Positions 1 to 64,000 of a DNA stretch of 64,000 nt are shown piece by piece; position 1 is the stretch's first letter; each line of letters opens with the position of its first letter. This DNA comes from a virus (lineage: Duplodnaviria > Caudoviricetes). The translations under genes and the position numbers were made by a program. Below the pieces are notes generated by a model that worked only from the letters and a program-made list of their open reading frames with translations, was not told where the DNA came from and searched no databases. The stretch lies in IMG/VR virus record IMGVR_UViG_3300047283_000054; one strand, written 5' to 3'.

Positions 1-731
1 CCAAATACGTTTTTGTAAACGTGCTTGATAAATGTTTCATTGCTAACACCACCGGCGTCAGTTTTGTATGTATCAGTAGCAAGCAAGGCTGTTGCTAATT
101 CTTTGTTAGTCCAACCGGCGTCAGCAAGATGTATACCGATGCCTTTGTATGCATTAGTTACATCGGCTGTACCTAATGCGGCTGCTAGTAATGCATAAAC
201 ATCACCTGCACGACCTGTGGCATCAAATGCGATACCTTTGTTGTCAAACACAACACGCTCATGGTCTGCTAATGTAAATGTAACATTAGTTGCGACTGTG
301 CTTACTGCTGTGATTTTGTCTGCGGCTTTGGTAATTGTGAAGTCTGTGCTTGCGCCATTTAGTGTGTATGTGTCAATGCCGGTTGTACCGGTTACATCAA
401 CAGCAACATCAACAGTGCCATCACCTACACGACCTGTACCAACAGCACCAAACGTAGCAATCTTACCTGCGGTACCAACTGTTGCAACAGTTAGTATCAG
501 GTTGTTTGTAACGTTCACACCGCCAAGTGCAGAACCAAGAATAGTGATTGTATCACCGGCAACATAGCCAGAACCAGCACTTGCGGCTAGACTGTCTAAA
601 CTTGCTGTGTAAACACCGTTAGTTTTTACTACGTCAAAAACTGCATCAATTCCTGCACCACCTGTCAAACCTGTAACGTTTTGATATGTAGCATTAATTG
701 GCTTGTCTTTAATTGTAATTGTTGTTGTCAT
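1..731 (-). CDS. DUF4214-like / S-layer-like protein (3' end runs off the window)
   Basis: Absent from the ORF track; translated by hand. ATG at 731 with AAGGA upstream, open to position 1. Reads MTTTITIKDKP...GSGYVAGDTITILGSALGG...DHERVVFDNKGIAFDATGRAGDVYALLAAALG...SNETFIKHVYKNVF. The ERxxFxDxxxAFD...SNxxFVxxxYxNV pattern resembles DUF4214 surface proteins. Confidence 0.7.
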   Translation of the reverse strand, partial: MTTTITIKDKPINATYQNVTGLTGGAGIDAVFDVVKTNGVYTASLDSLAASAGSGYVAGDTITILGSALGGVNVTNNLILTVATVGTAGKIATFGAVGTGRVGDGTVDVAVDVTGTTGIDTYTLNGASTDFTITKAADKITAVSTVATNVTFTLADHERVVFDNKGIAFDATGRAGDVYALLAAALGTADVTNAYKGIGIHLADAGWTNKELATALLATDTYKTDAGGVSNETFIKHVYKNVF

Positions 732-762
732 AAATTTCCTTTATATATAAAATAACTCAATA

Positions 763-792
763 AGTATATAGTGTTTCTACTAGTACTGTCAA
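763..792 (-). promoter_or_regulatory. sigma70-type promoter for the DUF4214-like gene
   Basis: Minus strand TTGACA (792-787), 18-nt spacer, TATACT (768-763); about 30 nt upstream of the ATG at 731. Confidence 0.65.
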
Positions 793-811
793 GGTTAATC
801 CTGGATAAGGA

Positions 812-827
812 TGTGATCCGGATCACA
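812..827. promoter_or_regulatory. CRP/FNR-family type operator (TGTGA-N6-TCACA)
   Basis: Perfect palindrome TGTGATCCGGATCACA, centred about 27 bp upstream of the -35 hexamer. Confidence 0.6.
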
Positions 828-847
828 ACCTTGGATGGAAATATGGT

Positions 848-869
848 AAAAAAGAGCCTTTTGGCTCTT
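848..869 (-). terminator. Rho-independent terminator downstream of pstS
   Basis: Minus strand AAGAGCC-AAAA-GGCTCTT followed by a T run. Confidence 0.75.
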
Positions 870-914
870 AGTGCTGGTTACGAGACTCCGGCCACACTCT
901 ATCTTGTGTGCGAT

Positions 915-1922
915 TTACTTAATCTGTGTCCAAACACGTTCACGTATCTGTTTTGTTAGTGCATCGGGTAATGGTACATAATCTAAATCTACTGCATCTT
1001 TCTTGCCATTCTTAAATGCCCAGTCAAAGAACTTTAATACTTCATCGCTGTTGGCTTTATTATTAGAATTCTTGTACATGATAATAAAACTTGCCGAACT
1101 AACTGGCCATGCATCAGGATTCTTTTGATCCACAATGCTCAATCCCATACCTGGAACACTAAACCAATCAGCACCATCTGCGGCTGCGGCAAATGTTACA
1201 TCATCTGGACTAACATACTTGCCACTTTTGTTTTGTAGTTGTAAGAATATCATTTTGTTCTTTTTAACATAAGCATACTCTACATAACCGATACTACCTT
1301 TGATGCGGTTGACGTTGGCGGCAACACCTTCGTTGCCTTTGCCGCCCACTGAATTTACTGCTGGCCATTTAACTGCGGCACCACGACCTACTTTGCTCAA
1401 CCACTCAGGACTTACTGTAGCGAGATAGTCTGTCCAGTTGAATGTTGTACCACTGCCATCAGCACGGTGAACAACGGTAATTTCTACGTCAGGTAGTTTC
1501 TTGCCTGGATTCAGTGCTACTAACTTAGGATCATTCCACTTAGCAATAGTACCCATGAATACTTCAGCCATAACTGGTCCAGTAATCCTTAGTTCACCTG
1601 GTTTGAATCCGTCTAAGTTTACTACAGGAACTGTTCCGCCAATGATAGCAGGGAATTGTACCTGTTTATTCTTATCTAAGTTTTCACCAGTTACTGGAGC
1701 ATCTGTTGCTCCAAAGTCTACTGTCTTTGCATTGATTTGTCTGATACCACCCGATGAACCAATTGACTGATAGTTCATGCCAGTGCCAGTAGCTTTTTTA
1801 TATCCTTCTGCCCATTTGGCATAGATTGGGAACGGAAATGTAGCCCCTGCACCTGTAATGTCTGCTCCAACTGCAACTGTTGATATTAACAATGCACCTA
1901 ATAATGCTGTTATTTTTTTCAT
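915..1922 (-). CDS. pstS: Phosphate ABC transporter substrate-binding protein PstS
   Basis: Signal peptide MKKITALLGALLISTVAVGA, then ITGAGATFP, NYQSIGSSGG, VDFGATDAP, HRADGSGTT and GSIGYVEYAY. The true start is the ATG at 1922 with an AAGGAG Shine-Dalgarno; the track start at 2018 is an over-extension. Confidence 0.95.
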   Translation of the reverse strand: MKKITALLGALLISTVAVGADITGAGATFPFPIYAKWAEGYKKATGTGMNYQSIGSSGGIRQINAKTVDFGATDAPVTGENLDKNKQVQFPAIIGGTVPVVNLDGFKPGELRITGPVMAEVFMGTIAKWNDPKLVALNPGKKLPDVEITVVHRADGSGTTFNWTDYLATVSPEWLSKVGRGAAVKWPAVNSVGGKGNEGVAANVNRIKGSIGYVEYAYVKKNKMIFLQLQNKSGKYVSPDDVTFAAAADGADWFSVPGMGLSIVDQKNPDAWPVSSASFIIMYKNSNNKANSDEVLKFFDWAFKNGKKDAVDLDYVPLPDALTKQIRERVWTQIK

Positions 1923-1973
1923 GTAATAGTCTCCTTGTGTGTTAGTATTACACAAATATTTAATCAGAAAACT

Positions 1974-1991
1974 GTGACAGTAATGTGACAA
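1974..1991 (-). promoter_or_regulatory. Pho box (PhoB binding site)
   Basis: Minus strand TTGTCAC-ATTA-CTGTCAC, an 11-bp-period direct repeat matching the CTGTCAY-N4-CTGTCAY consensus, about 52 nt upstream of the pstS start. Confidence 0.85.
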
Positions 1992-2003
1992 TCGTGTGAA
2001 ACC

Positions 2004-2033
2004 AAAAGAAAAGGGCAACTAGTTGCCCTTTCT
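2004..2033 (-). terminator. Rho-independent terminator downstream of the tmRNA
   Basis: Palindrome AAGGGCAACTAGTTGCCCTT (2011-2030), followed on the minus strand by TTCTTTT. Confidence 0.75.
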
Positions 2034-2373
2034 GTTATTTTCTGTTACGAGGTATAACTACCCTAAGCGGCGTAATCTCACGCGGCTAAGGCAAAATGTT
2101 CGTCATTTGCATTTACGGTTTTTGCTTCTTCGGCCGGGAAACTCCCAACCCTAACGGCTTCTACCTTGCCGGACTGTCCATTTCGTTACTCTTGACCCAA
2201 TCGATCCTGTGTCAGGCCCATCATAAAAACACAATACCAAAGTAAATTTATCTAGAATACCAAAGTAAATTTATCTAGAATACCAAAGTAAATTTATATG
2301 TTCTTATGGTGGACCTGGCGGGCACTGCCCCCGCGTCTTGAATCCTTTTTACTCTACTTCATACAGTCTTAAC
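2033..2373 (-). ncRNA. ssrA: Circularly permuted (two-piece) tmRNA
   Basis: The acceptor piece comes first (…GCGGG-GGCAGTG-CCCGC-CAGGTCC-ACCA, ending 2307). An intervening segment spans 2306-2220, then the coding piece starts GGGCCTG (2219). The acceptor stem has G3:U70 and discriminator A. The tag frame 2110-2078 encodes ANDEHFALAA*. A 3' pseudoknot contains AACAGAA. Outer ends are approximate. Confidence 0.93.
2233..2297. repeat. Tandem repeat, 23 bp x 2.8, in the tmRNA intervening segment
   Basis: AATACCAAAGTAAATTTATCTAG at 2233-2255 and 2256-2278, plus a 19-nt partial copy at 2279-2297; no spacers. Confidence 0.95.
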
Positions 2374-5300
2374 TCATAAGTATTTAGTATTAAAATACTT
2401 TTGCAACCAAGGCCAATCATAACTTAAACGTAATTTGTCTAACTCACCATTGACTTGTTCAAAGTATTCTACAGCATCTAATGCACCATTGATACTATAT
2501 TGGGCAAACGGGCCTTCACCTTTAGTCAACCAAGCATCTAGTCTATATTTGCTATCGTCACTAGTACTTGCACGTAGTTTGATTGCTTCTCTAAACGCAG
2601 TACGCCAAGTACTCCATTCGTCTGTATTAAACATTGCTACACCACTATTCATATCAACAACTTCGTGTTCGTTGTCTAATGTGAAGTCTAATCCAGTACC
2701 TTGATTACCTAACACAATCTTCTTATTGTAAGCAATCATAGCTTGGTGGCCGTATACTAATCCATTAACAGGGTTAGTAGCGTGGAAGATGTAATGCTTA
2801 GGTACTTGAAGTCTATCAGGTTGCCAAGAGAAGTCAAATTTATCATTAACACGCAACTTAGCAAATACAGTGAACATCCAAGGTGTGGTACTTGCTTCAG
2901 CTGCCGCATGATAAGCCTGCACACGACCATTGACTCCATCAACTCTAACGACTCTATTATTTAATCCCTTAGTCACTTTTAGCAAGTGTTCATAGTTCTC
3001 GTCAGATCCAGTTTCACCATTACTTAGGAAGACTATATCTAACGGTTTAGATTTAGTTAGAGATTTAGCACGTGAGATGTATGGGTAATCATATAACTCA
3101 TTCTCTACATAATCTTTAGCTTCTTTGGGAACAATTATTCGTGTTGCACCCGTACTTGTAATCAAAATGTTCTTAGTATCAGGTGTCCACAAACTAATAG
3201 GTTCAATATCTTGTATATCTAATCCTTTGTTATCTTCCGTGACAAACGTAGCATAAGGCCAATCAAAATCAGTATGAATATTAGTGACATGGGTATCTTC
3301 TTTCGTAATAATTATAGGTGCGGGTAATCGTTTTACTCTTTGATGTTGATTGTAGTTAACCTTTTCATAGTCTTCCATCATAATCATATCATCAATCAAT
3401 GATTTGAATTTGTTTACATCAATTAAAAATGTGTCTCCAAATTTCTGTTTATCACTAGGGAACACATGTAATTGCTCTCTAGCATATGGATCACATATAT
3501 AGCTGAAGTCAAAATTTTCATAATCACATATACTTGAACAGATCCAAAGATAATGTTCTTTTCTAGTGTCTAATTTTTTTAATATCTCTTTGAATGTTTT
3601 TAGGTAGCTATGCTTATAGTCAACTGTAGTTATAGATTTATTATCAATCTTAGATTTGATAACTTCATTTACATTTGACTTGTTTCCATGATTGATTAAT
3701 ATCACATCATACAATGAACCTTCTGCTTTGGCTCTCTTATCTTTAACAAAGTTAAGCATACTTAAATGTTCAATGATTTTGACATATTTGGTATCTTCAT
3801 TGAATGAGTTCTTGTTCACCAAGTATGTATTACCCCAATGAGTCCATTGACTACCGAACACATGAATCATTCGTTTTTGCCAAGGATTAGGGTTATAGTC
3901 AAAGCTAAACTCAGTATAATCTAATTCACTAGACAATACCCAAAACAGTTCAGTTGTACTTTTAGATGTGCAACGTGATATTGTTTCTACCCATGAATTC
4001 AAATATCTAGTTTTCTGAATAGCAGGAAATTGTAATTTTAGTTTTTCAAATCTATACCTGCTTTCACTATTGCCCTTATCAACAAAGAACATATCACGGT
4101 GTATTATCTTTTGAATAACTTCGTCAGTAGTTTCAACTACAATGTTTTCTCTTGCGGATTCATCATAGTCTAATGTAATTGTTGTTTTAAAGTCAGGTAC
4201 AATGTAAACAGGACCATCAGTACCCCACTCATATCGTGCAGGATCTTTGTTAGGATTAGGTCTCCAAGAGAAGTCAAATGCTTTCAAGTCTAATTCATTA
4301 CGAACCAACCAGTTAGTCATATTCACTTTAGGAGTAGCAATGATAGAGTCTAAGAATTTGTACTCAGTCGCACCCTCAACACGATACATCACAGTGGGTT
4401 CTGTTTCAGCATCATTCCATTTATTACCAAATACATAGATGAAAGGTGGCTCTAATGGATCAGGTCTCCAGCTAAAATCAAACTTAGAAATAGACAACAA
4501 TATTTCCCACTGAGGATCCTTCTCAGTAGATTTTACCATAGCGACAGCATCCTCTATGTATTTGTATTCAGTTGCCCCGGGTACAGTATAAGATACAGTG
4601 GGTTCCATGAAGCAATTGTTCCATTGATTACCCCATACGTATATGTATGGTGGACTGTCAGGGTGTGGTCTCCAACTAAAGTCAAAGTTATCTACTGGGA
4701 TAAGTGTCTCCCAGTTTTCAGTAGTAGGTGCAACATTAGCAGTTACATCATTAATATATTTCTTTTGTGTTGCCCCAGGCACAGTATAGATAACAGTCGG
4801 CTCAGTAACAGCATCAAACCATTGATTACCAAACACGTAGATGAACGGTTCTTCTGTGGTATCTGGATGCCAACTATAGTCAAAATCTTTTACAGGAATT
4901 AATGTTTCCCAATTATCTTTGTTTGATAATGCTTTTGCCTTTGTTACATCAACATATTGTATATCGCTATCTTCTGTGCATCCGACTGCATAGAACTTAG
5001 GACCGCCTGTTCGTTGCCATTGCGTTCCAAATTGATATATCAAAGGTGCGTGGTCTATATCAGGATGCCAACTAAAATCAAAATCAGTTGTATCAATACC
5101 TTCAGGTATTGTCCAATGCATCTTATCTTGTTTGGCTGTTGCTATCTGTGCATCAATATATTTTATTTCGGTTGCACCAGGTACAACATATCTAGGGCCT
5201 CCGGTGCGTGTCCATTGGTCAGGAAATTGATAGATGAATGGTTCTTCCGTCGAATCAGGATGCCAACTAAAATCAAATTTAGATTGGTCTATATTTTTAG

Positions 5301-6441
5301 GTACTTGCCAATTTTCAAATTCTGTACAAACAACTTCTGCTTTTAATGTATCAATATATTTTATATCTGTTGCTCCGAGAACTACATATCTTGGTCCACC
5401 TGTTTTTTGCCATTGTGTACCAAATTGATATATGAACGGTGGGTCATGCGGATTAGGTTCCCAACTAAAGTCAAATTTATTCTGAAACATATTAGTAGGT
5501 ATATCCCAGTTATCCATGCATGGATTACGTTTGACACGTTCTTCCATGTACTTGTATTCAGTGGCACCTTCTACGTTGCGTATAACACTAATCTTATCTT
5601 CAGGTTTGTTCCATTGATTACCCCAAGCATAGATATATGGTGGCGCAGTTGGATCAGGTACCCATGTCATATCAAATGATGACGGGTCTATATCTTCTAA
5701 TGCTTCAAAGTCAGCCGGTCTAGCTGCCAATTTAGGTACAATATTTTCAATGAACTTACGTTCAGTTGCACCTTCTACGTGATACTCTATCGTTGGCATC
5801 ACACTTGCTGGATACTGATTATTGCCAAATACATAAATGTATGGTGGCGCAGTTGGATCAGGTCTCCAAGTGTAGTCAAAATCTGCCGGCTCATATATAA
5901 TATTGAACAAGCGAGGCATTGATAATAATGTAGCCAATGTATCTGTTATATATTTTTTATCAGTAGCTCCCGGTACATGGTATTCAACTGTTGGCATGAT
6001 AGTACCGGGATACCACTTGTTACCCCAGACATAGATATAGGGGGGATCACTTGGGTCTGGGTGCCACTTAAAATCAAATTTATCTTTTTCAATATATTCA
6101 ATTATTTTCCAGTTACTTGTTACTTCATCTTTAAGAGCTATAGGATCAACATCAGCACGATATATTGTTACAGCATCTATATTGGTCGAGCATAACCAAG
6201 TACCACTGTCTTTTTGATAGGGGCTAGGCCATACGTTGTTGTGTTCTTCTGCCCATACATCTTCATCGGGAAGAAAGTCAAAGTCCCAATCCCAATCAAA
6301 ATCTTTATAATTACATTGTTCGTTGATTACCCAAAAATGTTCTGTTGTGCATTGGCGTTTTGCATCAGATAAATCTGTTGCAAATCTTTCTCTAGGGTGA
6401 ACGTTAGGTTTTTCTCCGAAATAAAATACATCTCTTAGCAT
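2374..6441 (-). CDS. 1355-aa repeat protein with C-terminal glycosyltransferase-like (GT-A-like) modules
   Basis: About 10 repeats of ~66 aa (FDFSWxPDxxxPPYIYxFGNQW...PGATExKYI). The C-terminal module (DIVFLSNGE...RVDGVNGRVQAYHAAAEASTT...NPVNGLVYG...WRTAFREAIKL) aligns by eye with the 30357-31310 protein. Confidence 0.7.
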   Translation of the reverse strand: MLRDVFYFGEKPNVHPRERFATDLSDAKRQCTTEHFWVINEQCNYKDFDWDWDFDFLPDEDVWAEEHNNVWPSPYQKDSGTWLCSTNIDAVTIYRADVDPIALKDEVTSNWKIIEYIEKDKFDFKWHPDPSDPPYIYVWGNKWYPGTIMPTVEYHVPGATDKKYITDTLATLLSMPRLFNIIYEPADFDYTWRPDPTAPPYIYVFGNNQYPASVMPTIEYHVEGATERKFIENIVPKLAARPADFEALEDIDPSSFDMTWVPDPTAPPYIYAWGNQWNKPEDKISVIRNVEGATEYKYMEERVKRNPCMDNWDIPTNMFQNKFDFSWEPNPHDPPFIYQFGTQWQKTGGPRYVVLGATDIKYIDTLKAEVVCTEFENWQVPKNIDQSKFDFSWHPDSTEEPFIYQFPDQWTRTGGPRYVVPGATEIKYIDAQIATAKQDKMHWTIPEGIDTTDFDFSWHPDIDHAPLIYQFGTQWQRTGGPKFYAVGCTEDSDIQYVDVTKAKALSNKDNWETLIPVKDFDYSWHPDTTEEPFIYVFGNQWFDAVTEPTVIYTVPGATQKKYINDVTANVAPTTENWETLIPVDNFDFSWRPHPDSPPYIYVWGNQWNNCFMEPTVSYTVPGATEYKYIEDAVAMVKSTEKDPQWEILLSISKFDFSWRPDPLEPPFIYVFGNKWNDAETEPTVMYRVEGATEYKFLDSIIATPKVNMTNWLVRNELDLKAFDFSWRPNPNKDPARYEWGTDGPVYIVPDFKTTITLDYDESARENIVVETTDEVIQKIIHRDMFFVDKGNSESRYRFEKLKLQFPAIQKTRYLNSWVETISRCTSKSTTELFWVLSSELDYTEFSFDYNPNPWQKRMIHVFGSQWTHWGNTYLVNKNSFNEDTKYVKIIEHLSMLNFVKDKRAKAEGSLYDVILINHGNKSNVNEVIKSKIDNKSITTVDYKHSYLKTFKEILKKLDTRKEHYLWICSSICDYENFDFSYICDPYAREQLHVFPSDKQKFGDTFLIDVNKFKSLIDDMIMMEDYEKVNYNQHQRVKRLPAPIIITKEDTHVTNIHTDFDWPYATFVTEDNKGLDIQDIEPISLWTPDTKNILITSTGATRIIVPKEAKDYVENELYDYPYISRAKSLTKSKPLDIVFLSNGETGSDENYEHLLKVTKGLNNRVVRVDGVNGRVQAYHAAAEASTTPWMFTVFAKLRVNDKFDFSWQPDRLQVPKHYIFHATNPVNGLVYGHQAMIAYNKKIVLGNQGTGLDFTLDNEHEVVDMNSGVAMFNTDEWSTWRTAFREAIKLRASTSDDSKYRLDAWLTKGEGPFAQYSINGALDAVEYFEQVNGELDKLRLSYDWPWLQKYFNTKYL
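2381..2387 (-). promoter_or_regulatory. Putative phage late promoter (CTAAATA) upstream of the tmRNA
   Basis: Same core as the motif found before structural genes; lies just 5' of the acceptor piece. Confidence 0.5.
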
Positions 6442-6451
6442 AGATACTTAC

Positions 6452-7945
6452 TTATGATATAACTTTTACATTATACATTAATTCAAAGCGATCCGCATCT
6501 TTTCGGTCATTTACCATAGGCTCACCTCTAACATTTAATGAGGTATTCAACAACATCGGGCAACCGGTTAACACATACCATTTCTCTAATAGTTCTCGTA
6601 TTCCGGAGCCATCGTTTGGAACTGTCTGTACACGACTAGTCCCGTCAGCGTGAACGATAGCAGGAAATAACTGAGTATGCCTACAGCGAGCGATGACTTG
6701 CATATACCTACTATTATCGAAGCCACGAGGCATATCAAAATACATATCAGCATACTCCTCCAAAATGACTGGTGCAAAGGGTCTAAACTTCTGTCTGCGT
6801 TTAATTTCATTTACTTTGTCCTTGATTTCATTTCCTCTTGGGTCTGCAAGTAAGCTTCTATTTCCCAAGGCCCTTGGCCCAAACTCTGCTCGTCCGTTAG
6901 CGACTCCCACAATTTTGTCAGTAAGTAAACAATCAATAATACGATTAGCAGGATAAACCCCACTAATGTCATGGCCAAGAAAAGCATTAGTCCAGTTAAC
7001 ACGTTTACCATAACCGAGACAGGCCGCTCCAAGACTAGAACCAGCATCGCCAGGATTAGGCATAATCCAAATGTTGTCATAAAATTCTCCTAACAATCTA
7101 TTTGCTGAACAGTTTAATGCTACACCACCACCATATACTAAGTTCTTACTACCACCTAGCATTCTTGCTTTTGATATCACTGATTTAATTAATATTTCTA
7201 CTACATTTTGTGTTGAACTAGCAACATCCATTTCATTTTTATCAACTAAAAATTTATCAGGGGTTCCTATGTGTAAATTTTCTGCAAAACGAATATCCTC
7301 TATGTCTGTAATTAATCCTGACATTACATCTGTGTGCTTAGGATTACCGTAAGCAGCCATACCCATAAGAATATATTCTTCATCCAATGGTCGTAAGCCT
7401 ACATGCTGTGTCATTGCTGAATAAAATAATCCAATACTGTGTGGATACTTTTGTCCCCATAACTTTTTGTACTTTGCTAAACCATTTTTATCATACCAAG
7501 CATTGTAAATGCTAATAGTATCAAACTCTCCGATAGCGTCAATGACAACTACAGTAGCATCATTGTAGGGGCTTGTTTGGAAGCCTGCAGCCGCATGACT
7601 TAAATGATGATTATGTGTATGAACTTTGCCCCCACGTCCATCTTGTAGTTTATGTAATAACCCCGTACCTATAATATCTTTAACAAACAAATTAGATAGT
7701 GAGGGTTTTTCGCCTGAACGAACTTGTCGTAGAAACTTCATCCAAGGTCGTTCATAGTAGTGAATTTCTATGTCACGTGAATTAGTGTATGACAATATAT
7801 CTTCAACTATACCCATACATAGATGTTTGTCATGTTTATCTTTAGAGTATCGTTCACTATGTCCGGCAAACAGTATGTTACCATTATTATCTATAACACT
7901 TAGTGCGGCATCGTGAAATCCTGAGGATATGCCTATATAGTTCAT
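6452..7945 (-). CDS. Carbamoyltransferase, NodU/CmcH/TobZ family
   Basis: GISSGFHDAA, ERYSKDKHD, HHLSHAA, VIDAIGE, GGVALNCSAN, GDAGSSLGAA, EFGPRALGNRSLLADP, FRPFAP, LNTSLN. Start MNYIGIS at 7945 overlaps the upstream TGA (ATGA). Confidence 0.93.
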   Translation of the reverse strand: MNYIGISSGFHDAALSVIDNNGNILFAGHSERYSKDKHDKHLCMGIVEDILSYTNSRDIEIHYYERPWMKFLRQVRSGEKPSLSNLFVKDIIGTGLLHKLQDGRGGKVHTHNHHLSHAAAGFQTSPYNDATVVVIDAIGEFDTISIYNAWYDKNGLAKYKKLWGQKYPHSIGLFYSAMTQHVGLRPLDEEYILMGMAAYGNPKHTDVMSGLITDIEDIRFAENLHIGTPDKFLVDKNEMDVASSTQNVVEILIKSVISKARMLGGSKNLVYGGGVALNCSANRLLGEFYDNIWIMPNPGDAGSSLGAACLGYGKRVNWTNAFLGHDISGVYPANRIIDCLLTDKIVGVANGRAEFGPRALGNRSLLADPRGNEIKDKVNEIKRRQKFRPFAPVILEEYADMYFDMPRGFDNSRYMQVIARCRHTQLFPAIVHADGTSRVQTVPNDGSGIRELLEKWYVLTGCPMLLNTSLNVRGEPMVNDRKDADRFELMYNVKVIS

Positions 7946-8766
7946 TTGATAAATTCCTTGGCAGCATTTACCCATTGCTTATGATGTATTGGGCCAGGAT
8001 GTTTTTTATCTCTTGCTAAATCTGATTCTGCTTGTTCTTTGCTTTCTGAAGCCCACAACGGCAAGATAATACTATTTTTTAGTTTCAAACTTTTAAGTAA
8101 GTTGTATGTTTCAGCGTCCCATGAAGAAAGATATAGTTTTACGTTTCTATTTTTTGCAACATAGTCTATTAAATACATGTCGTTTTTAAAAGTTTTGATT
8201 TGTTCATCATTGGGAATATACTTATATAACATTTCAACATCTACCCCGTAGCTGTACGACAATTCACTTTTTAACCCTGGTATTAAAGATAAGTGAGTTA
8301 ACATATCTTTTTTCATATGCTTTATTCCAATTTGCATTCTATTATAACTAGGTAACAAAAATACAGCATGTTTCATTTGTATGTGTTTGGACGTGATTAA
8401 AAATAACTCTGAAATAGATTTGGCTGACGCACCAGACACACCAAAATTCAAAGATGTTAATTTCAATTCAGTTGCTAATACATTATGCCAAAGATAACTA
8501 TCAGGCAAACCTAACCCAGCAGTAAAACTGCACCCAAATGCGCCCATATCAATACTGTCAGGTATATCATCTGAGAATCGAAATCCTAATTTATTAAAAT
8601 AGTAATCAAAGTTGGGACCTTGCCATGTACAAGCATGTTCAATTTCCCCACGTGATGCAAAATCAACTCTGTATGATTCGTCAGTCCACTTCAAGTATTC
8701 TGTTTTAGTATACCCGATTACATCATCCAATGATTCAGAATCTAATAAGTTAACCAGTTGTATCAT
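7942..8766 (-). CDS. SGNH/GDSL-like hydrolase or acyltransferase
   Basis: FGCSFTAGLG, NFGVSGAS and C-terminal DKKHPG (DxxH). Confidence 0.65.
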   Translation of the reverse strand: MIQLVNLLDSESLDDVIGYTKTEYLKWTDESYRVDFASRGEIEHACTWQGPNFDYYFNKLGFRFSDDIPDSIDMGAFGCSFTAGLGLPDSYLWHNVLATELKLTSLNFGVSGASAKSISELFLITSKHIQMKHAVFLLPSYNRMQIGIKHMKKDMLTHLSLIPGLKSELSYSYGVDVEMLYKYIPNDEQIKTFKNDMYLIDYVAKNRNVKLYLSSWDAETYNLLKSLKLKNSIILPLWASESKEQAESDLARDKKHPGPIHHKQWVNAAKEFIK

Positions 8767-8867
8767 TTATAGATAAATGGATCACGTTTACGTAGTTCTT
8801 TAATACGCTTGCGGTAGCGTATCTCTGCTCTAATCGTATGATATAAATTTTTAATCCACTTGAACAT
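8763..8867 (-). CDS. 34-aa basic peptide ending DPFIYK
   Basis: Below the track cutoff: MFKWIKNLYHTIRAEIRYRKRIKELRKRDPFIYK*. GAGGAG Shine-Dalgarno; fills the gap and overlaps both neighbours. Confidence 0.75.
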   Translation of the reverse strand: MFKWIKNLYHTIRAEIRYRKRIKELRKRDPFIYK

Positions 8868-10158
8868 AATCTGGCTCCTCTTTGCTAATAGTATTTATTA
8901 TATCTACAATCTGAGGAAATATTGCTTTCCAGTCTCTATTCCTACGTTTATCTATGTCAGCTAGGAAGTTAGCAAAATCATTAACTTCCTTCTTGTTTGC
9001 AGGAGTAGTTAATAGTTGTTGCTGTATTCCCATTAAATGAGTTTGTAATTTTTCTTTTTCAATAGGGTCGCTATAATTTTCTAATGCTTTGATTGGTGCA
9101 TCAATGAAATGTGCTAAATATTTTCCAAAGTTGTATGGATTGAATGTTGAGGGTCTAACTACAGTGTTCCAATTAATACCAACAGTAGATTTAATTTTGC
9201 GCCATTCATTTGTTTTTTCTATCAACTGGTGTAAGGTGGGCAACGTCAATGCAGTAAGTGTTGCATGAATCAACACACCTACACCCGGAGCATTTAACAA
9301 CGTGGTCATGTTTTGTTCCCATTCAGTTAATATTAATCCATCACGGACATATTCAATCTCAGGACCCCAGCAATCAATACTACATACAAACTCCATGCGT
9401 TTAAGTTTACCTTGATCAATCAAGTTTTGCACACGTTGAATCTTTGCTTTAAACTTTTCAGGATCATGTTTCAAATTACTAAATGAACGGTATACTAAAT
9501 TTGGTCTGGGGTGTCTATCAAAGAAATCTAAACATTGTTCAAATTCTTTTTGATATAGAGGTTCCCCACCTAATACTTGCAATATTTGTACGTGTTCGCT
9601 ATTCTTCTCCATCCATTCCCAAAATTTTTCTTTGTATAATTCATACTTAGAATCAGGGCGCCATGTGCTATAATCTTGGTTAAACTCACTTGGTCCAAAT
9701 TTACGAACTTCTTGTTCAATCTGACTGCTAAAGCCAGGTGTGCAATACACACATGATTGATTGCATACATTATTGAAGTAAACTTCAAGCAATGTGGGAC
9801 TAACACTTAATGGAATATTATCAAACTCATATGCACGTTGCACGTATCCTTCAAACTCAGGTGGCAACAATTCAATCGATTCATTTACAAATCCTGTCCT
9901 ATCGCTTTTACCGCCGGTCTTTTCAACATCTCTGCAATATTCACATCCGTTACCTGGCCATTCCCCACTTGCCATTTTTTCTCTATCAGCGAGCTTACCG
10001 TGATGATTATGAAAATCCATAAAGTTATCCTCAGTCAATCTCCAATGACGACCTCGATGACAACTTGATGTAGTGCCTCTACTTAAAAATAAGGTGCTCC
10101 ATGCCCATTTGTATAAGCAAGCGGCATCATTTTGTATAGGAAATGTTTTTTTTATCAT
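8851..10158 (-). CDS. Radical SAM protein, N-terminal twitch-like module (subfamily A)
   Basis: CNQSCVYC, GGEP; N-terminal CLYKW...SCH...CEYC. Confidence 0.9.
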   Translation of the reverse strand: MIKKTFPIQNDAACLYKWAWSTLFLSRGTTSSCHRGRHWRLTEDNFMDFHNHHGKLADREKMASGEWPGNGCEYCRDVEKTGGKSDRTGFVNESIELLPPEFEGYVQRAYEFDNIPLSVSPTLLEVYFNNVCNQSCVYCTPGFSSQIEQEVRKFGPSEFNQDYSTWRPDSKYELYKEKFWEWMEKNSEHVQILQVLGGEPLYQKEFEQCLDFFDRHPRPNLVYRSFSNLKHDPEKFKAKIQRVQNLIDQGKLKRMEFVCSIDCWGPEIEYVRDGLILTEWEQNMTTLLNAPGVGVLIHATLTALTLPTLHQLIEKTNEWRKIKSTVGINWNTVVRPSTFNPYNFGKYLAHFIDAPIKALENYSDPIEKEKLQTHLMGIQQQLLTTPANKKEVNDFANFLADIDKRRNRDWKAIFPQIVDIINTISKEEPDYVQVD

Positions 10159-10163
10159 ACAGC

Positions 10164-10171
10164 TATTTATA
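10164..10171 (-). promoter_or_regulatory. Putative late promoter TATAAATA inside the enzyme cluster
   Basis: Exact T4 late consensus, 5 nt upstream of the 10158 start. Confidence 0.5.
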
Positions 10172-10925
10172 GAAGGCGTTGTATGAGGGGGATTATTTCT
10201 CTTTCAAAATAAATCAAATGGCCTTTATCATTTACATGATGATCGGGTGCATAACAAGTTTTATTAAAATTATAATCTCCTTTCCCAGAAGAATTATATC
10301 CAGAAAAATCGTATTTAGAGATATGTGGTATTTGAAATTTACCAATGCATAAAAGTTTTTTTAGAAAAGGTGTATTATATGACTGGGTAGGGAGAGACCA
10401 TATAAATTTTAAATTATTTACTGTTGCAAATCCATATGTTGCTAATAATGCAGTCATTGACAGATTATATCCTATGTCATCGTTAAACAAATGTCTTATA
10501 TACATTTTTTTAGCTTTATTATATGGAATTTCATTTTCCATTTGAGAATGATGATCCCATCCCATTACCCAAGGTACTATAACCTCAGGTTTAACTCCTA
10601 AAGCAACTTCTATCCTTGATGGAAAGGTTCCATTAAATATAACAATATCATCTGCACTTAGTGGATGTTCACTATGATATTCTATTAAGTTACGAAACAT
10701 TCCTTGACTACAATTTGCAGGTATTCCTAAATTTATTACTTCTATATTATTAAATTGATGTTGTAACAACGATGCCCAGCAATATGAACTAGGAATATTT
10801 TGCATAAATGGAGTTTCATCCCCTATGAATGTTTTAGTATCATGGTCATAGTAATATTCACGGTCTGAACAACCGTGCCCAAAAGTATAACTATCTCCTA
10901 ATACTATTACTTTATGTTTCTGCAT
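10167..10925 (-). CDS. SGNH/GDSL-like hydrolase or acyltransferase
   Basis: VLGDSYTFGHG, NLGIPANC and DHHVNDKGH. Confidence 0.7.
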   Translation of the reverse strand: MQKHKVIVLGDSYTFGHGCSDREYYYDHDTKTFIGDETPFMQNIPSSYCWASLLQHQFNNIEVINLGIPANCSQGMFRNLIEYHSEHPLSADDIVIFNGTFPSRIEVALGVKPEVIVPWVMGWDHHSQMENEIPYNKAKKMYIRHLFNDDIGYNLSMTALLATYGFATVNNLKFIWSLPTQSYNTPFLKKLLCIGKFQIPHISKYDFSGYNSSGKGDYNFNKTCYAPDHHVNDKGHLIYFEREIIPLIQRLL

Positions 10926-11653
10926 TCATATCTCTCAGTAATTTCCTTGTCATATCGAAATTCAGTTTGTTTATATAAATCAATAATGTTTTTATCTTGA
11001 CTAAGCAATGATTTAAATATAATCCCGGAAAGTATTGAATTGTTTTCTTTAGAAAGATGACACCATCTATTATCTACCTCACCCATTGACGGTAATTCTT
11101 TTTTACTTACATTAAATAAATTATACAAACAAGCTCCATGCCTTGATTCTAATGATATGGTAGTATTTTTATCTTTTCTATCATCAAACGTAAGTAAGTT
11201 TACAAGTTTGATATTATTACCATAGCACATCATATTTACGTCATTGAATATTTGTTGTTTTATCCAAACATCAAATGGTATTGAAATATTGGGTACATGA
11301 CCGGTTAATATTCTAACCATTTCTAATTCTTGTTGCCTAGATAAATTTTTATTTCTTCTTAACGCATATAACTCATCTGGTGTTGTTAGAAAACTCAAAT
11401 CCTCAAGTCCTTCAGGCAAATGATGTATTCTATGTAATGATGAGTAGCAAAATATGATATGGTCAAACTGTTCTCGGTGAGCTAAAAATTGCTGAAAAGA
11501 GTACCATGTAGAGGACCCTGTTTTACCATACGTAGTTACTTTATGACCAGCGTTCTCCATATCTGCAATCCAAGATTCATCTTCAGTGAAAGGACTTTCT
11601 GGATTGTAGGGATTTCTATCAGCAAAGCTGTCACCAAATATACCTATTCTCAT
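10907..11653 (-). CDS. SGNH/GDSL-like protein
   Basis: IGIFGDSFA, YGKTGSS and C-terminal CHLSKENN (catalytic Asp not evident). Confidence 0.6.
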   Translation of the reverse strand: MRIGIFGDSFADRNPYNPESPFTEDESWIADMENAGHKVTTYGKTGSSTWYSFQQFLAHREQFDHIIFCYSSLHRIHHLPEGLEDLSFLTTPDELYALRRNKNLSRQQELEMVRILTGHVPNISIPFDVWIKQQIFNDVNMMCYGNNIKLVNLLTFDDRKDKNTTISLESRHGACLYNLFNVSKKELPSMGEVDNRWCHLSKENNSILSGIIFKSLLSQDKNIIDLYKQTEFRYDKEITERYECRNIK

Positions 11654-12822
11654 TTTGATACCTCTATCATTTTAGTTTTATATAAATTATCCATAGCAGA
11701 TTTATTACCACATGTTTCTAAACAAAATAATAATTTACCATTTTCAATTGTGTCTGCCTTCCAACCGTCTAAAAAGAATTTAGAAAACTCCGGGCCTTTA
11801 ATTATTTCCAACATAGATTTTTTATTTAAATTAAAAACTTCTAATCCATAATCATTAATCATAGTGTTAAATTGATACCTAGAATAAGAAGAATTAAATT
11901 GACCAAAGACTCCCCCTAAGAAACAACAGGGCAACATATATCCTGTAGCAGAAATATAAACCTCTTGTGATTCTTTTCTCTCAATAGATTTACATGTTAT
12001 AGTAGATGTTTTTTCTAATTCTTTACTAAATTCATTTAGGATTGGAACGCTTTTAATCATACGAGTAAAGTCTACTTTTTCTCCAAAGCTAGGGCCATCT
12101 TTTAAACCTTTGTGATTAGCAGGCCATATTGAATATTCATATTCACCTTCTTTGTTATAGACTGACAAGCCTTTAGCTTTTTCATCATATTCGCCAAACC
12201 CTAATGGATTTTTCACAACAAGTTGAAAATTTAATTCTTTTGCAAGTGCCCGAGCTTCTTCAACTTGATGTTGATTATGTTCAAATATCAGCCATTCCCA
12301 TATAGCATTTGCGCCAGTTGCACTGTATGCTCTCATATTTGCAATTAATTTTTCCCATTTAACACCTCTGCGATATATGTGATTAGTATCTTCAAGCCCA
12401 TCTACACTAAATACCACACCTGCCCTGTTAAATAAGAATTTATCATTTGGATTAAGTTGTTTTGAAAAAAAGTTTCCTAGTTTAGTCCAATAGTCTGCAT
12501 TACGCATTCCGCCGTTAGTTCTAATTTGCTGAACAACATTGGGTGATTGCTCTCTAAAATATTCTATTATCTCTAATAAATCAGGTGCCATTCCAGGATC
12601 GCCTACGTTACCACAAAAATTTATACTTCTAATATTTTTTGCAATTTCTACTGGAACCATTCTTTTTATATCATCAATAGACAGGTCAGTAAGTTCTAAA
12701 TCTTCTGCCACGGGGCCGCCGCTATGATTTCTGCTACATGCAGGACAACTGGCGTTGCATCTACTGGATAATTCAATGTGTAACCTTGTTACACAATTTA
12801 TATCATACATTTGTTCTTCCAT
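11650..12822 (-). CDS. Radical SAM protein with C-terminal SPASM/twitch-like module
   Basis: CNASCPAC near the N-terminus, FCGNVGDP, RTNGG, FSVDG; C-terminal CKS...YISATGYMLPCC...CLETC. Confidence 0.9.
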   Translation of the reverse strand: MEEQMYDINCVTRLHIELSSRCNASCPACSRNHSGGPVAEDLELTDLSIDDIKRMVPVEIAKNIRSINFCGNVGDPGMAPDLLEIIEYFREQSPNVVQQIRTNGGMRNADYWTKLGNFFSKQLNPNDKFLFNRAGVVFSVDGLEDTNHIYRRGVKWEKLIANMRAYSATGANAIWEWLIFEHNQHQVEEARALAKELNFQLVVKNPLGFGEYDEKAKGLSVYNKEGEYEYSIWPANHKGLKDGPSFGEKVDFTRMIKSVPILNEFSKELEKTSTITCKSIERKESQEVYISATGYMLPCCFLGGVFGQFNSSYSRYQFNTMINDYGLEVFNLNKKSMLEIIKGPEFSKFFLDGWKADTIENGKLLFCLETCGNKSAMDNLYKTKMIEVSK

Positions 12823-14075
12823 TATCGTAATCCTATATATTTTGCTAGATTGTCTGGTTTGTTTCTACGTTGTGTATATTGTTCAAAGAATATATCACTG
12901 TCTTTACGTAGTTGCGGTTGTGTTTCTTTAATGAAGCCCTCATCTAAAAACTTAAGTAGTCTAGCACAATGTTCGTGTTCCACTGGTAGTAATTCATCTT
13001 TGATTGACTCGTAAAAATTAGTATACTTGGTAATGTAAAAGTCTCGTTCTTCACGTGTTAAACAAGCAAAGCCTTGAAAGTCCGGCTTATCAACCATGTT
13101 GATTGAGATGTAGGGTTTTACTTTAGAACGATTGCGTATAGCAATAATATCCAAATACATTTGATCAAGTGACTGTAACGCAATTGCACTTACTGTTGTA
13201 CTTACACTAAACTCTCTGACCTTACTATTTGCCAATCGTTCAATGTTCTCTAACCATTCAGTATATATCATGCCCTCACGCACAAATTCGGCAGTCTCTC
13301 CTGCACTTTCATTACTGATATTCATACGCAAGTTGGTCAATCCACTAATCTTATCAAAAAATCTATCCATGATTACTGTCTTTTGGCAGAGGTTGCTGTG
13401 TATCACGCATTCAATGTTCGGGTTTATCTCTGTCATCATCTCAAACACACGAAAGACTTCTTCGTGCATCAGTGGTTCTCCGCCCGAAACACGGATAGAT
13501 TCTAAACTAGTAGCAACACTTTCAAACCATTCCCAAAACAATTTCATGTCGGGCGGATCTATCATCTCATTGAGTTCGTTGATATCTTTTTGATAGTGTC
13601 TGCGGTCATCAGTAATAATACCAGTATAAACACCATTTACTCTAATATCGTTTGTCCAACTTGTACTAAACTGTGGGCTACAATAACTACAAGCTAAGTT
13701 ACATGTATTCTGAAATGCTAACTCTAATGCTTTGGGCTTGAACACATAATTAGGATTCTTGTAGTCGTCTGATGATAAGTGATCCTTAAAGCTTAAACTC
13801 TTACGTGTTCTGTCACTACGCAATCCTAAATTCTCATAACGCCAGCAACTATCGCATGCAGGTGGTTGTTCTCCTGCTAACATTTTCTTTTGTTGTTCAC
13901 GTTTCTCGGCAGGGTTATAGAATGTATCTACTGTATTACCCACTTGAATAAAAGGAGTGTAATGGCAACTGGCAATCTTACCTGAGTAAACCCAGATACT
14001 TGCCTCATGAAATTTTGCAAGACAAAACGTATCGCTTGTCTCATCTCTTATCTTAAATAGTTTCTTCTCGTCCAT
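12822..14075 (-). CDS. Radical SAM protein, N-terminal twitch-like module (subfamily A)
   Basis: CNLACSYC, SGGEP; N-terminal CLAKF...SCH...CDSC. Confidence 0.9.
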   Translation of the reverse strand: MDEKKLFKIRDETSDTFCLAKFHEASIWVYSGKIASCHYTPFIQVGNTVDTFYNPAEKREQQKKMLAGEQPPACDSCWRYENLGLRSDRTRKSLSFKDHLSSDDYKNPNYVFKPKALELAFQNTCNLACSYCSPQFSTSWTNDIRVNGVYTGIITDDRRHYQKDINELNEMIDPPDMKLFWEWFESVATSLESIRVSGGEPLMHEEVFRVFEMMTEINPNIECVIHSNLCQKTVIMDRFFDKISGLTNLRMNISNESAGETAEFVREGMIYTEWLENIERLANSKVREFSVSTTVSAIALQSLDQMYLDIIAIRNRSKVKPYISINMVDKPDFQGFACLTREERDFYITKYTNFYESIKDELLPVEHEHCARLLKFLDEGFIKETQPQLRKDSDIFFEQYTQRRNKPDNLAKYIGLR

Positions 14076-15368
14076 TATTTTTTGGATTTGTTATAATCAA
14101 ATTCAATATTCAATTCATTGTGTGTCAAATAATTCTTTATGTTTATGTGTTCTGGGTACACCTTAAAGAAACTTTGGTCACGAATTTCATCCAGTTTAGT
14201 AGTAATTTTATTAAATTCTTTCAAACTCTCATTGATCCCATTGTAATATTGCCCATTTTTATCCCACATGAATTTAATTGCTGTCTCATACATACTTATG
14301 ATTCCGAAAGTCGGGTCTAAAGATTTTAACCAGTCAATATTCTTCTGCAATTCTTTTTCAATCTCTGTTTTTTTCCAATCTGGAATATTTTTCAGACAGT
14401 AATAGGGCGGAGTATCTAACGGATTAACCATCATGTGTTCAGGCTTGAGATATCCCAAATCTACCCATTCTCTATGAAACTCTGCTAAGTTAAACGCATT
14501 AGGCCAACTTAATGTGTATGAAATCATAAAATGTACGTGAGGACATTCTTTCATCATTTGTTTACGATTCTCTACAACTTGCTTCCAATCTATACCATTA
14601 CGCCAGTACTCACCCTTTTCATGGCTACCGTCTAAGCTTGCATATACGTGTACGTTGCTGAACTTCTTCCAATATTCGAGTACATTGTCGTATTTTTTTA
14701 GTTTAAAATTACTGAAGTTTGTGTTGTAACGAATCTCTAAGTCAGTATTACCAAATTCAATCAATTTGTTAAGAACTTCGTAGTGTTCTTTTTGCATCAA
14801 TGGTTCACCACCTGCAAAGTAAATCATCTTTGCTGTTGCTAGGTGAGGGATAATTTCTTCTAATGCTTGACCTTCAGTTTTACCCGGGAACTGATAACCA
14901 TCATCTTTATCTCGTCTTTCGGCCAAGTTATATAACTTACGATGATCCATTACCCAACTAGTGCTAAAGTGAGGGGCACAACTACGACAACTTAAGTTGC
15001 ATAGGTTATTATACCTAACATCAATATAATATAGCTTGTGTTCATCTAATGATCCGTCTGTATTGGTACTTTCTACAATTTTTTGAATTTCTTCATCTTC
15101 ATCAAAAAACATTCTATTGTATTCGTTCTTGTGTGCATGTCCCAATCCAGCACGACGGTTACATATACTGCAACTAGGTTCTTCTATTCCATTTAAGAAA
15201 TTTAGTCGCATTTGCTTTGTTTTATCGTTATTCCAAATTTCTGCCAATGTGTTTTCTTTAAGACTTCCAATCTCGTCTTTATTATCATAAACACAGCATG
15301 GTTTAACATCGCCGGCAAAATGTTTTGCTACTCTTTGCCATTTCAACTGGGTTAAAGTTATTACTCAT
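14075..15368 (-). pseudogene. Radical SAM gene (subfamily B) with a 5' microdeletion/frameshift
   Basis: The ATG at 15368 gives MSNNFNPVEMAKSSKTFC-RRC* (stop 15305-15303). The body AGDVKPCC...CNLSCRSC...AGGEP is in another frame (track ORF 14075-15346). The xxPWxHQYVxP segment seen in paralogue 17872-19173 is missing at the junction. Confidence 0.75.
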
Positions 15369-16677
15369 TTGTTAAATATTCTTTAAATTTTGAATCTAAG
15401 TAAGGAAATACCTCACTAAATTTTTCTTTTCTGATATTATCAAGTAAGTTTGTCTCTACATAAAATCTTGATAGCTGTTTACTCTCATCTTCGCTGTTCA
15501 TAAACAGCATTGCATCTTTCCAATGTGCAATAGTAACATCATAATTAAAATCATGTTCTTGTGTTTCTGATAACCATTCAATATGTTTATTAATCTTTTC
15601 GGTAACTTCTAATTTTACGTTTGGTGGTAAAATTTTAGTACGTAATTGAGGTGGGGAATGTAATGTGTTTAGATAAAATCCAAAAGTTCTACCATCCGGT
15701 CTTTTAAATACATCACTCTCACACATATATCTATGTAAATCAATTGATCCATAACAATTTAATAAGCTGAATACTGCGCTAACTCCATAGTCGGCTTTGG
15801 GCAAATATTGTTTAGCAGTTTCTATCCATTTTTTAGCAAGTTCCCAATCAAAACCTTTACGTATATATTCTCCTTCAGTACCCATGGCATCAATACTACC
15901 CACAATGAACACATTATCAAAATGCTGTAGCATTTCAAACGCATTATAGTCTTTTAAAGTATAAACTGTGAGGTTGGTATTATATCGTATTTTTGTCTGT
16001 GTTTTACCTCGTTCAACCAATAGTTTTAAAAACAAATAGTGTTCTTCTTGCATCATTGGTTCGCCACCACTAAAATGTATTTCTGTGTAGGGATCAATCA
16101 TATCAATAAGATAGTCTAAATCATCCTGCATATGTAATACACCATCATTGGTTATTAATGACGTTGGATTAATCTGATATCTACCTAACTTAATCTGATC
16201 CGGTATCCATCCGGTACTTAGTCCTGGGCCACATGACCTGCATTTTAAATTGCATAGATTATTGAAAATCAAGTCAATCGTACCTAGTTTAATATTTTCA
16301 ACTGACCCGTCGATATTGGTATATCTAATGATATCTTTTAACTTATTATATCCATTTTGATTTGTGTAGTCGGGGAAATCAGAATATCTCTCATTGAATC
16401 TTTGTCGCATACTTGTCGATCCTGAATCTTCTTCTTTCCAACAACGGGTACAAGTCTCTGGCTTTTTACCATCTAAAAAATCTTTTCTAAGTTGATTCCA
16501 TTTTTTGCTATTAAATATATCAACTAATTTTTCTTTATTCCAGTTACCTAAATCATGCTTTGCATCAAAGCTGTAATAACAACACGGGAACACTTTACCA
16601 TTTGGCTCAGTGTGAATTTGTAACCAGGGTACACTGCAAAAATGTTCTGGTAAATCTTCAATTTTTTTATCTAACAT
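15361..16677 (-). CDS. Radical SAM protein, N-terminal twitch-like module (subfamily B)
   Basis: CSVPW...GKVFPCC...CTRC; CNLKCRSC; SGGEP. Confidence 0.9.
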   Translation of the reverse strand: MLDKKIEDLPEHFCSVPWLQIHTEPNGKVFPCCYYSFDAKHDLGNWNKEKLVDIFNSKKWNQLRKDFLDGKKPETCTRCWKEEDSGSTSMRQRFNERYSDFPDYTNQNGYNKLKDIIRYTNIDGSVENIKLGTIDLIFNNLCNLKCRSCGPGLSTGWIPDQIKLGRYQINPTSLITNDGVLHMQDDLDYLIDMIDPYTEIHFSGGEPMMQEEHYLFLKLLVERGKTQTKIRYNTNLTVYTLKDYNAFEMLQHFDNVFIVGSIDAMGTEGEYIRKGFDWELAKKWIETAKQYLPKADYGVSAVFSLLNCYGSIDLHRYMCESDVFKRPDGRTFGFYLNTLHSPPQLRTKILPPNVKLEVTEKINKHIEWLSETQEHDFNYDVTIAHWKDAMLFMNSEDESKQLSRFYVETNLLDNIRKEKFSEVFPYLDSKFKEYLTNE

Positions 16678-17869
16678 TATTATCCCATTTAATCGGTTTA
16701 GTATCCGTCACATAATTAAACCAAGCACTTTTTTTAGACAATGATAAAAAGTTTACAAAGTTTTTTATTATTTTTCTGTGGTCAGCATTACGTCTATAAT
16801 CAATTACGTTCAATGTAGACATTCCATGCTGTAATAATTTTTCATTATATTCATCGTATGTAGTGGATAACATATGTTCTTTGTATAAAAACAACGCCTT
16901 TTCATAATGCTTATTAACCGGCGTTTCTATCTTTTTCATTGTTTCATTAAATATTTTTGTTCTCATTTCCAATGACAATAGTTCAATAGAATAATGATCG
17001 GGGCTTTGCAATTTGCTAACATATATTTCTAACTCAGGGTATCTGGATTGTGACCAATTAAAATATTCGGCAAACGTCAAACAATTCATCCAAGAAAGCG
17101 TGTAATGTGCTCCTATTCCAAAATTAGAATATTTAGTTTTTAATGCATAAAAACTATTAGACACCTGTTCTAAATTTTCAAATGATGATCCATATCGTAG
17201 ATATTCAAACTCTTCACCAATACCATCTATACTAAGCTGGACGCCAACTCTAAGAAATTTGTCCAAATATTTTGTTAGTTTATCCGTATACGTTGTTCCG
17301 TTTGTAGTCAGAGCTACTGTGGTTTGTTTAGCATATGGTTGGTCAGATAACCAATCCATAAATTCAAAAATTGCCGGATTAATTAGTGGTTCTCCACCTA
17401 ATATATCAAACCGTAATCTATTAAATGTAGCGTTAGCTAAAGTAGTTTTTATAAAATCTATTTTTTTTGGAGCTTGTTTAGCTACTACTTCTGTAATATA
17501 TTTTCTTGTATATTCAGCATCAACCTTCTCGTCAAATTTAAATCTCTCTGCAAGAATTTGAGTGCTATTATTAGGCGTGCAGGTAACACATTTTAAATTA
17601 CAAATATTGTCAAATGATGCAGTTATAACCATTTCATTTGGATCTTTAAACATTTGTCTATAGCTATAACTTCCTCCCTGATCTTGTTTAATACAATAAT
17701 CGCAATTGTATTCTAAATCCATTTCAGAAAGTTGGTGTTTATAATCATTAATATCTGTAGCATCTATATATGTTTTGAACCAGCAACAGGGTCTATATGG
17801 TTTTTCTTCGTTAGCAATAAAAATACTATTTTTTAATGCTAAACAATTTTTATAAGGTGTTAAATCCAT
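16667..17869 (-). CDS. Radical SAM protein (subfamily C, short N-terminal Cys module)
   Basis: RPCCWF...CDYC; CNLKCVTC; LGGEP; TTNGT. Confidence 0.9.
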   Translation of the reverse strand: MDLTPYKNCLALKNSIFIANEEKPYRPCCWFKTYIDATDINDYKHQLSEMDLEYNCDYCIKQDQGGSYSYRQMFKDPNEMVITASFDNICNLKCVTCTPNNSTQILAERFKFDEKVDAEYTRKYITEVVAKQAPKKIDFIKTTLANATFNRLRFDILGGEPLINPAIFEFMDWLSDQPYAKQTTVALTTNGTTYTDKLTKYLDKFLRVGVQLSIDGIGEEFEYLRYGSSFENLEQVSNSFYALKTKYSNFGIGAHYTLSWMNCLTFAEYFNWSQSRYPELEIYVSKLQSPDHYSIELLSLEMRTKIFNETMKKIETPVNKHYEKALFLYKEHMLSTTYDEYNEKLLQHGMSTLNVIDYRRNADHRKIIKNFVNFLSLSKKSAWFNYVTDTKPIKWDNNVR

Positions 17870-17871
17870 TA

Positions 17872-19173
17872 TTATTTCTCTTGTATAAATTCTATCATAT
17901 CTGTATGCTCAGTAAACACTTTTAAAAAATCTTCATTACGAATTCGATCATATTTATTGTTTACTTCTTTAAAAGTGTCTTTGTATATAAAATCATTGCC
18001 GGAATCAAAACTATTCATAAAACTAATAGCATCAGTAAATTGTTTTATGGTACTATCATATACTTTAAAAAATTTAATAGTATCACTTGATTTTATACTA
18101 CGTAACCAGTCAATATGTTCTAAAAACTTTTGTTCAATTTGTTTCTTTTTCCATGTAGGTATGCCTTTTAATGAGTACATATCAGGATCATCTAAACAAT
18201 TGACATTAATTTTATTTGGATTTATATAACCCAACGTTACCCATTCTCTATGCAGATCAGGTAAATTAAATGCATTAACCCAAGACAATGTGTAATTGAT
18301 AGACAACCGAGCATAAGGGTTGTCTTTTATTACTGTTTTTAAATTATCAACGATATCATTCCACTTTGTTCCCTTGCGCCAATATTCGGCTCGTTCATAA
18401 CTACCGTCAAGGCTTAAATTTAAAACAACATTTGAAAATTGTCTCCATAAATCAATAGCAAAACGATTACCTAACTTCAATGAACTAAAATTAGTACTAT
18501 AGACAATCATGGGAAGTTTATTAATTACACCTGTATTTTTTAAATTAATTAAATTTTCTAATATCAAATAATGTTCTACTTGCATCATAGGCTCGCCTCC
18601 AGCAAAATAAATACGTTCTACGTGTGGCAATTGTTCTATAATTTCTTCTAAAAGATGTTCTTTTGTATTACCGGGATACAACAGTGTTTTTGGGAATTCA
18701 TTAAATGCTTTCTCATGCCTTGTATTTTGATAATCATCATACCAACTTGTGCTAAATCTAGGACCACATGTTCTACATTTAAAATTGCACAAATTGTTAA
18801 ATCTTGCGTCTATGTATTTTAATTCATGTGTTGGTAACGACCCATCAACATTTGTTTGTTCAACTACATTTTGTATTTGGTGATTCCAAAGTTCATTCGC
18901 CTCATCTCGGTGAGCAGTGCTTATACCCTCTCTACTATTGCATTTTGAACAACCTTTTATGATTACCCCATTAAGCATATCTAAACGCATTTGTTTGGTA
19001 AGATCATTGTTCCAAAGTTCTTTAAGGCTATTATCTTTAAGATTTCCTATACCTTCTTTGTTGGGATTATACAAACAACAGGGTTTTACGTCTCCGGTTG
19101 GATCTACATATTGATGTAACCATGGATATATACAAAATGTTTTACTTGTTGCCGCTTTTTCTGTAAGGTTCAT
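17872..19173 (-). CDS. Radical SAM protein, N-terminal twitch-like module (subfamily B)
   Basis: CIYPWLHQYVDPTGDVKPCC...CSKC; CNFKCRTC; AGGEP. Confidence 0.9.
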   Translation of the reverse strand: MNLTEKAATSKTFCIYPWLHQYVDPTGDVKPCCLYNPNKEGIGNLKDNSLKELWNNDLTKQMRLDMLNGVIIKGCSKCNSREGISTAHRDEANELWNHQIQNVVEQTNVDGSLPTHELKYIDARFNNLCNFKCRTCGPRFSTSWYDDYQNTRHEKAFNEFPKTLLYPGNTKEHLLEEIIEQLPHVERIYFAGGEPMMQVEHYLILENLINLKNTGVINKLPMIVYSTNFSSLKLGNRFAIDLWRQFSNVVLNLSLDGSYERAEYWRKGTKWNDIVDNLKTVIKDNPYARLSINYTLSWVNAFNLPDLHREWVTLGYINPNKINVNCLDDPDMYSLKGIPTWKKKQIEQKFLEHIDWLRSIKSSDTIKFFKVYDSTIKQFTDAISFMNSFDSGNDFIYKDTFKEVNNKYDRIRNEDFLKVFTEHTDMIEFIQEK

Positions 19174-20324
19174 ATAACGTTGTTTGTTTTTAGTAAATCT
19201 ATCATTGGTTTAAAAGTTTTATTGAAATCTGAATTTCTATTTATAAGTTTATCATTTCTATTTAAAGTATTAATACCGGTATTTATAGTATATCTTAATC
19301 TTGTATTATCAGGGGTATTAAGCATATGTTGTTTGTAATATTTAAGTCCAGATTGCACACCTCTACTGTTAGAATCAGTGGTAAGTTTTGATACTTCTTC
19401 AGCTATTTGTTTACGTAATTCTATTGGTAAAATGTTAATAGCGTATTCAGGTGGCCACTCAAGTTTTGTAACCAATATATGATTTATTTTAGGATAATTA
19501 ATATTGACCCAATTAAAAAATTCTTTAATGTGTAATGAGTTCATCCAAGTCAACGTGTAGTTCATTGATATTGCAAATTTTGCAGGATATAAGGTGAGTA
19601 ACTCATAAAATTTACTGGTTACCTGTTCAAGGGTAGAAAACTTTGCGCCAAAACGTACATATTCAAATGTATTTTCTATACCATCAATGCTAAGTTGCAA
19701 TAAAAATTTTCGGAAATATTTTATGTATTTTAAAATTCTATCATCAAACGTAGTACCATTAGTAGTAAGATTTACCTGTGCCATTGGGGCATACGGTTGT
19801 TCTATTAACCAATCTAAAAAATCATACACTACGGGATTTATTAACGGTTCACCACCTAATATTTCTAGGTTTATTGTTCGATGAGTAACACTATTAGCGT
19901 CGGATAGCATTTTTTTTAAAAATTCAGCTTTTATCGGTCGCTTTTTGTGAATTGAAGTATATATTTTTTTCTGTGTAGAATTTTTAATTTCAGTAGCCAA
20001 TTGAGAACTATTTGTAGGTGAGCAAGTAATGCATTTTAAATTACATAAATTGTCAAAAGAAATAGATACTGTAATAAAGTTTTCATTTTCGAGATCCATG
20101 TAATTCATTCGGTGACTCCATGTGCCACCGTTAGACTCTGTTTCAATACAATATCTACAATTTTCTTCAACGTCTAATTTTGATAATTTCTCTTGATATT
20201 CTTCATATGAATTAGCATCAATGGGATTTTTAAACCAACAACAAGGTCTAAACGGTGGATCCTCATTACCTATGAAGATTGCATTTTTATGTGCCCTACA
20301 TTCTTTAAATGGAGTTAGATCCAT
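19170..20324 (-). CDS. Radical SAM protein (subfamily C)
   Basis: RPCCWF...CRYC; CNLKCITC; LGGEP; close paralogue of 16667-17869. Confidence 0.9.
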   Translation of the reverse strand: MDLTPFKECRAHKNAIFIGNEDPPFRPCCWFKNPIDANSYEEYQEKLSKLDVEENCRYCIETESNGGTWSHRMNYMDLENENFITVSISFDNLCNLKCITCSPTNSSQLATEIKNSTQKKIYTSIHKKRPIKAEFLKKMLSDANSVTHRTINLEILGGEPLINPVVYDFLDWLIEQPYAPMAQVNLTTNGTTFDDRILKYIKYFRKFLLQLSIDGIENTFEYVRFGAKFSTLEQVTSKFYELLTLYPAKFAISMNYTLTWMNSLHIKEFFNWVNINYPKINHILVTKLEWPPEYAINILPIELRKQIAEEVSKLTTDSNSRGVQSGLKYYKQHMLNTPDNTRLRYTINTGINTLNRNDKLINRNSDFNKTFKPMIDLLKTNNVI

Positions 20325-21601
20325 GCAGATAACTCCGGAAAGTTTTCTTCAAAGTTCTTATCACGGCGTTTGTCATATTCACCAATGAATTTTGCAAACT
20401 GTTGCCTGCGCCATTCACGGTCATCAGTTGTCATTGTGTCATGTCTTGCTTTCCAAAAATCATAGACCATCTGCCATGTTTCTCTCTCAACATTTGAAAT
20501 TTGTCCATTATCTGTAATAAATGAATTCATTCTGGTAAAATACTTGTCACAATAATCTGGAAGTATTCTTAAATCAAACTGTTTAGGGTCAACTAATCTT
20601 GCACAGTTAAACATAATATCAACACCTTCACTACGCATTTGAATGATTTTTTCAGCAAACGTTTGGAAATTAAAAATACTCATCAATCCAAATGTAACCA
20701 TCACACGAATAGGTACATGGAATGTTGTACTGACTTTACGCACTGTGGCTTCCCATCGTGTTATATCCAAACCATCACGTATGTATTCTGCCTGAGGTCC
20801 CCATGTATCCATACTGGTGTACACTTCAAGACCCTTGATAGTTTTAGCGTTTAATAATGTAGTTGCCTTTTCAAAGAACATATTCAAGTTCTTGTCAGGT
20901 ACACATAGATTGGTGTTGACAACTAATGTTAAGTTTGGATTATGATTTTGTGATACAAAGTCTAATAACTTCATAAAGTTACGTGTTGCCAATGGCTCAC
21001 CACCTGTGATACGTAAATACTTTAAGTCTTTATATGCATCAGGTAACCACTTCCAAAATGCTTCAATATATGGATTATCATCTTCTGGAATCATATCGTG
21101 CATTTTGTCTTTATGCACAGTAGGATCTTCTACTGGGTAACTACCATACTTGCGTACTTCATTCTCCCACTTACTTGATTGACCAGGACTGCAATAACTG
21201 CAACCAAAGTTACACACGTTACTAAAGCTTAACTCTAAGTAGCTTGGATTTACATGTCTATCAAATGGTGCATCAATCAACTCTTGTCTACGTTCAATAG
21301 CGTATTCTTCATTAGTGAAACGTTTGCGGTCACTGATAACATCAGGATTGATTTTTTCCATGTCAAAGCAATAGTAGCATTCTTTTGGCTTCTCGCCATT
21401 CATCATCTGTCTACGCTGTTCAATCTTGTGTTGAGTATTGTGAAGCATACTAGGATCACGTTGAACATCTTCTAAGTTCCAACGATGAATTGGCGGATGA
21501 TAGCAACTGTGATTCTCGCCCATACCAAAATGCATGGTAGCCATTAGCCATTTTGCTGAACAGAATGAATCTTTAATCTTATCGGGTATTATTGGTATCA
21601 T
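20315..21601 (-). CDS. Radical SAM protein, N-terminal twitch-like module (subfamily A)
   Basis: CSAKW...SCYHPP...CYYC; CNFGCSYC; TGGEP. Confidence 0.9.
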   Translation of the reverse strand: MIPIIPDKIKDSFCSAKWLMATMHFGMGENHSCYHPPIHRWNLEDVQRDPSMLHNTQHKIEQRRQMMNGEKPKECYYCFDMEKINPDVISDRKRFTNEEYAIERRQELIDAPFDRHVNPSYLELSFSNVCNFGCSYCSPGQSSKWENEVRKYGSYPVEDPTVHKDKMHDMIPEDDNPYIEAFWKWLPDAYKDLKYLRITGGEPLATRNFMKLLDFVSQNHNPNLTLVVNTNLCVPDKNLNMFFEKATTLLNAKTIKGLEVYTSMDTWGPQAEYIRDGLDITRWEATVRKVSTTFHVPIRVMVTFGLMSIFNFQTFAEKIIQMRSEGVDIMFNCARLVDPKQFDLRILPDYCDKYFTRMNSFITDNGQISNVERETWQMVYDFWKARHDTMTTDDREWRRQQFAKFIGEYDKRRDKNFEENFPELSAWI

Positions 21602-22785
21602 AGTATTTCTTTTAATTCTGGTATATAATCTTTATAGTCTAACCCACGTGCGTTGTCAACTGCTATTATAAACTCTTTTGCTTTCTTTAGCAAGTCGGGT
21701 TGGTACGGTTCATGTAGTTTATTTAATAAATCTTTGCGTTGCCATTCATGTAATCTATTTGCATAATGACTACGTAGTTCTTCTTTATAGAAATCGGGTA
21801 ATGTTGCAAGACTTAAATAGTCCGGGTACAATACATAGTTATGATGTGGGGTCTTGTTATAGTTTGTTTCTAACCAATTACCAAACTCTGCAAGATGGTA
21901 TATATTTAAAATGCTAACAGTCTGTGTTACATGCCAATTTAAGTTTGGCAACTTGGTCAGTTTCTCAATGCTTGCAACTGTCTCTTCCCATTGTGTAGGA
22001 TAACGAATATAATAATTGCGATGACCCAAATCATCAATACTTGCGTTAACAGTAACCTGTTTGAATTCTTTCCATAACTCAACCAATCTGTCAGGTATAT
22101 CCATCATGTTTAAACTATAAACAAGATGTACGTTCTGTGATGTACCTAATGTAATTAAGTGCTTTAAGTATTCAAAGTGAGCCTTAATCAATGTGGGTTC
22201 GCCACCGTTGATATAGATTTCTTCTACATTTTGACTCTTGTTTGCTAAATCCCAGTAGAAATCTTCATTCTCAAACCACTTGAAGTTTTCCATTGCTCGT
22301 AACTTAAACCAAGGCAAATCATTAGCAATCTTCTTCTCATCAGGATACCACTTAGTACTGCTATAACTATTACATGTTAGGCAGGCATTGTTGCACACAT
22401 TACCCAAACGTAGCTCTACATATATTAAATTAATGTCTTTTAGTTTTGCTGATTTTTCAAGTTTAGGGATAATGTGTGCCCAACGCTCATTCTCATATTG
22501 ACGCTTGCTTTTGATACCAGCATCTTCGTCACGCCAGCAACCTTCACACTCAACAGGACGTTTGCCATCAATCATTGCTTGTCTAACTTCAACAAACTTT
22601 TCACTGTTCATTATATCTTCTACACTATCGTCATCTAACATGACAAGATTTTGTGTATTAGATTTCTTTGCCCAACTAATCGCATCTGTATGATTGCTAC
22701 GGCAACAGAGGCTTGCGCCTCCATTTGGATGTGTTGCTAAGTGCATCCAGGGTAATACACATAATGTATCACTGGTGTTTTGCAT
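21598..22785 (-). CDS. Radical SAM protein, N-terminal twitch-like module (subfamily B)
   Basis: CVLPWMH...LCC...CEGC; CNNACLTC; NGGEP. Start placed at MQNTSDTLC (22785) by comparison with paralogues. Confidence 0.88.
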   Translation of the reverse strand: MQNTSDTLCVLPWMHLATHPNGGASLCCRSNHTDAISWAKKSNTQNLVMLDDDSVEDIMNSEKFVEVRQAMIDGKRPVECEGCWRDEDAGIKSKRQYENERWAHIIPKLEKSAKLKDINLIYVELRLGNVCNNACLTCNSYSSTKWYPDEKKIANDLPWFKLRAMENFKWFENEDFYWDLANKSQNVEEIYINGGEPTLIKAHFEYLKHLITLGTSQNVHLVYSLNMMDIPDRLVELWKEFKQVTVNASIDDLGHRNYYIRYPTQWEETVASIEKLTKLPNLNWHVTQTVSILNIYHLAEFGNWLETNYNKTPHHNYVLYPDYLSLATLPDFYKEELRSHYANRLHEWQRKDLLNKLHEPYQPDLLKKAKEFIIAVDNARGLDYKDYIPELKEIL

Positions 22786-23467
22786 ATTGAACTTTACCCG
22801 GTACGTATGGATTTTCAACTCCATTAAATTGATGCATTAGTTTTCCATTAACACTGTCATCGTGCGTTAGAATGTAATTATATGTTTGGTCAAACGTTTG
22901 CTTATATAAATCTGGTTTATCGTATAAGAAATAAGGGCACATACAACTAAAAGTAATTTCTTTTGTTCTACATCTTGCCATAGTTGATATTAAATGCATG
23001 GCATATGATTTAGCACCGGGGTAGCCTACTCCCTCTGGGTAAAATTCACGTTCATATTGCAATGCCATAGCAGTACCCATATATAATACTTTACTACCAT
23101 TAATTAAATTGTTGTACAACGATGCAATAATTAGATGAGGAATAGTTACTGCTCTATCTATTGAATGGTGGTATTCAACAGGATTTGGTTCGTTGAATAA
23201 CTGGTTTGTTGAACTTGGATATCCTGATCCATTCTGATTAAACAATATAATATCAATTACTGGTAATTCATTAGCTAATTCCACGCACTTACTTTTTACT
23301 TGTTTAGTATCATCATATTTGATATATCTATCATCTATGTGATTAGTTTTATGATCCTTATGCGAAAAAACTATTACACGATTACCGTCATCTCTTGCTT
23401 TAGTTACAAACTGATTTCCAAATTTACCGGGTATTCCGGCTCCTACTACTAAAATATTTTTACTCAT
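22769..23467 (-). CDS. Short-chain dehydrogenase/reductase (SDR)-like protein
   Basis: N-terminal Rossmann-like ILVVGAGIPGKFG, IDIILFNQNG and YPGAK (YxxxK). Confidence 0.7.
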   Translation of the reverse strand: MSKNILVVGAGIPGKFGNQFVTKARDDGNRVIVFSHKDHKTNHIDDRYIKYDDTKQVKSKCVELANELPVIDIILFNQNGSGYPSSTNQLFNEPNPVEYHHSIDRAVTIPHLIIASLYNNLINGSKVLYMGTAMALQYEREFYPEGVGYPGAKSYAMHLISTMARCRTKEITFSCMCPYFLYDKPDLYKQTFDQTYNYILTHDDSVNGKLMHQFNGVENPYVPGKVQYAKHQ

Positions 23468-24710
23468 TTATGTACCCTTTCATGTTGTTGTGTTCTGGAA
23501 AATAATCTAAAAAATCTTTTCCTCTAATTTTATCAAGTATCCTATTTTTTTTGAATGAGTCTGGATTAATAATATTACTGGATGCTGTCATCATAAAAGA
23601 TTTTATATTTTTCATATTGTTTATTACGTCAGTTGCTCCGGGCATACTATTAGTATCATATTGTTTCATATATGTAATAAACTCATCAATTACCATTGAT
23701 ATTTCTTCTTTTTTAAAGTCTGGCAATGATTGCAAAGAGAATTCTCCTGAATCTTCTAAACACCAAATAGTCGTATTGCCACCAAAAGAAAGGCGTTCGT
23801 TTAAAAGAATTTTAACTAACTCTATATAACTGTAAATATTTACCCAAGATATTACGCTATGGATAGAATATTGTACTTTACTTCCGGGTAGGGCAAAACT
23901 ACTATTTTCTTTAATTTTTTTTATGTTGTTAAATAATTCTTCCCAATTAGTTCCGTCTCTCCAATACTCTGCTCGACGACCTTCAGCATCAATACTCATC
24001 TGAACATGAACCCCTTTAAAATGTTTCCAATAATCAAATACTGAATTATTTTTATATGATAGTTTACTTGTGTTGGTAGAATATATAAGACTAACATTCT
24101 TTGCAGTGTTAGAATCAACAAAATATTTCAAAATATCCCAATGTTCTTCTTGCATCATAGGCTCACCACCGGCAAAATAAATATGCTTTACGTGTTCATA
24201 ATGTTTTTCTACTTCGGAGATAATGTTTTTATTATGATAAAGACTCTTATTAGATATTTGGTAATAGGATTGCAACTCAGGATTTTTAATATTTTCAACT
24301 GCAACACTACTACTAAACATGGGGTTGCAGGATCTACATTTAAAATTGCATAGATTATTAAATCTTATATCTAAATATGTTAATTTAAAATTATTAAGAG
24401 AGCCATCGTCATTGGTTATAGATTTCATTTCTTCAACGGGTGCAGTCATTCTAAGAGTAGAAGTTTGTCGCATTGATTTAAAACCCATATCTTCTTTTTT
24501 ATAACAATTAGAACACAATTCATTCTTTACGTCTGATAGCATATCTAAACGTAGTTGTTTCATTTTATCTGAGTTCCATGCTTTTTCTAAAGTTATTTCT
24601 CCATAATTACCTATGGGTTTACCTATACAGCATGGAGCTATTTTACCATTTGGTCCTACATAAATATGTGACCAAGGTAGTGGGCAGTAGGCAGAATTGA
24701 TATCACTCAT
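23460..24710 (-). CDS. Radical SAM protein, N-terminal twitch-like module (subfamily B)
   Basis: CPLPWSH...GKIAPCC...CSNC; CNFKCRSC; AGGEP. Confidence 0.9.
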   Translation of the reverse strand: MSDINSAYCPLPWSHIYVGPNGKIAPCCIGKPIGNYGEITLEKAWNSDKMKQLRLDMLSDVKNELCSNCYKKEDMGFKSMRQTSTLRMTAPVEEMKSITNDDGSLNNFKLTYLDIRFNNLCNFKCRSCNPMFSSSVAVENIKNPELQSYYQISNKSLYHNKNIISEVEKHYEHVKHIYFAGGEPMMQEEHWDILKYFVDSNTAKNVSLIYSTNTSKLSYKNNSVFDYWKHFKGVHVQMSIDAEGRRAEYWRDGTNWEELFNNIKKIKENSSFALPGSKVQYSIHSVISWVNIYSYIELVKILLNERLSFGGNTTIWCLEDSGEFSLQSLPDFKKEEISMVIDEFITYMKQYDTNSMPGATDVINNMKNIKSFMMTASSNIINPDSFKKNRILDKIRGKDFLDYFPEHNNMKGYINE

Positions 24711-26110
24711 TGTATATTATCCCACCATGTTAATAATTTAGGGTTTTGACTATATATGTTACGCATTGTGACTTTTTCATCACCGCGAATTTTTTCTAAA
24801 TGTTCAACCCAACGTTTGCCATTCAATCTTGCAGTTTTATACTTATCAGGCCATTCTTCTTCATGCGTTTTGCGGCTGTCTTTTAATGCCTGTAAATTGC
24901 CAATAAAACTACGTTGTTTCCAAGTAGCACGTGATTTGCAATATAAAAGTATATCATCTACCATTTCATTTAGTATTTCACGTGGCCAACTGGTTGGACT
25001 CCACATGATATCTGGATGAAATGCAAATGTAATCTTTGTAATAATTTCAACATCTAACTCAATGCTCAAATCAAACAACTCTTTTAATGAGAACATTCCC
25101 GGGGCTGTAATAGTTAAGTCTAACTTCATTTTGTCTTTGCCACCGGGCAATGCCAATCCTTGTTTAAAATTTTCTAACCATTTGTCCCATTTGATTCCAG
25201 TACGAATGTATTCTACAATATCACCTGTACCATCAATACTTGCACACATCATCCAATCTTTATAGTGTGGTAGATAGTCATATAAGTTTTTCTGACCAAA
25301 TTGAACACGACTTAAATTGCTATTATAACGCATATAACAATTCTTAGCAGAACCATTTTTTAACATTTCTTCTAATGTCCACCAATGCACATCATACATC
25401 AATGGTTCTCCACCAACCCAATACATTTCTTCAACAATACCGCGACTTACTGCATCACGAAACTCTGGTTCAACTACAGTTTGTTGAAAGTCTTGCATCG
25501 CAGATTTAATTTCAGGAATCATAAAAGGTTGATTTTTAGGAGTCCACATGTTATTAATCTTTTTTTCAGTTTCCCATGTTGAACTCAATTGTTCACCACA
25601 CATGCGACACTTAAAGTTACATAGATTGCTGAAACGGTAGTCAAAACTTATTGGCTCCATTGAAGTAAATCCAGTATCGTCTGTGGTATCAAATGCTTGT
25701 TGAATTTTATCTTTAAACAATACACCAGTGAACCATCCACGATAGCTTTCACCCTCCATCAATAAGTTTTTATTACACACATCACATTGAGGTATCTCTT
25801 CTCCTCGCATTAGTTTTACACGAATATCTTTCATGTACTCACTATTCCAATGTTCTTTTAAACTTATAGGTTGATAGTCATCTAATGCTGTTTTGCTTTC
25901 AGTTACAGTACCATACTTTGAATCGTTACTACTATCAATGTATTGCTTCTGGAAAGAATGTTCTTCACGTGATGCACAACACATCCTACGTTCGCTTTGC
26001 GGGCTAATGTAAGTATGTGTCCACGGTGCCATACAAAATACTTTGTTTGGACTGTCAGGGTGGGGTTTTGCATCTGTACCCCATATTGGTATTATTTTAT
26101 TAGTATCCAT
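24707..26110 (-). CDS. Radical SAM protein, N-terminal twitch-like module (subfamily B)
   Basis: CMAPWTH...MCC...CDVC; CNFKCRMC; VGGEP. Confidence 0.9.
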   Translation of the reverse strand: MDTNKIIPIWGTDAKPHPDSPNKVFCMAPWTHTYISPQSERRMCCASREEHSFQKQYIDSSNDSKYGTVTESKTALDDYQPISLKEHWNSEYMKDIRVKLMRGEEIPQCDVCNKNLLMEGESYRGWFTGVLFKDKIQQAFDTTDDTGFTSMEPISFDYRFSNLCNFKCRMCGEQLSSTWETEKKINNMWTPKNQPFMIPEIKSAMQDFQQTVVEPEFRDAVSRGIVEEMYWVGGEPLMYDVHWWTLEEMLKNGSAKNCYMRYNSNLSRVQFGQKNLYDYLPHYKDWMMCASIDGTGDIVEYIRTGIKWDKWLENFKQGLALPGGKDKMKLDLTITAPGMFSLKELFDLSIELDVEIITKITFAFHPDIMWSPTSWPREILNEMVDDILLYCKSRATWKQRSFIGNLQALKDSRKTHEEEWPDKYKTARLNGKRWVEHLEKIRGDEKVTMRNIYSQNPKLLTWWDNIQ

Positions 26111-27260
26111 ATTCTTTTGCTAATTCTTGGTATTCAGGAAACACATCTATAAATGATTGATTTCTACGGAGATCAACTTCTTTGAGTGACTTAAAGGCTA
26201 ACGGTAGTAAGAGTGTTTTATCGGCTGAATTCATATAATCAATTATATATTTACATTTAGAAGTTGTACTTAGTAGAGGAATACTTTCTAAATATTCTTT
26301 TGCTTTTTTCTTTATGTTTGCTGGTAGATTTTGAATCGAGAATTTGGGTTCCCACATTGCATTAAAGTTAAATTCAAAATTACCGTTATTTATTTTTTTA
26401 ATCTCATCTAATAATTCACCAATTCTAAATAAAGTAGGCCAAGCTAAAGTGATTATATAAAGAATATCTACGTTATTTGATTTATTTTTTATATCCCTAA
26501 TATTATTCGCAATAGTATCCCAATCGGCACCTGATCCGGGGCGCCAATAATCAACTGCTGAACCAGAAACGTCTAAACTTACTCTATATAAAATTTTATT
26601 AAAATGCTTCCATTTTTCAGTAATATGTGTTCCCTTAAAGGTGATGTTACTGCCATTACTATAATATAATAGGTCAATCTTTTTGTTGTTAGCAATAAGA
26701 TGGTCTAAAAACTCCCAATGCTGCCAATGTAACATTGGTTCGCCTCCGCTAAAAGTAACAGCTTCTAACTCATCGGTGTATTGTTTAATTTCATTTAACA
26801 CAAAATCTTCTGTAGGGCCGGCGAATTTTAATATAGGGCCATTGTATCTACCGTATGTTTTTTCTTCACTTGCTATTGCAGAACTTACACTACTATAGCA
26901 TATCCTACATTTGCAATTGCATAAGTTAGAAAATCGAACTTCAACGTGTTGTATTTTTGTTTTTTCGTAAATACTTTTATCAGGAAATCTTTGTAAAATT
27001 CCCGAGCGCATTGAATGAAATCCAATATCCTCGTATTTATAGCATCGCTCATTGCAATATCCTGTAGTCCTAACTTCATTTATCATATCAGTTTTGATTT
27101 GTGATAGTGGTTTAGAATTTAGATATTCTGTTACGGAAACTGCGGACACTAACGGATTAAGCGAACACGGCCCCATTCTATTCGTCATATCATAATATAA
27201 TGAATTGAAGGGATAGGGGCACTTAACTGTTTGCGTATGATCCGTAAGATACTCACTCAT
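26100..27260 (-). CDS. Radical SAM protein, N-terminal twitch-like module (divergent subfamily B)
   Basis: CPYPF...GPCS...CNERC; CNCKCRIC; SGGEP. Confidence 0.88.
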   Translation of the reverse strand: MSEYLTDHTQTVKCPYPFNSLYYDMTNRMGPCSLNPLVSAVSVTEYLNSKPLSQIKTDMINEVRTTGYCNERCYKYEDIGFHSMRSGILQRFPDKSIYEKTKIQHVEVRFSNLCNCKCRICYSSVSSAIASEEKTYGRYNGPILKFAGPTEDFVLNEIKQYTDELEAVTFSGGEPMLHWQHWEFLDHLIANNKKIDLLYYSNGSNITFKGTHITEKWKHFNKILYRVSLDVSGSAVDYWRPGSGADWDTIANNIRDIKNKSNNVDILYIITLAWPTLFRIGELLDEIKKINNGNFEFNFNAMWEPKFSIQNLPANIKKKAKEYLESIPLLSTTSKCKYIIDYMNSADKTLLLPLAFKSLKEVDLRRNQSFIDVFPEYQELAKEYGY

Positions 27261-28783
27261 TGTAAATCTGGGTTGACAAACACATCTTTACTTGGATCCT
27301 CTGGTGGATGATCTGGTATTAAATCAACACCCTGACGATAATTTTGTGTGTTAATTTCCTCTGCAGTGGGTAGCTCTGTTTGAATACTATCATAGAATGC
27401 GACAAACTCTGGTGGGAAAGTATTACGGAAATTTTTACCACGACGGACATCATACTGGGCATAGAACTGTTTGAAGTCTCTACGATTCTGTTCAATGTCT
27501 TTAACATTCTTGTGCGGTGTCTTAATAACGTCAAGGTAATCAATCAATCGTTGAGTCTGTTCTCGCTCAATACTCATAAGCATTTGTTTACCATCAGTAG
27601 TACGGAAATCCATAGCAATTTGATTATCTAACCATACTTGCAATTGGTCTTTATACTTTTGACGAATCTCTGTTGGTAACATAGCACAAGATTGAAAGCT
27701 AGGGAAACGCAATATGTTTAAGCTCATTGTAGGATAAACTGTATTATGAATCTTTTTGAATTCCATCATCTGATCCATGAATTGAACAATACTTGCCAAA
27801 CATAAACTATTGATAGTCATCATCATGTGAGTCTTTTTGATGTTGCCTTCAGTATGTAATCTACCTAAGTTATGAATCCATTTGTTCCAATCGAATCCAT
27901 CACGAATATATTCAGCATGAGCACCAAACGCTTCACAACTTGTGTATACTTCCATATATGGAACAAAGTGACTATACTCAATCAACTTGTCCATAATCTC
28001 ATCTTTAGGAACTAAGTTACTATTAATTGCATAACGCAACACTTTGCCATCTGGACGATTAGTAGCACGTTCTTGGTTGTTACGGAACCATTCAAACAAC
28101 TTCCATACGCCCGGGGCCATTAATGGCTCACCACCTGTAATGCGAATTTCTTCTAAGTTGTCTGCAAGACCATCTTCCCACCAACGCCAGAACGCTTGAC
28201 TGTATGGGTTGATTTCATCTGGTAATGGTTTAGCATGGTCAGCTTCGTTAATAAAGTGACTACGTGCGTCACCATCGATATTACGATAAGGACCAAACTT
28301 ATGAATATCTTTAACCCATGTTGTACTGAAACTTGGGTTGCAATAACTACAAGCAAAGTTACATGTACGGTCAAAAGAGATTTCTAATGTTTTTAACATT
28401 GTATTCTCTTGCCAATCTGCTTTAGCAGTATGTAGGATATGTTCTTCTTCAAACACAGCAGTTTTATAAACACGGTCACTCATGTTATCACGACCAATAT
28501 CTTCAATCTTCCAGCAGTATTCACACTCTTGCGGACGTTTACCTTCTTGCATTAACTTACGCATATACTTCTTATGCGGAGTATTGTGAATTGCGGATGG
28601 ATTAGTGAGTAACTCTGCCGCATCAATTTGATGACCCAATGGGTGGTGACAACTTGTTGTTTGTCCGTTGCCTAACCAGATAGTAGCGTTAAGCCATTTA
28701 GCGGCACAATAACTGTCGCTAATAGGATCGATAAGTCTTGCTTTATATTGTGCGAATGATTCTTCGTGTTTCTTGCCTGCCAT
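27257..28783 (-). CDS. Radical SAM protein, N-terminal twitch-like module (subfamily A)
   Basis: CAAKW...SCHHP...CEYC; CNFACSYC; TGGEP. Confidence 0.9.
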   Translation of the reverse strand: MAGKKHEESFAQYKARLIDPISDSYCAAKWLNATIWLGNGQTTSCHHPLGHQIDAAELLTNPSAIHNTPHKKYMRKLMQEGKRPQECEYCWKIEDIGRDNMSDRVYKTAVFEEEHILHTAKADWQENTMLKTLEISFDRTCNFACSYCNPSFSTTWVKDIHKFGPYRNIDGDARSHFINEADHAKPLPDEINPYSQAFWRWWEDGLADNLEEIRITGGEPLMAPGVWKLFEWFRNNQERATNRPDGKVLRYAINSNLVPKDEIMDKLIEYSHFVPYMEVYTSCEAFGAHAEYIRDGFDWNKWIHNLGRLHTEGNIKKTHMMMTINSLCLASIVQFMDQMMEFKKIHNTVYPTMSLNILRFPSFQSCAMLPTEIRQKYKDQLQVWLDNQIAMDFRTTDGKQMLMSIEREQTQRLIDYLDVIKTPHKNVKDIEQNRRDFKQFYAQYDVRRGKNFRNTFPPEFVAFYDSIQTELPTAEEINTQNYRQGVDLIPDHPPEDPSKDVFVNPDLQ

Positions 28784-28791
28784 TTTATTCC

Positions 28792-30360
28792 TTAATGTTT
28801 AGTGTGCGATTTGATACATTCTCTCCAGTAACTCTTTAGTTCCGGAAACGTTTCCATAAAATTCGTTTGCCTGCGTCTATCATATTCAGTGATGAACATG
28901 TAGAAGTTCTTCTTATTTAGTAATAGTTGCTCTTGGGGTAGAGATTCTTTCATTATAGCAAGGTCTCGCTTGATTTTCAATAGCTCATATGGTTTAAATC
29001 CCTCAAATGTTTCCAAATAGTCGTCACCCTGTACATTATCTTCCATGTACTTTAAGCAACGTTCTACTTCATCGATACCATATTGTCCTGCATTTTGAAT
29101 ACTGAACCAAGGAGGGTATCTTAGTATTGGAATGTCAAAGAATACACGTTGGTATTTCTTTTGGGTATAGACTTTGTGAACAATGTCGTTCTCTTTTTCT
29201 GTTTCTGTTTGTTCTGGTGCAATCTCAAATTCAACTTGACTACGACCACCAAACTCTGCTCTTAACTCTAATACCATTTCTAAGAACTTATGTAAGCTAG
29301 GAATAGACATGATGTTAAACGTATTAATAAAGCTAACAGTACTATACTTTGTTTCACGTAAAAAGGTTCTTACATTATTAAGCATACGTTCAAACTCTAA
29401 GCCAGTACGCATATATTCAGCTTGTTCACCGAATCCATCTAATGATACAAATAACCAAAAGTGTTTGAATCCTTTATCTACATACCAATGATTGCCACTG
29501 AACTCATTAAAGTTTTCTTTATCTTCGTATGTACGTAGTTCTTCAATTGCTTTAACTTTCTCAATAAACTTGTCAAACAACTTCTGGTCGGGAGGACACA
29601 TATTGCTTGTGATAGATAACTCAAGTTGGCCGTGAGGATTCTCATTCACGTAGTCAAGTACTTTGAATGTGTTCTTGTCCATGAGTGGCTCACCACCTGT
29701 CATTCTGAATACACGTAGTTTGCGATAGATTTCAGGAAACCATTGCCAGAATGCTTCAACATAAGGATTGTCTTTGTTTGCAACCTTAAGTGGCATCATC
29801 CCTTTTTGTTCTAATGCCTCTAAGTTATTATGTATCATTCCGGTTAATTGATAACCACCGTGCTTCTTAACTTCTTCTTCCCAACTACTGGAAAGATGTG
29901 GACTACAATACATACATTTAAAGTTACATGCTTGATTGAAATTGACTTCTACGTATCGAGGGACAACATCATAGTCAAATTTATTTTGAGTAACTTCTTC
30001 AAACGTAGGTGCATTCCACCACTCACTACTGCGATAGTGTCTATCACTCATATGACCTTTAGGATCATCACTTATAGCATCTTCTACTTTCCAGCAGTAA
30101 CTACAACCTTCTGGTCGTTTGCCTTCAAGCATTTGTTTACGTTCGTGTATTTTGATGGGAGTATTATGTAAAGCACTAGGTTGTAATTTTAATAAGTCCA
30201 AGGGGATTTTGTGTGTGGGTGGGTGGTAACAACTCTGTGTCAATCCACTAGGTAAGTGAATTGATACTTGTTGCCATTTAGCAAGACACAAAGATGGGCT
30301 GACCGCATTTAAGCGGTCACGCATATCACGGGCAAACTGGTCGTACTCGCCGCTCATCAC
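28792..30360 (-). CDS. Radical SAM protein, N-terminal twitch-like module (subfamily A)
   Basis: CLAKW...SCYHPP...CSYC; CNFKCMYC; TGGEP. Confidence 0.9.
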   Translation of the reverse strand: MMSGEYDQFARDMRDRLNAVSPSLCLAKWQQVSIHLPSGLTQSCYHPPTHKIPLDLLKLQPSALHNTPIKIHERKQMLEGKRPEGCSYCWKVEDAISDDPKGHMSDRHYRSSEWWNAPTFEEVTQNKFDYDVVPRYVEVNFNQACNFKCMYCSPHLSSSWEEEVKKHGGYQLTGMIHNNLEALEQKGMMPLKVANKDNPYVEAFWQWFPEIYRKLRVFRMTGGEPLMDKNTFKVLDYVNENPHGQLELSITSNMCPPDQKLFDKFIEKVKAIEELRTYEDKENFNEFSGNHWYVDKGFKHFWLFVSLDGFGEQAEYMRTGLEFERMLNNVRTFLRETKYSTVSFINTFNIMSIPSLHKFLEMVLELRAEFGGRSQVEFEIAPEQTETEKENDIVHKVYTQKKYQRVFFDIPILRYPPWFSIQNAGQYGIDEVERCLKYMEDNVQGDDYLETFEGFKPYELLKIKRDLAIMKESLPQEQLLLNKKNFYMFITEYDRRRQTNFMETFPELKSYWRECIKSHTKH

Positions 30361-31310
30361 CAGCCCTGAATCTGACGAATAACTTCCATCTCTGTTACCA
30401 GTGGGCCACGATTGTATTTGTCTGCACCATAGTGACGTTTAAAGAATTTACTTTGTAAGCCATCTAATGTGGCCATCGGTAGTCCTAGTTTATTATTCAA
30501 TGCGGCTCCTAGTAATGCTGATTCACGCACAGGATCTCTATTCACGTGTTCTTCCCACAACGTGATGTAGTTATCAAACCATTGAACATTGGCGTGATCC
30601 CATTCAGTAAGCATAGTCATGTATGTACCAAGACGGGCACCATATATAGCCCATTCACCGTTCTCAACATCCATACCAACATTATGCCATATCGTTAAGT
30701 TATCTAAGTTACGACTTGCTACTGTTTCTTTAAATTGATCCACAGTAGGACGAGCACCTCTATCTAAACTCATCTTAACACCTTCACGAAAACCTGCACG
30801 CCAAGCTTGAAATGGTGTCATATTTGGATATGTAGTTGAATAGCAATCCCACATAGCCCAATATAAGTTATCATCCCCGCCCATACAGAAGTCAGCAATA
30901 CGTGATACATCACCGTCTTTTTGATGTTCATGTGTTTTCATATTAGCAACATATTCTTTAGTCCAACTGCTCATGCCACCATTACCATAACGCAATCCGT
31001 TAATGTTATTGATAGCTTTCCAACGAAACTGTGCTTGTCTAAACTTTTCGTCTTTGTCAGTAAAGTCTAATTGAATGTTGAAGAAACTTTCTTCAGGCAT
31101 GTTGTCGCCGTCAATTAGAATGAAGCGTTCTGTGTCACTCGCTTCACCGGCGGCTTTGTGTGCCGCATCACTGCCCTTAACATTGTCAACACGCTTTGCC
31201 CAAGGCACCATGTGTTTAACTTTAAGCCAAAATTCTTCTTTCTGTGGTTCATCATAGCTTAGATAAATGCAATCTAAGTCTGCTACATCAATAATATCAT
31301 TCGAGTTCAT
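30357..31310 (-). CDS. Glycosyltransferase-like protein (GT-A fold)
   Basis: DCIYLSYDEP...RVDNVKGSDAAHKAAGEASDTERFILIDGDN, with DxD after a hydrophobic strand as in GT2-like enzymes. Confidence 0.65.
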   Translation of the reverse strand: MNSNDIIDVADLDCIYLSYDEPQKEEFWLKVKHMVPWAKRVDNVKGSDAAHKAAGEASDTERFILIDGDNMPEESFFNIQLDFTDKDEKFRQAQFRWKAINNINGLRYGNGGMSSWTKEYVANMKTHEHQKDGDVSRIADFCMGGDDNLYWAMWDCYSTTYPNMTPFQAWRAGFREGVKMSLDRGARPTVDQFKETVASRNLDNLTIWHNVGMDVENGEWAIYGARLGTYMTMLTEWDHANVQWFDNYITLWEEHVNRDPVRESALLGAALNNKLGLPMATLDGLQSKFFKRHYGADKYNRGPLVTEMEVIRQIQGW

Positions 31311-31632
31311 ATGTTGTTAATTTCCAATTAATAGTTTTACCTTTGTAGGTTTTATCTACTATAATACTAATATCTTCTTCAGCACAAGCAATACCATCTT
31401 CCTTACTAGGCATAAGCTTTGATACAACTGCACTTGCAACTACAGTAGAAATTTTCCCGTCAATGACTCTAACGTCCGGTCTACCTATAGCATATGTTGT
31501 TGCATCAATTACGATGTAGTTACCTTCAGGCTTCTCACAACTGTAGAAAAGCACTTTACCTTTATCGTCATAGTAAAGTCTGAATTCAGGTTTGATGATA
31601 GCTGGAGCTTCCCAGAGTATTACATGTTCCAT
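31297..31632 (-). CDS. Hypothetical protein
   Basis: 111-aa ORF overlapping both neighbours in the operon. Confidence 0.75.
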   Translation of the reverse strand: MEHVILWEAPAIIKPEFRLYYDDKGKVLFYSCEKPEGNYIVIDATTYAIGRPDVRVIDGKISTVVASAVVSKLMPSKEDGIACAEEDISIIVDKTYKGKTINWKLTTYELE

Positions 31633-32393
31633 TTATATTTCTCTATTAGTTTATCACTAAATGACTTTATATGATAGTGAAATGGATATTCTTGTACGTA
31701 TGTGTTCACCTTAATTGCATCGGTGGTACATTCGTATACAAGAGTATCAGTCCAATTTTCAGTAAATGTTCCGGTAATAAATTGCTTCATATGAGTCATT
31801 GACAATTCATTAAAATTAGGTAGTGTAGTTTTTTCTACTCCAATAATATGACTTGCAATAGCGTATACCCAATCAGTAGTTGCTTCTTCTGTTGGATTAC
31901 ATTTTAATATTGCTTTATATTCTTCCCAATTCTCAAACACATTTCTGACAATACCAAAGAATTGTTCTGCTGTCTCAGACTTTTTAAAATAAGTAATGGC
32001 GTTATAAATATCAGGAAGATTGTTGTCATCAATGAATTTTCGATATACTCTTACATTAGAAATTTCACCTTTATAATTACGAATATTCGTACATAATGTC
32101 ACATCGTTGATTGACATTATATCAAACCAATGGTCAATGCTTCGTGGTAAAAATATATCAGCTTCTAACTTGATTGTTTCGTCATACGGACTTGCTTCAT
32201 ACACTTGCCAATCATTAATGAGCTTCCAATCACTATCAGGTGCTTGATCGCCGTGTGGTAACATATCAGTTGTGATAATAGTTACATTAGCATCAGGCAT
32301 TACTCGTTTGATACTTAGTTCTAATATTTCAGCACACTTAACATAGTCGGTTTTTTCTGTGTTTTGTGCCATGATTACAAAACCTCTTGTCAT
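31620..32393 (-). CDS. Glycosyltransferase-like protein (nucleotide-diphospho-sugar transferase), EAD in place of DxD
   Basis: RGFVIMA...YVKCA...SPYDETIKLEADIF; paralogue of 32390-33193. Confidence 0.65.
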   Translation of the reverse strand: MTRGFVIMAQNTEKTDYVKCAEILELSIKRVMPDANVTIITTDMLPHGDQAPDSDWKLINDWQVYEASPYDETIKLEADIFLPRSIDHWFDIMSINDVTLCTNIRNYKGEISNVRVYRKFIDDNNLPDIYNAITYFKKSETAEQFFGIVRNVFENWEEYKAILKCNPTEEATTDWVYAIASHIIGVEKTTLPNFNELSMTHMKQFITGTFTENWTDTLVYECTTDAIKVNTYVQEYPFHYHIKSFSDKLIEKYKWNM

Positions 32394-33193
32394 TCTATTA
32401 ATTCCATAAAGTTAAGTTTGTTCATTACATGGAAATCCATATCTTTGATTGTGGTATATTCTTTTTTAAGTTTACTGCGTTGCCAATTGTCATGTATTAT
32501 AGTATATTCTGTGTTAAATTCATCATCATTGTTTTTATAGATATGAACATTCTTTTGGCCCAAATGAACTAAGTTCCACGGGATAAAATCTTGTTTAACA
32601 GATGTGTGCCCGTTCGCTATTCTAAGTGCAAGTGTTAGTGCGTAATCGTTTCTAAATGTCCCGGCAACAAACCCATGCAAGTTGCTATAATGTTCAAAGT
32701 TTTTCTGGACCATTTCCAAACACTCAAATATTTGTTTAGCACGATTAGATTTTTTAAATGCAACTACTGTAGCCCATAATGTTTCAAAACTATATACACT
32801 AAGAACTTCTTGTACCAATCCAGGCTGCATTAGATAACTTGTTTTGTTATGACAACAAAAGTCATCATAGTAATTGAATACATCTAATATCTTATTTGAG
32901 TTGACCATATAGTCAGTATCAAGCAATAGTGTTTCATCATACGGACTAAGTTCATATGCTTGATATCGACCTTTGTTGATCCACATTCCCCAATCTCGGT
33001 TATTGCTTTTATCAGGCTCGACTAATATAGTGTTGTCAAATTTATAAAGGTCATTAGATAATGAGGATTCATCTGTCACAACTGTGACAGGCATGTCCAA
33101 AAAGTGATTGATTCGTTTTGCAGTAGCAACTGCCATTTTGTAGTAATCAAACTTTGGCGAATTGAATGCAAATAATATTGCTCCTCTGCTCAT
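32390..33193 (-). CDS. Glycosyltransferase-like protein (GT-A fold, DxD)
   Basis: RGAILFA...YYKMA...SPYDETLLLDTDY...RNDYAL...FHVMNK. Confidence 0.7.
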   Translation of the reverse strand: MSRGAILFAFNSPKFDYYKMAVATAKRINHFLDMPVTVVTDESSLSNDLYKFDNTILVEPDKSNNRDWGMWINKGRYQAYELSPYDETLLLDTDYMVNSNKILDVFNYYDDFCCHNKTSYLMQPGLVQEVLSVYSFETLWATVVAFKKSNRAKQIFECLEMVQKNFEHYSNLHGFVAGTFRNDYALTLALRIANGHTSVKQDFIPWNLVHLGQKNVHIYKNNDDEFNTEYTIIHDNWQRSKLKKEYTTIKDMDFHVMNKLNFMELIE

Positions 33194-33498
33194 CGCTTAG
33201 ACTCTAACTCTTTCCATTCTTTGTGCCAATCAAGCATAACTTTTTGATAAGTAGACTTTAATACTTCTAATAGTTGTTCACGTTTAACTTCTACTGGATT
33301 ATCAAATGTATCAATTAATATGACAAAGTTATCATCACTTAATGCACTTAAGAATCCGATAAATTCAGGAGTTGCTTTCCAAAGTCCCCCTTGTTCGGCA
33401 ACAATAAACTTGCCGTCATACTTATCTTTTAATTGTGCTTTGGCACTGTTGTGATTAAATCTGGCTTTCGCCTCGCTGATTAAGGTTTTGGTATCCAT
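33190..33498 (-). CDS. Hypothetical protein (possible tail-fibre assembly-type protein); first gene of the enzyme operon
   Basis: 102 aa, AGGAG Shine-Dalgarno, located just downstream of the fibre genes. Function inferred from position only. Confidence 0.6.
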   Translation of the reverse strand: MDTKTLISEAKARFNHNSAKAQLKDKYDGKFIVAEQGGLWKATPEFIGFLSALSDDNFVILIDTFDNPVEVKREQLLEVLKSTYQKVMLDWHKEWKELESKR

Positions 33499-33519
33499 CT
33501 ATAACTCCTGACTTAAGAG

Positions 33520-33526
33520 TATTTAG
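33520..33526 (-). promoter_or_regulatory. Putative late promoter (CTAAATA) at the head of the enzyme operon
   Basis: In the 51-nt gap between the structural and enzyme blocks; same core as the other motifs. Confidence 0.55.
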
Positions 33527-33549
33527 ATAGATACCAATCTATTGAAAAA

Positions 33550-34503
33550 TTAAGATACTGAAACTGAACCAGCCAATGAGATTGTACCCCATGTATTGGC
33601 AATATTAGTAACTTCAGGTGGACGAACTGTCAATACTGTTGTTGAACCTGTGCCAACTGTTAAGCCGTTTGGAATTTCATCCCAAACTGTAGTGATTGTA
33701 ATAACATTACCACGGTCACCGTTTGAACCAACTGTACCATTTGTTTTAGCAAAGATATTGATGTTAGTTGATAGATATCCTGATGGACCAGTTGATGCTG
33801 TTTGATAATAAATATTTGCATTACTTGTTGTTAGTGCGTAATATCCACTGTTTGTTGAAACAGTTGGGGCATTACCTCCACCACCTACACGTGTAACACC
33901 GCTATACGATGTTCCAGCAATAGTTACTGTTCCTGATGTAGGTGCAGATAAAACTACAGTACCAACATTAGAACATAAATTATTTAATAATAAATTAATA
34001 CCAGCGGTAGTATTAGCATGTGATACAGTAACAGCTAATTGACCACCTGAATTGAAAAAGTAACGTGCCGCATCACCATTAGCAAACGTAGCTGTTTGTG
34101 TGAATGTTGCAATACTTGTCCAAGTAGCACCTGATACTACAGTATTTGATGTTGTAGAACTTTGTGTTGCCGCATTCAATCTACTTGTATAAATGGTTGT
34201 CAAGTTAGTAGGAATAGCAGATAGATATGTAATTGTTCCACCTGTTGCCGGGGCAGTTACACTGGTGATAGAAGTACCCTGATGGGTGGCCGCACTTGCA
34301 GTTCTATTTACCAAATTAGCCCAACTTGATGCTAAAATAGTATCACCGGTTGCAACGTTTGCTAATGCGGGTTGACCATAACCAGCTGTGGTACCACCTG
34401 TAGCCCAAACAGTATTCAATGTTCCTGAGGCTGTAGCCGGGTTTCCTCCAACTAATCCATTATAATCTGCGGCTGCAATTGTCTGATATTGTGCGTAACT
34501 CAT
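33550..34503 (-). CDS. Virion structural protein, tail-fibre-associated (T/S/G-rich)
   Basis: 317 aa with beta-rich low-charge composition (FANGDAARYFFNSGG); adjacent to the fibre gene. Confidence 0.65.
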   Translation of the reverse strand: MSYAQYQTIAAADYNGLVGGNPATASGTLNTVWATGGTTAGYGQPALANVATGDTILASSWANLVNRTASAATHQGTSITSVTAPATGGTITYLSAIPTNLTTIYTSRLNAATQSSTTSNTVVSGATWTSIATFTQTATFANGDAARYFFNSGGQLAVTVSHANTTAGINLLLNNLCSNVGTVVLSAPTSGTVTIAGTSYSGVTRVGGGGNAPTVSTNSGYYALTTSNANIYYQTASTGPSGYLSTNINIFAKTNGTVGSNGDRGNVITITTVWDEIPNGLTVGTGSTTVLTVRPPEVTNIANTWGTISLAGSVSVS

Positions 34504-34512
34504 TGTTTATCC

Positions 34513-35745
34513 TTAATTTATTTTAACGAAGGCTTCTACGGCCCCTATTTCGTCAGTCAGTTTATCTTCCAATGAACGACCAATTATATTGAATGCAGTA
34601 GCCTCACCTTTTTGTGCGGCACGTGCCATACCATTACCGGCGCTTACTAAACGCTGGCCTTTTTTAACTTTACCTGTTACTTTAACTTGAACTCGTCCAC
34701 CAACTGCGATTGCGGGGTGAGTGTCATCTGAACCTGCCATAGCGTTCATTAAGTAGCCCGCAGTTGACGATACAACACCAAATACATCTTCTGATAATTC
34801 GTATTGCACCGCAGTAATTTCTTTGTCTCCGCCCATCTCAACAACAGTACCTGCATCATAGAAAGCATCAGCTTCAAAGCGTTCTGCCAAGTCAGCATAT
34901 GTTGACTGTAAACGTGATCCTGCACTTAGTGTGAAATTACCTGTTATAGTACCGGCTGTTGTGTTTGCACCGGTTGTTAATGTTGTTGCTGTTACTGTTG
35001 TTGCAAGAATAGCACCGTTGTATACCGGTAGATATGAAGCTACGTTAGCATTAGAATACGAACCGGCAAAGCTAATTGCCGCGCCGTTAGCATAATAATA
35101 ACCATCTGTTCTAATACCTAGTGGGCTTCCTGTACCACCTACTACCAGATTACCACCTGTGACCCACATACTTGTACCAGCAATACTATTAGCAGTACCT
35201 GCACCGTTCTGAGTTAATACCCCGGTTAGTGTTACTGCGGTTGACTGTGATCCTGCATTGATAGATTGAGTAAACAATGAACCAATGTTACCAGTACCAA
35301 TATTTGCTGTACCTGAGCTAATATTTGCTGTAGAACTTACAGAAATATTTGTGAAAATTCCATTTGCACCAGAAACATTATTAACAGCAGTAACGTTGTT
35401 TGCCGATAAGTTACCGGTAACTTGCACTGAACCAAAAGTAGTTGTAGAGTTTGCTGAACTTACAGCTAATGAAACCCAAGCATTTGCGTTTGACAATCCG
35501 TCTGTTGGACAAACATACAATGTGTTTGCATTAGTGTTATACCATAATTGACCAGTTAACGGATTAGCCGGTGGTGTTGTGTCTGCAAAATTTTCCAGTT
35601 GGTGAACAAAGTTTGTGTCTAGTGTTTGACCATAACCAGCATAGTTTCTTCCGGGAAGTCCTACGGAAGTGCTAGTGGTATTTATAGTACCGTCAGCGAT
35701 GGTTGTTAGAACCGTTCCATCACTTTTTACAATTGTATATGCCAT
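34513..35745 (-). CDS. Tail fibre protein with C-terminal intramolecular-chaperone/autoproteolytic-like domain
   Basis: N-terminal GRNYAGYG...LENFA...GQLWY, N/G/T-rich shaft, C-terminal YADLAERF...GVVS...GRVQVKVTG...IIGRSLE. Confidence 0.75.
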   Translation of the reverse strand: MAYTIVKSDGTVLTTIADGTINTTSTSVGLPGRNYAGYGQTLDTNFVHQLENFADTTPPANPLTGQLWYNTNANTLYVCPTDGLSNANAWVSLAVSSANSTTTFGSVQVTGNLSANNVTAVNNVSGANGIFTNISVSSTANISSGTANIGTGNIGSLFTQSINAGSQSTAVTLTGVLTQNGAGTANSIAGTSMWVTGGNLVVGGTGSPLGIRTDGYYYANGAAISFAGSYSNANVASYLPVYNGAILATTVTATTLTTGANTTAGTITGNFTLSAGSRLQSTYADLAERFEADAFYDAGTVVEMGGDKEITAVQYELSEDVFGVVSSTAGYLMNAMAGSDDTHPAIAVGGRVQVKVTGKVKKGQRLVSAGNGMARAAQKGEATAFNIIGRSLEDKLTDEIGAVEAFVKIN

Positions 35746-35769
35746 TAATATTACTCCGGTGTTCTCTTT

Positions 35770-35777
35770 TATTTATC
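35770..35777 (-). promoter_or_regulatory. Putative late promoter GATAAATA
   Basis: Intergenic, upstream of the fibre gene. Confidence 0.6.
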
Positions 35778-36398
35778 TTATATCGTCACTAAGTTCGTTA
35801 GTGCTTGGATTCTGACAGTATAATCTATCTGAATTTGTCTATTTAAACTCTTTTGGACTGGGTGAAAAATAACGTGCGTCAATAATCGTGTAATGACGTT
35901 TCCGTTACTATCAGTTCCATAGTTTGCTAATAAACCTAATTCGTCAAAAATATAGCTTGAATCAGTTTGTGTGCTGTTATCAAATGCTGCCTGTCCTGAC
36001 GGCTCGCCGTAGTCAAGTAAACATTGTACCAAAATGTCTGTATATACACGGCCTGTTGTGTGAGATACAGTCATTTTATTTCGTGTAGGGTCAAGATTGA
36101 AAACACTGGTATCATCTACGATTTTAGCGTAGGTTTGATTGTATAGTGCCGCATTCTGACCTGTTGTATTTGGGGGCAAATAAGTGATAACTCCGGTTTC
36201 GTCAACTGACGCACCACCATTACCAAATGCCATTTGATAGATTTCTCCGTAGCCACGACTACTTAGTGTGTCAGCAATTGCTTCTGACATATTTTCATAA
36301 TTAATGGCATTGTGTTTATCCACGAACACTTCCCCGTTATTGGGATCGTAGACTTTCAAAAAGCCTTCAATTTTATATGTTAATTGTATTCCTGACAT
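35778..36398 (-). CDS. Baseplate/tail-fibre attachment-type structural protein
   Basis: MAFGNGG...LDYGEP...FDELGL...THVIFHPVQKS...IDYTVRI; lies between the giant wedge-like protein and the fibre. Confidence 0.65.
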   Translation of the reverse strand: MSGIQLTYKIEGFLKVYDPNNGEVFVDKHNAINYENMSEAIADTLSSRGYGEIYQMAFGNGGASVDETGVITYLPPNTTGQNAALYNQTYAKIVDDTSVFNLDPTRNKMTVSHTTGRVYTDILVQCLLDYGEPSGQAAFDNSTQTDSSYIFDELGLLANYGTDSNGNVITRLLTHVIFHPVQKSLNRQIQIDYTVRIQALTNLVTI

Positions 36399-36547
36399 TA
36401 GTTATCGCCCCGTGTTTGAACCAAAACTTCTTTAGTATTTGGATCTGTTATTTTTAGAAATGATGAAAAATAGAAGCCTCCGGACTCATCGGGTTTTGGT
36501 CCAACTTCCGGTTTATCTTCTATTTTATTTTCTTGATTATTATTCAT
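36398..36547 (-). CDS. 49-aa small protein
   Basis: Below the track cutoff: MNNNQENKIEDKPEVGPKPDESGGFYFSSFLKITDPNTKEVLVQTRGDN*. TAATG overlap with the next gene; preceded by GATAAATA. Confidence 0.7.
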   Translation of the reverse strand: MNNNQENKIEDKPEVGPKPDESGGFYFSSFLKITDPNTKEVLVQTRGDN

Positions 36548-36552
36548 TTACT

Positions 36553-36560
36553 TATTTATC
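36553..36560 (-). promoter_or_regulatory. Putative late promoter GATAAATA
   Basis: Intergenic, directly after the giant gene's stop codon. Confidence 0.6.
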
Positions 36561-36562
36561 TC

Positions 36563-39500
36563 TTATGGAACATCAGCATTTAAGAAATTAGCACTAAATG
36601 TTGTACTAATTTGTAATGGATCACCGTCTACTAGATTATAGTTGTACGAATTCCAAGTAAGTACATTATAAACAGTAGGTAGTTTATTAGATGACAATAT
36701 ACCATAAACTTCAGAATATTTAGGAATAATTGTCTGTTCTCCGGTTCCGTTAGCACCACGTTGCAATCCTGTCACTGTGTTTGTGTCAAAGTTTACTGTG
36801 GTAAATCCAATCTGCTCACCGTTAACATATATCAAATTACCCAATATGACTGTAATTGTCAATGAGTTTGTTGCAGTAACACCACCAGTTATTTTAAGTA
36901 TCGGGGCTGTTGCTTCAATAGCAATATAATAATTTGCAGGGTCAACAGTCTGAGTAGTGTCATTGTTGTATACAATTACCTGACAAATTGCCTGTTTATC
37001 ACCCTCAAGACCAATACTTATAATTCCGTCAATGTCAGCAGGAGCTACTTCATTTTGAATGATAGTTTCTGTAATCTTAGTCACATCTTCTACGTAAATA
37101 GTATCGTCAGTATCTTGTAGGATTTCAGTCAACCAAGTTCTGGTTAATGTGTTTGCTCTATATACAGACTGTATTCCAGTCTTGTTGACATTTTGTAGAT
37201 ATACTGCTTCATTAGGTGTTGATGTTGGTATCATACTTGTGATAATTACAACATCACCCGGCTCAACTGTTGATAATATACTTAAATTATTATCAGGATT
37301 TAATCTCAATGCACTTGATGGAATACGATAACCATTAACAGTTACCCATAGTCTATCAACATTGCCTTGTTCCCACTGTGATACGTTCATTGAACCAGTG
37401 TCATTAGTCAATGCAAATACATCACCATCACGAACAGCAGTAACTCTGAATGTTGTTGCAGAAGGTTTATCATATACATAATAAATTGCAGTTGCAATTC
37501 CAGTACCTGTACCAACTCCTGTTGCAACAAAGTTAGTCCCTACATTATTATTCAATGCACCTATTAATGTGAAGTCGGTAGTACCTTGACTATTGATTTG
37601 ATATGTGTTGCCTTCTGTGAAACTGCCAGCAGTAACTTCAGATTCTAATCCTCCCAATAAATCAGAACCAGTAAAGATAATTGGTGTTCCTAATATTAGT
37701 TCGGCTGAACTGTCTACTGTTATATTGTTAGTAGATGTAGTTGTGGCAGTAGCAATGGTAGTTGTAATTGTGAATGTTTTATCTAACCAAACATATCCGC
37801 CACCGGTCCAAGTTGATACTACTGTTACTGGATCGTTAATTGCATTTGCTGTAGGATCATATGGGCTATTATATAATGCAAGTTGTGTTGCACTTATGAT
37901 TTTAGCATAGTATGTATTATTGTTTAGTTGAATAGAACCTGTTGTTCCGTCAATTCTAACAATATCGTTTTCTGCTAAGTTATGCGGTACACCAGTTGTA
38001 ATACTTACTGCTGGGTTTCCACCAACTTCAGCTAAAATTGCGCCTGAGTCGTTACCCGGTTCAAATTCACTACCACCGGGTGTTTCTGAGATAATAAAAT
38101 CAAAACTATTAACTACTGATGAGACAAAATATACTGTTCCGTCACATAATACATTGCCATACGGCGTAGATGGTGATGAACTCTTAAATTGAATTGGTTG
38201 ATTAGTAGAGAAACCTGTAGTAGATGAACAGGTAACTATATTTCCAGTGTCGGATACACTTGTAATACCAACTGTAATTGGAGCGGTAATAAGATTGTCT
38301 ACTCCTGATATTGGCGCTACTGTTGGTGGATTAGTGATGCCAATCATTGAACCAAAATCAGTAGTCAATTGTATCGCCGGGCCGCCCGGTGTTTCTGATA
38401 CTGCAAATTCAGTTGAGCTAATAATATTTACTACATAATAAGTTTGGTTAGCAACGATGCCACCAAATACTGTTCCAGTAAATGTGATGGCGTCATTAAT
38501 ATTTAATGAGTTTGTATCACCTGAACTTAGTGTTAAGTAGTCAGGTCCAGGTGACCAAGTTTCGCCCCAACCTATAGCAACTACCCCGTCACCCATACCT
38601 ACACCTGCATCTGCACAAGTAATTACATCACCTACAACGTATACAATCGCACTTGTTCCTGCAATCGTATTCCAGTCAGTTTGTGTAGTAGTGCCTAAAT
38701 CAGTAATAACATATTCAGTTCCTACAATCAATTCTCCTACTATTAACTCTGCATCATAACCCGGTGTATGAGTCGTACTACCTATGTAGAATGAATTAGT
38801 AGTTGATCCAGAGAAAGTTCCACCATACGTAGTATGTAGGTATTGTCTATCAGTTAAGTTATAGCTTGTAACTGCAACAGTATCGCCTGCACTTGTTCCA
38901 AAGTTTAAACTTAGTATTTCTGTATTAAAGTCAATAGTATAATCAGATGTTTCTACTAAGCGTAATCCATTGTATTCAACAATAGCATTTTTAGCATTAT
39001 CGCCACCTACGTAATTAGACAAAGTGAATTCCGTAACAGCAGTATTAAGGTTGAATAACTCTACTTCTGGTAGACTGTAGCCGTATTGAATTGGTGCAGT
39101 CTCTCCAAATACAGACAATACTACAAAATCGTTAGTCTGGTCATATTGATTAGCAAATACCATTTTAGCTGATGTACCTACGTCAGCAATAGTAATAGCA
39201 TAATCATTTGTAATACATAATGCTATACCGGTCGCATCGGCCAATATTACACTAGGTCCACCTAAAGTCAATGATACTGTAAATTCAAATCCAGTAATCG
39301 AAGTAATATAGTACTGTTGATGTGCAGTTAAACCACAAGATACAAATGAACCGGTCTCAATAGCATCACTGAATATAACAGTGTCACCTACATCATAGTG
39401 GTCAGTACTGTTGACTACTACCTTGTTTGTTCCGCTCTTTGTTTCAGAAACAATACCTTGTTCACCTAATACAAGTTCAGTACCATTATGAACTACCACA

Positions 39501-42500
39501 GGATCTGTCCAAACTAAACCATTAGTTGATTGAATATTAACTAACATTGTCCCAGTAGCGGATGTAACATCAAATGTAGGGCCTGCTATACCACTTGACA
39601 CTGATGCCGATACGGTTATCTTGTTAGTTATATAACTTATTGTCTTTATCCAATATGTAGTATCGGATACTATTCCACCAAACACTGCACCTTGGAATGT
39701 TATAGGTGCATTTACTGCAAAATAATCCACTGACTCACATACGATGCCATTATCAAGCGCATCCGTTTCAATTGCGTTAACTGATTTTGGATCAGTATTT
39801 GGTCTTATTATACCAGAACCATTAAATCTATTAGCAGAATAATTACAGTTCAATGGCATCTCAACAAAGCCAGTTGATTCATTATCAACAAACGGTATAG
39901 TCTGTGAATTAGCTTTAACTAATTGATTACCATTACCTACTTCATATAAATCTAGTCTTAGTGTATGGTCTACTGATAAAGCTGTACCAATTGTAACTAC
40001 TTTGTTAACCCAATCAACAGTAAAATCATAAATTCTTATACTAGTATTTGTTGCAGTTGTAATATCAAACAATGACATATTTGCAGGATTCTCCACAACA
40101 CCTTCAAATGAGAATTCTGTTTGACCAGAGTCTGGAACTATCTCAGTAGAAACAACATTATAACCAACGTGTCCGTATATTGCCGCATCCCAGTCAGTTC
40201 CGGGTCTTGTTGTAACAACCATTGTTAAGTTATCAGTTACTACGCCAGGAACTAATTCTTCTGGACCGTAACCTGCAGTAAATGCGTCACCCTGTACATC
40301 ATATACAGTAGGATTAGTTGAGAATACTGATGAACTAGTCCAATCGCTACCATTACTGCTTGTAATGATAACATTGTCTTCTCCTGTCACTACCCATTCT
40401 CCATCATCGCTGTTATATGTTATACCATTTAAATCTTTTGTTGTACCTGACGTTTCAGGTGTCCAAGTATAACCATCGCTTGATGTTTTAATAACACCAT
40501 TGTTACCGACAGCCATAAACAATGAGTTAGCATACAACACATCGTTTAATGTAGCACCTGTTGGGTAGATATACATAAATGTCGTAGATGTTGGGCTTAC
40601 TCCTGACAATGTGATCGGTGATCCACCTTCTGTTGTGCTTACTTGTATTTGAGTAGCAGATACTATATCAACTATATAATAACTTGTAGAAGATGATATC
40701 ACATCAAATGATGTGGTAAATCTAACTTCATCATCAATTGCGAATCCTGTAGTGCTACCAACGTTAATAACGTTAGTACTTGAGTTTACACTGATAACAT
40801 TAGATTCATTTACGCCTGCCCAATTTGCGCCATTCAATGATGTATATATTACTCCATCATCACCTACAGCAACAATCGTTGAACTGCTTGATGTGACACC
40901 GTTAAAGCCCTTATATGATACGACAGGAAGTGTAGTCCAAACGTATCCATCTGAACTGATTTTAATAACATTTGTTCCTTGCGTAGATCCGGATATTATC
41001 TCTTGACCATTACCCACAGATATAAAACCTACATAGCTAGGTATGTTTACATACGCTACACTGTTTAAATTATTTACTAATCCATTAGTAAACGTATCTA
41101 CTTGCGCCCAAGAGAACGTATCAGTTGATAATACAATGTTTTCTCCTACTGCAATCCAAATAGCATTTCCATAAGCAACACTTGATAGTGAAGTGCTATC
41201 TACTGTTAGTGATCCTGTACCACCAGCAGATGTTGTGAATACGATACCATCAGTACTTGTGTAAATTGGCGTTGTTGGATTATTACAAGTAACAACAAAC
41301 ATACTATCAGCATAAACAATATCAGTTGCATTTATCGGAGTGTTAACTATTTTGTTAACTGTCCAGGATGTTGCGTCAGAACTTAATATAGATGCTGTAT
41401 AGTCAGGAGTGTTTATCACTCCAACATATCTTGTACCATTCCAAGAAATAGCAACAGTATCTACACTTGTTGGGTAGAATGGTTGGTCTTGTAATATAGT
41501 ATCTAATGTATATTGATCTTCTGGAGCAAATGCATTATCTAAATATGTGCTATTTGGATAAGTAATGCCTTCAATCAATTGTGTTAAATCTACACCAGGC
41601 ATATTAACTGTAGGGTCATAGTAACCAATGATACGATCCAACTCATTGAGTTTTCTACTACCACTATTTAATAATTCCCATTTACCTATAATGAATTCAT
41701 TATCATTGTTACTGATAATACATTGCCATACTTGATTGTTATACTTAACGATACTTTGATTGAAGTAGAATGGCTCTGGTAAGAATACATAATCACCCAA
41801 TGTGTATTCTGTTTCTAATACTAGACCATCCACTGGTACAGTCAATAAAGGATTAGCGTATACTTCACATTCAGTTGCAGAAATTACTTTTAAGTAATAT
41901 TGACGTACTATACCTGCAGGAGTACCAGAACCAATCACACTTGTAACATTTCCGTCTGATTCTATTGGCAATAAGAAATCATAATTTGGATTAGCGTTAG
42001 CAACTATTACGTCAATCCCGTTAACAGTTAATACTAAGTCATTTAATGGGCTTGTTCCACCTAAAAGAGCTCCGGAGATAGTGATAGTGTTATCAAACGT
42101 ATATCCTGAACCTTGATTTACTACATCGATAGTATAGCCTCCCAGTTTCTTACCAACATTGAATGTTGGTGGTGAACTTGTATCAGGATCTTGAGTAAAG
42201 ACTGTTTCCAATATTTCATCGGTTAATCCGATTGCAGGATCACCTAACGTGTCTGTCAATGTTATGTAAGGATTATCTGCGGTTAGTGTCATTTGACCAT
42301 TGTCAGTAGTTAATACAAGGTCACTACCTCCTATTGTGTCAGTAATAGTAAATGTGTCTCCACCTAAATCATAACTATTAATAAAATATGTTACCAATGC
42401 AACTACATTACCAAACACTGCACCAGAGAATGATATTGGCATACCAATATAGAATCCGGTCGTTAGTGTACCTGAGGCTAATGTGTATTCATTAGTAGAA

Positions 42501-45500
42501 GAAGATGAGCTAGCTACTTCGACAGCTAATGCACTATTAGACACAACATAATAAGTAGTGCCTGCAGTCAATCCACCGATGCTTTCAGACAACACAAACG
42601 GTAAGTTGTTGTATATGTTTGTTAGTCCACCACTTAGATATCTCAAATATAAATAATTGCCATTACTGGTAGAGGCTACTGTATCTCTTGTTACTAAATT
42701 ACCGTTAGTTCCCGATACACCAGTACCTACACTTGCTACAGTTGGGTAGAACGTAAACAATTGGCCAGTAACTTGTCCTGGACTTACTGGTAGTCCAACG
42801 TTCATTGTCATTGAACCTGTTGCAGTTGTTAATTGTAACGCAGTAGCTTGGCTAGTTAATGTGCAACTACCTGTTCCAGTACTCAACGTAGTCACCGGTC
42901 CGTTAATAATAGTTGATAACGTTATTTGTGTACCATTGAAAATACTTGCCACATAATAAATTTGTCCTGCAACAAGACCACCAAATACTGTTCCAGTAAA
43001 GATTATCGGGTCATTCACACTTAATTCTAATGTAGATCCAACTGTTACTAAGTTAGTTGTTACCGTAGTATTAGTTGCTGTTAATATTAAAGGATCATTT
43101 GTTGTTGATATAGTAAATGTTTCACTATCTATAACAGTTATGATATAATAGGTTTCATTTTCGATGATGCCACCAAATACATTTCCAACAAAGTATACAG
43201 GTAGACCAACATAGAAGCCACTAGTTCCTGCAGTACCTGTTGGTAGTGTTGGGGTTGTTATAAAATTAGTTGTTAATTCTGTTGCGGTTACATCTAATAT
43301 GCCAGGATATGCTATAGTTACAACTGCGGTATTTGTTACTTCACCAACGTAGCAAGACATACCGGCTGCGGTAACTGTATAGTCAGTTAATGGCAATACT
43401 GAACCACTAACAGTAGTTGATATTGAGAAATCACTTTCATTTATAACGTCAGCTACATAGTAGGTAGTATTATTTGTAATTACTGGACCCACTGCACCAG
43501 TAAATTTAACTGGCATACCTACATAGAAGCCAATTGTTGATCCGGAAGCATTTGGTTGAGTACTATCGTAAGTTAGTCTTACAAAATAACGTTTCTCATC
43601 ATCAGGTACACCTGGACCAGCATCTACTGTTTCACCTACTTGACGAATAAATGATGACCATGTAAGTACCTGGTCATTTGCAATATCTTGTATTTCAAAT
43701 GTTGCACCTTGTGCGCTAGCTAAAATATCATCGACCGGTGGCTGAGTTTGTTCTAATGTAATAGCAGAACTTGCAATTCGTGTGCTGTTGTTAAATAATC
43801 CAGCATAAAAACTACCATAGAAATTGTCAGGTGCCCATTCAGTTACTTGAGAATCATACGTTGTTCTATCAAAGCGTAATGTTACGATATTTTCTCTAAT
43901 TGGTGTTGATGTTGATACACAACTTGCTCTTGCACTTACTGCAATATTATTATTACTTCCAGTTCCAGTTCCAGTGAGTACTACTCTATCATGGTCTTGT
44001 AATGCATTTGCATAACTTGTATACAATGCAACAACATAGAAAGGAGTATTTTCTAATACGGCAAGATAATAATATTGACCATCATCTAATCCACCCACTG
44101 CAGTGGTATTAGTACCTACATAATACTGTATTAAATCACCTGTCTGAACAAATTGAGTTTGTAATGTAATTGTATTGGTTAATAAATCAACATCTGTATT
44201 AGCAAACGTTACAATCTCACTTGGGTCAATGCGAATCTCCGGCAATACTTGATAGCCCTCACCTGGATCAATTACATCAATACGTAGAATTGTATCTAAG
44301 TTCATCACAGGTTGTAATATAGCCGCACGTCTTGGTGCTGGATATATAGTTGTATCAATATACGCAGTGACCTTTGGTGGTTCAGCATAACCTCTACCGC
44401 CATTCAATAACAATACAGGAGGTAAGTCAATGATAATTTGTTCACCAGGAAGATGATTTGTTATAGTAGTACCGTTAACTCCACGAGTCAATCCACTTAG
44501 TGTGCTATATGCTCTATCAACGCTACTGTATGCAATTTCTTCTGTACCAATTAGTATAACACCTGTAGTTGGGAAGCCGAATACATTATCAACAACCATT
44601 GATGTGCTATTCAATGTCAAATATGATAATAATAAAGTGATTGGATAATCATTTACTCCGGTAATACTTAAGCCTTGATTATTAAACCAATTAATGTAAG
44701 GCTGAGTTTGCCAGATAGGATCAGTTGGCAAGTATTGATTGATACCACTTGGATTAGCATATACTAATTCAGGAGTAATATACTGTTGAAACTGTGTGTT
44801 ATACTGTGCAGGTAAATCAAAATCAGTTATCTCACCTTCATACACATCAGTACCAGTATATTTAAATAAGAAGTCTTTGATTACCACGTGGTAAGGTTTA
44901 GCTTCATTCAAGTAGCCTGACAAGAATTCTTGGTTATCACTTTGGAATACTTCCAATGGTAACAATTCACGTATAGTGTGTCCAACATCAATAAATGAAG
45001 TTTTGTTTAACCAAGGTAAATAATTTTGACTTTCTATAGTTTCACTAACAATATAATTGAACATCAAAATTAATGATTTATTTCTGAACAATAATAAATT
45101 GCTAGGTAATTCTTCATTCACTGCACGAATGATACTACGTGTTTCTTCACTTGGAAAAGTATCAAATGGTGTTGTGTCAAAGAAGTTATCACCAAATCCT
45201 ATTCGTGCTTCTGCATAATCCCATAATGAACTACTAAACTGTATTGTACCATTTTGCAATCCAATACGAACCCACTCAATTCCATCATACACATATGTTT
45301 CTTGTAATCCGTCACCATTATTATTAACAGTAACAATCAGTCCAAGTTGAGCATTGATTGGAGCTAAATCATAATATGATTCCACTAACATAGCAGACTT
45401 GGTATTATCATTGTAACCAGGAGCCCACCAGTTAATCAATTCCCAATAGTCTTGTGTATTGTAGAATAATTCCGGTGCACCAGGCCAATTTGGATTATCA

Positions 45501-48500
45501 ACTGTAGAAGGATTGATTGCACCTTCTGTGAATAAGAATTTCAAACTGCTTGTTTCTGCTAATGGATACTGTGCTAATACTGTGTTATAGAATTGCAAAT
45601 AGTTTTCTAATGCTTTAAATCTATTGTAGAAGAAACTTTGACGAGGGCGTACTAATATACCACTCTGTACTGGTTTTGGTAAGAATGGATCAGGAACAAC
45701 TGCACCGGTTTGATTGACACCGCTGAAGCTTTCAAGCAGTCTATTATACAATGATTCTGGTACTACTGTATCTCCTATGCCAGGTATACCTGGTAAGAAG
45801 TCATCAGCATAATTAGAACGTATTAAACTATAAACACTGTGCGAAACATCGTCATTTGTACCAGTAGCAAATCCAATATGCATTGCGGTGTCAGTATCAT
45901 TGATATTACTACTACAATTATATAAACCAAATACATTTGGTTGTATTGCTGCCATATATGAAATGCCAGTAGATAATGGTGTAGCAACATATGATTCACA
46001 TATTGTATCCGATAATGTTTTTCCTATTTGAGTAAACACTAAGTTAGTGTTTCTTACCCAATAGTAATACACAGGCACAAGAGCACCGGTACTATTCAAT
46101 CTATATTCAATTGCATAGTCATCAATACTACGAGGTGTGCCTGGTCCTTGATATGCGATTGGTTCTACATCACTGGTAACCCAGCTATATACTTTAACAT
46201 CACTGCCGGGGAATACTCTACCCCACCATTTACTATTGTAAACAACATCATCACTTTGATGATAGTTTACAAATCGTGTAGTGCTTGTGTCGAACCATAA
46301 CTTACCTAATTGTCCTGGACCCCATACGGTAGAACCTTTATTCGTTGCATCGGGACTATTGTAATTTGCAGGGTCAGTGTTAGATACTATGTCTAAATTC
46401 TCACGTACTGCGCCTAATAATTTACCTTGCAACGGATCAATATAATCTAAATTGTCTAACGTATTGTTAGTTGAGACACTATATAACTGCACGTTTTGTA
46501 TAGCCTCAGTATCAACGATTGGTGCAGAATTACGATACACTGTCCAATCAGCTTCACCTGTACTATTGTTATAAATTACTACTTGACCATTATCATATCC
46601 AGGTCTGAAGTTAGGTGTACCAATGATAACACTGTTATTATTAAAATCTAACGCTGTACCATAATATGGTTGGCTACCATAATCTTCATTCAATGCATTA
46701 ACGCTTTGAGCATATACATACGCACCAGAGTTATTTACATTTTCATTGTAGACAGGCAAGTAATCATACATATACACTGCGCCTGCATTAACAAAACTAT
46801 CTATGAACTGTGTTGTATTGTTATCAAACAATGTATCATTGTCATAATTTTCATCATCACTTGCATCAAATGTTGTTTCTGCATAACGTGCTGATGCCGG
46901 CGCACTTACTACAAATGAACCACTTGAGTTAAACTTGATTGTAGAACCAAATTGTGTTCTACCTTGACTATGCGGGTCATTAATTAATTGTGTTTGTGTA
47001 TATAACTGTATACCCAATTGGTCTAATACATCGGCATCTAAAACTGATACAGTTAACTTAGCATTGACAAATGCTAAATCTACACTGATAACTTGAATAG
47101 TTAAAATGTTATTTGAAGCAGATGCAGTAACGTTTGTAATGTTTGCAGAAGTAATAGCATTAGCGGTAGTTGTTGCATTACCTGCGGGAATAGCTACTGC
47201 ATACCCGTTTACTAATATTGTAGTAGCTGAAGTTATATTACATTCAGTAGTGCCGGTAACTATACCATAACTACTACCGCCATATGTATAACGATAAACA
47301 GCACCTTCAGCATTTTGACTGTTAATTTCAAACGGTGCACCAATCAACAATTCATTTGCGTAAGTGTCTACATCTAAACTATAACCAAAGTTTGTTCCAA
47401 CTTCAGGATTAGCATCAACTGATGTGAATTCTTGTGTTAATACAAATTCAGAACCGCTTACAGTAATGATATCACCTGCAGTTAATGATTGGTAAACATT
47501 TATTGTTGAACCAACAATAGCATAGTTATTATCCGCAATTAGAGTTCCATTGACACTTACAAAGATTGGTTCAACTTGTGCAACCAATGTCATTGTACCG
47601 GAAGAATTTAATAACGTTACAACTGCACCACCTCTTGTTAATGATAATGTTACAGTGGAACCAACAATAGTTTTAATATAATAAACTTGATTTAATGATA
47701 CATTGCCAAATACGGTACCAGTAAACACCACTGGCATATTAACCACCAAACCAGTAACGTCATCTAATGTAATAGCATTGCTTGTTATACTTGATGCTTC
47801 TGGTGTTAGTGTGGCTGGTGTAAATATCAAACTAAACGTTTGTGGGGCAAACGGTGAACTATTGTACGGTGCCTCAAATGTTTGTACTAATCTTTCAAAC
47901 GTGTAAGCTGTACCCAAATCAGCAACAACAGTATCATTTTCTGGCGCACTAACAGCTACAATGTTACCATAATAGTTTGTAGCAAGTGAATAACCAAAAT
48001 TGTCACCTGCACTTAATCCGGCAACTGTAATTGTGTCAGATAATTCATATAAAGTAGTTAAAGCAGATTTACGATAGACATAAACTAAATTCTGTTCATA
48101 TGCAGAGATGTATAGCCAATTTTGGTCACCAGATAATGCGATTGAAGAACCCCAGTTGGTTACAGAATCGTCATCAGGTGATTCAATTACTTGTACTTCT
48201 TGTAATTCATTAACTAAATTGTTAATTACCAAATCGTAAATATAAACTTTTCTGTCAGTATAGGCTGCACCAGTTGGTTGTGATATTACAAATAAGTTAT
48301 CTGTGTATGCAATCGTAGAACCAAACGAAACATCCTCAGTAATTGTTTGTACGATACTGTAAGAATCGAAAACCGGGCTATAAGAATAACGATATGCAAC
48401 ACCATTATCAGCATCAGTTATCAAATATCCTAAATTACTTGTTTGTGCAACTGCACTACCATATGTTAATGAATTAGTTTTTAATAATTCATCTTCATAT

Positions 48501-51500
48501 ACATAGTTTAAACTTTTACGATATACAGCCCAAGAGCCATCATCATTTTCATCAACCCAAACTTTATTCTTTACAAATTCGCTATCAAGTAAAGGTAAGT
48601 TATTAATATCACTTGGTGTAGCTACACGTTGAGATGAGAATTTCATCGCAACACCTTCACCGGTGATTGTTGTCAATGCCGATGATAAGCTTAATAGAAT
48701 AGTTACTCTAAATGGATCTACTACTGTTGCGACAATTCTGTAACCATCAATATTACTATTAAAATTAACAATAGCAAATGGTTGGTATTTTGCTAAGTTG
48801 TGCGGTGTTGCAAACTGTAATGTAACAGTTCCATTTAAGTTATTAATTGCACCCACTACTTGTCCGGCACTTGTTGGAGTATATACTTGCCAAGTACTGT
48901 TATAATCAGCTAACCATACGTATTCATTTACATATAACTGTGATAGAGGAGTCGTTGCAGTATTCAATCCATTGTAATAGTATGATGAAATTTTAACATC
49001 ATTAAAATTAGGATAACCTGCATCCGGGAATACTCTATTTGGTGTGTCTGACGGTAAAGTGGGTAATACATTTGGATTATTTATAGGTCTGCCATAATTG
49101 AAAACTGAGTACAGAGGTACTTCTTGTTCTACACCATCAGTATATACACCGGTAGTAAGTCCAACAATAGATGGATTACCTGTTAATTGATTTTGATTTA
49201 ATCTAAAGTCAACAAAGTTGTTGTTTAATACACCACCAAACTCACCTGTCTTTATGGCCCAGTTTTCATACACATCATAATCAATACCACCTTGTGGTAA
49301 AGTTAATCCTTTAAAACTATTTGCCGCAATTCGTGTACCTTTTTCTTTAATAAGGTTTTTATAAACATTAACCTGTGTTATGTCTGTCAAATCAGCTAAT
49401 GCCAAGTAATCACGTGGTCTATATCCAATCAATGACCAACTTAATAAGTCACTATCTTGGTCTAAATTAGTTTTGTTCGTATCATAAAACAACGTAGATT
49501 CATATGAACGTGTAGAACTATTAGGTAGTAATCCTTTTTGAATTTCGTTGTAGTCTGTTTCTTTCCAATACTGTTCTTCAAATATATCTTTTGCATTTAA
49601 TACTTTTAATGCAAACCAATATTTGTTTTTATACTCAACAATACTACCTCTGGTATATTTTTGATTAGGACTCCATTCTTCAATATTATCTTGATTAAGA
49701 ATAAAGCCCTGTGCATCAATTGTACCATTCCAATCAGCAGATTTTGTACCTCTTGTTAAGATACGAGTTTGTCTTAAACCGGTTGTTAAATTATATAATA
49801 CGTCATTGAATACTGTAACATTATCAAATACAATACCATGTTCAAAATTACTAATGTTAAACTGACCATAAGCAACGGTATCACCTTCATTTAATGGTGT
49901 TGCGCTGAAGAACGTACTGTCACGTGTTACAGATAATTCATTGCTTTGTATTGGATAGAAATTTTGATTTAAAATAAAGTTTTGTCTTTGTAGAGTTAAT
50001 GGTTGAACTACATGACTCTCTTTATTAATAGTAATCAAATTAGCGGCTGGGTTTAAGTTAACTAAACTTCCTGTTTCCCATCCACTCTGTGCCCAGTATA
50101 ATAATTCTGTAACCATTTGACGCCAGTTAACATCTATGCCAGATTCAATCTGGTCGAATAATACACCTTGCGTTAATAAATATGTTCCATAGCTGGCTAT
50201 AAATTGACTTAATGATTGTAAGTCAACAAACTCAGTTCCGTATGGTACTATATTAGTTTTGTTTTCAACATAGTCATTTGCCAATTGAACTGATAAATTA
50301 CCCACCGTAACTTTATTATAATTGCCATTAATCTTAGGAGTTACTGTAGTAAAGTACGCAGTATCTTGTGAGTTACCAAATACTTTCCAACCAGCGTTTG
50401 TACTTTGCACAACAACGCCGCTATAAATTAATGTGGTGATAGGTATGTTATCATACAACACCACACTATAACTTTCGTCAGGAATTAACAATGATGCATT
50501 TCTACTGTTTGGTGTTCCTTTTTCAACATAGAAACCAAGTAAACTCTTATCACTAAATCCTGCCAATCTATAAATTAATCTTACGTCTAAATTATCAAAC
50601 AAGTCTGTAATGTTTTGTGTTGCATTAATACCAACTTGCTTTTCATAATCAACTATCCAGTTTATATAACTTGTTTTAGGTGTTCCGTTGCCATAGATAG
50701 CAACATCACTAATCACTAAGTGACTGCGATTATTAACAAGATACTGGTTAAATTCAGTACTGAATTTGTAGTTGTCTACATCAAACCCTAAGTTAAAGAA
50801 TTGTGCAGGTTTAGTAAGGGCAAGAATCTTCATCAAGTCAAAAGGCCAACTACTGCTTCTACGATATGAGAATTCAACCGGGCCTACATCTCCCACAGCC
50901 CATTCATTTTTAAATGTTCGGAAATTGTAATTACCCATTACTGCGTCAAACGGTGACAATAAATTACCGGAACTGTCTACTGGAATAACACTTAATAGTT
51001 CTTCTCTGATAAATTCAGGAAGCACTACTGGATCACCGTTGTTCCAATTAATGCCGGCTGCCATATCACCCCATAATACTAAGTTATCACTTGTGTATGG
51101 GGCGGCTCCGTATCTATCATTCCACCAAGTTGGCTGATTTGTAAAACCAATCATTTCCCAAGGGGTAGTTTCCGGCGTACTTGTATCATAGAAGTACTCA
51201 TATATACCTCTCCAAAATCCTTGCGGGATTGGTTGTCCATTAATTCTATTACCAGACTGAGTGTAGTTGTAACTAAATTGGTCGTTGGGTTGATAAAATT
51301 GTTTTTTATATTCAACACGATTCTGACCAACCCAATTTAAGAAGTATTGACTGTATATTTGTAAGACTTCATCATATGAGTAGTTGGTTGTTCTAAAGAA
51401 TCCAGGAATAACATCATATTCAGTAATAGGAACAATATCTGTTAATTTAAGATTGTTATAAACACGTGTTTCAAATTCTAATAATGCTTGGTCTCTAAAA

Positions 51501-54500
51501 TCAACCAAATTTCCATTAATGTATTCGCCGTACAATTTAGTATATGAGCCGTCGTGACCTTGAATAAAATATGTAGGTTGAGAATAATTACTATCTAATA
51601 CAACGCCAGGAATAAATGATGGGTACAGTCCCAATTTAGTAGGTGTGTTTGGAACATAACTTCCAAATGTTTGATTATATTCTTTAATTGTTACTATATC
51701 ACCAGGTGATAAATCTTTTGTAATAGTCAATGATGGAGTATCAGTACTTACAGTATAATCCTGATTAGTAATTAATTGTTGTGTTGATGTAAAGTTATCT
51801 ACTGTTGTAGTCAAATAAACTAATACACCATAATAATTTGCAGTATCAAAATCATAAATTCTTGTTAAAGGGTATATGCTTGTATCTAATGAATTAGCAA
51901 AAGTATAGGTATTAGTAACATATGCCGCTTTACTTGGCAACATATCACTCCAGAAGAAAGATTCTGATTCTGTTTTATTCTGAGTAATTTGATCTAATGC
52001 ATCATCTAAAATAGTTGCAGGAGATTGATACACGTTATATGCAGTTCTATCTATCGTGTAAACTAATAATGCTCTGAAATTAATATACTGCTGACTATTA
52101 TACTGCAATGAGTTTATAAGATTATTATTTTGTGACCTTAATAATGATCCAGGTAATGCTAAACTTGCGCTATTTTGAATAATCTTGTTTCCCCATGGTA
52201 CAAGATTACCCAAATCACGGTAATTGTTTGAACCAAAAACATCGCCGGTTGTGTTTGGGTTGTTATAGAAAATACTTTGATATTGTCCGCGAATATCACC
52301 TACGTTAACAACAGATACATCATCATTAAACGGATTATTTTGTAAGTTGATAGGTATTTGATAGTACGCAGTTGTACTTACTTGGTCACTTAATAATGTT
52401 ATCTCAACTACTGTATCAATCAATGGATTGGGTACAGTGAAATTTACAATTGTAGAATTGTCTGTAATAGTAAAAGTATAAGTTGATGTGTCTTGTAATA
52501 CGTTATTAACGTAAACTTGAATATTAGGCCATACGGTATTTGTTGCGGCAGCTATATCACAGGTATAGGTTGTTGTCGCTTCAGATGCAACATAGTTAAA
52601 AGAAAATATTTGATATTGACGACTTTCTGCAACAGCAGTTTGCCATCCTAATTGTCTAACAACAGTTGTTCCAGATGTGTAATTATATACATAACCTGTA
52701 TTAACTTTTTGTGTGATAGGTGTTGTGCCACTTACATAATTGAACGTTTCACTATTTAAAGGTACATCAAAGCTAATGTCACCCACGTTATTAACCGCAC
52801 TATAACGTAATGGGAATCCTAATACAATATCTTTGATGCCAGAACCAATTCCGTAACTGAATAATTTGTTGCCAGCAAATGATGTACCTACATACACATC
52901 GGTGTCACCAAAGCTAATGCCATCATTATCAAATATATCAAAGTATGGTGCTTGATTAACTGTTGTTTTTTGTTGTGCGATTAACCAATCAATACCATCA
53001 AAGTAAAAATCTTTACCTTCATTATTGTATCCCTTAAATGCAAAGGTGCATTCCAACGGTAATACTAATCCGTCACTTGCTTCAGTAAGAGTAATTACCG
53101 GCGTGCCTGTACCTTGTATATCAGAAAATCTTACAACATATATTTTGTTTTTAACATTTTCATTTATATCAGCAGAAAACACAATTCTTGCACCATCATA
53201 CAATGAATAGTTATCATTTGATAAGTCATTTGCTACCAATGATGAACCTGTCGTAGCAGGTATCGTTGTAGAAGTATCCCAAGTCACAGTAAGTGTTAAG
53301 GTTGTTGTTCCAGTAATAGTAGTAATTTGAGTATTTCTAGGTAGTACATTGGTAGTATCACTTATATATTGTCCAACCTGAAACGTGCCAGTAACATCTG
53401 ATGCGGGAACAGTAATTGTCGTACTTGTTCCAGTAACACCTGCAATAATTGCAGTATAAGCAGTATAAACTTCAACATCTGGCCAATAGTTTTCTTGACC
53501 GGCTACAAGTGTAAATGCATCAGTTGTTCTATCATCAAAAAAGTCGATTGGATCTTTGCCAATGACACCATTATTAAATAATCTTAAATTAGGGTAAAAC
53601 TCAATGATTGGGCGTTTAGCTTTATTGTCTTGTGTTGCATATATTGTTGCAATCGCAGGATTATTGTTATATGTGGCAGTTGCATTGATAACATCAATGT
53701 GGAACCAACGATTGCTTCTTGACCAAGCATTTTTATCTATACTGTTTCGTGCAATCGTAATATAATCTTGATATACAGGAATATACAGTGTGCTATCATA
53801 GTTACCTATATCATATGGCAATGAATCAAATGGAGTGTATGCACCTTCAGTAAAAGGTTCTGGTGTAATAAGGTCTGCAACATTTATTAATTCAATAGCA
53901 GTACCAACACCTTCTACATAATATTCACCATCTTTATAGCTTGTAGGAAAAATATCTCCACTGAAACTTACTTTAAGTCCATTGGTAAATACTACACCAT
54001 TTGGGCTTGTGTACTGTGATTGACCTAATATTTCAGTAATATCTATTTGATTAGTTGAATTGCTTTCAATCAATCTAATGATGCCAACCTTGTTAGCACT
54101 TGTACCGTCTTGGTAATACAATGTATCTAATATAGCACTTAGATATGGTACAAGATTAATAGATCCACTAGTGTTGCGGAAAAAGTTTCGTGCTTTCCAT
54201 TCTGTGCCATAGTTCGCAGTAATCTTTTCATTTGTTGGAATATTACTTGCTGGAACTAATCTTAATACAGGATCAGATGGATCGCCCACATAAGTTATTG
54301 TGTAGAATGTAGCAGATGTGTCTGTATAAAAACCACCTTCAAAATTATTAAAATCAGCACTGGATCCAGGTGGTGTATAGATCGCACCACCATCTTCATC
54401 ATATAGTGTTGTGTCATAAAATTTAGAAACAAATCCCTGTTCATCAACAACACCGGTATTGTAAAACATAACAGTAAGACCTTCAAGTCCTGTCACGCCA

Positions 54501-55339
54501 TCAATGTTACCAACATCGCTTAACAGTTGACCATTAATTTGATCAAACGGTGTAGTAGATACAACATCTACTAAATTGTTACCCGGGAAGTTATATTCGT
54601 CTTGTGCATTCTTATAAGGTACAGTGAATATTACAACACCTGCGGTTGCACCATTATTTTCAACACCCAATACATCACGTGTTTGCACATTTAGTTGTTG
54701 TGGATCGTATCCAGTAACACCTGGCTTACCTTGAATCCAAAATTCAGTAGGCTGATTTACAGTAAACGTGTATGTGCCACCACGAATCAATGTTAATGTG
54801 GGATTAGTTGTGCCTCCGGGGTTAACGTCACTTGATATATTATATCCGTTAGGTAAACTTCTAACTGTATAGTCTGTTGCGTTATAAACAATATCCGTAG
54901 AAATATTAACAGATGGTGCACCTGTTGGCAACCAATAATATTGATTGAAATTAATTATTTTATCTAAGTTAGTAAAGCTATCCCAAGAATAAAATTCACT
55001 GTTGAATAATCTATCATTGTTATCTGTTAATGCACCTTCTAATTTTAATGCATCTATAATACCAGGATAGCTAATAAAATCTTTTGCAGTATTTGTATTT
55101 GTTTTCGTGAATACAACGCCCGGGTCTAACTGATAATCTCTACGAACTTTTGTAGGTTCTACTACATAATTATCTTTAGCGTTAATACCATAACCAAATT
55201 TACTACCAATATATCCCTCAATCCTCATTGTATTGGGTTGGTCAACGATTTGATCCAGCGTTGCACCTAAAAATTGACTATTAGTAGGTGTTTGGAATAT
55301 CTCTGGTAAAAAATTTAGTGTTCTAATTCGTGCTGCCAT
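36563..55339 (-). CDS. Giant 6258-aa virion structural protein (baseplate wedge/fibre-like mosaic)
   Basis: Single uninterrupted ORF after the gp6-like gene. Starts RTLNFLPEIFQT. Contains FG-GAP-like repeats (FGYSL...IGAP), BNR-like repeats (AVGxxGVIxTSxDGxxW) and many PxxFTGxxFGGxxxxxxYYV repeats. Confidence 0.8.
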   Translation of the reverse strand: MAARIRTLNFLPEIFQTPTNSQFLGATLDQIVDQPNTMRIEGYIGSKFGYGINAKDNYVVEPTKVRRDYQLDPGVVFTKTNTNTAKDFISYPGIIDALKLEGALTDNNDRLFNSEFYSWDSFTNLDKIINFNQYYWLPTGAPSVNISTDIVYNATDYTVRSLPNGYNISSDVNPGGTTNPTLTLIRGGTYTFTVNQPTEFWIQGKPGVTGYDPQQLNVQTRDVLGVENNGATAGVVIFTVPYKNAQDEYNFPGNNLVDVVSTTPFDQINGQLLSDVGNIDGVTGLEGLTVMFYNTGVVDEQGFVSKFYDTTLYDEDGGAIYTPPGSSADFNNFEGGFYTDTSATFYTITYVGDPSDPVLRLVPASNIPTNEKITANYGTEWKARNFFRNTSGSINLVPYLSAILDTLYYQDGTSANKVGIIRLIESNSTNQIDITEILGQSQYTSPNGVVFTNGLKVSFSGDIFPTSYKDGEYYVEGVGTAIELINVADLITPEPFTEGAYTPFDSLPYDIGNYDSTLYIPVYQDYITIARNSIDKNAWSRSNRWFHIDVINATATYNNNPAIATIYATQDNKAKRPIIEFYPNLRLFNNGVIGKDPIDFFDDRTTDAFTLVAGQENYWPDVEVYTAYTAIIAGVTGTSTTITVPASDVTGTFQVGQYISDTTNVLPRNTQITTITGTTTLTLTVTWDTSTTIPATTGSSLVANDLSNDNYSLYDGARIVFSADINENVKNKIYVVRFSDIQGTGTPVITLTEASDGLVLPLECTFAFKGYNNEGKDFYFDGIDWLIAQQKTTVNQAPYFDIFDNDGISFGDTDVYVGTSFAGNKLFSYGIGSGIKDIVLGFPLRYSAVNNVGDISFDVPLNSETFNYVSGTTPITQKVNTGYVYNYTSGTTVVRQLGWQTAVAESRQYQIFSFNYVASEATTTYTCDIAAATNTVWPNIQVYVNNVLQDTSTYTFTITDNSTIVNFTVPNPLIDTVVEITLLSDQVSTTAYYQIPINLQNNPFNDDVSVVNVGDIRGQYQSIFYNNPNTTGDVFGSNNYRDLGNLVPWGNKIIQNSASLALPGSLLRSQNNNLINSLQYNSQQYINFRALLVYTIDRTAYNVYQSPATILDDALDQITQNKTESESFFWSDMLPSKAAYVTNTYTFANSLDTSIYPLTRIYDFDTANYYGVLVYLTTTVDNFTSTQQLITNQDYTVSTDTPSLTITKDLSPGDIVTIKEYNQTFGSYVPNTPTKLGLYPSFIPGVVLDSNYSQPTYFIQGHDGSYTKLYGEYINGNLVDFRDQALLEFETRVYNNLKLTDIVPITEYDVIPGFFRTTNYSYDEVLQIYSQYFLNWVGQNRVEYKKQFYQPNDQFSYNYTQSGNRINGQPIPQGFWRGIYEYFYDTSTPETTPWEMIGFTNQPTWWNDRYGAAPYTSDNLVLWGDMAAGINWNNGDPVVLPEFIREELLSVIPVDSSGNLLSPFDAVMGNYNFRTFKNEWAVGDVGPVEFSYRRSSSWPFDLMKILALTKPAQFFNLGFDVDNYKFSTEFNQYLVNNRSHLVISDVAIYGNGTPKTSYINWIVDYEKQVGINATQNITDLFDNLDVRLIYRLAGFSDKSLLGFYVEKGTPNSRNASLLIPDESYSVVLYDNIPITTLIYSGVVVQSTNAGWKVFGNSQDTAYFTTVTPKINGNYNKVTVGNLSVQLANDYVENKTNIVPYGTEFVDLQSLSQFIASYGTYLLTQGVLFDQIESGIDVNWRQMVTELLYWAQSGWETGSLVNLNPAANLITINKESHVVQPLTLQRQNFILNQNFYPIQSNELSVTRDSTFFSATPLNEGDTVAYGQFNISNFEHGIVFDNVTVFNDVLYNLTTGLRQTRILTRGTKSADWNGTIDAQGFILNQDNIEEWSPNQKYTRGSIVEYKNKYWFALKVLNAKDIFEEQYWKETDYNEIQKGLLPNSSTRSYESTLFYDTNKTNLDQDSDLLSWSLIGYRPRDYLALADLTDITQVNVYKNLIKEKGTRIAANSFKGLTLPQGGIDYDVYENWAIKTGEFGGVLNNNFVDFRLNQNQLTGNPSIVGLTTGVYTDGVEQEVPLYSVFNYGRPINNPNVLPTLPSDTPNRVFPDAGYPNFNDVKISSYYYNGLNTATTPLSQLYVNEYVWLADYNSTWQVYTPTSAGQVVGAINNLNGTVTLQFATPHNLAKYQPFAIVNFNSNIDGYRIVATVVDPFRVTILLSLSSALTTITGEGVAMKFSSQRVATPSDINNLPLLDSEFVKNKVWVDENDDGSWAVYRKSLNYVYEDELLKTNSLTYGSAVAQTSNLGYLITDADNGVAYRYSYSPVFDSYSIVQTITEDVSFGSTIAYTDNLFVISQPTGAAYTDRKVYIYDLVINNLVNELQEVQVIESPDDDSVTNWGSSIALSGDQNWLYISAYEQNLVYVYRKSALTTLYELSDTITVAGLSAGDNFGYSLATNYYGNIVAVSAPENDTVVADLGTAYTFERLVQTFEAPYNSSPFAPQTFSLIFTPATLTPEASSITSNAITLDDVTGLVVNMPVVFTGTVFGNVSLNQVYYIKTIVGSTVTLSLTRGGAVVTLLNSSGTMTLVAQVEPIFVSVNGTLIADNNYAIVGSTINVYQSLTAGDIITVSGSEFVLTQEFTSVDANPEVGTNFGYSLDVDTYANELLIGAPFEINSQNAEGAVYRYTYGGSSYGIVTGTTECNITSATTILVNGYAVAIPAGNATTTANAITSANITNVTASASNNILTIQVISVDLAFVNAKLTVSVLDADVLDQLGIQLYTQTQLINDPHSQGRTQFGSTIKFNSSGSFVVSAPASARYAETTFDASDDENYDNDTLFDNNTTQFIDSFVNAGAVYMYDYLPVYNENVNNSGAYVYAQSVNALNEDYGSQPYYGTALDFNNNSVIIGTPNFRPGYDNGQVVIYNNSTGEADWTVYRNSAPIVDTEAIQNVQLYSVSTNNTLDNLDYIDPLQGKLLGAVRENLDIVSNTDPANYNSPDATNKGSTVWGPGQLGKLWFDTSTTRFVNYHQSDDVVYNSKWWGRVFPGSDVKVYSWVTSDVEPIAYQGPGTPRSIDDYAIEYRLNSTGALVPVYYYWVRNTNLVFTQIGKTLSDTICESYVATPLSTGISYMAAIQPNVFGLYNCSSNINDTDTAMHIGFATGTNDDVSHSVYSLIRSNYADDFLPGIPGIGDTVVPESLYNRLLESFSGVNQTGAVVPDPFLPKPVQSGILVRPRQSFFYNRFKALENYLQFYNTVLAQYPLAETSSLKFLFTEGAINPSTVDNPNWPGAPELFYNTQDYWELINWWAPGYNDNTKSAMLVESYYDLAPINAQLGLIVTVNNNGDGLQETYVYDGIEWVRIGLQNGTIQFSSSLWDYAEARIGFGDNFFDTTPFDTFPSEETRSIIRAVNEELPSNLLLFRNKSLILMFNYIVSETIESQNYLPWLNKTSFIDVGHTIRELLPLEVFQSDNQEFLSGYLNEAKPYHVVIKDFLFKYTGTDVYEGEITDFDLPAQYNTQFQQYITPELVYANPSGINQYLPTDPIWQTQPYINWFNNQGLSITGVNDYPITLLLSYLTLNSTSMVVDNVFGFPTTGVILIGTEEIAYSSVDRAYSTLSGLTRGVNGTTITNHLPGEQIIIDLPPVLLLNGGRGYAEPPKVTAYIDTTIYPAPRRAAILQPVMNLDTILRIDVIDPGEGYQVLPEIRIDPSEIVTFANTDVDLLTNTITLQTQFVQTGDLIQYYVGTNTTAVGGLDDGQYYYLAVLENTPFYVVALYTSYANALQDHDRVVLTGTGTGSNNNIAVSARASCVSTSTPIRENIVTLRFDRTTYDSQVTEWAPDNFYGSFYAGLFNNSTRIASSAITLEQTQPPVDDILASAQGATFEIQDIANDQVLTWSSFIRQVGETVDAGPGVPDDEKRYFVRLTYDSTQPNASGSTIGFYVGMPVKFTGAVGPVITNNTTYYVADVINESDFSISTTVSGSVLPLTDYTVTAAGMSCYVGEVTNTAVVTIAYPGILDVTATELTTNFITTPTLPTGTAGTSGFYVGLPVYFVGNVFGGIIENETYYIITVIDSETFTISTTNDPLILTATNTTVTTNLVTVGSTLELSVNDPIIFTGTVFGGLVAGQIYYVASIFNGTQITLSTIINGPVTTLSTGTGSCTLTSQATALQLTTATGSMTMNVGLPVSPGQVTGQLFTFYPTVASVGTGVSGTNGNLVTRDTVASTSNGNYLYLRYLSGGLTNIYNNLPFVLSESIGGLTAGTTYYVVSNSALAVEVASSSSSTNEYTLASGTLTTGFYIGMPISFSGAVFGNVVALVTYFINSYDLGGDTFTITDTIGGSDLVLTTDNGQMTLTADNPYITLTDTLGDPAIGLTDEILETVFTQDPDTSSPPTFNVGKKLGGYTIDVVNQGSGYTFDNTITISGALLGGTSPLNDLVLTVNGIDVIVANANPNYDFLLPIESDGNVTSVIGSGTPAGIVRQYYLKVISATECEVYANPLLTVPVDGLVLETEYTLGDYVFLPEPFYFNQSIVKYNNQVWQCIISNNDNEFIIGKWELLNSGSRKLNELDRIIGYYDPTVNMPGVDLTQLIEGITYPNSTYLDNAFAPEDQYTLDTILQDQPFYPTSVDTVAISWNGTRYVGVINTPDYTASILSSDATSWTVNKIVNTPINATDIVYADSMFVVTCNNPTTPIYTSTDGIVFTTSAGGTGSLTVDSTSLSSVAYGNAIWIAVGENIVLSTDTFSWAQVDTFTNGLVNNLNSVAYVNIPSYVGFISVGNGQEIISGSTQGTNVIKISSDGYVWTTLPVVSYKGFNGVTSSSSTIVAVGDDGVIYTSLNGANWAGVNESNVISVNSSTNVINVGSTTGFAIDDEVRFTTSFDVISSSTSYYIVDIVSATQIQVSTTEGGSPITLSGVSPTSTTFMYIYPTGATLNDVLYANSLFMAVGNNGVIKTSSDGYTWTPETSGTTKDLNGITYNSDDGEWVVTGEDNVIITSSNGSDWTSSSVFSTNPTVYDVQGDAFTAGYGPEELVPGVVTDNLTMVVTTRPGTDWDAAIYGHVGYNVVSTEIVPDSGQTEFSFEGVVENPANMSLFDITTATNTSIRIYDFTVDWVNKVVTIGTALSVDHTLRLDLYEVGNGNQLVKANSQTIPFVDNESTGFVEMPLNCNYSANRFNGSGIIRPNTDPKSVNAIETDALDNGIVCESVDYFAVNAPITFQGAVFGGIVSDTTYWIKTISYITNKITVSASVSSGIAGPTFDVTSATGTMLVNIQSTNGLVWTDPVVVHNGTELVLGEQGIVSETKSGTNKVVVNSTDHYDVGDTVIFSDAIETGSFVSCGLTAHQQYYITSITGFEFTVSLTLGGPSVILADATGIALCITNDYAITIADVGTSAKMVFANQYDQTNDFVVLSVFGETAPIQYGYSLPEVELFNLNTAVTEFTLSNYVGGDNAKNAIVEYNGLRLVETSDYTIDFNTEILSLNFGTSAGDTVAVTSYNLTDRQYLHTTYGGTFSGSTTNSFYIGSTTHTPGYDAELIVGELIVGTEYVITDLGTTTQTDWNTIAGTSAIVYVVGDVITCADAGVGMGDGVVAIGWGETWSPGPDYLTLSSGDTNSLNINDAITFTGTVFGGIVANQTYYVVNIISSTEFAVSETPGGPAIQLTTDFGSMIGITNPPTVAPISGVDNLITAPITVGITSVSDTGNIVTCSSTTGFSTNQPIQFKSSSPSTPYGNVLCDGTVYFVSSVVNSFDFIISETPGGSEFEPGNDSGAILAEVGGNPAVSITTGVPHNLAENDIVRIDGTTGSIQLNNNTYYAKIISATQLALYNSPYDPTANAINDPVTVVSTWTGGGYVWLDKTFTITTTIATATTTSTNNITVDSSAELILGTPIIFTGSDLLGGLESEVTAGSFTEGNTYQINSQGTTDFTLIGALNNNVGTNFVATGVGTGTGIATAIYYVYDKPSATTFRVTAVRDGDVFALTNDTGSMNVSQWEQGNVDRLWVTVNGYRIPSSALRLNPDNNLSILSTVEPGDVVIITSMIPTSTPNEAVYLQNVNKTGIQSVYRANTLTRTWLTEILQDTDDTIYVEDVTKITETIIQNEVAPADIDGIISIGLEGDKQAICQVIVYNNDTTQTVDPANYYIAIEATAPILKITGGVTATNSLTITVILGNLIYVNGEQIGFTTVNFDTNTVTGLQRGANGTGEQTIIPKYSEVYGILSSNKLPTVYNVLTWNSYNYNLVDGDPLQISTTFSANFLNADVP

Positions 55340-55360
55340 TATAACTCTCTGGTTGTTATA

Positions 55361-55368
55361 TACTTATC
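55361..55368 (-). promoter_or_regulatory. Putative late promoter variant GATAAGTA
   Basis: Overlaps the gp6-like stop codon, about 21 nt upstream of the giant gene. Confidence 0.5.
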
Positions 55369-58300
55369 TTATTTGTAATTGCACTGGTGTTAAAGCCGCA
55401 ATCACTACTACATCACTTGCAGTTGCACCATTAACAAAAATTTCATAAGGTGCTGATTTGATTTCATACAAATCTCCAAAGCTCATAGTTGGATCGTTTG
55501 GTACAAGTACAACCGAACTTACAAGGTCTCCTAGTTGTGCGTGTAAATATGCTCCTAATTCACTAAAATAAAATGTGTCACCAAAGCTCCAATTATTAAT
55601 ATTAAAATAACTATTCATTGCAGATAATACTGCACTACGTATTTCACTATCACTTGCGTTAGTTGATGGTGACTTGATTACCTTAACTGTTCCTTGCAAT
55701 TGTGCAGGAGCTTTTGTTCCAAATAAAGGAAGAAAGCGAACACTATTTGGTATGACACTATCTGTTAACATTTTATAATCATCTAAATTACCATATGCTT
55801 GTTGTAATTCATTAATGGTAGGGGTATCTGGTTTAGCTACTGTACCGGTAGTATCTTGTATCCAATTTGTGTAGGCTGTATAGTATGCCTGTGTTACCAA
55901 ATATAAATCAATAATATTTGTAGTAGCAGGATCAATACGTGTTGTATTGTTACTGTTATGTCTATATTGATATAATATTGCTTGTCTTCCAGGCTGCATG
56001 CTATATTGTGGTTGTTCAACTACAAGATAATAAGGTGTTGTTACACTTGTGTCTTGTACAGTAGTATAAAATACATTTTCACTGAATGCATAGAATACTT
56101 GACCTAATGGATATTCATATTTAATTACTTCGATGTTTGTTAATGTTGGGTACTGATATATTACATCACTGGTAGCAATTAATTGGTAGCGTGATAAATT
56201 AACAGCATCTTCAATTAATTCAAAGAATGTGTAGATACCTGTATTACTTGAACCAGTTACATAACCGGTTACTGTTTGGAAGAAGTCAGGGTCAACAACA
56301 ATTTCATTGTTGTTTATATCTATACTTGCTACTTCAACTTCAAAATCATTTACATAGCCATCGCTCTCAACAGTTTGTCCAATTACATTCATTTGCACTG
56401 GTCTTGATAATGGTGCATTACTATTTGGTTGTGTGTTTGAAGGTAATACTTTAACGTAGTCAGCTAATATTTTACCAGTAAATGGGTCATATACTAATTT
56501 ACCACTCTCATACCAGAAGCGTGTATCTGCGACACTACCAAAATAATATCTTAATGACTTATACTCAATTTGATATCTGTTATTACCAACACTGTTAAAG
56601 TTTACAAACCAACCTGTAGCATTATATGCATCAATACTCCAGCGGTCTTGCGTAATCAATAATGAGTTGTCAAATAACAAACTGAAACTCTGATTTAATT
56701 CCATTCTGATAACACATTCATTAATAACTGCTGTAGGAAGTGTGTTACCAAATGATGGTATAACCTGTGTGATAATTGCTCCAGTTGGAATATATCCGTT
56801 TAGTGTAACTGGACCTGAGCCGTTGCTGAAATTACCTTCACCGTTATTATAACCATCACCGATAACACTTAATACAGTAGTCCAAAAGTATGTAGTATCA
56901 CTTGCGCTTGCAATGCCATAAACTAATCGATTGTTATCATCAAAGTACGAACCAGTTGGTGCAGTAACTTTAATTAATGCACTCTTAGTCACATATTTCA
57001 TATTATGTGTATTGTATGTTCCAGTTGCGATAGGTGTGTTTGCTGAACCATCAATGTTATAAAAATAACCAGTGATGCTATTTGCATCAACTGTGCTGGT
57101 ATTCCAATAAACGGTACCATCTCCAGATGCGGTATTGATGTTATAGCGTGGATAATTTTGTAGATAATATTGTCTTGCTCTATTATCAGCTAACGCTAAT
57201 GCTAAGTTATCAGTTAAGAACTTAATAATATCGCCAGTGTTAGTTATGGTCAATAACAAATTACCGTTATCACTATTTTGATATAAACCACCGTCACTTG
57301 CAAATGAATTCGTGCTGGAGTATTTTCCTGTAGGATCAAGTAGGTCTAAGTTTTTAGACACGCCAATAGAACTGCGATTAATAGCGGCACTTTTAATAAT
57401 TGAACTGTATAATGTATATGGGAAATTTGTATAATCTTCACCATTAACCATTCTGTTCTGAGTATAATATCTTGCAGGAGCACGTAGTTTAATGTTTGCT
57501 AATGTTTCTCTGGCTTGCGCTGTTGAAGCTGGTGTTTGTAATGCTAATCCTATAGTGAGTGCTTCTGTTCGTCCTGCTCTGCTAATATACTGTATTGTTA
57601 CTTGAATCCCTTGCATTTCAGTTGGGTCGATTGTATATGTCAATGCATTACCTGCACGAACATATGCTCTAAATGATCCAACTGGTGCTTCGGAAAATAC
57701 TCCATCACCGAAAGTATAACTAACTTGGTCATTGAATCTGGAAACAACTGAGAATACTTTTTTATAACTAGTCTCTGTTTGTAAACTTGCATTTGCATAA
57801 ACGCTGTCTACTAGTCTCCACAATGTTCTACCACCATTGCTAGCATTAAGTTGATATAACCACGTATCTGTATTATTAACACCTTGAATGTCGATATCAA
57901 CTACTTGGTTACTAATCTGTTGAGCTAGATTAAAATCATAACTCTGTAATGTTCCTTGCTTAAAGTAAAAGAAGAAACCTGTATTTGGACTACCGTAACC
58001 TAATCTGTCGTTACGATACATCATATTCATTTTACCACTTGGGGCAGGTGGTATCTCATAGATATAATCCTGATCTAAACTTGTAGCACTCACTAATTCA
58101 AAATTCATATTGATAGTGTCTACGGTGCTAGTAAAAGGAACGATTGGTAAGTTAGCAGGAGGAATGTTAATACTGTATTCATCAGTCTTAACTCCTAGCA
58201 AATCAGCACTATTTCCAGGACGACCCACTCTTTGACTATTAATCAATGTACTATTGATAATTGTATTGAACTGTTCTAACCAATTAATATTTGCAGGGTC

Positions 58301-58735
58301 ATTCCAAAGAATAGTTTGATTGCTTAGATTAACACCATTAATGTCTGTGATATTTTCAGTTGTACTGATATTAGTTACTTTTAGATAACCCTGTCCTGCA
58401 ATGTTACGTTTAGGATTATAGCTAACTAAGTTGGCTAGTTTAACAACACTATCTCTACGTTCAGCAGTATCAATAAAGTTTTCACGTGTGTTTAAGTCGT
58501 TGCGGAAAGCTAGACCTTGTCCCATAAACGCAATAACGTCAAGCAATGCGATAAACTCACTTGATTCAATGTAATCGTTAAACGTTTCAGGATAGTACAC
58601 TCGCAGATAATCAATGAAACTCTTACGCAGGGTCTCATAATCGTAGCTTTTAAAGTCTGCTTCTCGGAAGGTTTGGTAGATGGCCTGCCAATTTTGCACA
58701 CCAAATATTGCTGATTGTCTTGAACTTGTAGCCAT
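55364..58735 (-). CDS. Baseplate wedge subunit, T4 gp6-like
   Basis: FNDYIESSEFIALLDVIAF...ENFIDTAERRDSVVKLANLVSYNP...FGDGVF...ETLANIKLRAPARYYTQNRMVNGEDY. Confidence 0.85.
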   Translation of the reverse strand: MATSSRQSAIFGVQNWQAIYQTFREADFKSYDYETLRKSFIDYLRVYYPETFNDYIESSEFIALLDVIAFMGQGLAFRNDLNTRENFIDTAERRDSVVKLANLVSYNPKRNIAGQGYLKVTNISTTENITDINGVNLSNQTILWNDPANINWLEQFNTIINSTLINSQRVGRPGNSADLLGVKTDEYSINIPPANLPIVPFTSTVDTINMNFELVSATSLDQDYIYEIPPAPSGKMNMMYRNDRLGYGSPNTGFFFYFKQGTLQSYDFNLAQQISNQVVDIDIQGVNNTDTWLYQLNASNGGRTLWRLVDSVYANASLQTETSYKKVFSVVSRFNDQVSYTFGDGVFSEAPVGSFRAYVRAGNALTYTIDPTEMQGIQVTIQYISRAGRTEALTIGLALQTPASTAQARETLANIKLRAPARYYTQNRMVNGEDYTNFPYTLYSSIIKSAAINRSSIGVSKNLDLLDPTGKYSSTNSFASDGGLYQNSDNGNLLLTITNTGDIIKFLTDNLALALADNRARQYYLQNYPRYNINTASGDGTVYWNTSTVDANSITGYFYNIDGSANTPIATGTYNTHNMKYVTKSALIKVTAPTGSYFDDNNRLVYGIASASDTTYFWTTVLSVIGDGYNNGEGNFSNGSGPVTLNGYIPTGAIITQVIPSFGNTLPTAVINECVIRMELNQSFSLLFDNSLLITQDRWSIDAYNATGWFVNFNSVGNNRYQIEYKSLRYYFGSVADTRFWYESGKLVYDPFTGKILADYVKVLPSNTQPNSNAPLSRPVQMNVIGQTVESDGYVNDFEVEVASIDINNNEIVVDPDFFQTVTGYVTGSSNTGIYTFFELIEDAVNLSRYQLIATSDVIYQYPTLTNIEVIKYEYPLGQVFYAFSENVFYTTVQDTSVTTPYYLVVEQPQYSMQPGRQAILYQYRHNSNNTTRIDPATTNIIDLYLVTQAYYTAYTNWIQDTTGTVAKPDTPTINELQQAYGNLDDYKMLTDSVIPNSVRFLPLFGTKAPAQLQGTVKVIKSPSTNASDSEIRSAVLSAMNSYFNINNWSFGDTFYFSELGAYLHAQLGDLVSSVVLVPNDPTMSFGDLYEIKSAPYEIFVNGATASDVVVIAALTPVQLQIR

Positions 58736-58752
58736 AGTTATTCTCTTTTAAG

Positions 58753-58760
58753 TATTTATC
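58753..58760 (-). promoter_or_regulatory. Putative late promoter GATAAATA
   Basis: Intergenic, 17 nt upstream of the gp6-like start. Confidence 0.6.
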
Positions 58761-58782
58761 TTAATGGAAAACCACGGTTTTG

Positions 58783-59232
58783 TTATTGAATCGTTGCTGT
58801 GTTAGTTAAATTATTGAAGAATACACTCAATATTTCAGCGTTATTGAAGGGTGCTATAGCTATTTCTACTTCAAGTAATATACCATTTTCTTGCGTATAA
58901 CTCTTAACAGTATTAACTATTAATCTAGGATCACTGTTTGCAATTCTGCGAATTTCAGTTTCAATTTTAAATTGAGTTTGTGCATCATTGGGTTCGAAAA
59001 CAAAGCTCCAAATAGTAGACCCGTATCCAGGATTACCAACTTTTTGACCCTGCTGGATGTTTAATGCATTTATAAAGTCTCTAACCACTAAAGCTTCATC
59101 TACTAAACGATACTTTTTACCCGGGATAGTTGGTTGTAATACACCACCCGTACCACCATCTATACCGGTACTAGCATTAGTTGTCTTTGGTTCATTTGCC
59201 CCAATTGTTGAAAATCCTATATATGTTGGCAT
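58783..59232 (-). CDS. Baseplate protein, gp25/GPW-like
   Basis: LNIQQGQKVGNPGYGSTIWSFVFEP...IANSDPRL pattern; lies between spike and wedge. Confidence 0.85.
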   Translation of the reverse strand: MPTYIGFSTIGANEPKTTNASTGIDGGTGGVLQPTIPGKKYRLVDEALVVRDFINALNIQQGQKVGNPGYGSTIWSFVFEPNDAQTQFKIETEIRRIANSDPRLIVNTVKSYTQENGILLEVEIAIAPFNNAEILSVFFNNLTNTATIQ

Positions 59233-59251
59233 TTTTTATCCTGTAATATAT

Positions 59252-62200
59252 TTATGCTACCGTTTCTAGGGCGGCTAACTCATCTGATAATGCAAGCCAT
59301 TTATTTCTCAATTCATTAATTTGAGGATCACCTGCCGGAAGTTCATTTTTTGCCGTAGTAAATGCTAATCTAGCCTCTCTAACTTCACCAACTTTAGCAA
59401 ACACTTTTTCAGTTAATACTCTCTGCTCCTCTGCCTTATTTCTAATAGCTTCTGTTCCTGCAGTCTCACCTGTCGTTGCAGGATTGCCACTATAGTTTGG
59501 TAATGGTATCTTTGTATTACCAAATACACTAGCTAACTGTGTTGATAAAGCAGGACGTGTACCGTCAGTATTAGTACCTATATTTGGTAATGTTATTGGC
59601 ACTGAACCACCTGAACTTAATGATGCTATCGAACTATTCAACTTGGAAGCTAATGCAGGACTTAGTCCAATACTAGCTAATGCTTGCAATGATGCACCAG
59701 GTAATTTTAGTTGATTGATTAAATTGCTTGCGCCACCTGGTAATGATCCTACATTTACAGCCGCAGTAACTTGCCCTAAAGCGGCTGTTATTCCGGCAGT
59801 TCCGGGTATTAGATTTACCGCACCTTTGGCATTATCTATAATATTTGATACGGCACTTTGTGCTCCCGGCAATCCACTTAGTCCAGTTGATGCGCTTACT
59901 GGTAATGTTGCTTTAACTGCACTCACTGCATTTTCTGCACTTGTTACTAAATTAGTAGATGTACCCAACCCAGTAGTTACTGCCTTTGTAACACCATCTA
60001 GTCCGTTAGTGGCTGATGAGGCTGCTCCTGAGGCAATACTTGCGGCATCTATTCCTGAAGCAGAGGACGCAGATTTCAATACTCCTGCAACATCGCTAGC
60101 TTCTGTACCAGACGCTTGTACATCTGCTGTAGCCTTATCAGCAATTTGTTTTAAGTTTTGTGGCACACCTGCCTTGAGAGTTGGGAATCCTTTAGTAATT
60201 GCATCAAATGCTGAACCAGCAACACCCTTAGCACTGTCTAATAATCCACTTAGTCCGCCACCTAGTTTTGTTAACCCACCTAATGAAGTTGCAATAGAAC
60301 CTAATCCACCTGTTACGACTGAAGTTAAGTTGGCTGCAAAATTACCAGAAGATATTGCACCAGTTACACTACCTAACATTGTGTTGACTGCCCCACCTGC
60401 CTTACCTACTATTCCAGAAACTCCACCAGCACCTAATGCACCTGATGCTGTTTTTAAATAATTAACAGTACTAGCTAAACCAACGCTAGCAGTAGCAGTA
60501 ACTAGTCCAGCAATTTGACCAGATGCTTCTTTGCCTGTTATAACACCTGCTTGTGTAAGTTGTGTTTGTGCTTGTTGGAAGTTACTAACTTGTGTTTGAA
60601 CTTGTGCTGTAGTATTATTAATATAAGTTGCGATGTTTTCTGCTCCTGGCTTTCCTGTAAAGATAGCCGACGGCATTGCTTGTTCAATGGTTTTACCTGA
60701 ACTAACTAACGCATTTACTAATGTCGCTGAACCAGGTTTAATTACACCAGCCGCTTCAAGTTGTTGTGTAGATTGTGCCATCTTACCTATTATAGCAGTA
60801 CCGTCTACTACACCTGCTCCTAGCTTAACTGCGGCTGCGGCCTTTCCAGTCTGTGCCGCTGTTGCAACAGCACCAACCATACCGGTTGTAGTATTTGTAT
60901 CTAGTGCTTTACTGATTGCCCCAGTGACTGGCACAGTTGATGCTACACTAGGTGCGACCGGTGCACTAGGTGTACTTGGTACAGAGGCATTAGCAGCCGC
61001 GACAGCCGCTGATGGTGCGCTTGGGAAGTTTGCACTAGCATTGTTATCTACTTTTACATCAACACCTTGATTTGCACTTGCCCAAGGACTATGTGCAGGT
61101 GCTCTACTTACAATACTTATTAATGCTCCTGGTGCCGCCGCCCAACCTTTAGTAGCATCATATAGTGTATCAGTATGTGCTACTCTTGTTAGTGATTTAA
61201 CTACCTGAGGAACTGTACCTGATGAACCTGTGTTCAAATTAATCTTACTACCATTAATGTATGTTGCACTTTGACTTGCAAAACTAGCTTCCCCTGAAGA
61301 TTTAAAACTCATTTGGTAATCAGTTTTTAATGTGTATTTGCCTAATGTATAAGTTGAGAAATCTGTACCCGCTTTGATTTCCATCTTTTTGTCAGTCTCA
61401 ATGTTAATATTATCTGCTGAGATTTTTAAATCTTTTTTAGCATTTATATTAATATTGTTATCAGCGTGTAGGTTTAAATCACCCTGTGTTCGTATGTTAA
61501 CTGAGTTAGTAGCGTACATATCAATTGTACCTTCTTTACCTAACTCAATCCAACTTTGTCCATTAGCGTGAATGATGAATAAACATTGTCCGTCATCACT
61601 CATTAATATCTGATGACCTAAGCTACTGCGTAATCTTACTAATTGGTCTCTACCTAACAGATCGCCGTCATCCATTACGATGCTATGACCTACTCTACGT
61701 GAAGTAATCTTTAAACTACTTTGTTGACCTTGACCAGTTGCGGCAGCGGCAATAGTTTCATCGGTAAAGCCACCTTCATAGATAGGTCTACCTGGTGTAT
61801 TAACTCCCCAACCAACACGACTAGGACTTTCACGTTGACTACTAGTTCCTATTGTACCTCGTATTGTATCTCTAATTAAACCCTGTTGATTTAATACACC
61901 TGCAAGATAACTGTTAACAGGCTTTGGTTCATTAAAGAATGTAGGGCTTTCGTTAATTGCATTATTATTTGTATTGATATTAGTTACAGGCAACTTCTTT
62001 GCACCACCATAACTATTTGCTTCATTGGCATTTAATACAGCAGTTTCAGTTGATCCGTTAGCCGGTACCATGTATAATGCTTCTGGCTCAGGTACACAAC
62101 CAATCCAATAACCATAGTTAGGATCACCGTTGATAAAAATACATATAACAGTTGTACCAATATCCGGCGGGCTACTCCATACACCATAACTAATTGGATT

Positions 62201-62470
62201 TTGCAAATATGTTCCGTATCCTGTCTTATCGCCTGTACCTTCAGTCAATCCATAGAATGAAGTCATATAGTTAACTGTTACCCAACTATTGGCATCATCT
62301 GGGTCTGTACCGCCCATATCACTGAGATATACACGTAATCTACCTGAACGTATAGGGTCGATGTTATCTTTTACTACTCCAAAAACAGGTACAGGACTAA
62401 CTACTGCACCACCTGCACCTAGTTTATTTGCGCTTGTTGCGCCTTTGGGTTTAAAGATATTATTTGCCAT
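59252..62470 (-). CDS. Baseplate spike/hub protein, gp5/VgrG-like, with long A/G/S-rich C-terminal extension
   Basis: OB-fold GVVKDNIDPIRSGRLRVY...PPDIGTTVICIFINGD...YWIG; GHSIVMDD...GHQILMSD; beta-helix repeats; INGSKINLN. Confidence 0.85.
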   Translation of the reverse strand: MANNIFKPKGATSANKLGAGGAVVSPVPVFGVVKDNIDPIRSGRLRVYLSDMGGTDPDDANSWVTVNYMTSFYGLTEGTGDKTGYGTYLQNPISYGVWSSPPDIGTTVICIFINGDPNYGYWIGCVPEPEALYMVPANGSTETAVLNANEANSYGGAKKLPVTNINTNNNAINESPTFFNEPKPVNSYLAGVLNQQGLIRDTIRGTIGTSSQRESPSRVGWGVNTPGRPIYEGGFTDETIAAAATGQGQQSSLKITSRRVGHSIVMDDGDLLGRDQLVRLRSSLGHQILMSDDGQCLFIIHANGQSWIELGKEGTIDMYATNSVNIRTQGDLNLHADNNININAKKDLKISADNINIETDKKMEIKAGTDFSTYTLGKYTLKTDYQMSFKSSGEASFASQSATYINGSKINLNTGSSGTVPQVVKSLTRVAHTDTLYDATKGWAAAPGALISIVSRAPAHSPWASANQGVDVKVDNNASANFPSAPSAAVAAANASVPSTPSAPVAPSVASTVPVTGAISKALDTNTTTGMVGAVATAAQTGKAAAAVKLGAGVVDGTAIIGKMAQSTQQLEAAGVIKPGSATLVNALVSSGKTIEQAMPSAIFTGKPGAENIATYINNTTAQVQTQVSNFQQAQTQLTQAGVITGKEASGQIAGLVTATASVGLASTVNYLKTASGALGAGGVSGIVGKAGGAVNTMLGSVTGAISSGNFAANLTSVVTGGLGSIATSLGGLTKLGGGLSGLLDSAKGVAGSAFDAITKGFPTLKAGVPQNLKQIADKATADVQASGTEASDVAGVLKSASSASGIDAASIASGAASSATNGLDGVTKAVTTGLGTSTNLVTSAENAVSAVKATLPVSASTGLSGLPGAQSAVSNIIDNAKGAVNLIPGTAGITAALGQVTAAVNVGSLPGGASNLINQLKLPGASLQALASIGLSPALASKLNSSIASLSSGGSVPITLPNIGTNTDGTRPALSTQLASVFGNTKIPLPNYSGNPATTGETAGTEAIRNKAEEQRVLTEKVFAKVGEVREARLAFTTAKNELPAGDPQINELRNKWLALSDELAALETVA

Positions 62471-64000
62471 TATGCGCCTTCACCTGGTCTTGCACCAGTA
62501 AGTAATGTGGTGTTTTCTGTTTCTCTACCTGCATCCGGACTTTGAGAATTAACAATACCATTTTGTGTTTGACCTGCATTTTGAACACTATCGTCATTTG
62601 CTACACCTTGATCCGTACTTTCTGTTGTAGTTGTAACAGGTGTATCACTAACGGGAACTCCGGAATCTACAAATTGTTGTTGTAATGCTATAGCCTCATC
62701 AACTCCTGAAAATTCATTTTCGGGAGTGTACCCGGTACTGGCACTAGTGCTAGTACCACTAGAAGGTGTAGAACCTTCACCACCGTCACTGGTACCTGAG
62801 CGAACATCGGAGCTTGCTAAATCTATACGTCTAGGATCATTAGCGGCAAATGCGGTTCTTGCGTTAGCCGCTGTTTCGGTTGTTAATGCTACACCAGTTC
62901 TTGCGGCGGTAGCATCTGTTACATTAGCTCTTCCACCCAGTGCCGCTGCCGGTGTTCCCACTACTCCCGGGAAGTCATTGATACAACAATTTAATGTTTG
63001 CTCAAACTTACCACCTCTAAAACTATGGTCTATATCAAGAACCATATAGCTAATACCTTTAATCTTATTAGCTACTGCGGCAGGGTAATTCCAAAAGTAT
63101 ATAGACTCATTAATACTTAATAAGCCATCACTATTCTTATAGTCAATTGCTTCCTTAAAATCAATTTCAATAAACACTTGTCCACCATTTGGATTAATAG
63201 TAAATCCATCACTACCATAGAATTGATTATAAACTTGGTTAATGCTTGAAGGTGTCTCTTGTGCTAGATAATCAGGGTCACCCAATATAACAACTTTGGC
63301 TTTAGCATATGCACCTGGATCATACAAACTGGTCATATATGCATTTTGTGCTTCCATACCAACGTCTTGTCGACCTTGGGTATCTTGATTCTGCTTTTTG
63401 TTTGGGTATGTGGGTACTTGAGCTCCGCCACCTTGACTTGCAGGATCACCGTTGGGAGTTAATGCAACGTTAAAATAACTATTGTCCATTGTTTGTTCGT
63501 ATGATATCACCTCACTATTCTTACCAGTGAACCAATATTCATATCGTTTGTGCGGGCCATAATACTTACTAGATTTTGTATATGGTGATGAGGCTGCAGG
63601 TGTCTCATATGGTTGAATAACGTATGTAATCTCATATGCAAAATCTCCCACCTTAGTATCAAATCCTAATGTTTTAATTTCAGTGCTCAAATTATACCAT
63701 TTAATTGGTGGTATGTTTTTCTTAGTAACTACTTCTGGACTGTTTGTGTCAGGGTCTGGTTCTTCACTAGCAACAAATATAACTTTAAGCGCATCTTCCA
63801 TATATGAACTTTGCTTGATAATATTATTAATAGCTTGAGGAATAGGTGTCCCCTTATCAATTTGAATTAATCTTTTAGTAGTATCAGGTGTTGATTTAAC
63901 GCTTGTACCCTCAGTTACTTCATTTGAGTTATCCGCCCTACTCATTGGTTGTTTTTTTCTGTCAGGGTCTGCTTTGCTAATAAGACTTGCATTTTGTATA
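62470..64000 (-). CDS. Baseplate hub / tail protein (gp27-like position), 5' end outside the window
   Basis: The frame stays open upstream of the track ATG to the window edge (…IQNASLISKADPDRKKQP-MSRAD). ILGDPDYL and YMVLDIDHSFRGGKFEQTL are hub-type motifs; directly upstream of the gp5-like gene. Confidence 0.65.
   Translation of the reverse strand, partial: IQNASLISKADPDRKKQPMSRADNSNEVTEGTSVKSTPDTTKRLIQIDKGTPIPQAINNIIKQSSYMEDALKVIFVASEEPDPDTNSPEVVTKKNIPPIKWYNLSTEIKTLGFDTKVGDFAYEITYVIQPYETPAASSPYTKSSKYYGPHKRYEYWFTGKNSEVISYEQTMDNSYFNVALTPNGDPASQGGGAQVPTYPNKKQNQDTQGRQDVGMEAQNAYMTSLYDPGAYAKAKVVILGDPDYLAQETPSSINQVYNQFYGSDGFTINPNGGQVFIEIDFKEAIDYKNSDGLLSINESIYFWNYPAAVANKIKGISYMVLDIDHSFRGGKFEQTLNCCINDFPGVVGTPAAALGGRANVTDATAARTGVALTTETAANARTAFAANDPRRIDLASSDVRSGTSDGGEGSTPSSGTSTSASTGYTPENEFSGVDEAIALQQQFVDSGVPVSDTPVTTTTESTDQGVANDDSVQNAGQTQNGIVNSQSPDAGRETENTTLLTGARPGEGA

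Follow-up and report, generated by a model that had tools for sequence, protein, structure and literature searches.

A tail-linked glycosyltransferase and radical SAM locus of a freshwater jumbo phage that may build and edit a virion glycan

The host recognition cluster of pelagimyophages and cyanomyophages is a variable, glycosyltransferase (GT)-rich island beside the tail fibres, in which phages differ by radical SAM cassettes (PMC7029224); in Cyano-T4 phages it lies between vrlC and gp14. Modification of the host O-chain was favoured in that study, and no family, mechanism or test was given for the cassettes. Virus-encoded glycosylation of the virion is represented by the capsid and tail-tube glycans of mycobacteriophages, as cited in PMC12619734. 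The SxtI-SxtJ-SxtK-SxtL block combines a carbamoyltransferase and SGNH proteins with a small peptide carrying a C-terminal PFIY (PMC2684587), and DltX/PatA are tyrosine acyl shuttles (PMC12148441). The literature search retrieved no paper on a locus of the kind described here. Like the pelagimyophage cluster, it is a variable island of GT and radical SAM genes in the structural region near tail fibres; unlike it, it contains 15 radical SAM genes and belongs to a Rak2/XacN1-like jumbo lineage, and both its core of five genes and its end, made of a carbamoyltransferase and a multi-GT protein, are fixed.

The window analysed is a 64,000-nucleotide stretch of DNA from a freshwater jumbo phage (IMGVR_UViG_3300047283_000054). 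The locus occupies its minus strand from 33498 to 2374 (about 31 kb; all features below are on this strand) and comprises 27 co-oriented genes, namely 26 ORFs of at least 80 aa and one 34-aa ORF (8763–8867). The latter lies inside the single wide intergenic gap of 84 nt, all others ranging from −56 to +14 nt. Only 51 nt separate the first gene from the last tail gene. A late-type promoter motif, TAAATA (33520–33525), stands before the first gene here and in 77 of 79 loci, compared with 0–4% for the inner core genes, and it likewise precedes structural genes at 35775, 58758 and 59254. Scans for sigma-70 promoters and terminators gave output at chance level; in them, the 51-nt gap held no terminator-like site, and the first strong one of the run appeared at 2032–2009. 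No transmembrane-like segment was found in any ORF of the locus (maximal 19-residue hydropathy 1.47). An earlier note on this DNA had described the tight packing, the 51-nt spacing, the motif common to locus and structural genes, the missing terminator and the lack of membrane anchors, and each of these was confirmed. Metatranscriptome contigs of relatives include parts of the array and parts of the tail genes, although strand, level and timing cannot be derived from them and a DNA origin is possible.

Three structural or tail genes (33550–36398) always directly precede the core. One of them (33550–34503) has a distant homologue annotated as a virion structural/baseplate protein in Pseudomonas jumbo phages. 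These phages possess the related structural gene and lack the GT core, so that the locus is dispensable for building such a tail. The S/T richness of the tail proteins is ordinary for fibre proteins.

The five-gene core, with its three GT-A-type proteins, was found directly behind tail genes in 141 of 141 related loci (79/79 and 62/62, counting loci with enough flank; these loci are kin and not independent events). It begins with a conserved 102-aa gene (33190–33498) that matched no family or structure. This is followed by a 267-aa GT8-like protein with a DTD motif (32390–33193; D92 and D94 invariant) and its paralogue (25% identity, E 4e-12), a 257-aa GT8/GT77-like protein with an invariant E77-x-D79 (31620–32393). 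Neither gave a sequence match in Pfam or PDB, and the GT8/GT77 assignment stems from Atlas feature neighbours (PF03407/PF01501 at 0.94–0.95). A conserved single-copy 111-aa gene (31297–31632) separates them from a 317-aa protein (30357–31310) whose family has no Pfam model. Its predicted structure (pLDDT 92) superimposes on B4GALNT1 with Z 9.5 and an RMSD of 3.0 over 143 residues. The model is that of a GT-A fold with a DxD motif, conserved at 97/99%, and the fold alone would also be compatible with a nucleotidyltransferase. Searches of Pfam, PHROGs, NCBIfam and PDB sequences yielded no name for the core genes. The 102-aa and 111-aa genes were also considered as tail-fibre chaperones of the DUF4376/Tfa-like type, and the searches gave no support. 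With at least 8000 homologue clusters and no Pfam model, the 317-aa GT marks a large part of aquatic phage biology as uncharacterised.

The far end of the locus is formed by a 1355-aa protein (2374–6441; TAAGTA upstream), in which ten beta-rich repeats of about 66 aa (approximately residues 106–770) are followed by three GT-A-fold domains according to the predicted folds. The GT-A match reached Z 12.0 (RMSD 2.9 over 142 residues) and the best Foldseek match was chondroitin polymerase (E 7e-6). DxD is absent from all three domains, the last of which keeps an invariant Lys and a downstream Asp; this absence counts against the reading that we prefer below. The repeats, for which a folded state is predicted, had no Atlas match and were barely probed by the fold searches, and their number did not track that of the radical SAM genes in five genomes. 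Among the fold matches of the GTs of the locus were the capsid GT of chlorovirus PBCV-1 and GTs of Mimivirus. The locus thus resembles virus-encoded virion glycosylation systems in its soluble, virus-encoded GT-A enzymes that do without host secretion machinery; glycosylation has been demonstrated in those systems, whereas the present locus is known from sequence and predicted folds. None of them is known to include radical SAM arrays or a carbamoyl relay.

Exactly 15 ORFs combine a CxxxCxxC motif with a Radical_SAM match, the number that had been claimed earlier. All 15 match NF033640 (N_Twi_rSAM; curated cut-off 170 bits), a family without a known reaction, and in 14 of them a twitch domain precedes the radical SAM core as in that family. 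These are 28792–30360 (a subfamily usually found behind the core and also in the cultured phage RsoM2USA), 27257–28783 (50% identical to RsoM2USA ORF202), 26100–27260 (missing from the closest relatives), 24707–26110, 23460–24710, 21598–22824, 20315–21601, 19170–20324 (sister of 16667–17869, 43%), 17872–19173 (sister of 14075–15368, 45%), 16667–17869, 15361–16677, 14075–15368, 12822–14075 and 8851–10158 (233 bits; TAAATA 11 nt upstream). The fifteenth, 11650–12822, scores 52 bits, below the cut-off, and carries its twitch domain C-terminally. The earlier comparison with BtrN, the radical SAM dehydrogenase of butirosin, holds for the twitch auxiliary domain with its four cysteines, for which there is a weak profile match (E 0.002), but not for the domain order, which is reversed in 14 of 15 enzymes; the one with BtrN order, 11650–12822, has no sequence match to BtrN. 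Also within the array lies an SDR-like oxidoreductase (22769–23467), where the call made before survives as a weak match (E 0.006).

The four twitch cysteines are kept in 13 of the 14 N_Twi copies. In 14075–15368 the first is lost through a frameshifting 35-nt deletion near 15315, seen against two close relatives; this copy is either a pseudogene or an assembly error, which leaves 14 radical SAM genes intact. Such a broken copy, together with a copy number that varies from 2 to 14 above the cut-off among relatives (14 in G001), might suggest that the array is neutral and arose by recent amplification of redundant genes. This seems scarcely credible, as the paralogues are only 20–45% identical, fall in the tree into deep subfamilies common to other phages and bacteria, and keep their gene order under strong purifying selection (dN/dS 0.03–0.08 in nine of 12 pairs).

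The likely substrate of the array is indicated by cellular homologues. All four cellular N_Twi_rSAM loci that were found lie among glycan genes: rmlC-rmlD-wzm-[wzt fused to N_Twi]-three more N_Twi-TylF-WbsX, a GT/wzm/wzt locus of Methylomagnum, a GT2/epimerase locus, and a fourth locus read by eye. A GTDB match in a Polynucleobacter MAG was discarded as a cellular copy because it sits on phage contigs. Given this context and the Wzt fusion, which tie the family to glycan loci, the sugar-substrate reading is well supported. In related phages, the locus consists of the fixed core, a swappable middle and, at the end, the carbamoyltransferase and the 1355-aa protein, an architecture comparable, by analogy, to the fixed ends and swappable middle of an O-antigen cluster. 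The middle contributes NDP-sugar epimerases, UDP-glucose/GDP-mannose dehydrogenases, RmlC, a DegT aminotransferase and a sugar C-methyltransferase.

The cellular loci serve polysaccharides that are made in the cytoplasm and exported by ABC transporters, and soluble phage enzymes could reach these too. The substrate might be the cytoplasmic, lipid-linked precursor of a host envelope polysaccharide, which the enzymes would edit or reconstruct, resulting in receptor masking or superinfection exclusion; such a reading has been put forward for the pelagimyophage island with its many GTs (PMC7029224). The 270-min latent period of RsoM2USA, which groups with XacN1 and is the nearest cultured relative, would give enough time for surface remodelling. 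We nevertheless regard this as unlikely in view of the late-type promoter, the fixed place within the tail module and a conservation of the GT core that appears far above the expectation for a host O-antigen. Moreover, no membrane protein was found among the ORFs of the locus, and no GtrA, AT3 acyltransferase or priming transferase of the WbaP type in five relatives; the hallmarks of Gtr/Oaf serotype conversion (membrane flippase, transferase or AT3 acyltransferase) are missing from this set.

The carbamoyl module includes, beside the 1355-aa gene, an O-carbamoyltransferase of the CmcH/NodU/TobZ family (6452–7948; start at 7948) that contains both Carbam_trans Pfam domains, as anticipated. Three SGNH-like proteins accompany it: 7942–8766 (GCS serine, DxxH), 10167–10925 (weak Lipase_GDSL_2 and DUF6071 matches) and 10907–11653 (GDS serine and His, triad Asp not evident). 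Their presence agrees with the earlier note. Their Pfam matches remain under the cut-off; Ser and His are seen in all three and a clear DxxH in 7942–8766 only. The 34-aa peptide ends in DPFIYK and occurs near the carbamoyltransferase in 16 of 16 phage loci and in RsoM2USA, its aromatic C-terminus being invariant. DUF5989 peptides end in APFIYTLF, an instance of the FxYxxF shuttle motif (PMC12148441), and have a carbamoyltransferase alongside in 25 of 30 bacterial loci. The phage peptide has no Pfam match and no membrane helix, retains only PFIY of the motif (FIYK instead of FxYxxF), and aligned to the DUF5989 profile over 12 columns only (E 0.0012, probability 19%). The predicted complex of peptide and carbamoyltransferase scored 0.08 and was counted neither for nor against the pairing. 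The likeness of the peptide to a membrane-free SxtK/DUF5989 tyrosine shuttle suggests a soluble carbamoyl relay to the three SGNH proteins. As in the Sxt block, carbamoyltransferase, PFIY peptide and SGNH proteins occur together; in contrast, no SxtJ was seen at the locus, and carbamoyl shuttling is not known from any system.

Aminotransferase, carbamoyltransferase, methyltransferases and twitch radical SAM enzymes are also tools of the aminoglycoside type. The product could accordingly be a small molecule resembling an aminoglycoside or a RiPP, either free or attached to a peptide, with the 34-aa peptide and its invariant aromatic end, or the aromatic repeats of the 1355-aa protein, as radical SAM substrates. 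This is distinctly improbable: no exporter was found, the peptide follows the presence of the carbamoyltransferase and not the number of radical SAM genes, a fold is predicted for the repeats, and the cellular N_Twi loci are polysaccharide loci.

DNA base hypermodification, with glycosyl or carbamoyl groups on hydroxymethylpyrimidines, had been named as an alternative in the earlier note. Phage GT-A enzymes and a carbamoyltransferase of the same superfamily are known to modify 5hmC (PMC8670742), and a small epimerase-DegT-radical SAM module adjoins thyA in relatives. In that study, however, GT and SGNH genes around the carbamoyltransferase, as found here, are the context of unmodified contigs. 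All five relatives, four of them near-complete, have a single thymidylate synthase with Asn at the specificity position, no dCMP hydroxymethylase (Asp at E. coli position 177) and no TET/JBP above the cut-off. The window and its relatives, except RsoM2USA, avoid restriction palindromes (CGCG 0.25; TCGA 0.10 in one), and the promoter is of the late type. The ordinary thymidylate synthase and the restriction-site avoidance make this alternative highly improbable.

We conclude that the locus very likely makes a heavily edited sugar chain, the destination of which would, on balance, be the virion. The reading as a late-expressed cytoplasmic locus that synthesises and edits a modified glycan, specific to the phage and placed on its virion, is given a probability of about 0.55. 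Gene content, folds, gene order, promoter motif and purifying selection are the observed part of this explanation; of the late, tail-linked glycan pathway proposed before, the late-type promoter, the tail linkage of the core, the solubility of the enzymes and the sugar substrate are supported, and the virion acceptor is inferred. The fixed GT-A trio would prime and extend a sugar chain on a tail or fibre protein whose gene lies just upstream. The 1355-aa protein would extend or scaffold this chain, and the variable number of its repeats may set the length. Each N_Twi enzyme may abstract one sugar C–H, with the four-cysteine twitch cluster as electron sink, leading to oxidation, epimerisation or deoxygenation. 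The carbamoyltransferase would load the peptide of 34 aa on its tyrosine, from which the carbamoyl group would pass via serines of the SGNH proteins to hydroxyls of the sugar. Linkage of the tailoring genes to the tail is not constant, which counts against this reading. RsoM2USA contains a reduced version with the core behind tail genes, but about 90 kb separate its carbamoyl module from the tail, although this module too stands behind TATAAATA, and relatives carry single N_Twi genes near thyA or replication genes. Homologous clusters away from tail genes, which the earlier note had named as a refuting observation, thus occur in part, and the synteny with tail genes is strict for the GT core only.

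The locus offers a substrate class for the orphan family N_Twi_rSAM, a natural repertoire of paired enzymes for C–H chemistry on sugars, and a fully soluble setting for the question whether SxtK-type peptides shuttle carbamoyl groups. With its core and carbamoyl module, the cultured RsoM2USA makes the virion-glycan question accessible. More tentatively, a very widespread group of aquatic jumbo phages may coat their tails with a glycan polymer that receives up to 15 position-specific radical SAM edits, soluble tyrosine-shuttle carbamoylation and sizing by a repeat protein, a viral serotype system based on radical sugar chemistry and without characterised precedent. Variable virion glycans would matter for the host range of large phages and for their decay, grazing and adsorption.

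The order of tail genes, 102-aa gene, two GT8-like genes, 111-aa gene and 317-aa glycosyltransferase (GT) was found in 79 out of 79 close loci and in 62 out of 62 more distant ones with enough flank; these loci are kin, so the fixed order shows stability and not independent events. The earlier note had described the whole run as tail-linked. This is true of the GT core, but tailoring genes can sit elsewhere and are not always tail-linked.

The window covers the tail region of a jumbo phage, and ORF calling placed everything on the minus strand. The locus contains 26 ORFs that are 80 aa or longer between 33498 and 2374, with neighbours overlapping or almost touching, and an additional 34-aa ORF (8763–8867). 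A hydropathy scan revealed no membrane-like segment in any of them, in keeping with the enzymes' previously noted lack of membrane anchors. TAAATA is located 27 nt upstream of the first gene and also precedes several structural genes, as had been claimed; at the core start it is kept in 77/79 related loci, compared with 0–4% ahead of inner core genes. TAAATA resembles the T4 late promoter, from which we infer that it is a late promoter. The core promoter (33520–33535, minus strand) has the extended conserved form TATCYATCTAAATA, whereas structural genes instead have the form AGATAAATA. Among the structural proteins, one of 6258 aa (36563–55339, minus strand) contains 20% Ser+Thr and is 35–85% identical among relatives. 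Directly downstream of the operon lies a permuted betaproteobacterial tmRNA (1987–2407, minus strand; tag ANDEHFALAA) with a short tandem repeat of ~21 nt near 2230–2290, then a terminator and pstS (915–2018, minus strand). The tmRNA and pstS together point to a betaproteobacterial host.

The core is followed by a swappable middle, and a carbamoyltransferase and then a large protein usually end the locus. Other middles in relatives comprise NDP-sugar epimerases, UDP-glucose/GDP-mannose dehydrogenases, RmlC, a DegT aminotransferase, a sugar C-methyltransferase, B12 radical SAM enzymes and DUF6071 SGNH proteins. Two loci (L093, 18770–19750; L097, 2473–3483) have cassette genes beside a DegT gene that resemble amidinotransferases by eye, with no Pfam match. 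Among 50,697 records, homologues turned up in a single cultured phage, the Ralstonia phage RsoM2USA (MG752970). In it, the core and one N_Twi_rSAM (N_Twi) gene follow a tail gene; a second module ~90 kb away (SGNH, N_Twi, SGNH, peptide, SGNH, carbamoyltransferase) is preceded by TATAAATA. Its ORF358 (L081, 13585–14562), an NDP-sugar epimerase-like gene preceded by TAAATA, is inserted between the genes for tail sheath and tail tube. A related structural gene also occurs in Pseudomonas jumbo phages, which lack the locus, and this is a caution against overstating the tie to the virion.

Fifteen radical SAM enzymes had been counted earlier, and indeed CxxxCxxC and Radical_SAM matches occur in 15 ORFs, all of which match NF033640 (N_Twi; cut-off 170 bits), the one at 11650–12822, with the twitch domain last, scoring 52 bits and so below that cut-off. 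Their description as BtrN-like twitch enzymes holds in part: the twitch region matches BtrN weakly and retains four cysteines, which suggests oxidation chemistry, but the twitch domain is N-terminal in 14/15. The paralogues are 20–45% identical and split among old subfamilies that also occur in other phages and in bacteria; two of the pairs are younger. Compared with two close relatives, the copy that begins at 15368 has a 35-nt deletion that shifts its frame. In 9 of 12 pairs with the relative G001, dN/dS is 0.03–0.08. The locus is real and selected. Five relatives, four near-complete (335–364 kb) and one partial, have 2 to 14 N_Twi copies over the cut-off, and four of the five encode an IscU-like scaffold, consistent with a high demand for iron-sulfur clusters. 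One IscU-like match (G002:C1:179358-179741) contains an internal TAG.

The best evidence that N_Twi enzymes act on a sugar comes from cells, where N_Twi is rare (3 of ~900 genomes searched, besides one MAG carrying phage contigs) and every locus found is a glycan locus. A bacterial polysaccharide locus (L114, 4235–11894) contains rmlC, rmlD, wzm, an in-frame wzt-N_Twi fusion, three N_Twi genes, TylF, a methyltransferase and WbsX; in a Methylomagnum plasmid N_Twi lies amid GTs and wzm/wzt, a third locus has GT2 and an epimerase nearby, and a fourth, read by eye only, GT2-like genes. These cellular loci work at the inner membrane face, and a host polysaccharide precursor there is a possible destination of the phage product; the membrane parts of classical serotype conversion were absent in a search of five relatives. 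The phage contigs of the MAG (Polynucleobacter; L116, 10793–16863; L117, 2655–3843 and 10265–11392) show, by eye, N_Twi among gp46/47-like and helicase-like genes, as well as iscA/iscU-like genes.

The 317-aa protein has a small GT-A domain in a confident predicted fold (pLDDT 92; Z 9.5 to B4GALNT1) with a conserved DxD. The 257-aa protein, a paralogue of the 267-aa one, has GT8/GT77 feature neighbours. The 1355-aa protein (2374–6441) has ten ~66-aa repeats, 9–26 in homologues, and three GT-A-fold domains, none containing DxD; its top structural matches, chondroitin polymerase among them, are polymerases with two domains, and it may thus act either as a scaffold or as a polymerase that needs no metal. 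Its repeats carry P[FY]IY motifs reminiscent of the 34-aa peptide's C-terminus, and they are similar to the stretch that follows the DxD position within its own GT-A domains.

In 16/16 phage loci this peptide, which ends in DPFIYK, is encoded close to the carbamoyltransferase. Few other segments end this way: 32 of 36,388 do, and 26 of the 32 are this peptide. Bacterial DUF5989 peptides, with a carbamoyltransferase within 1.5 kb in 25/30 loci, end in APFIYTLF, by its sequence the FxYxxF tyrosine-shuttle motif that in DltX and PatA transfers acyl groups to the serines of SGNH proteins (PMC12148441). When tested, the phage peptide fell outside DUF5989; it retains PFIY and the basic amphipathic start but lacks the membrane helix. 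By analogy it may work as a similar shuttle, in which case the loss of the helix points to a cytoplasmic carbamoyl acceptor.

DNA hypermodification, an alternative in the earlier note, is disfavoured because each of the five relatives has one thymidylate synthase, of Asn type (criterion from PMC8670742), no TET match over the cut-off was found, and restriction palindromes are avoided. At two loci of relatives (L090, 6351–10515; L095, 12543–16110) an NDP-sugar epimerase, a DegT aminotransferase and 1–2 radical SAM genes adjoin thyA and DHFR, a second module that may supply nucleotide sugars.

Virus-encoded glycosylation islands are already a known kind, and cassettes of GT and radical SAM genes next to tail fibres have been noted in pelagimyophages (PMC7029224). 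A literature search found no paper on the conserved core, the N_Twi reaction, the multi-GT repeat protein or the 34-aa peptide. Of the earlier proposal of a glycan on S/T-rich tail proteins, the S/T richness proves nothing about a virion acceptor; the locus very probably does make a glycan, for which the virion is the favoured candidate destination, since the motif is late-type and the GT core keeps a fixed position.

Follow-up and report, generated by a model that had tools for sequence, protein, structure and literature searches.

An array of 14 N_Twi radical SAM enzymes among sugar-handling genes in the tail fiber region of a jumbo myophage

Open reading frames were scanned over the window, i.e. 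the whole stretch of 64,000 nucleotides that was analyzed. Fifteen frames encoding a CxxxCxxC motif were found at positions 8851-30360, all of them on the minus strand. The auxiliary cysteine module lies ahead of the radical SAM core in 14 of these proteins, with CxxxCxxC at residues 90-164, and behind the core in the product of 11650-12822; the counts given in an earlier note on this DNA were thereby confirmed. The source element is a Rak2/121Q-like jumbo myophage as judged by its baseplate genes, in agreement with the viral origin already assumed. The array sits in the tail fiber (host recognition) section of this ~350-kb marine myophage's late structural operon. Its genes share the orientation of late structural genes and lie closely packed with them, no convincing terminator was found between the two groups, and fiber-like genes with a Peptidase_G2 domain lie just upstream.

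All 14 proteins with an N-terminal module matched NCBIfam NF033640 (N_Twi_rSAM) from end to end with 178-352 bits. The curated cut-off is 170 bits, and the homology is thus not due to chance. NF033640 is a catalogued family without assigned function, and we know of no characterized member. The inverted architecture that the earlier note had highlighted is real in these 14 frames but is not new, because the same domain order, with the twitch at the N terminus, is the defining trait of the curated family. The present analysis adds that a jumbo phage carries 14 copies in one array, how these divide into subfamilies, that orthologs occur in bacterial arrays, and that the genes lie in a glycan context. 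Pfam SPASM (PF13186) scored above its gathering threshold at residues ~1-113 of seven copies. None of the array proteins reached the cut-offs of the NCBIfam profiles for MoaA, NrdG, and viperin. Weaker NCBIfam matches were to the maturases StsB, DynA, PapB, and CefB. The shared C-terminal DxxR...FP motif also proved to be real: Arg416 is invariant, and Asp413 and Pro425 are at least 90% conserved among 63 family members. Across the N_Twi family, four positions hold an arginine that is either invariant or conserved to at least 90%.

The three subfamilies previously drawn by eye were recovered in a tree. Clade A (SH-aLRT 99) comprises 8851-10158 (435 aa, 233.1 bits against NF033640), 12822-14075 (417 aa, 239.4 bits), 20315-21601 (428 aa, 284.3 bits), 27257-28783 (508 aa, 297.5 bits), and 28792-30360 (522 aa, GTG start, 286.7 bits). 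Among these, 12822-14075 and 20315-21601 are core members with 83-98% and 79-96% identity in relatives, respectively; 27257-28783 shares 48% identity with two Bdellovibrionota genes of genome G029, and 28792-30360 is 52% identical to a gene in the bacterial chromosomal locus L018. Clade C (SH-aLRT 100) consists of 16667-17869 (400 aa, 178.3 bits) and 19170-20324 (384 aa, 185.4 bits), the latter having a compact twitch with cysteines at positions 9, 28, 29, 56, and 59. The remaining seven copies belong to clade B. They include 15361-16677 (438 aa, 352.4 bits), which served as the modeled representative, 17872-19173 (433 aa, 345.3 bits, Pfam SPASM at residues 14-79), and the core members 21598-22824 (408 aa, 344.1 bits) and 24707-26110 (467 aa, 305.7 bits). 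The G029 orthologs of these core members are 39% and 48% identical, and 24707-26110 shows 81-98% identity in phage relatives. Two further clade B genes are variable cassettes: 23460-24710 (416 aa, 339.3 bits, N-terminal Pfam SPASM with 48 bits) shares merely 58-62% identity with its counterparts in close relatives, and 26100-27260 (386 aa, 248.9 bits) is found in some relatives only. The gene at 14075-15368, the sister of 17872-19173, had likewise been listed as a B copy. The clade assignment stood, but the frame is not intact: DNA alignment with three intact orthologs revealed a 35-nucleotide deletion that splits off a 21-codon stub (15303-15368) holding the first twitch cysteine and leaves a remainder (14075-15346) of 423 aa, as compared with 436-443 aa in the orthologs.

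The protein encoded by 11650-12822 (390 aa) keeps the conventional domain order of C-terminal SPASM maturases, as had been noted. Its CxxxCxxC motif lies at residue 22, additional cysteines are located C-terminally (277, 299, 300, 367, and 371), and Pfam SPASM matched at residues 284-350 with 27.5 bits, indicating a SPASM/twitch-like module. Its core most resembles that of NF033640, yet with 52 bits it stays below the cut-off. Its relatives occur in or beside N_Twi loci with 25-33% identity, namely 27-33% in Bdellovibrionota arrays and 25% in contig L017.

In the numbering of the protein encoded by 15361-16677, the N-terminal module reads C14...C32/C33...C76xxC79. It had been proposed that the auxiliary cluster is ligated differently in subfamily A. 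This was not supported, as all three clades keep four cysteines in the same places at twitch-like spacing; the second cysteine of the CC pair is extra, and the single cysteine of clade A fits the canonical G-x4-C position. The N_Twi family profile matched the twitch domain of BtrN over query positions 12-81 with an E value of 2.5e-7. Judged by this profile comparison, the module is a genuine SPASM/twitch homolog, as the earlier note had expected. An AF2 model of the 15361-16677 protein (pLDDT 95.1) places a β-hairpin at residues 20-30 between C14 and C32/C33, followed by helices bearing C76xxC79. In a fold search, the modeled core was nearest to BlsE, SkfB, CteB, SuiB, viperin, MoaA, and anSME. 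BlsE was the best structural match (Z 13.4, 221 residues), but peptide maturases, viperin, and MoaA followed within ~1.5 Z units, and the match thus leaves the substrate class unfixed. Seamless two-unit fusions made up 30 of the 150 top database representatives, lending indirect support to the idea that copies are physically coupled, and TPR-like repeats are fused to some family members.

In LipA and MiaB/RimO, too, an auxiliary [4Fe-4S] cluster is encoded ahead of the core, and their structures align from model residues ~11-31 onward. However, the N-terminal cluster domains of these enzymes lack homology to SPASM/twitch and serve as sulfur donors. anSME, SkfB, CteB, and SuiB have the core fold and a SPASM-type cysteine module in common with the array, but they bind peptides or proteins, often via an RRE, and usually carry two auxiliary clusters, whereas the array copies have one four-cysteine module and no RRE. 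BlsE (cytosylglucuronate decarboxylase, PDB 7VOB) is, like the array proteins, a twitch-type radical SAM enzyme; it acts on a sugar and aligns to the core only (model residues 111-402). BtrN (2-deoxy-scyllo-inosamine dehydrogenase, PDB 4M7T) resembles the array proteins in its twitch, in which four cysteines hold a single auxiliary [4Fe-4S] cluster. Its substrate is a sugar-like cyclitol, and it works next to a DegT family aminotransferase step. In contrast to the array copies, BtrN has its twitch at the C terminus and measures ~250 aa, whereas the copies end in a four- to five-helix domain with the DxxR...FP motif; overall identity is negligible. A fully cysteine-ligated auxiliary cluster is the state found in BtrN, where it is the proposed electron acceptor (PMC9012708).

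The array copies are ancient, with a pairwise identity of only 19-32%. Several of them have separate orthologs in Bdellovibrionota chromosomes, and dN/dS values of 0.02-0.21 indicate purifying selection. Taken together, these findings make differing roles plausible, in line with the earlier proposal of a separate position or substrate for each paralog. Multi-copy N_Twi arrays were present in the chromosomes of 31 of 151 Bdellovibrionota genomes, with up to 11 copies per genome, and the notion of a phage-specific expansion was therefore given up. Cassettes have been gained and lost in the array among related ~350-kb phages, beside the tail fibers. This turnover matches the "radical SAM cassettes" of the pelagimyophage host recognition cluster, in which variable cassettes occur with glycosyltransferases and tail fibers in marine myophages (PMC7029224); family and architecture were not identified there, and the likeness is one of setting and variability.

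The neighboring genes are also encoded on the minus strand. A NodU/CmcH-type carbamoyltransferase (6452-7975, 507 aa; Pfam Carbam_trans_C 8.6e-49, Carbam_trans_N 2e-34) is kept at the array end in relatives. Three proteins are tentatively SGNH-like on the basis of conserved blocks in alignments: 7942-8766 (274 aa, invariant GCS and DxxH-type blocks, neither Pfam nor PDB match), 10167-10925 (252 aa, SGNH/GDSL-like, invariant GDS and DxxH blocks, a weak GDSL protein with E 0.42 as the sole PDB match), and 10907-11653 (248 aa, SGNH/GDSL-like, invariant GDS block near the N terminus, no match in Pfam). The gene at 22769-23467 (232 aa) encodes a tentative SDR-like oxidoreductase with conserved GGGxxGxxG and YxxxK motifs; a Pfam search gave no match, and profile matches to glucose 1-dehydrogenase-type SDRs were weak (E 0.04). 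A probable GT-A-fold glycosyltransferase-like protein with an invariant DGDN motif is encoded by 30357-31310 (317 aa). The assignment rests on a medium-confidence AF2 model (pLDDT 72.5), for which Foldseek ranked GT-A glycosyltransferases in the first nine places and in nearly all of the other leading ones, although with weak E values of 1.5e-3 to 2e-2 and with a few other nucleotide-binding folds lower down. Homologs of this protein occur inside a Bdellovibrionota array. Two paralogous, tentatively GT8-like proteins (31620-33193, 257 and 267 aa, 25% mutual identity) carry conserved DxD-like and FH..K motifs and gave only marginal matches to glycogenin (E ~0.9). At the operon end, 2374-6441 encodes a repeat protein of 1355 aa without a match in Pfam or PHROG; its residues 1134-1289 form a module resembling the GT-A-like protein (26% identity by BLAST), and a homolog is present in the syntenic locus L016. 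A conserved basic peptide of 34 aa ending in DPFIYK (8763-8867) is kept in six related loci, always immediately upstream of the genes for the SGNH-like protein and the carbamoyltransferase and irrespective of which radical SAM gene comes before it.

Gene context in three independent settings points to glycan tailoring. One is the present lineage with its GT-A-like, GT8-like, SGNH-like, SDR-like, and carbamoyltransferase genes. In the phage lineage L008, two GT7-Laminin_G_3 fusions and a GT2 gene lie directly upstream of six N_Twi genes, and a tail sheath gene follows downstream. The third setting is that of Bdellovibrionota and other bacterial loci, where a raw tally, made without background control, of 129 genes at most two genes away from an N_Twi gene contained nine GT2, three GT1, five DegT (a sugar aminotransferase class), and two GDSL genes. 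One chromosomal array adds three GDSL genes and single kinase-like, nucleotidyltransferase, and GT2 genes. In the complete relative G156, a DegT gene adjoins two additional genes for radical SAM enzymes; as a precedent, butirosin biosynthesis pairs DegT with a twitch radical SAM enzyme (BtrS/BtrN). Against the glycan reading count the seven-copy bacterial array L018, which has no glycosyltransferase nearby, and the lack of a sugar-activating nucleotidyltransferase in a search of the complete relative. IscU and two carriers of the IscA type are encoded by that relative itself, which weighs against the unusually high iron-sulfur cost supposed before.

The best explanation, which we hold to be probable by a modest measure, is that this part of the phage genome encodes a glycan-tailoring cluster working entirely in the cytoplasm, with a virion glycan as its most likely product target. 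The functional case is one of guilt by association throughout: the array enzymes are packed among sugar-handling genes, and radical-based editing of an unusual sugar chain is their most likely activity. In the 14 N_Twi enzymes and their C-terminal SPASM/twitch relative, the [4Fe-4S]-SAM site would produce a 5'-deoxyadenosyl radical that would remove a hydrogen at one particular carbon of a sugar unit, either as a nucleotide-sugar or already within the chain. The second [4Fe-4S] cluster of each enzyme, predicted to sit on the four twitch cysteines, would most likely accept the electron of the substrate radical, in the way put forward for BtrN. Overall, a two-electron oxidation, e.g. of an alcohol to a ketone, or a cross-link would result, and the paralogs may differ in the position or sugar acted on, possibly with one position each. 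Products would pass to the SDR-like reductase, the SGNH-like acyl-handling proteins, the carbamoyltransferase, and the glycosyltransferase-like proteins, and the finished glycan would most likely decorate a virion protein such as a fiber. No membrane segment was predicted in any cluster protein, and flippase and polymerase are absent from the cluster; thus, the product would remain in the cytoplasm, the site of virion assembly.

Alternatively, the enzymes could be maturases introducing cross-links, epimerizations, or oxidations on residues of phage structural proteins, with the tail fibers, a 6258-aa protein, and the 1355-aa repeat protein as candidate targets and the glycosyltransferases serving a separate decoration step. 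We regard this as rather unlikely. Most SPASM/twitch radical SAM enzymes mature RiPPs or proteins (PMC9012708), which counts against the glycan reading, as do the secondary NCBIfam matches given above; moreover, the fold search placed SkfB, CteB, and SuiB level with BlsE. The TPR-like fusions, the fiber-like genes just upstream, and a Peptidase_S74 fiber chaperone domain in two of the 129 bacterial neighbors fit such a role as well. However, an RRE/PqqD-type peptide recognition domain was not detected in the array copies with Pfam and NCBIfam, the N terminus being the twitch itself. A gene for a precursor-like peptide was not found, the lone small frame tracking the carbamoyltransferase rather than the radical SAM genes, and in the raw tally the neighbors were enriched in glycosyltransferases and sugar aminotransferases, not in proteases, transporters, or peptides.

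It is decidedly unlikely that a glycan is made or edited on the host surface (O-antigen, capsule, or S-layer glycan) instead of the virion, for superinfection block or altered recognition. Such a role was proposed for the glycosyltransferases of the pelagimyophage cluster (PMC7029224), and a cell surface product is the natural reading for the homologous arrays in bacterial chromosomes. Nevertheless, the phage cluster has no membrane protein, flippase, polymerase, or lipid carrier transferase, and its co-orientation and tight packing with the late structural genes speak for the virion. Very improbable is a substrate that is a nucleotide, DNA, or a diffusible small molecule, the sugar-handling genes then serving, for example, an aminoglycoside-like or nucleoside metabolite or a DNA base hypermodification. 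The nearest characterized sugar-acting relatives BtrN, BlsE, and DesII do act on small molecule antibiotics, the four conserved arginines could bind phosphates, and NodU/CmcH-type carbamoyltransferases often tailor secondary metabolites. On the other hand, neither a DNA modification kinase nor a DNA glycosyltransferase signature was detected in the window with Pfam and PHROG, and the cluster is part of the structural and tail fiber module, not of the replication module. In addition, the same arrays stand beside polysaccharide-type glycosyltransferases in many bacterial chromosomes.

The window forms a single long block of co-oriented minus-strand genes of a tailed phage. PHROG profiles and tblastn identified a gp6-like baseplate wedge (55364-58735), a gp25-like protein, a gp5-like hub and a virion protein. 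The closest relatives of these genes, with ~31-33% identity, were found in 350-490-kb Rak2/121Q-type jumbo myophages (Serratia phage BF, Erwinia pEa_SNUABM phages, Agrobacterium Atu_ph07 and Sinorhizobium Phosso). Downstream of the baseplate genes, a 6258-aa ORF (36563-55339, minus strand) with one hydrophobic segment near residue 4298 occupies the stretch between the wedge gene and the fibre-like genes; one fibre-like protein there contains an autoproteolytic domain of the Peptidase_G2 type. The radical SAM region (8851-30360, minus strand) comes next and is followed by genes for a carbamoyltransferase, a 1355-aa repeat protein and PstS, a PstS-type phosphate-binding protein (915-2018). Promoter and terminator scans returned sites no more often than in shuffled sequence. 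The array had no megablast match among cultured phages, and tblastn retrieved only four distant records, all annotated as hypothetical or generic radical SAM proteins.

An earlier note, made from the sequence alone, had counted 15 CxxxCxxC ORFs in the radical SAM region, 14 of them with the auxiliary Cys module before the core, and both numbers were confirmed. CxxxCxxC occurs at residues 90-164 of the 14 ORFs with the Cys module ahead of it, whereas the one conventional enzyme (11650-12822) carries it at residue 22 and has its additional cysteines at the C terminus. All 14 matched the NCBIfam model NF033640 ("N_Twi_rSAM, twitch domain-containing radical SAM protein") over its full length (model positions ~1-48 to 385-398), scoring 178.3-352.4 bits against a curated cut-off of 170 bits. 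With 52.3 bits, 11650-12822 is not a member. Thus, the inverted architecture is real, but it is the hallmark of a family that is already catalogued. The SPASM model PF13186 exceeded its gathering threshold at the N terminus of seven clade-B copies and at residues 284-350 of 11650-12822; clades A and C were tied to SPASM/twitch only via NF033640 and the alignment. A profile of 63 family members (A2) matched the C-terminal twitch domain of BtrN with its N-terminal positions 12-81 (E 2.5e-7), so that together with the seven PF13186 hits the N-terminal module is SPASM/twitch-like by sequence. Scores against equivalog models were far below the cut-offs for MoaA (≤37 versus 284 bits), NrdG (≤26 versus 131), viperin (≤34 versus 180) and every peptide maturase model. 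Neither of the two outcomes that the earlier note had named as speaking against its proposal was therefore observed. N-terminal auxiliary clusters are known from LipA and MiaB/RimO, but the modules of these enzymes are not SPASM homologues. In reviews, SPASM/twitch modules are presented as appended to the C terminus (PMC9012708). Literature searches on N-terminal twitch/SPASM, jumbo-phage radical SAM and Bdellovibrio radical SAM proteins found no characterisation.

The AlphaFold model of the clade-B copy 15361-16677 (pLDDT 95.1) comprised a beta-hairpin (residues 20-30) with C14 and C32/33 on either side, helices bearing C76xxC79, a partial barrel from residue 133 and a C-terminal four- to five-helix domain (352-437) with the shared DxxR...FP motif. 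The predicted secondary structure fits SPASM/twitch. Fold searches gave BlsE (Z 13.4) and SkfB, CteB, SuiB, viperin, MoaA and anSME (12-12.7), with the core alone aligning; they yielded matches at the level of the core and no full-length template.

Although the 14 copies were mutually only 19-32% identical, a maximum-likelihood tree of 86 family members recovered the subfamilies that had been recognized by eye: A (8851, 12822, 20315, 27257, 28792) with an SH-aLRT of 99 and C (16667, 19170) with 100, the other seven being B. The proposal that subfamily A ligates its auxiliary cluster differently did not hold. In alignments A1 and A2, C76, C79 (numbering of 15361) and the three core cysteines were invariant, and C14 and C32/33 were at least 90% conserved in all clades. 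The lone cysteine of clade A matches the canonical G-x4-C position, and it is the second cysteine of the CC pair in B and C that is surplus. In BtrN, which has four Cys ligands, the auxiliary cluster is a proposed acceptor of the substrate-radical electron, whereas in MoaA there are three Cys and the substrate binds to an iron that is left open (PMC9012708). By analogy, the BtrN-like four-Cys state weakly favours two-electron oxidations as the chemistry of NF033640.

Syntenic arrays were present in at least eight IMG/VR contigs, one of them a 352-kb record with a completeness rating of 100%. A core set (28792, 27257, 24707, 21598, 20315 and 12822) was 71-98% identical across them, and the 14075 copy also occurred in every syntenic array (61-96% identity). 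The genes 26100, 23460, 19170, 17872, 16667, 8851 and 11650 as well as small accessory genes were present, absent or replaced, so that family copies per relative ranged from 8 to 14. Orthologue pairs had dN/dS values of 0.02-0.21, which are rough because dS between the window and the array of the complete relative (L002) was saturated. One copy is broken in the window and intact in its three orthologues: a 35-nt deletion in 14075-15368 (minus strand) left a 21-codon stub with the first twitch Cys, cut off from the remaining 423 codons. The ORF 14075-15346 is thus the exception to the N-terminal Cys module, having lost its first Cys. The remainder was still 95.6% identical to the intact orthologue in the related array L001, and the lesion looks recent.

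Orthologues of individual phage copies were also found on Bdellovibrionota chromosomes (48% identity for 24707 and 27257, 39% for 21598 and 34-52% for 28792), and in the tree each such phage paralogue paired with its bacterial counterpart. The copies were therefore not duplicated within this phage. Of 151 Bdellovibrionota genomes, 31 contained NF033640; its copies, which number up to 11 in one genome, often stand in tandem on complete chromosomes. About 20 copies above the cut-off in an unclassified 2.7-Mb bacterial MAG and ~11 in a 1.2-Mb MAG labelled Pacearchaeota are counts into which binning may have drawn phage contigs. For one contig labelled Pacearchaeota (L017), a cellular origin is uncertain because a clamp-loader-like gene and ClpB are close by. 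Scanning all 1.84 billion cluster representatives (50% identity clusters) with HMMER gave 8,713 matches at E ≤ 1e-30, and 14 well-known control genomes gave no score above the cut-off. The expansion noticed earlier is accordingly a real, old and modular array, but being multi-copy is a trait it shares with bacteria. The 183-kb contig L016 (NZ_JBBAKG010000001.1, "MAG: Haliscomenobacter sp.") is syntenic with the phage and carries fibre-like and GT-like genes, a carbamoyltransferase, five radical SAM genes of the family and a gene homologous to that of the 1355-aa protein. L016 is probably phage DNA that binning assigned to a bacterial MAG, and it was not used as evidence for bacterial copies.

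Thirty of the 150 best database representatives were seamless fusions of two complete family units without an internal start. These proteins (P0122, P0128, P0130, P0139 and about 26 others) are ~800-1100 aa long. The fused units were often from different sub-branches; in one case a 28792-like unit was followed by a 27257-like unit, mirroring neighbours in the window, and the pairing of a 17872-like with a 21598-like unit recurred. If the gene models are sound, such sequences would provide Rosetta-stone support for paralogues working together. A word-based search for fusions of >915 aa found none. A 716-aa "fusion" in a Bdellovibrionota genome (G029) was set aside because it joins a full family member to only part of another, and a GT2 assignment for the 230-aa fusion partner of P0234 was dropped because no comparison supported it. 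As to the Fe-S cost, which the earlier note had judged unusually high, the complete 352-kb relative (G156) encodes an IscU/NifU_N scaffold (326247-326615; IscU-type, E 4.6e-53) and two IscA-type Fe-S carriers (139714-140016 and 275742-276053), so that the lineage meets part of its own demand. Flavodoxin, 2Fe-2S ferredoxin and cysteine desulfurase were not found in this genome.

Neighbouring genes in three independent settings point to carbohydrate chemistry. The window contains a clear NodU/CmcH carbamoyltransferase (6452-7975), tentatively a paralogous pair with GT8-like motifs (31620-33193) and, in its lineage, three proteins with SGNH-type blocks and one with SDR motifs, the last four recognized at motif level. 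An invariant DGDN motif marks the protein encoded at 30357-31310, for which Pfam and sequence searches of the PDB gave no match. Nearly all of the best Foldseek matches of its model (pLDDT 72.5), including the top nine, were GT-A enzymes (E 1.5e-3 or weaker), among them a PBCV-1 capsid-glycosylating enzyme, with a few other nucleotide-binding folds lower down. Searching the PDB by sequence and by profile returned no convincing match for this protein, for 7942-8766, 10167-10925 and 22769-23467, for the GT8-like pair, for the family aligned in A11 or for L025:5226-5909. A second myophage lineage (L008) has six family genes that are immediately preceded by two GT7-Laminin_G_3 fusions and a GT2 and have a tail sheath gene downstream; the fusions are adjacent proteins (L008:2422-5243) in which a galactosyltransferase-like GT7 domain is joined to a Laminin_G_3/ConA-like lectin domain. 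At 27 bacterial loci, the 129 genes within two genes of a family member included 15 other radical SAM genes (five with SPASM), 9 GT2, 3 GT1, 5 DegT sugar aminotransferases, 2 GDSL proteins and 2 with the fibre-chaperone domain Peptidase_S74. In one chromosomal array, a GT2 and three GDSL proteins occurred together with a kinase-like gene and a nucleotidyltransferase. The placement of DegT beside a twitch radical SAM enzyme is reminiscent of butirosin biosynthesis with its BtrS/BtrN pair.

On balance, we incline to the view that the region encodes a cytoplasmic glycan-tailoring pathway within the host-recognition module, in which each radical SAM paralogue would act on a sugar by a radical reaction of its own, probably an oxidation. 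Membrane segments were not predicted in the phage cluster proteins, and neither a flippase nor a polymerase was present. The product would thus be made and retained in the cytoplasm, which makes a virion protein a likelier acceptor than an exported polysaccharide of the host. Editing of host-surface glycans seems quite improbable. A pelagimyophage survey had already recorded glycosyltransferases and "radical SAM cassettes" next to tail fibres, in a host-recognition cluster that is variable, but took the analysis no further (PMC7029224). Direct maturation of a protein by the paralogues is unlikely. Besides the low peptide maturase scores, the array ORFs showed no RRE/PqqD-like peptide-recognition domain (Pfam, E ≤ 0.01), and no precursor peptide gene adjoining the radical SAM genes was found, the only conserved small ORF going with the carbamoyltransferase. 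We regard a nucleotide or small-molecule product as very unlikely.

Within the glycan-tailoring reading, neighbouring enzymes might be physical partners in a radical assembly line that serially oxidises, epimerises or cross-links defined carbons of a tail-fibre glycan. The natural fusions of 28792-like and 27257-like units suggest such partnering, but we advance the idea only tentatively. If it is true, cassette swaps would re-code the surface chemistry that sets host range, and NF033640 (>8,700 sequence clusters) would be a large and wholly unexplored class of carbohydrate-modifying radical enzymes in organisms that attach to other cells; the toolkit is common to predatory Bdellovibrionota and is carried also by some contigs binned with DPANN archaea. 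Sugar-acting radical SAM enzymes are, to our knowledge, few, and BtrN, DesII, AprD4, BlsE and NeoN each revealed new chemistry. Here, a catalogued family that has never been assayed occurs among sugar-handling genes, in arrays of up to 14 distinct copies beside phage tail fibres and in predatory bacteria. As glycan editors, its members would open a new, large branch of carbohydrate biochemistry and a new route by which phages vary the surface they present to the host. The phage array is a compact natural test set, with fourteen diverged enzymes, likely partner enzymes and a likely acceptor in a single operon, and its close relatives differ by single cassettes.

Three further observations concern genes near the family. 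An unannotated family of ~300-440 aa, without Pfam or PDB match, is interleaved with radical SAM genes in other phage lineages (L016:5042-6100, 7445-8599, 13122-14024 and 17890-20186; L011:762-1904, 4451-5779 and 6381-7409) and was once found fused to an N_Twi unit (N terminus of P0266). Its conserved block F.TEKT.KP....HPFI..G presumably recalls GT10-type fucosyltransferase motifs. A 34-aa basic peptide ending in DPFIY(K) (8763-8867, minus strand) is conserved in six related loci, always just before the SGNH-like and carbamoyltransferase genes irrespective of the preceding radical SAM gene; it probably partners the carbamoyltransferase instead of serving as a precursor peptide. At 97538-99917 of G156, two further radical SAM genes (frames of 330 and 334 aa) outside NF033640 directly follow the gene of a DegT-family sugar aminotransferase, a layout like that of DesI/DesII or BtrS/BtrN.
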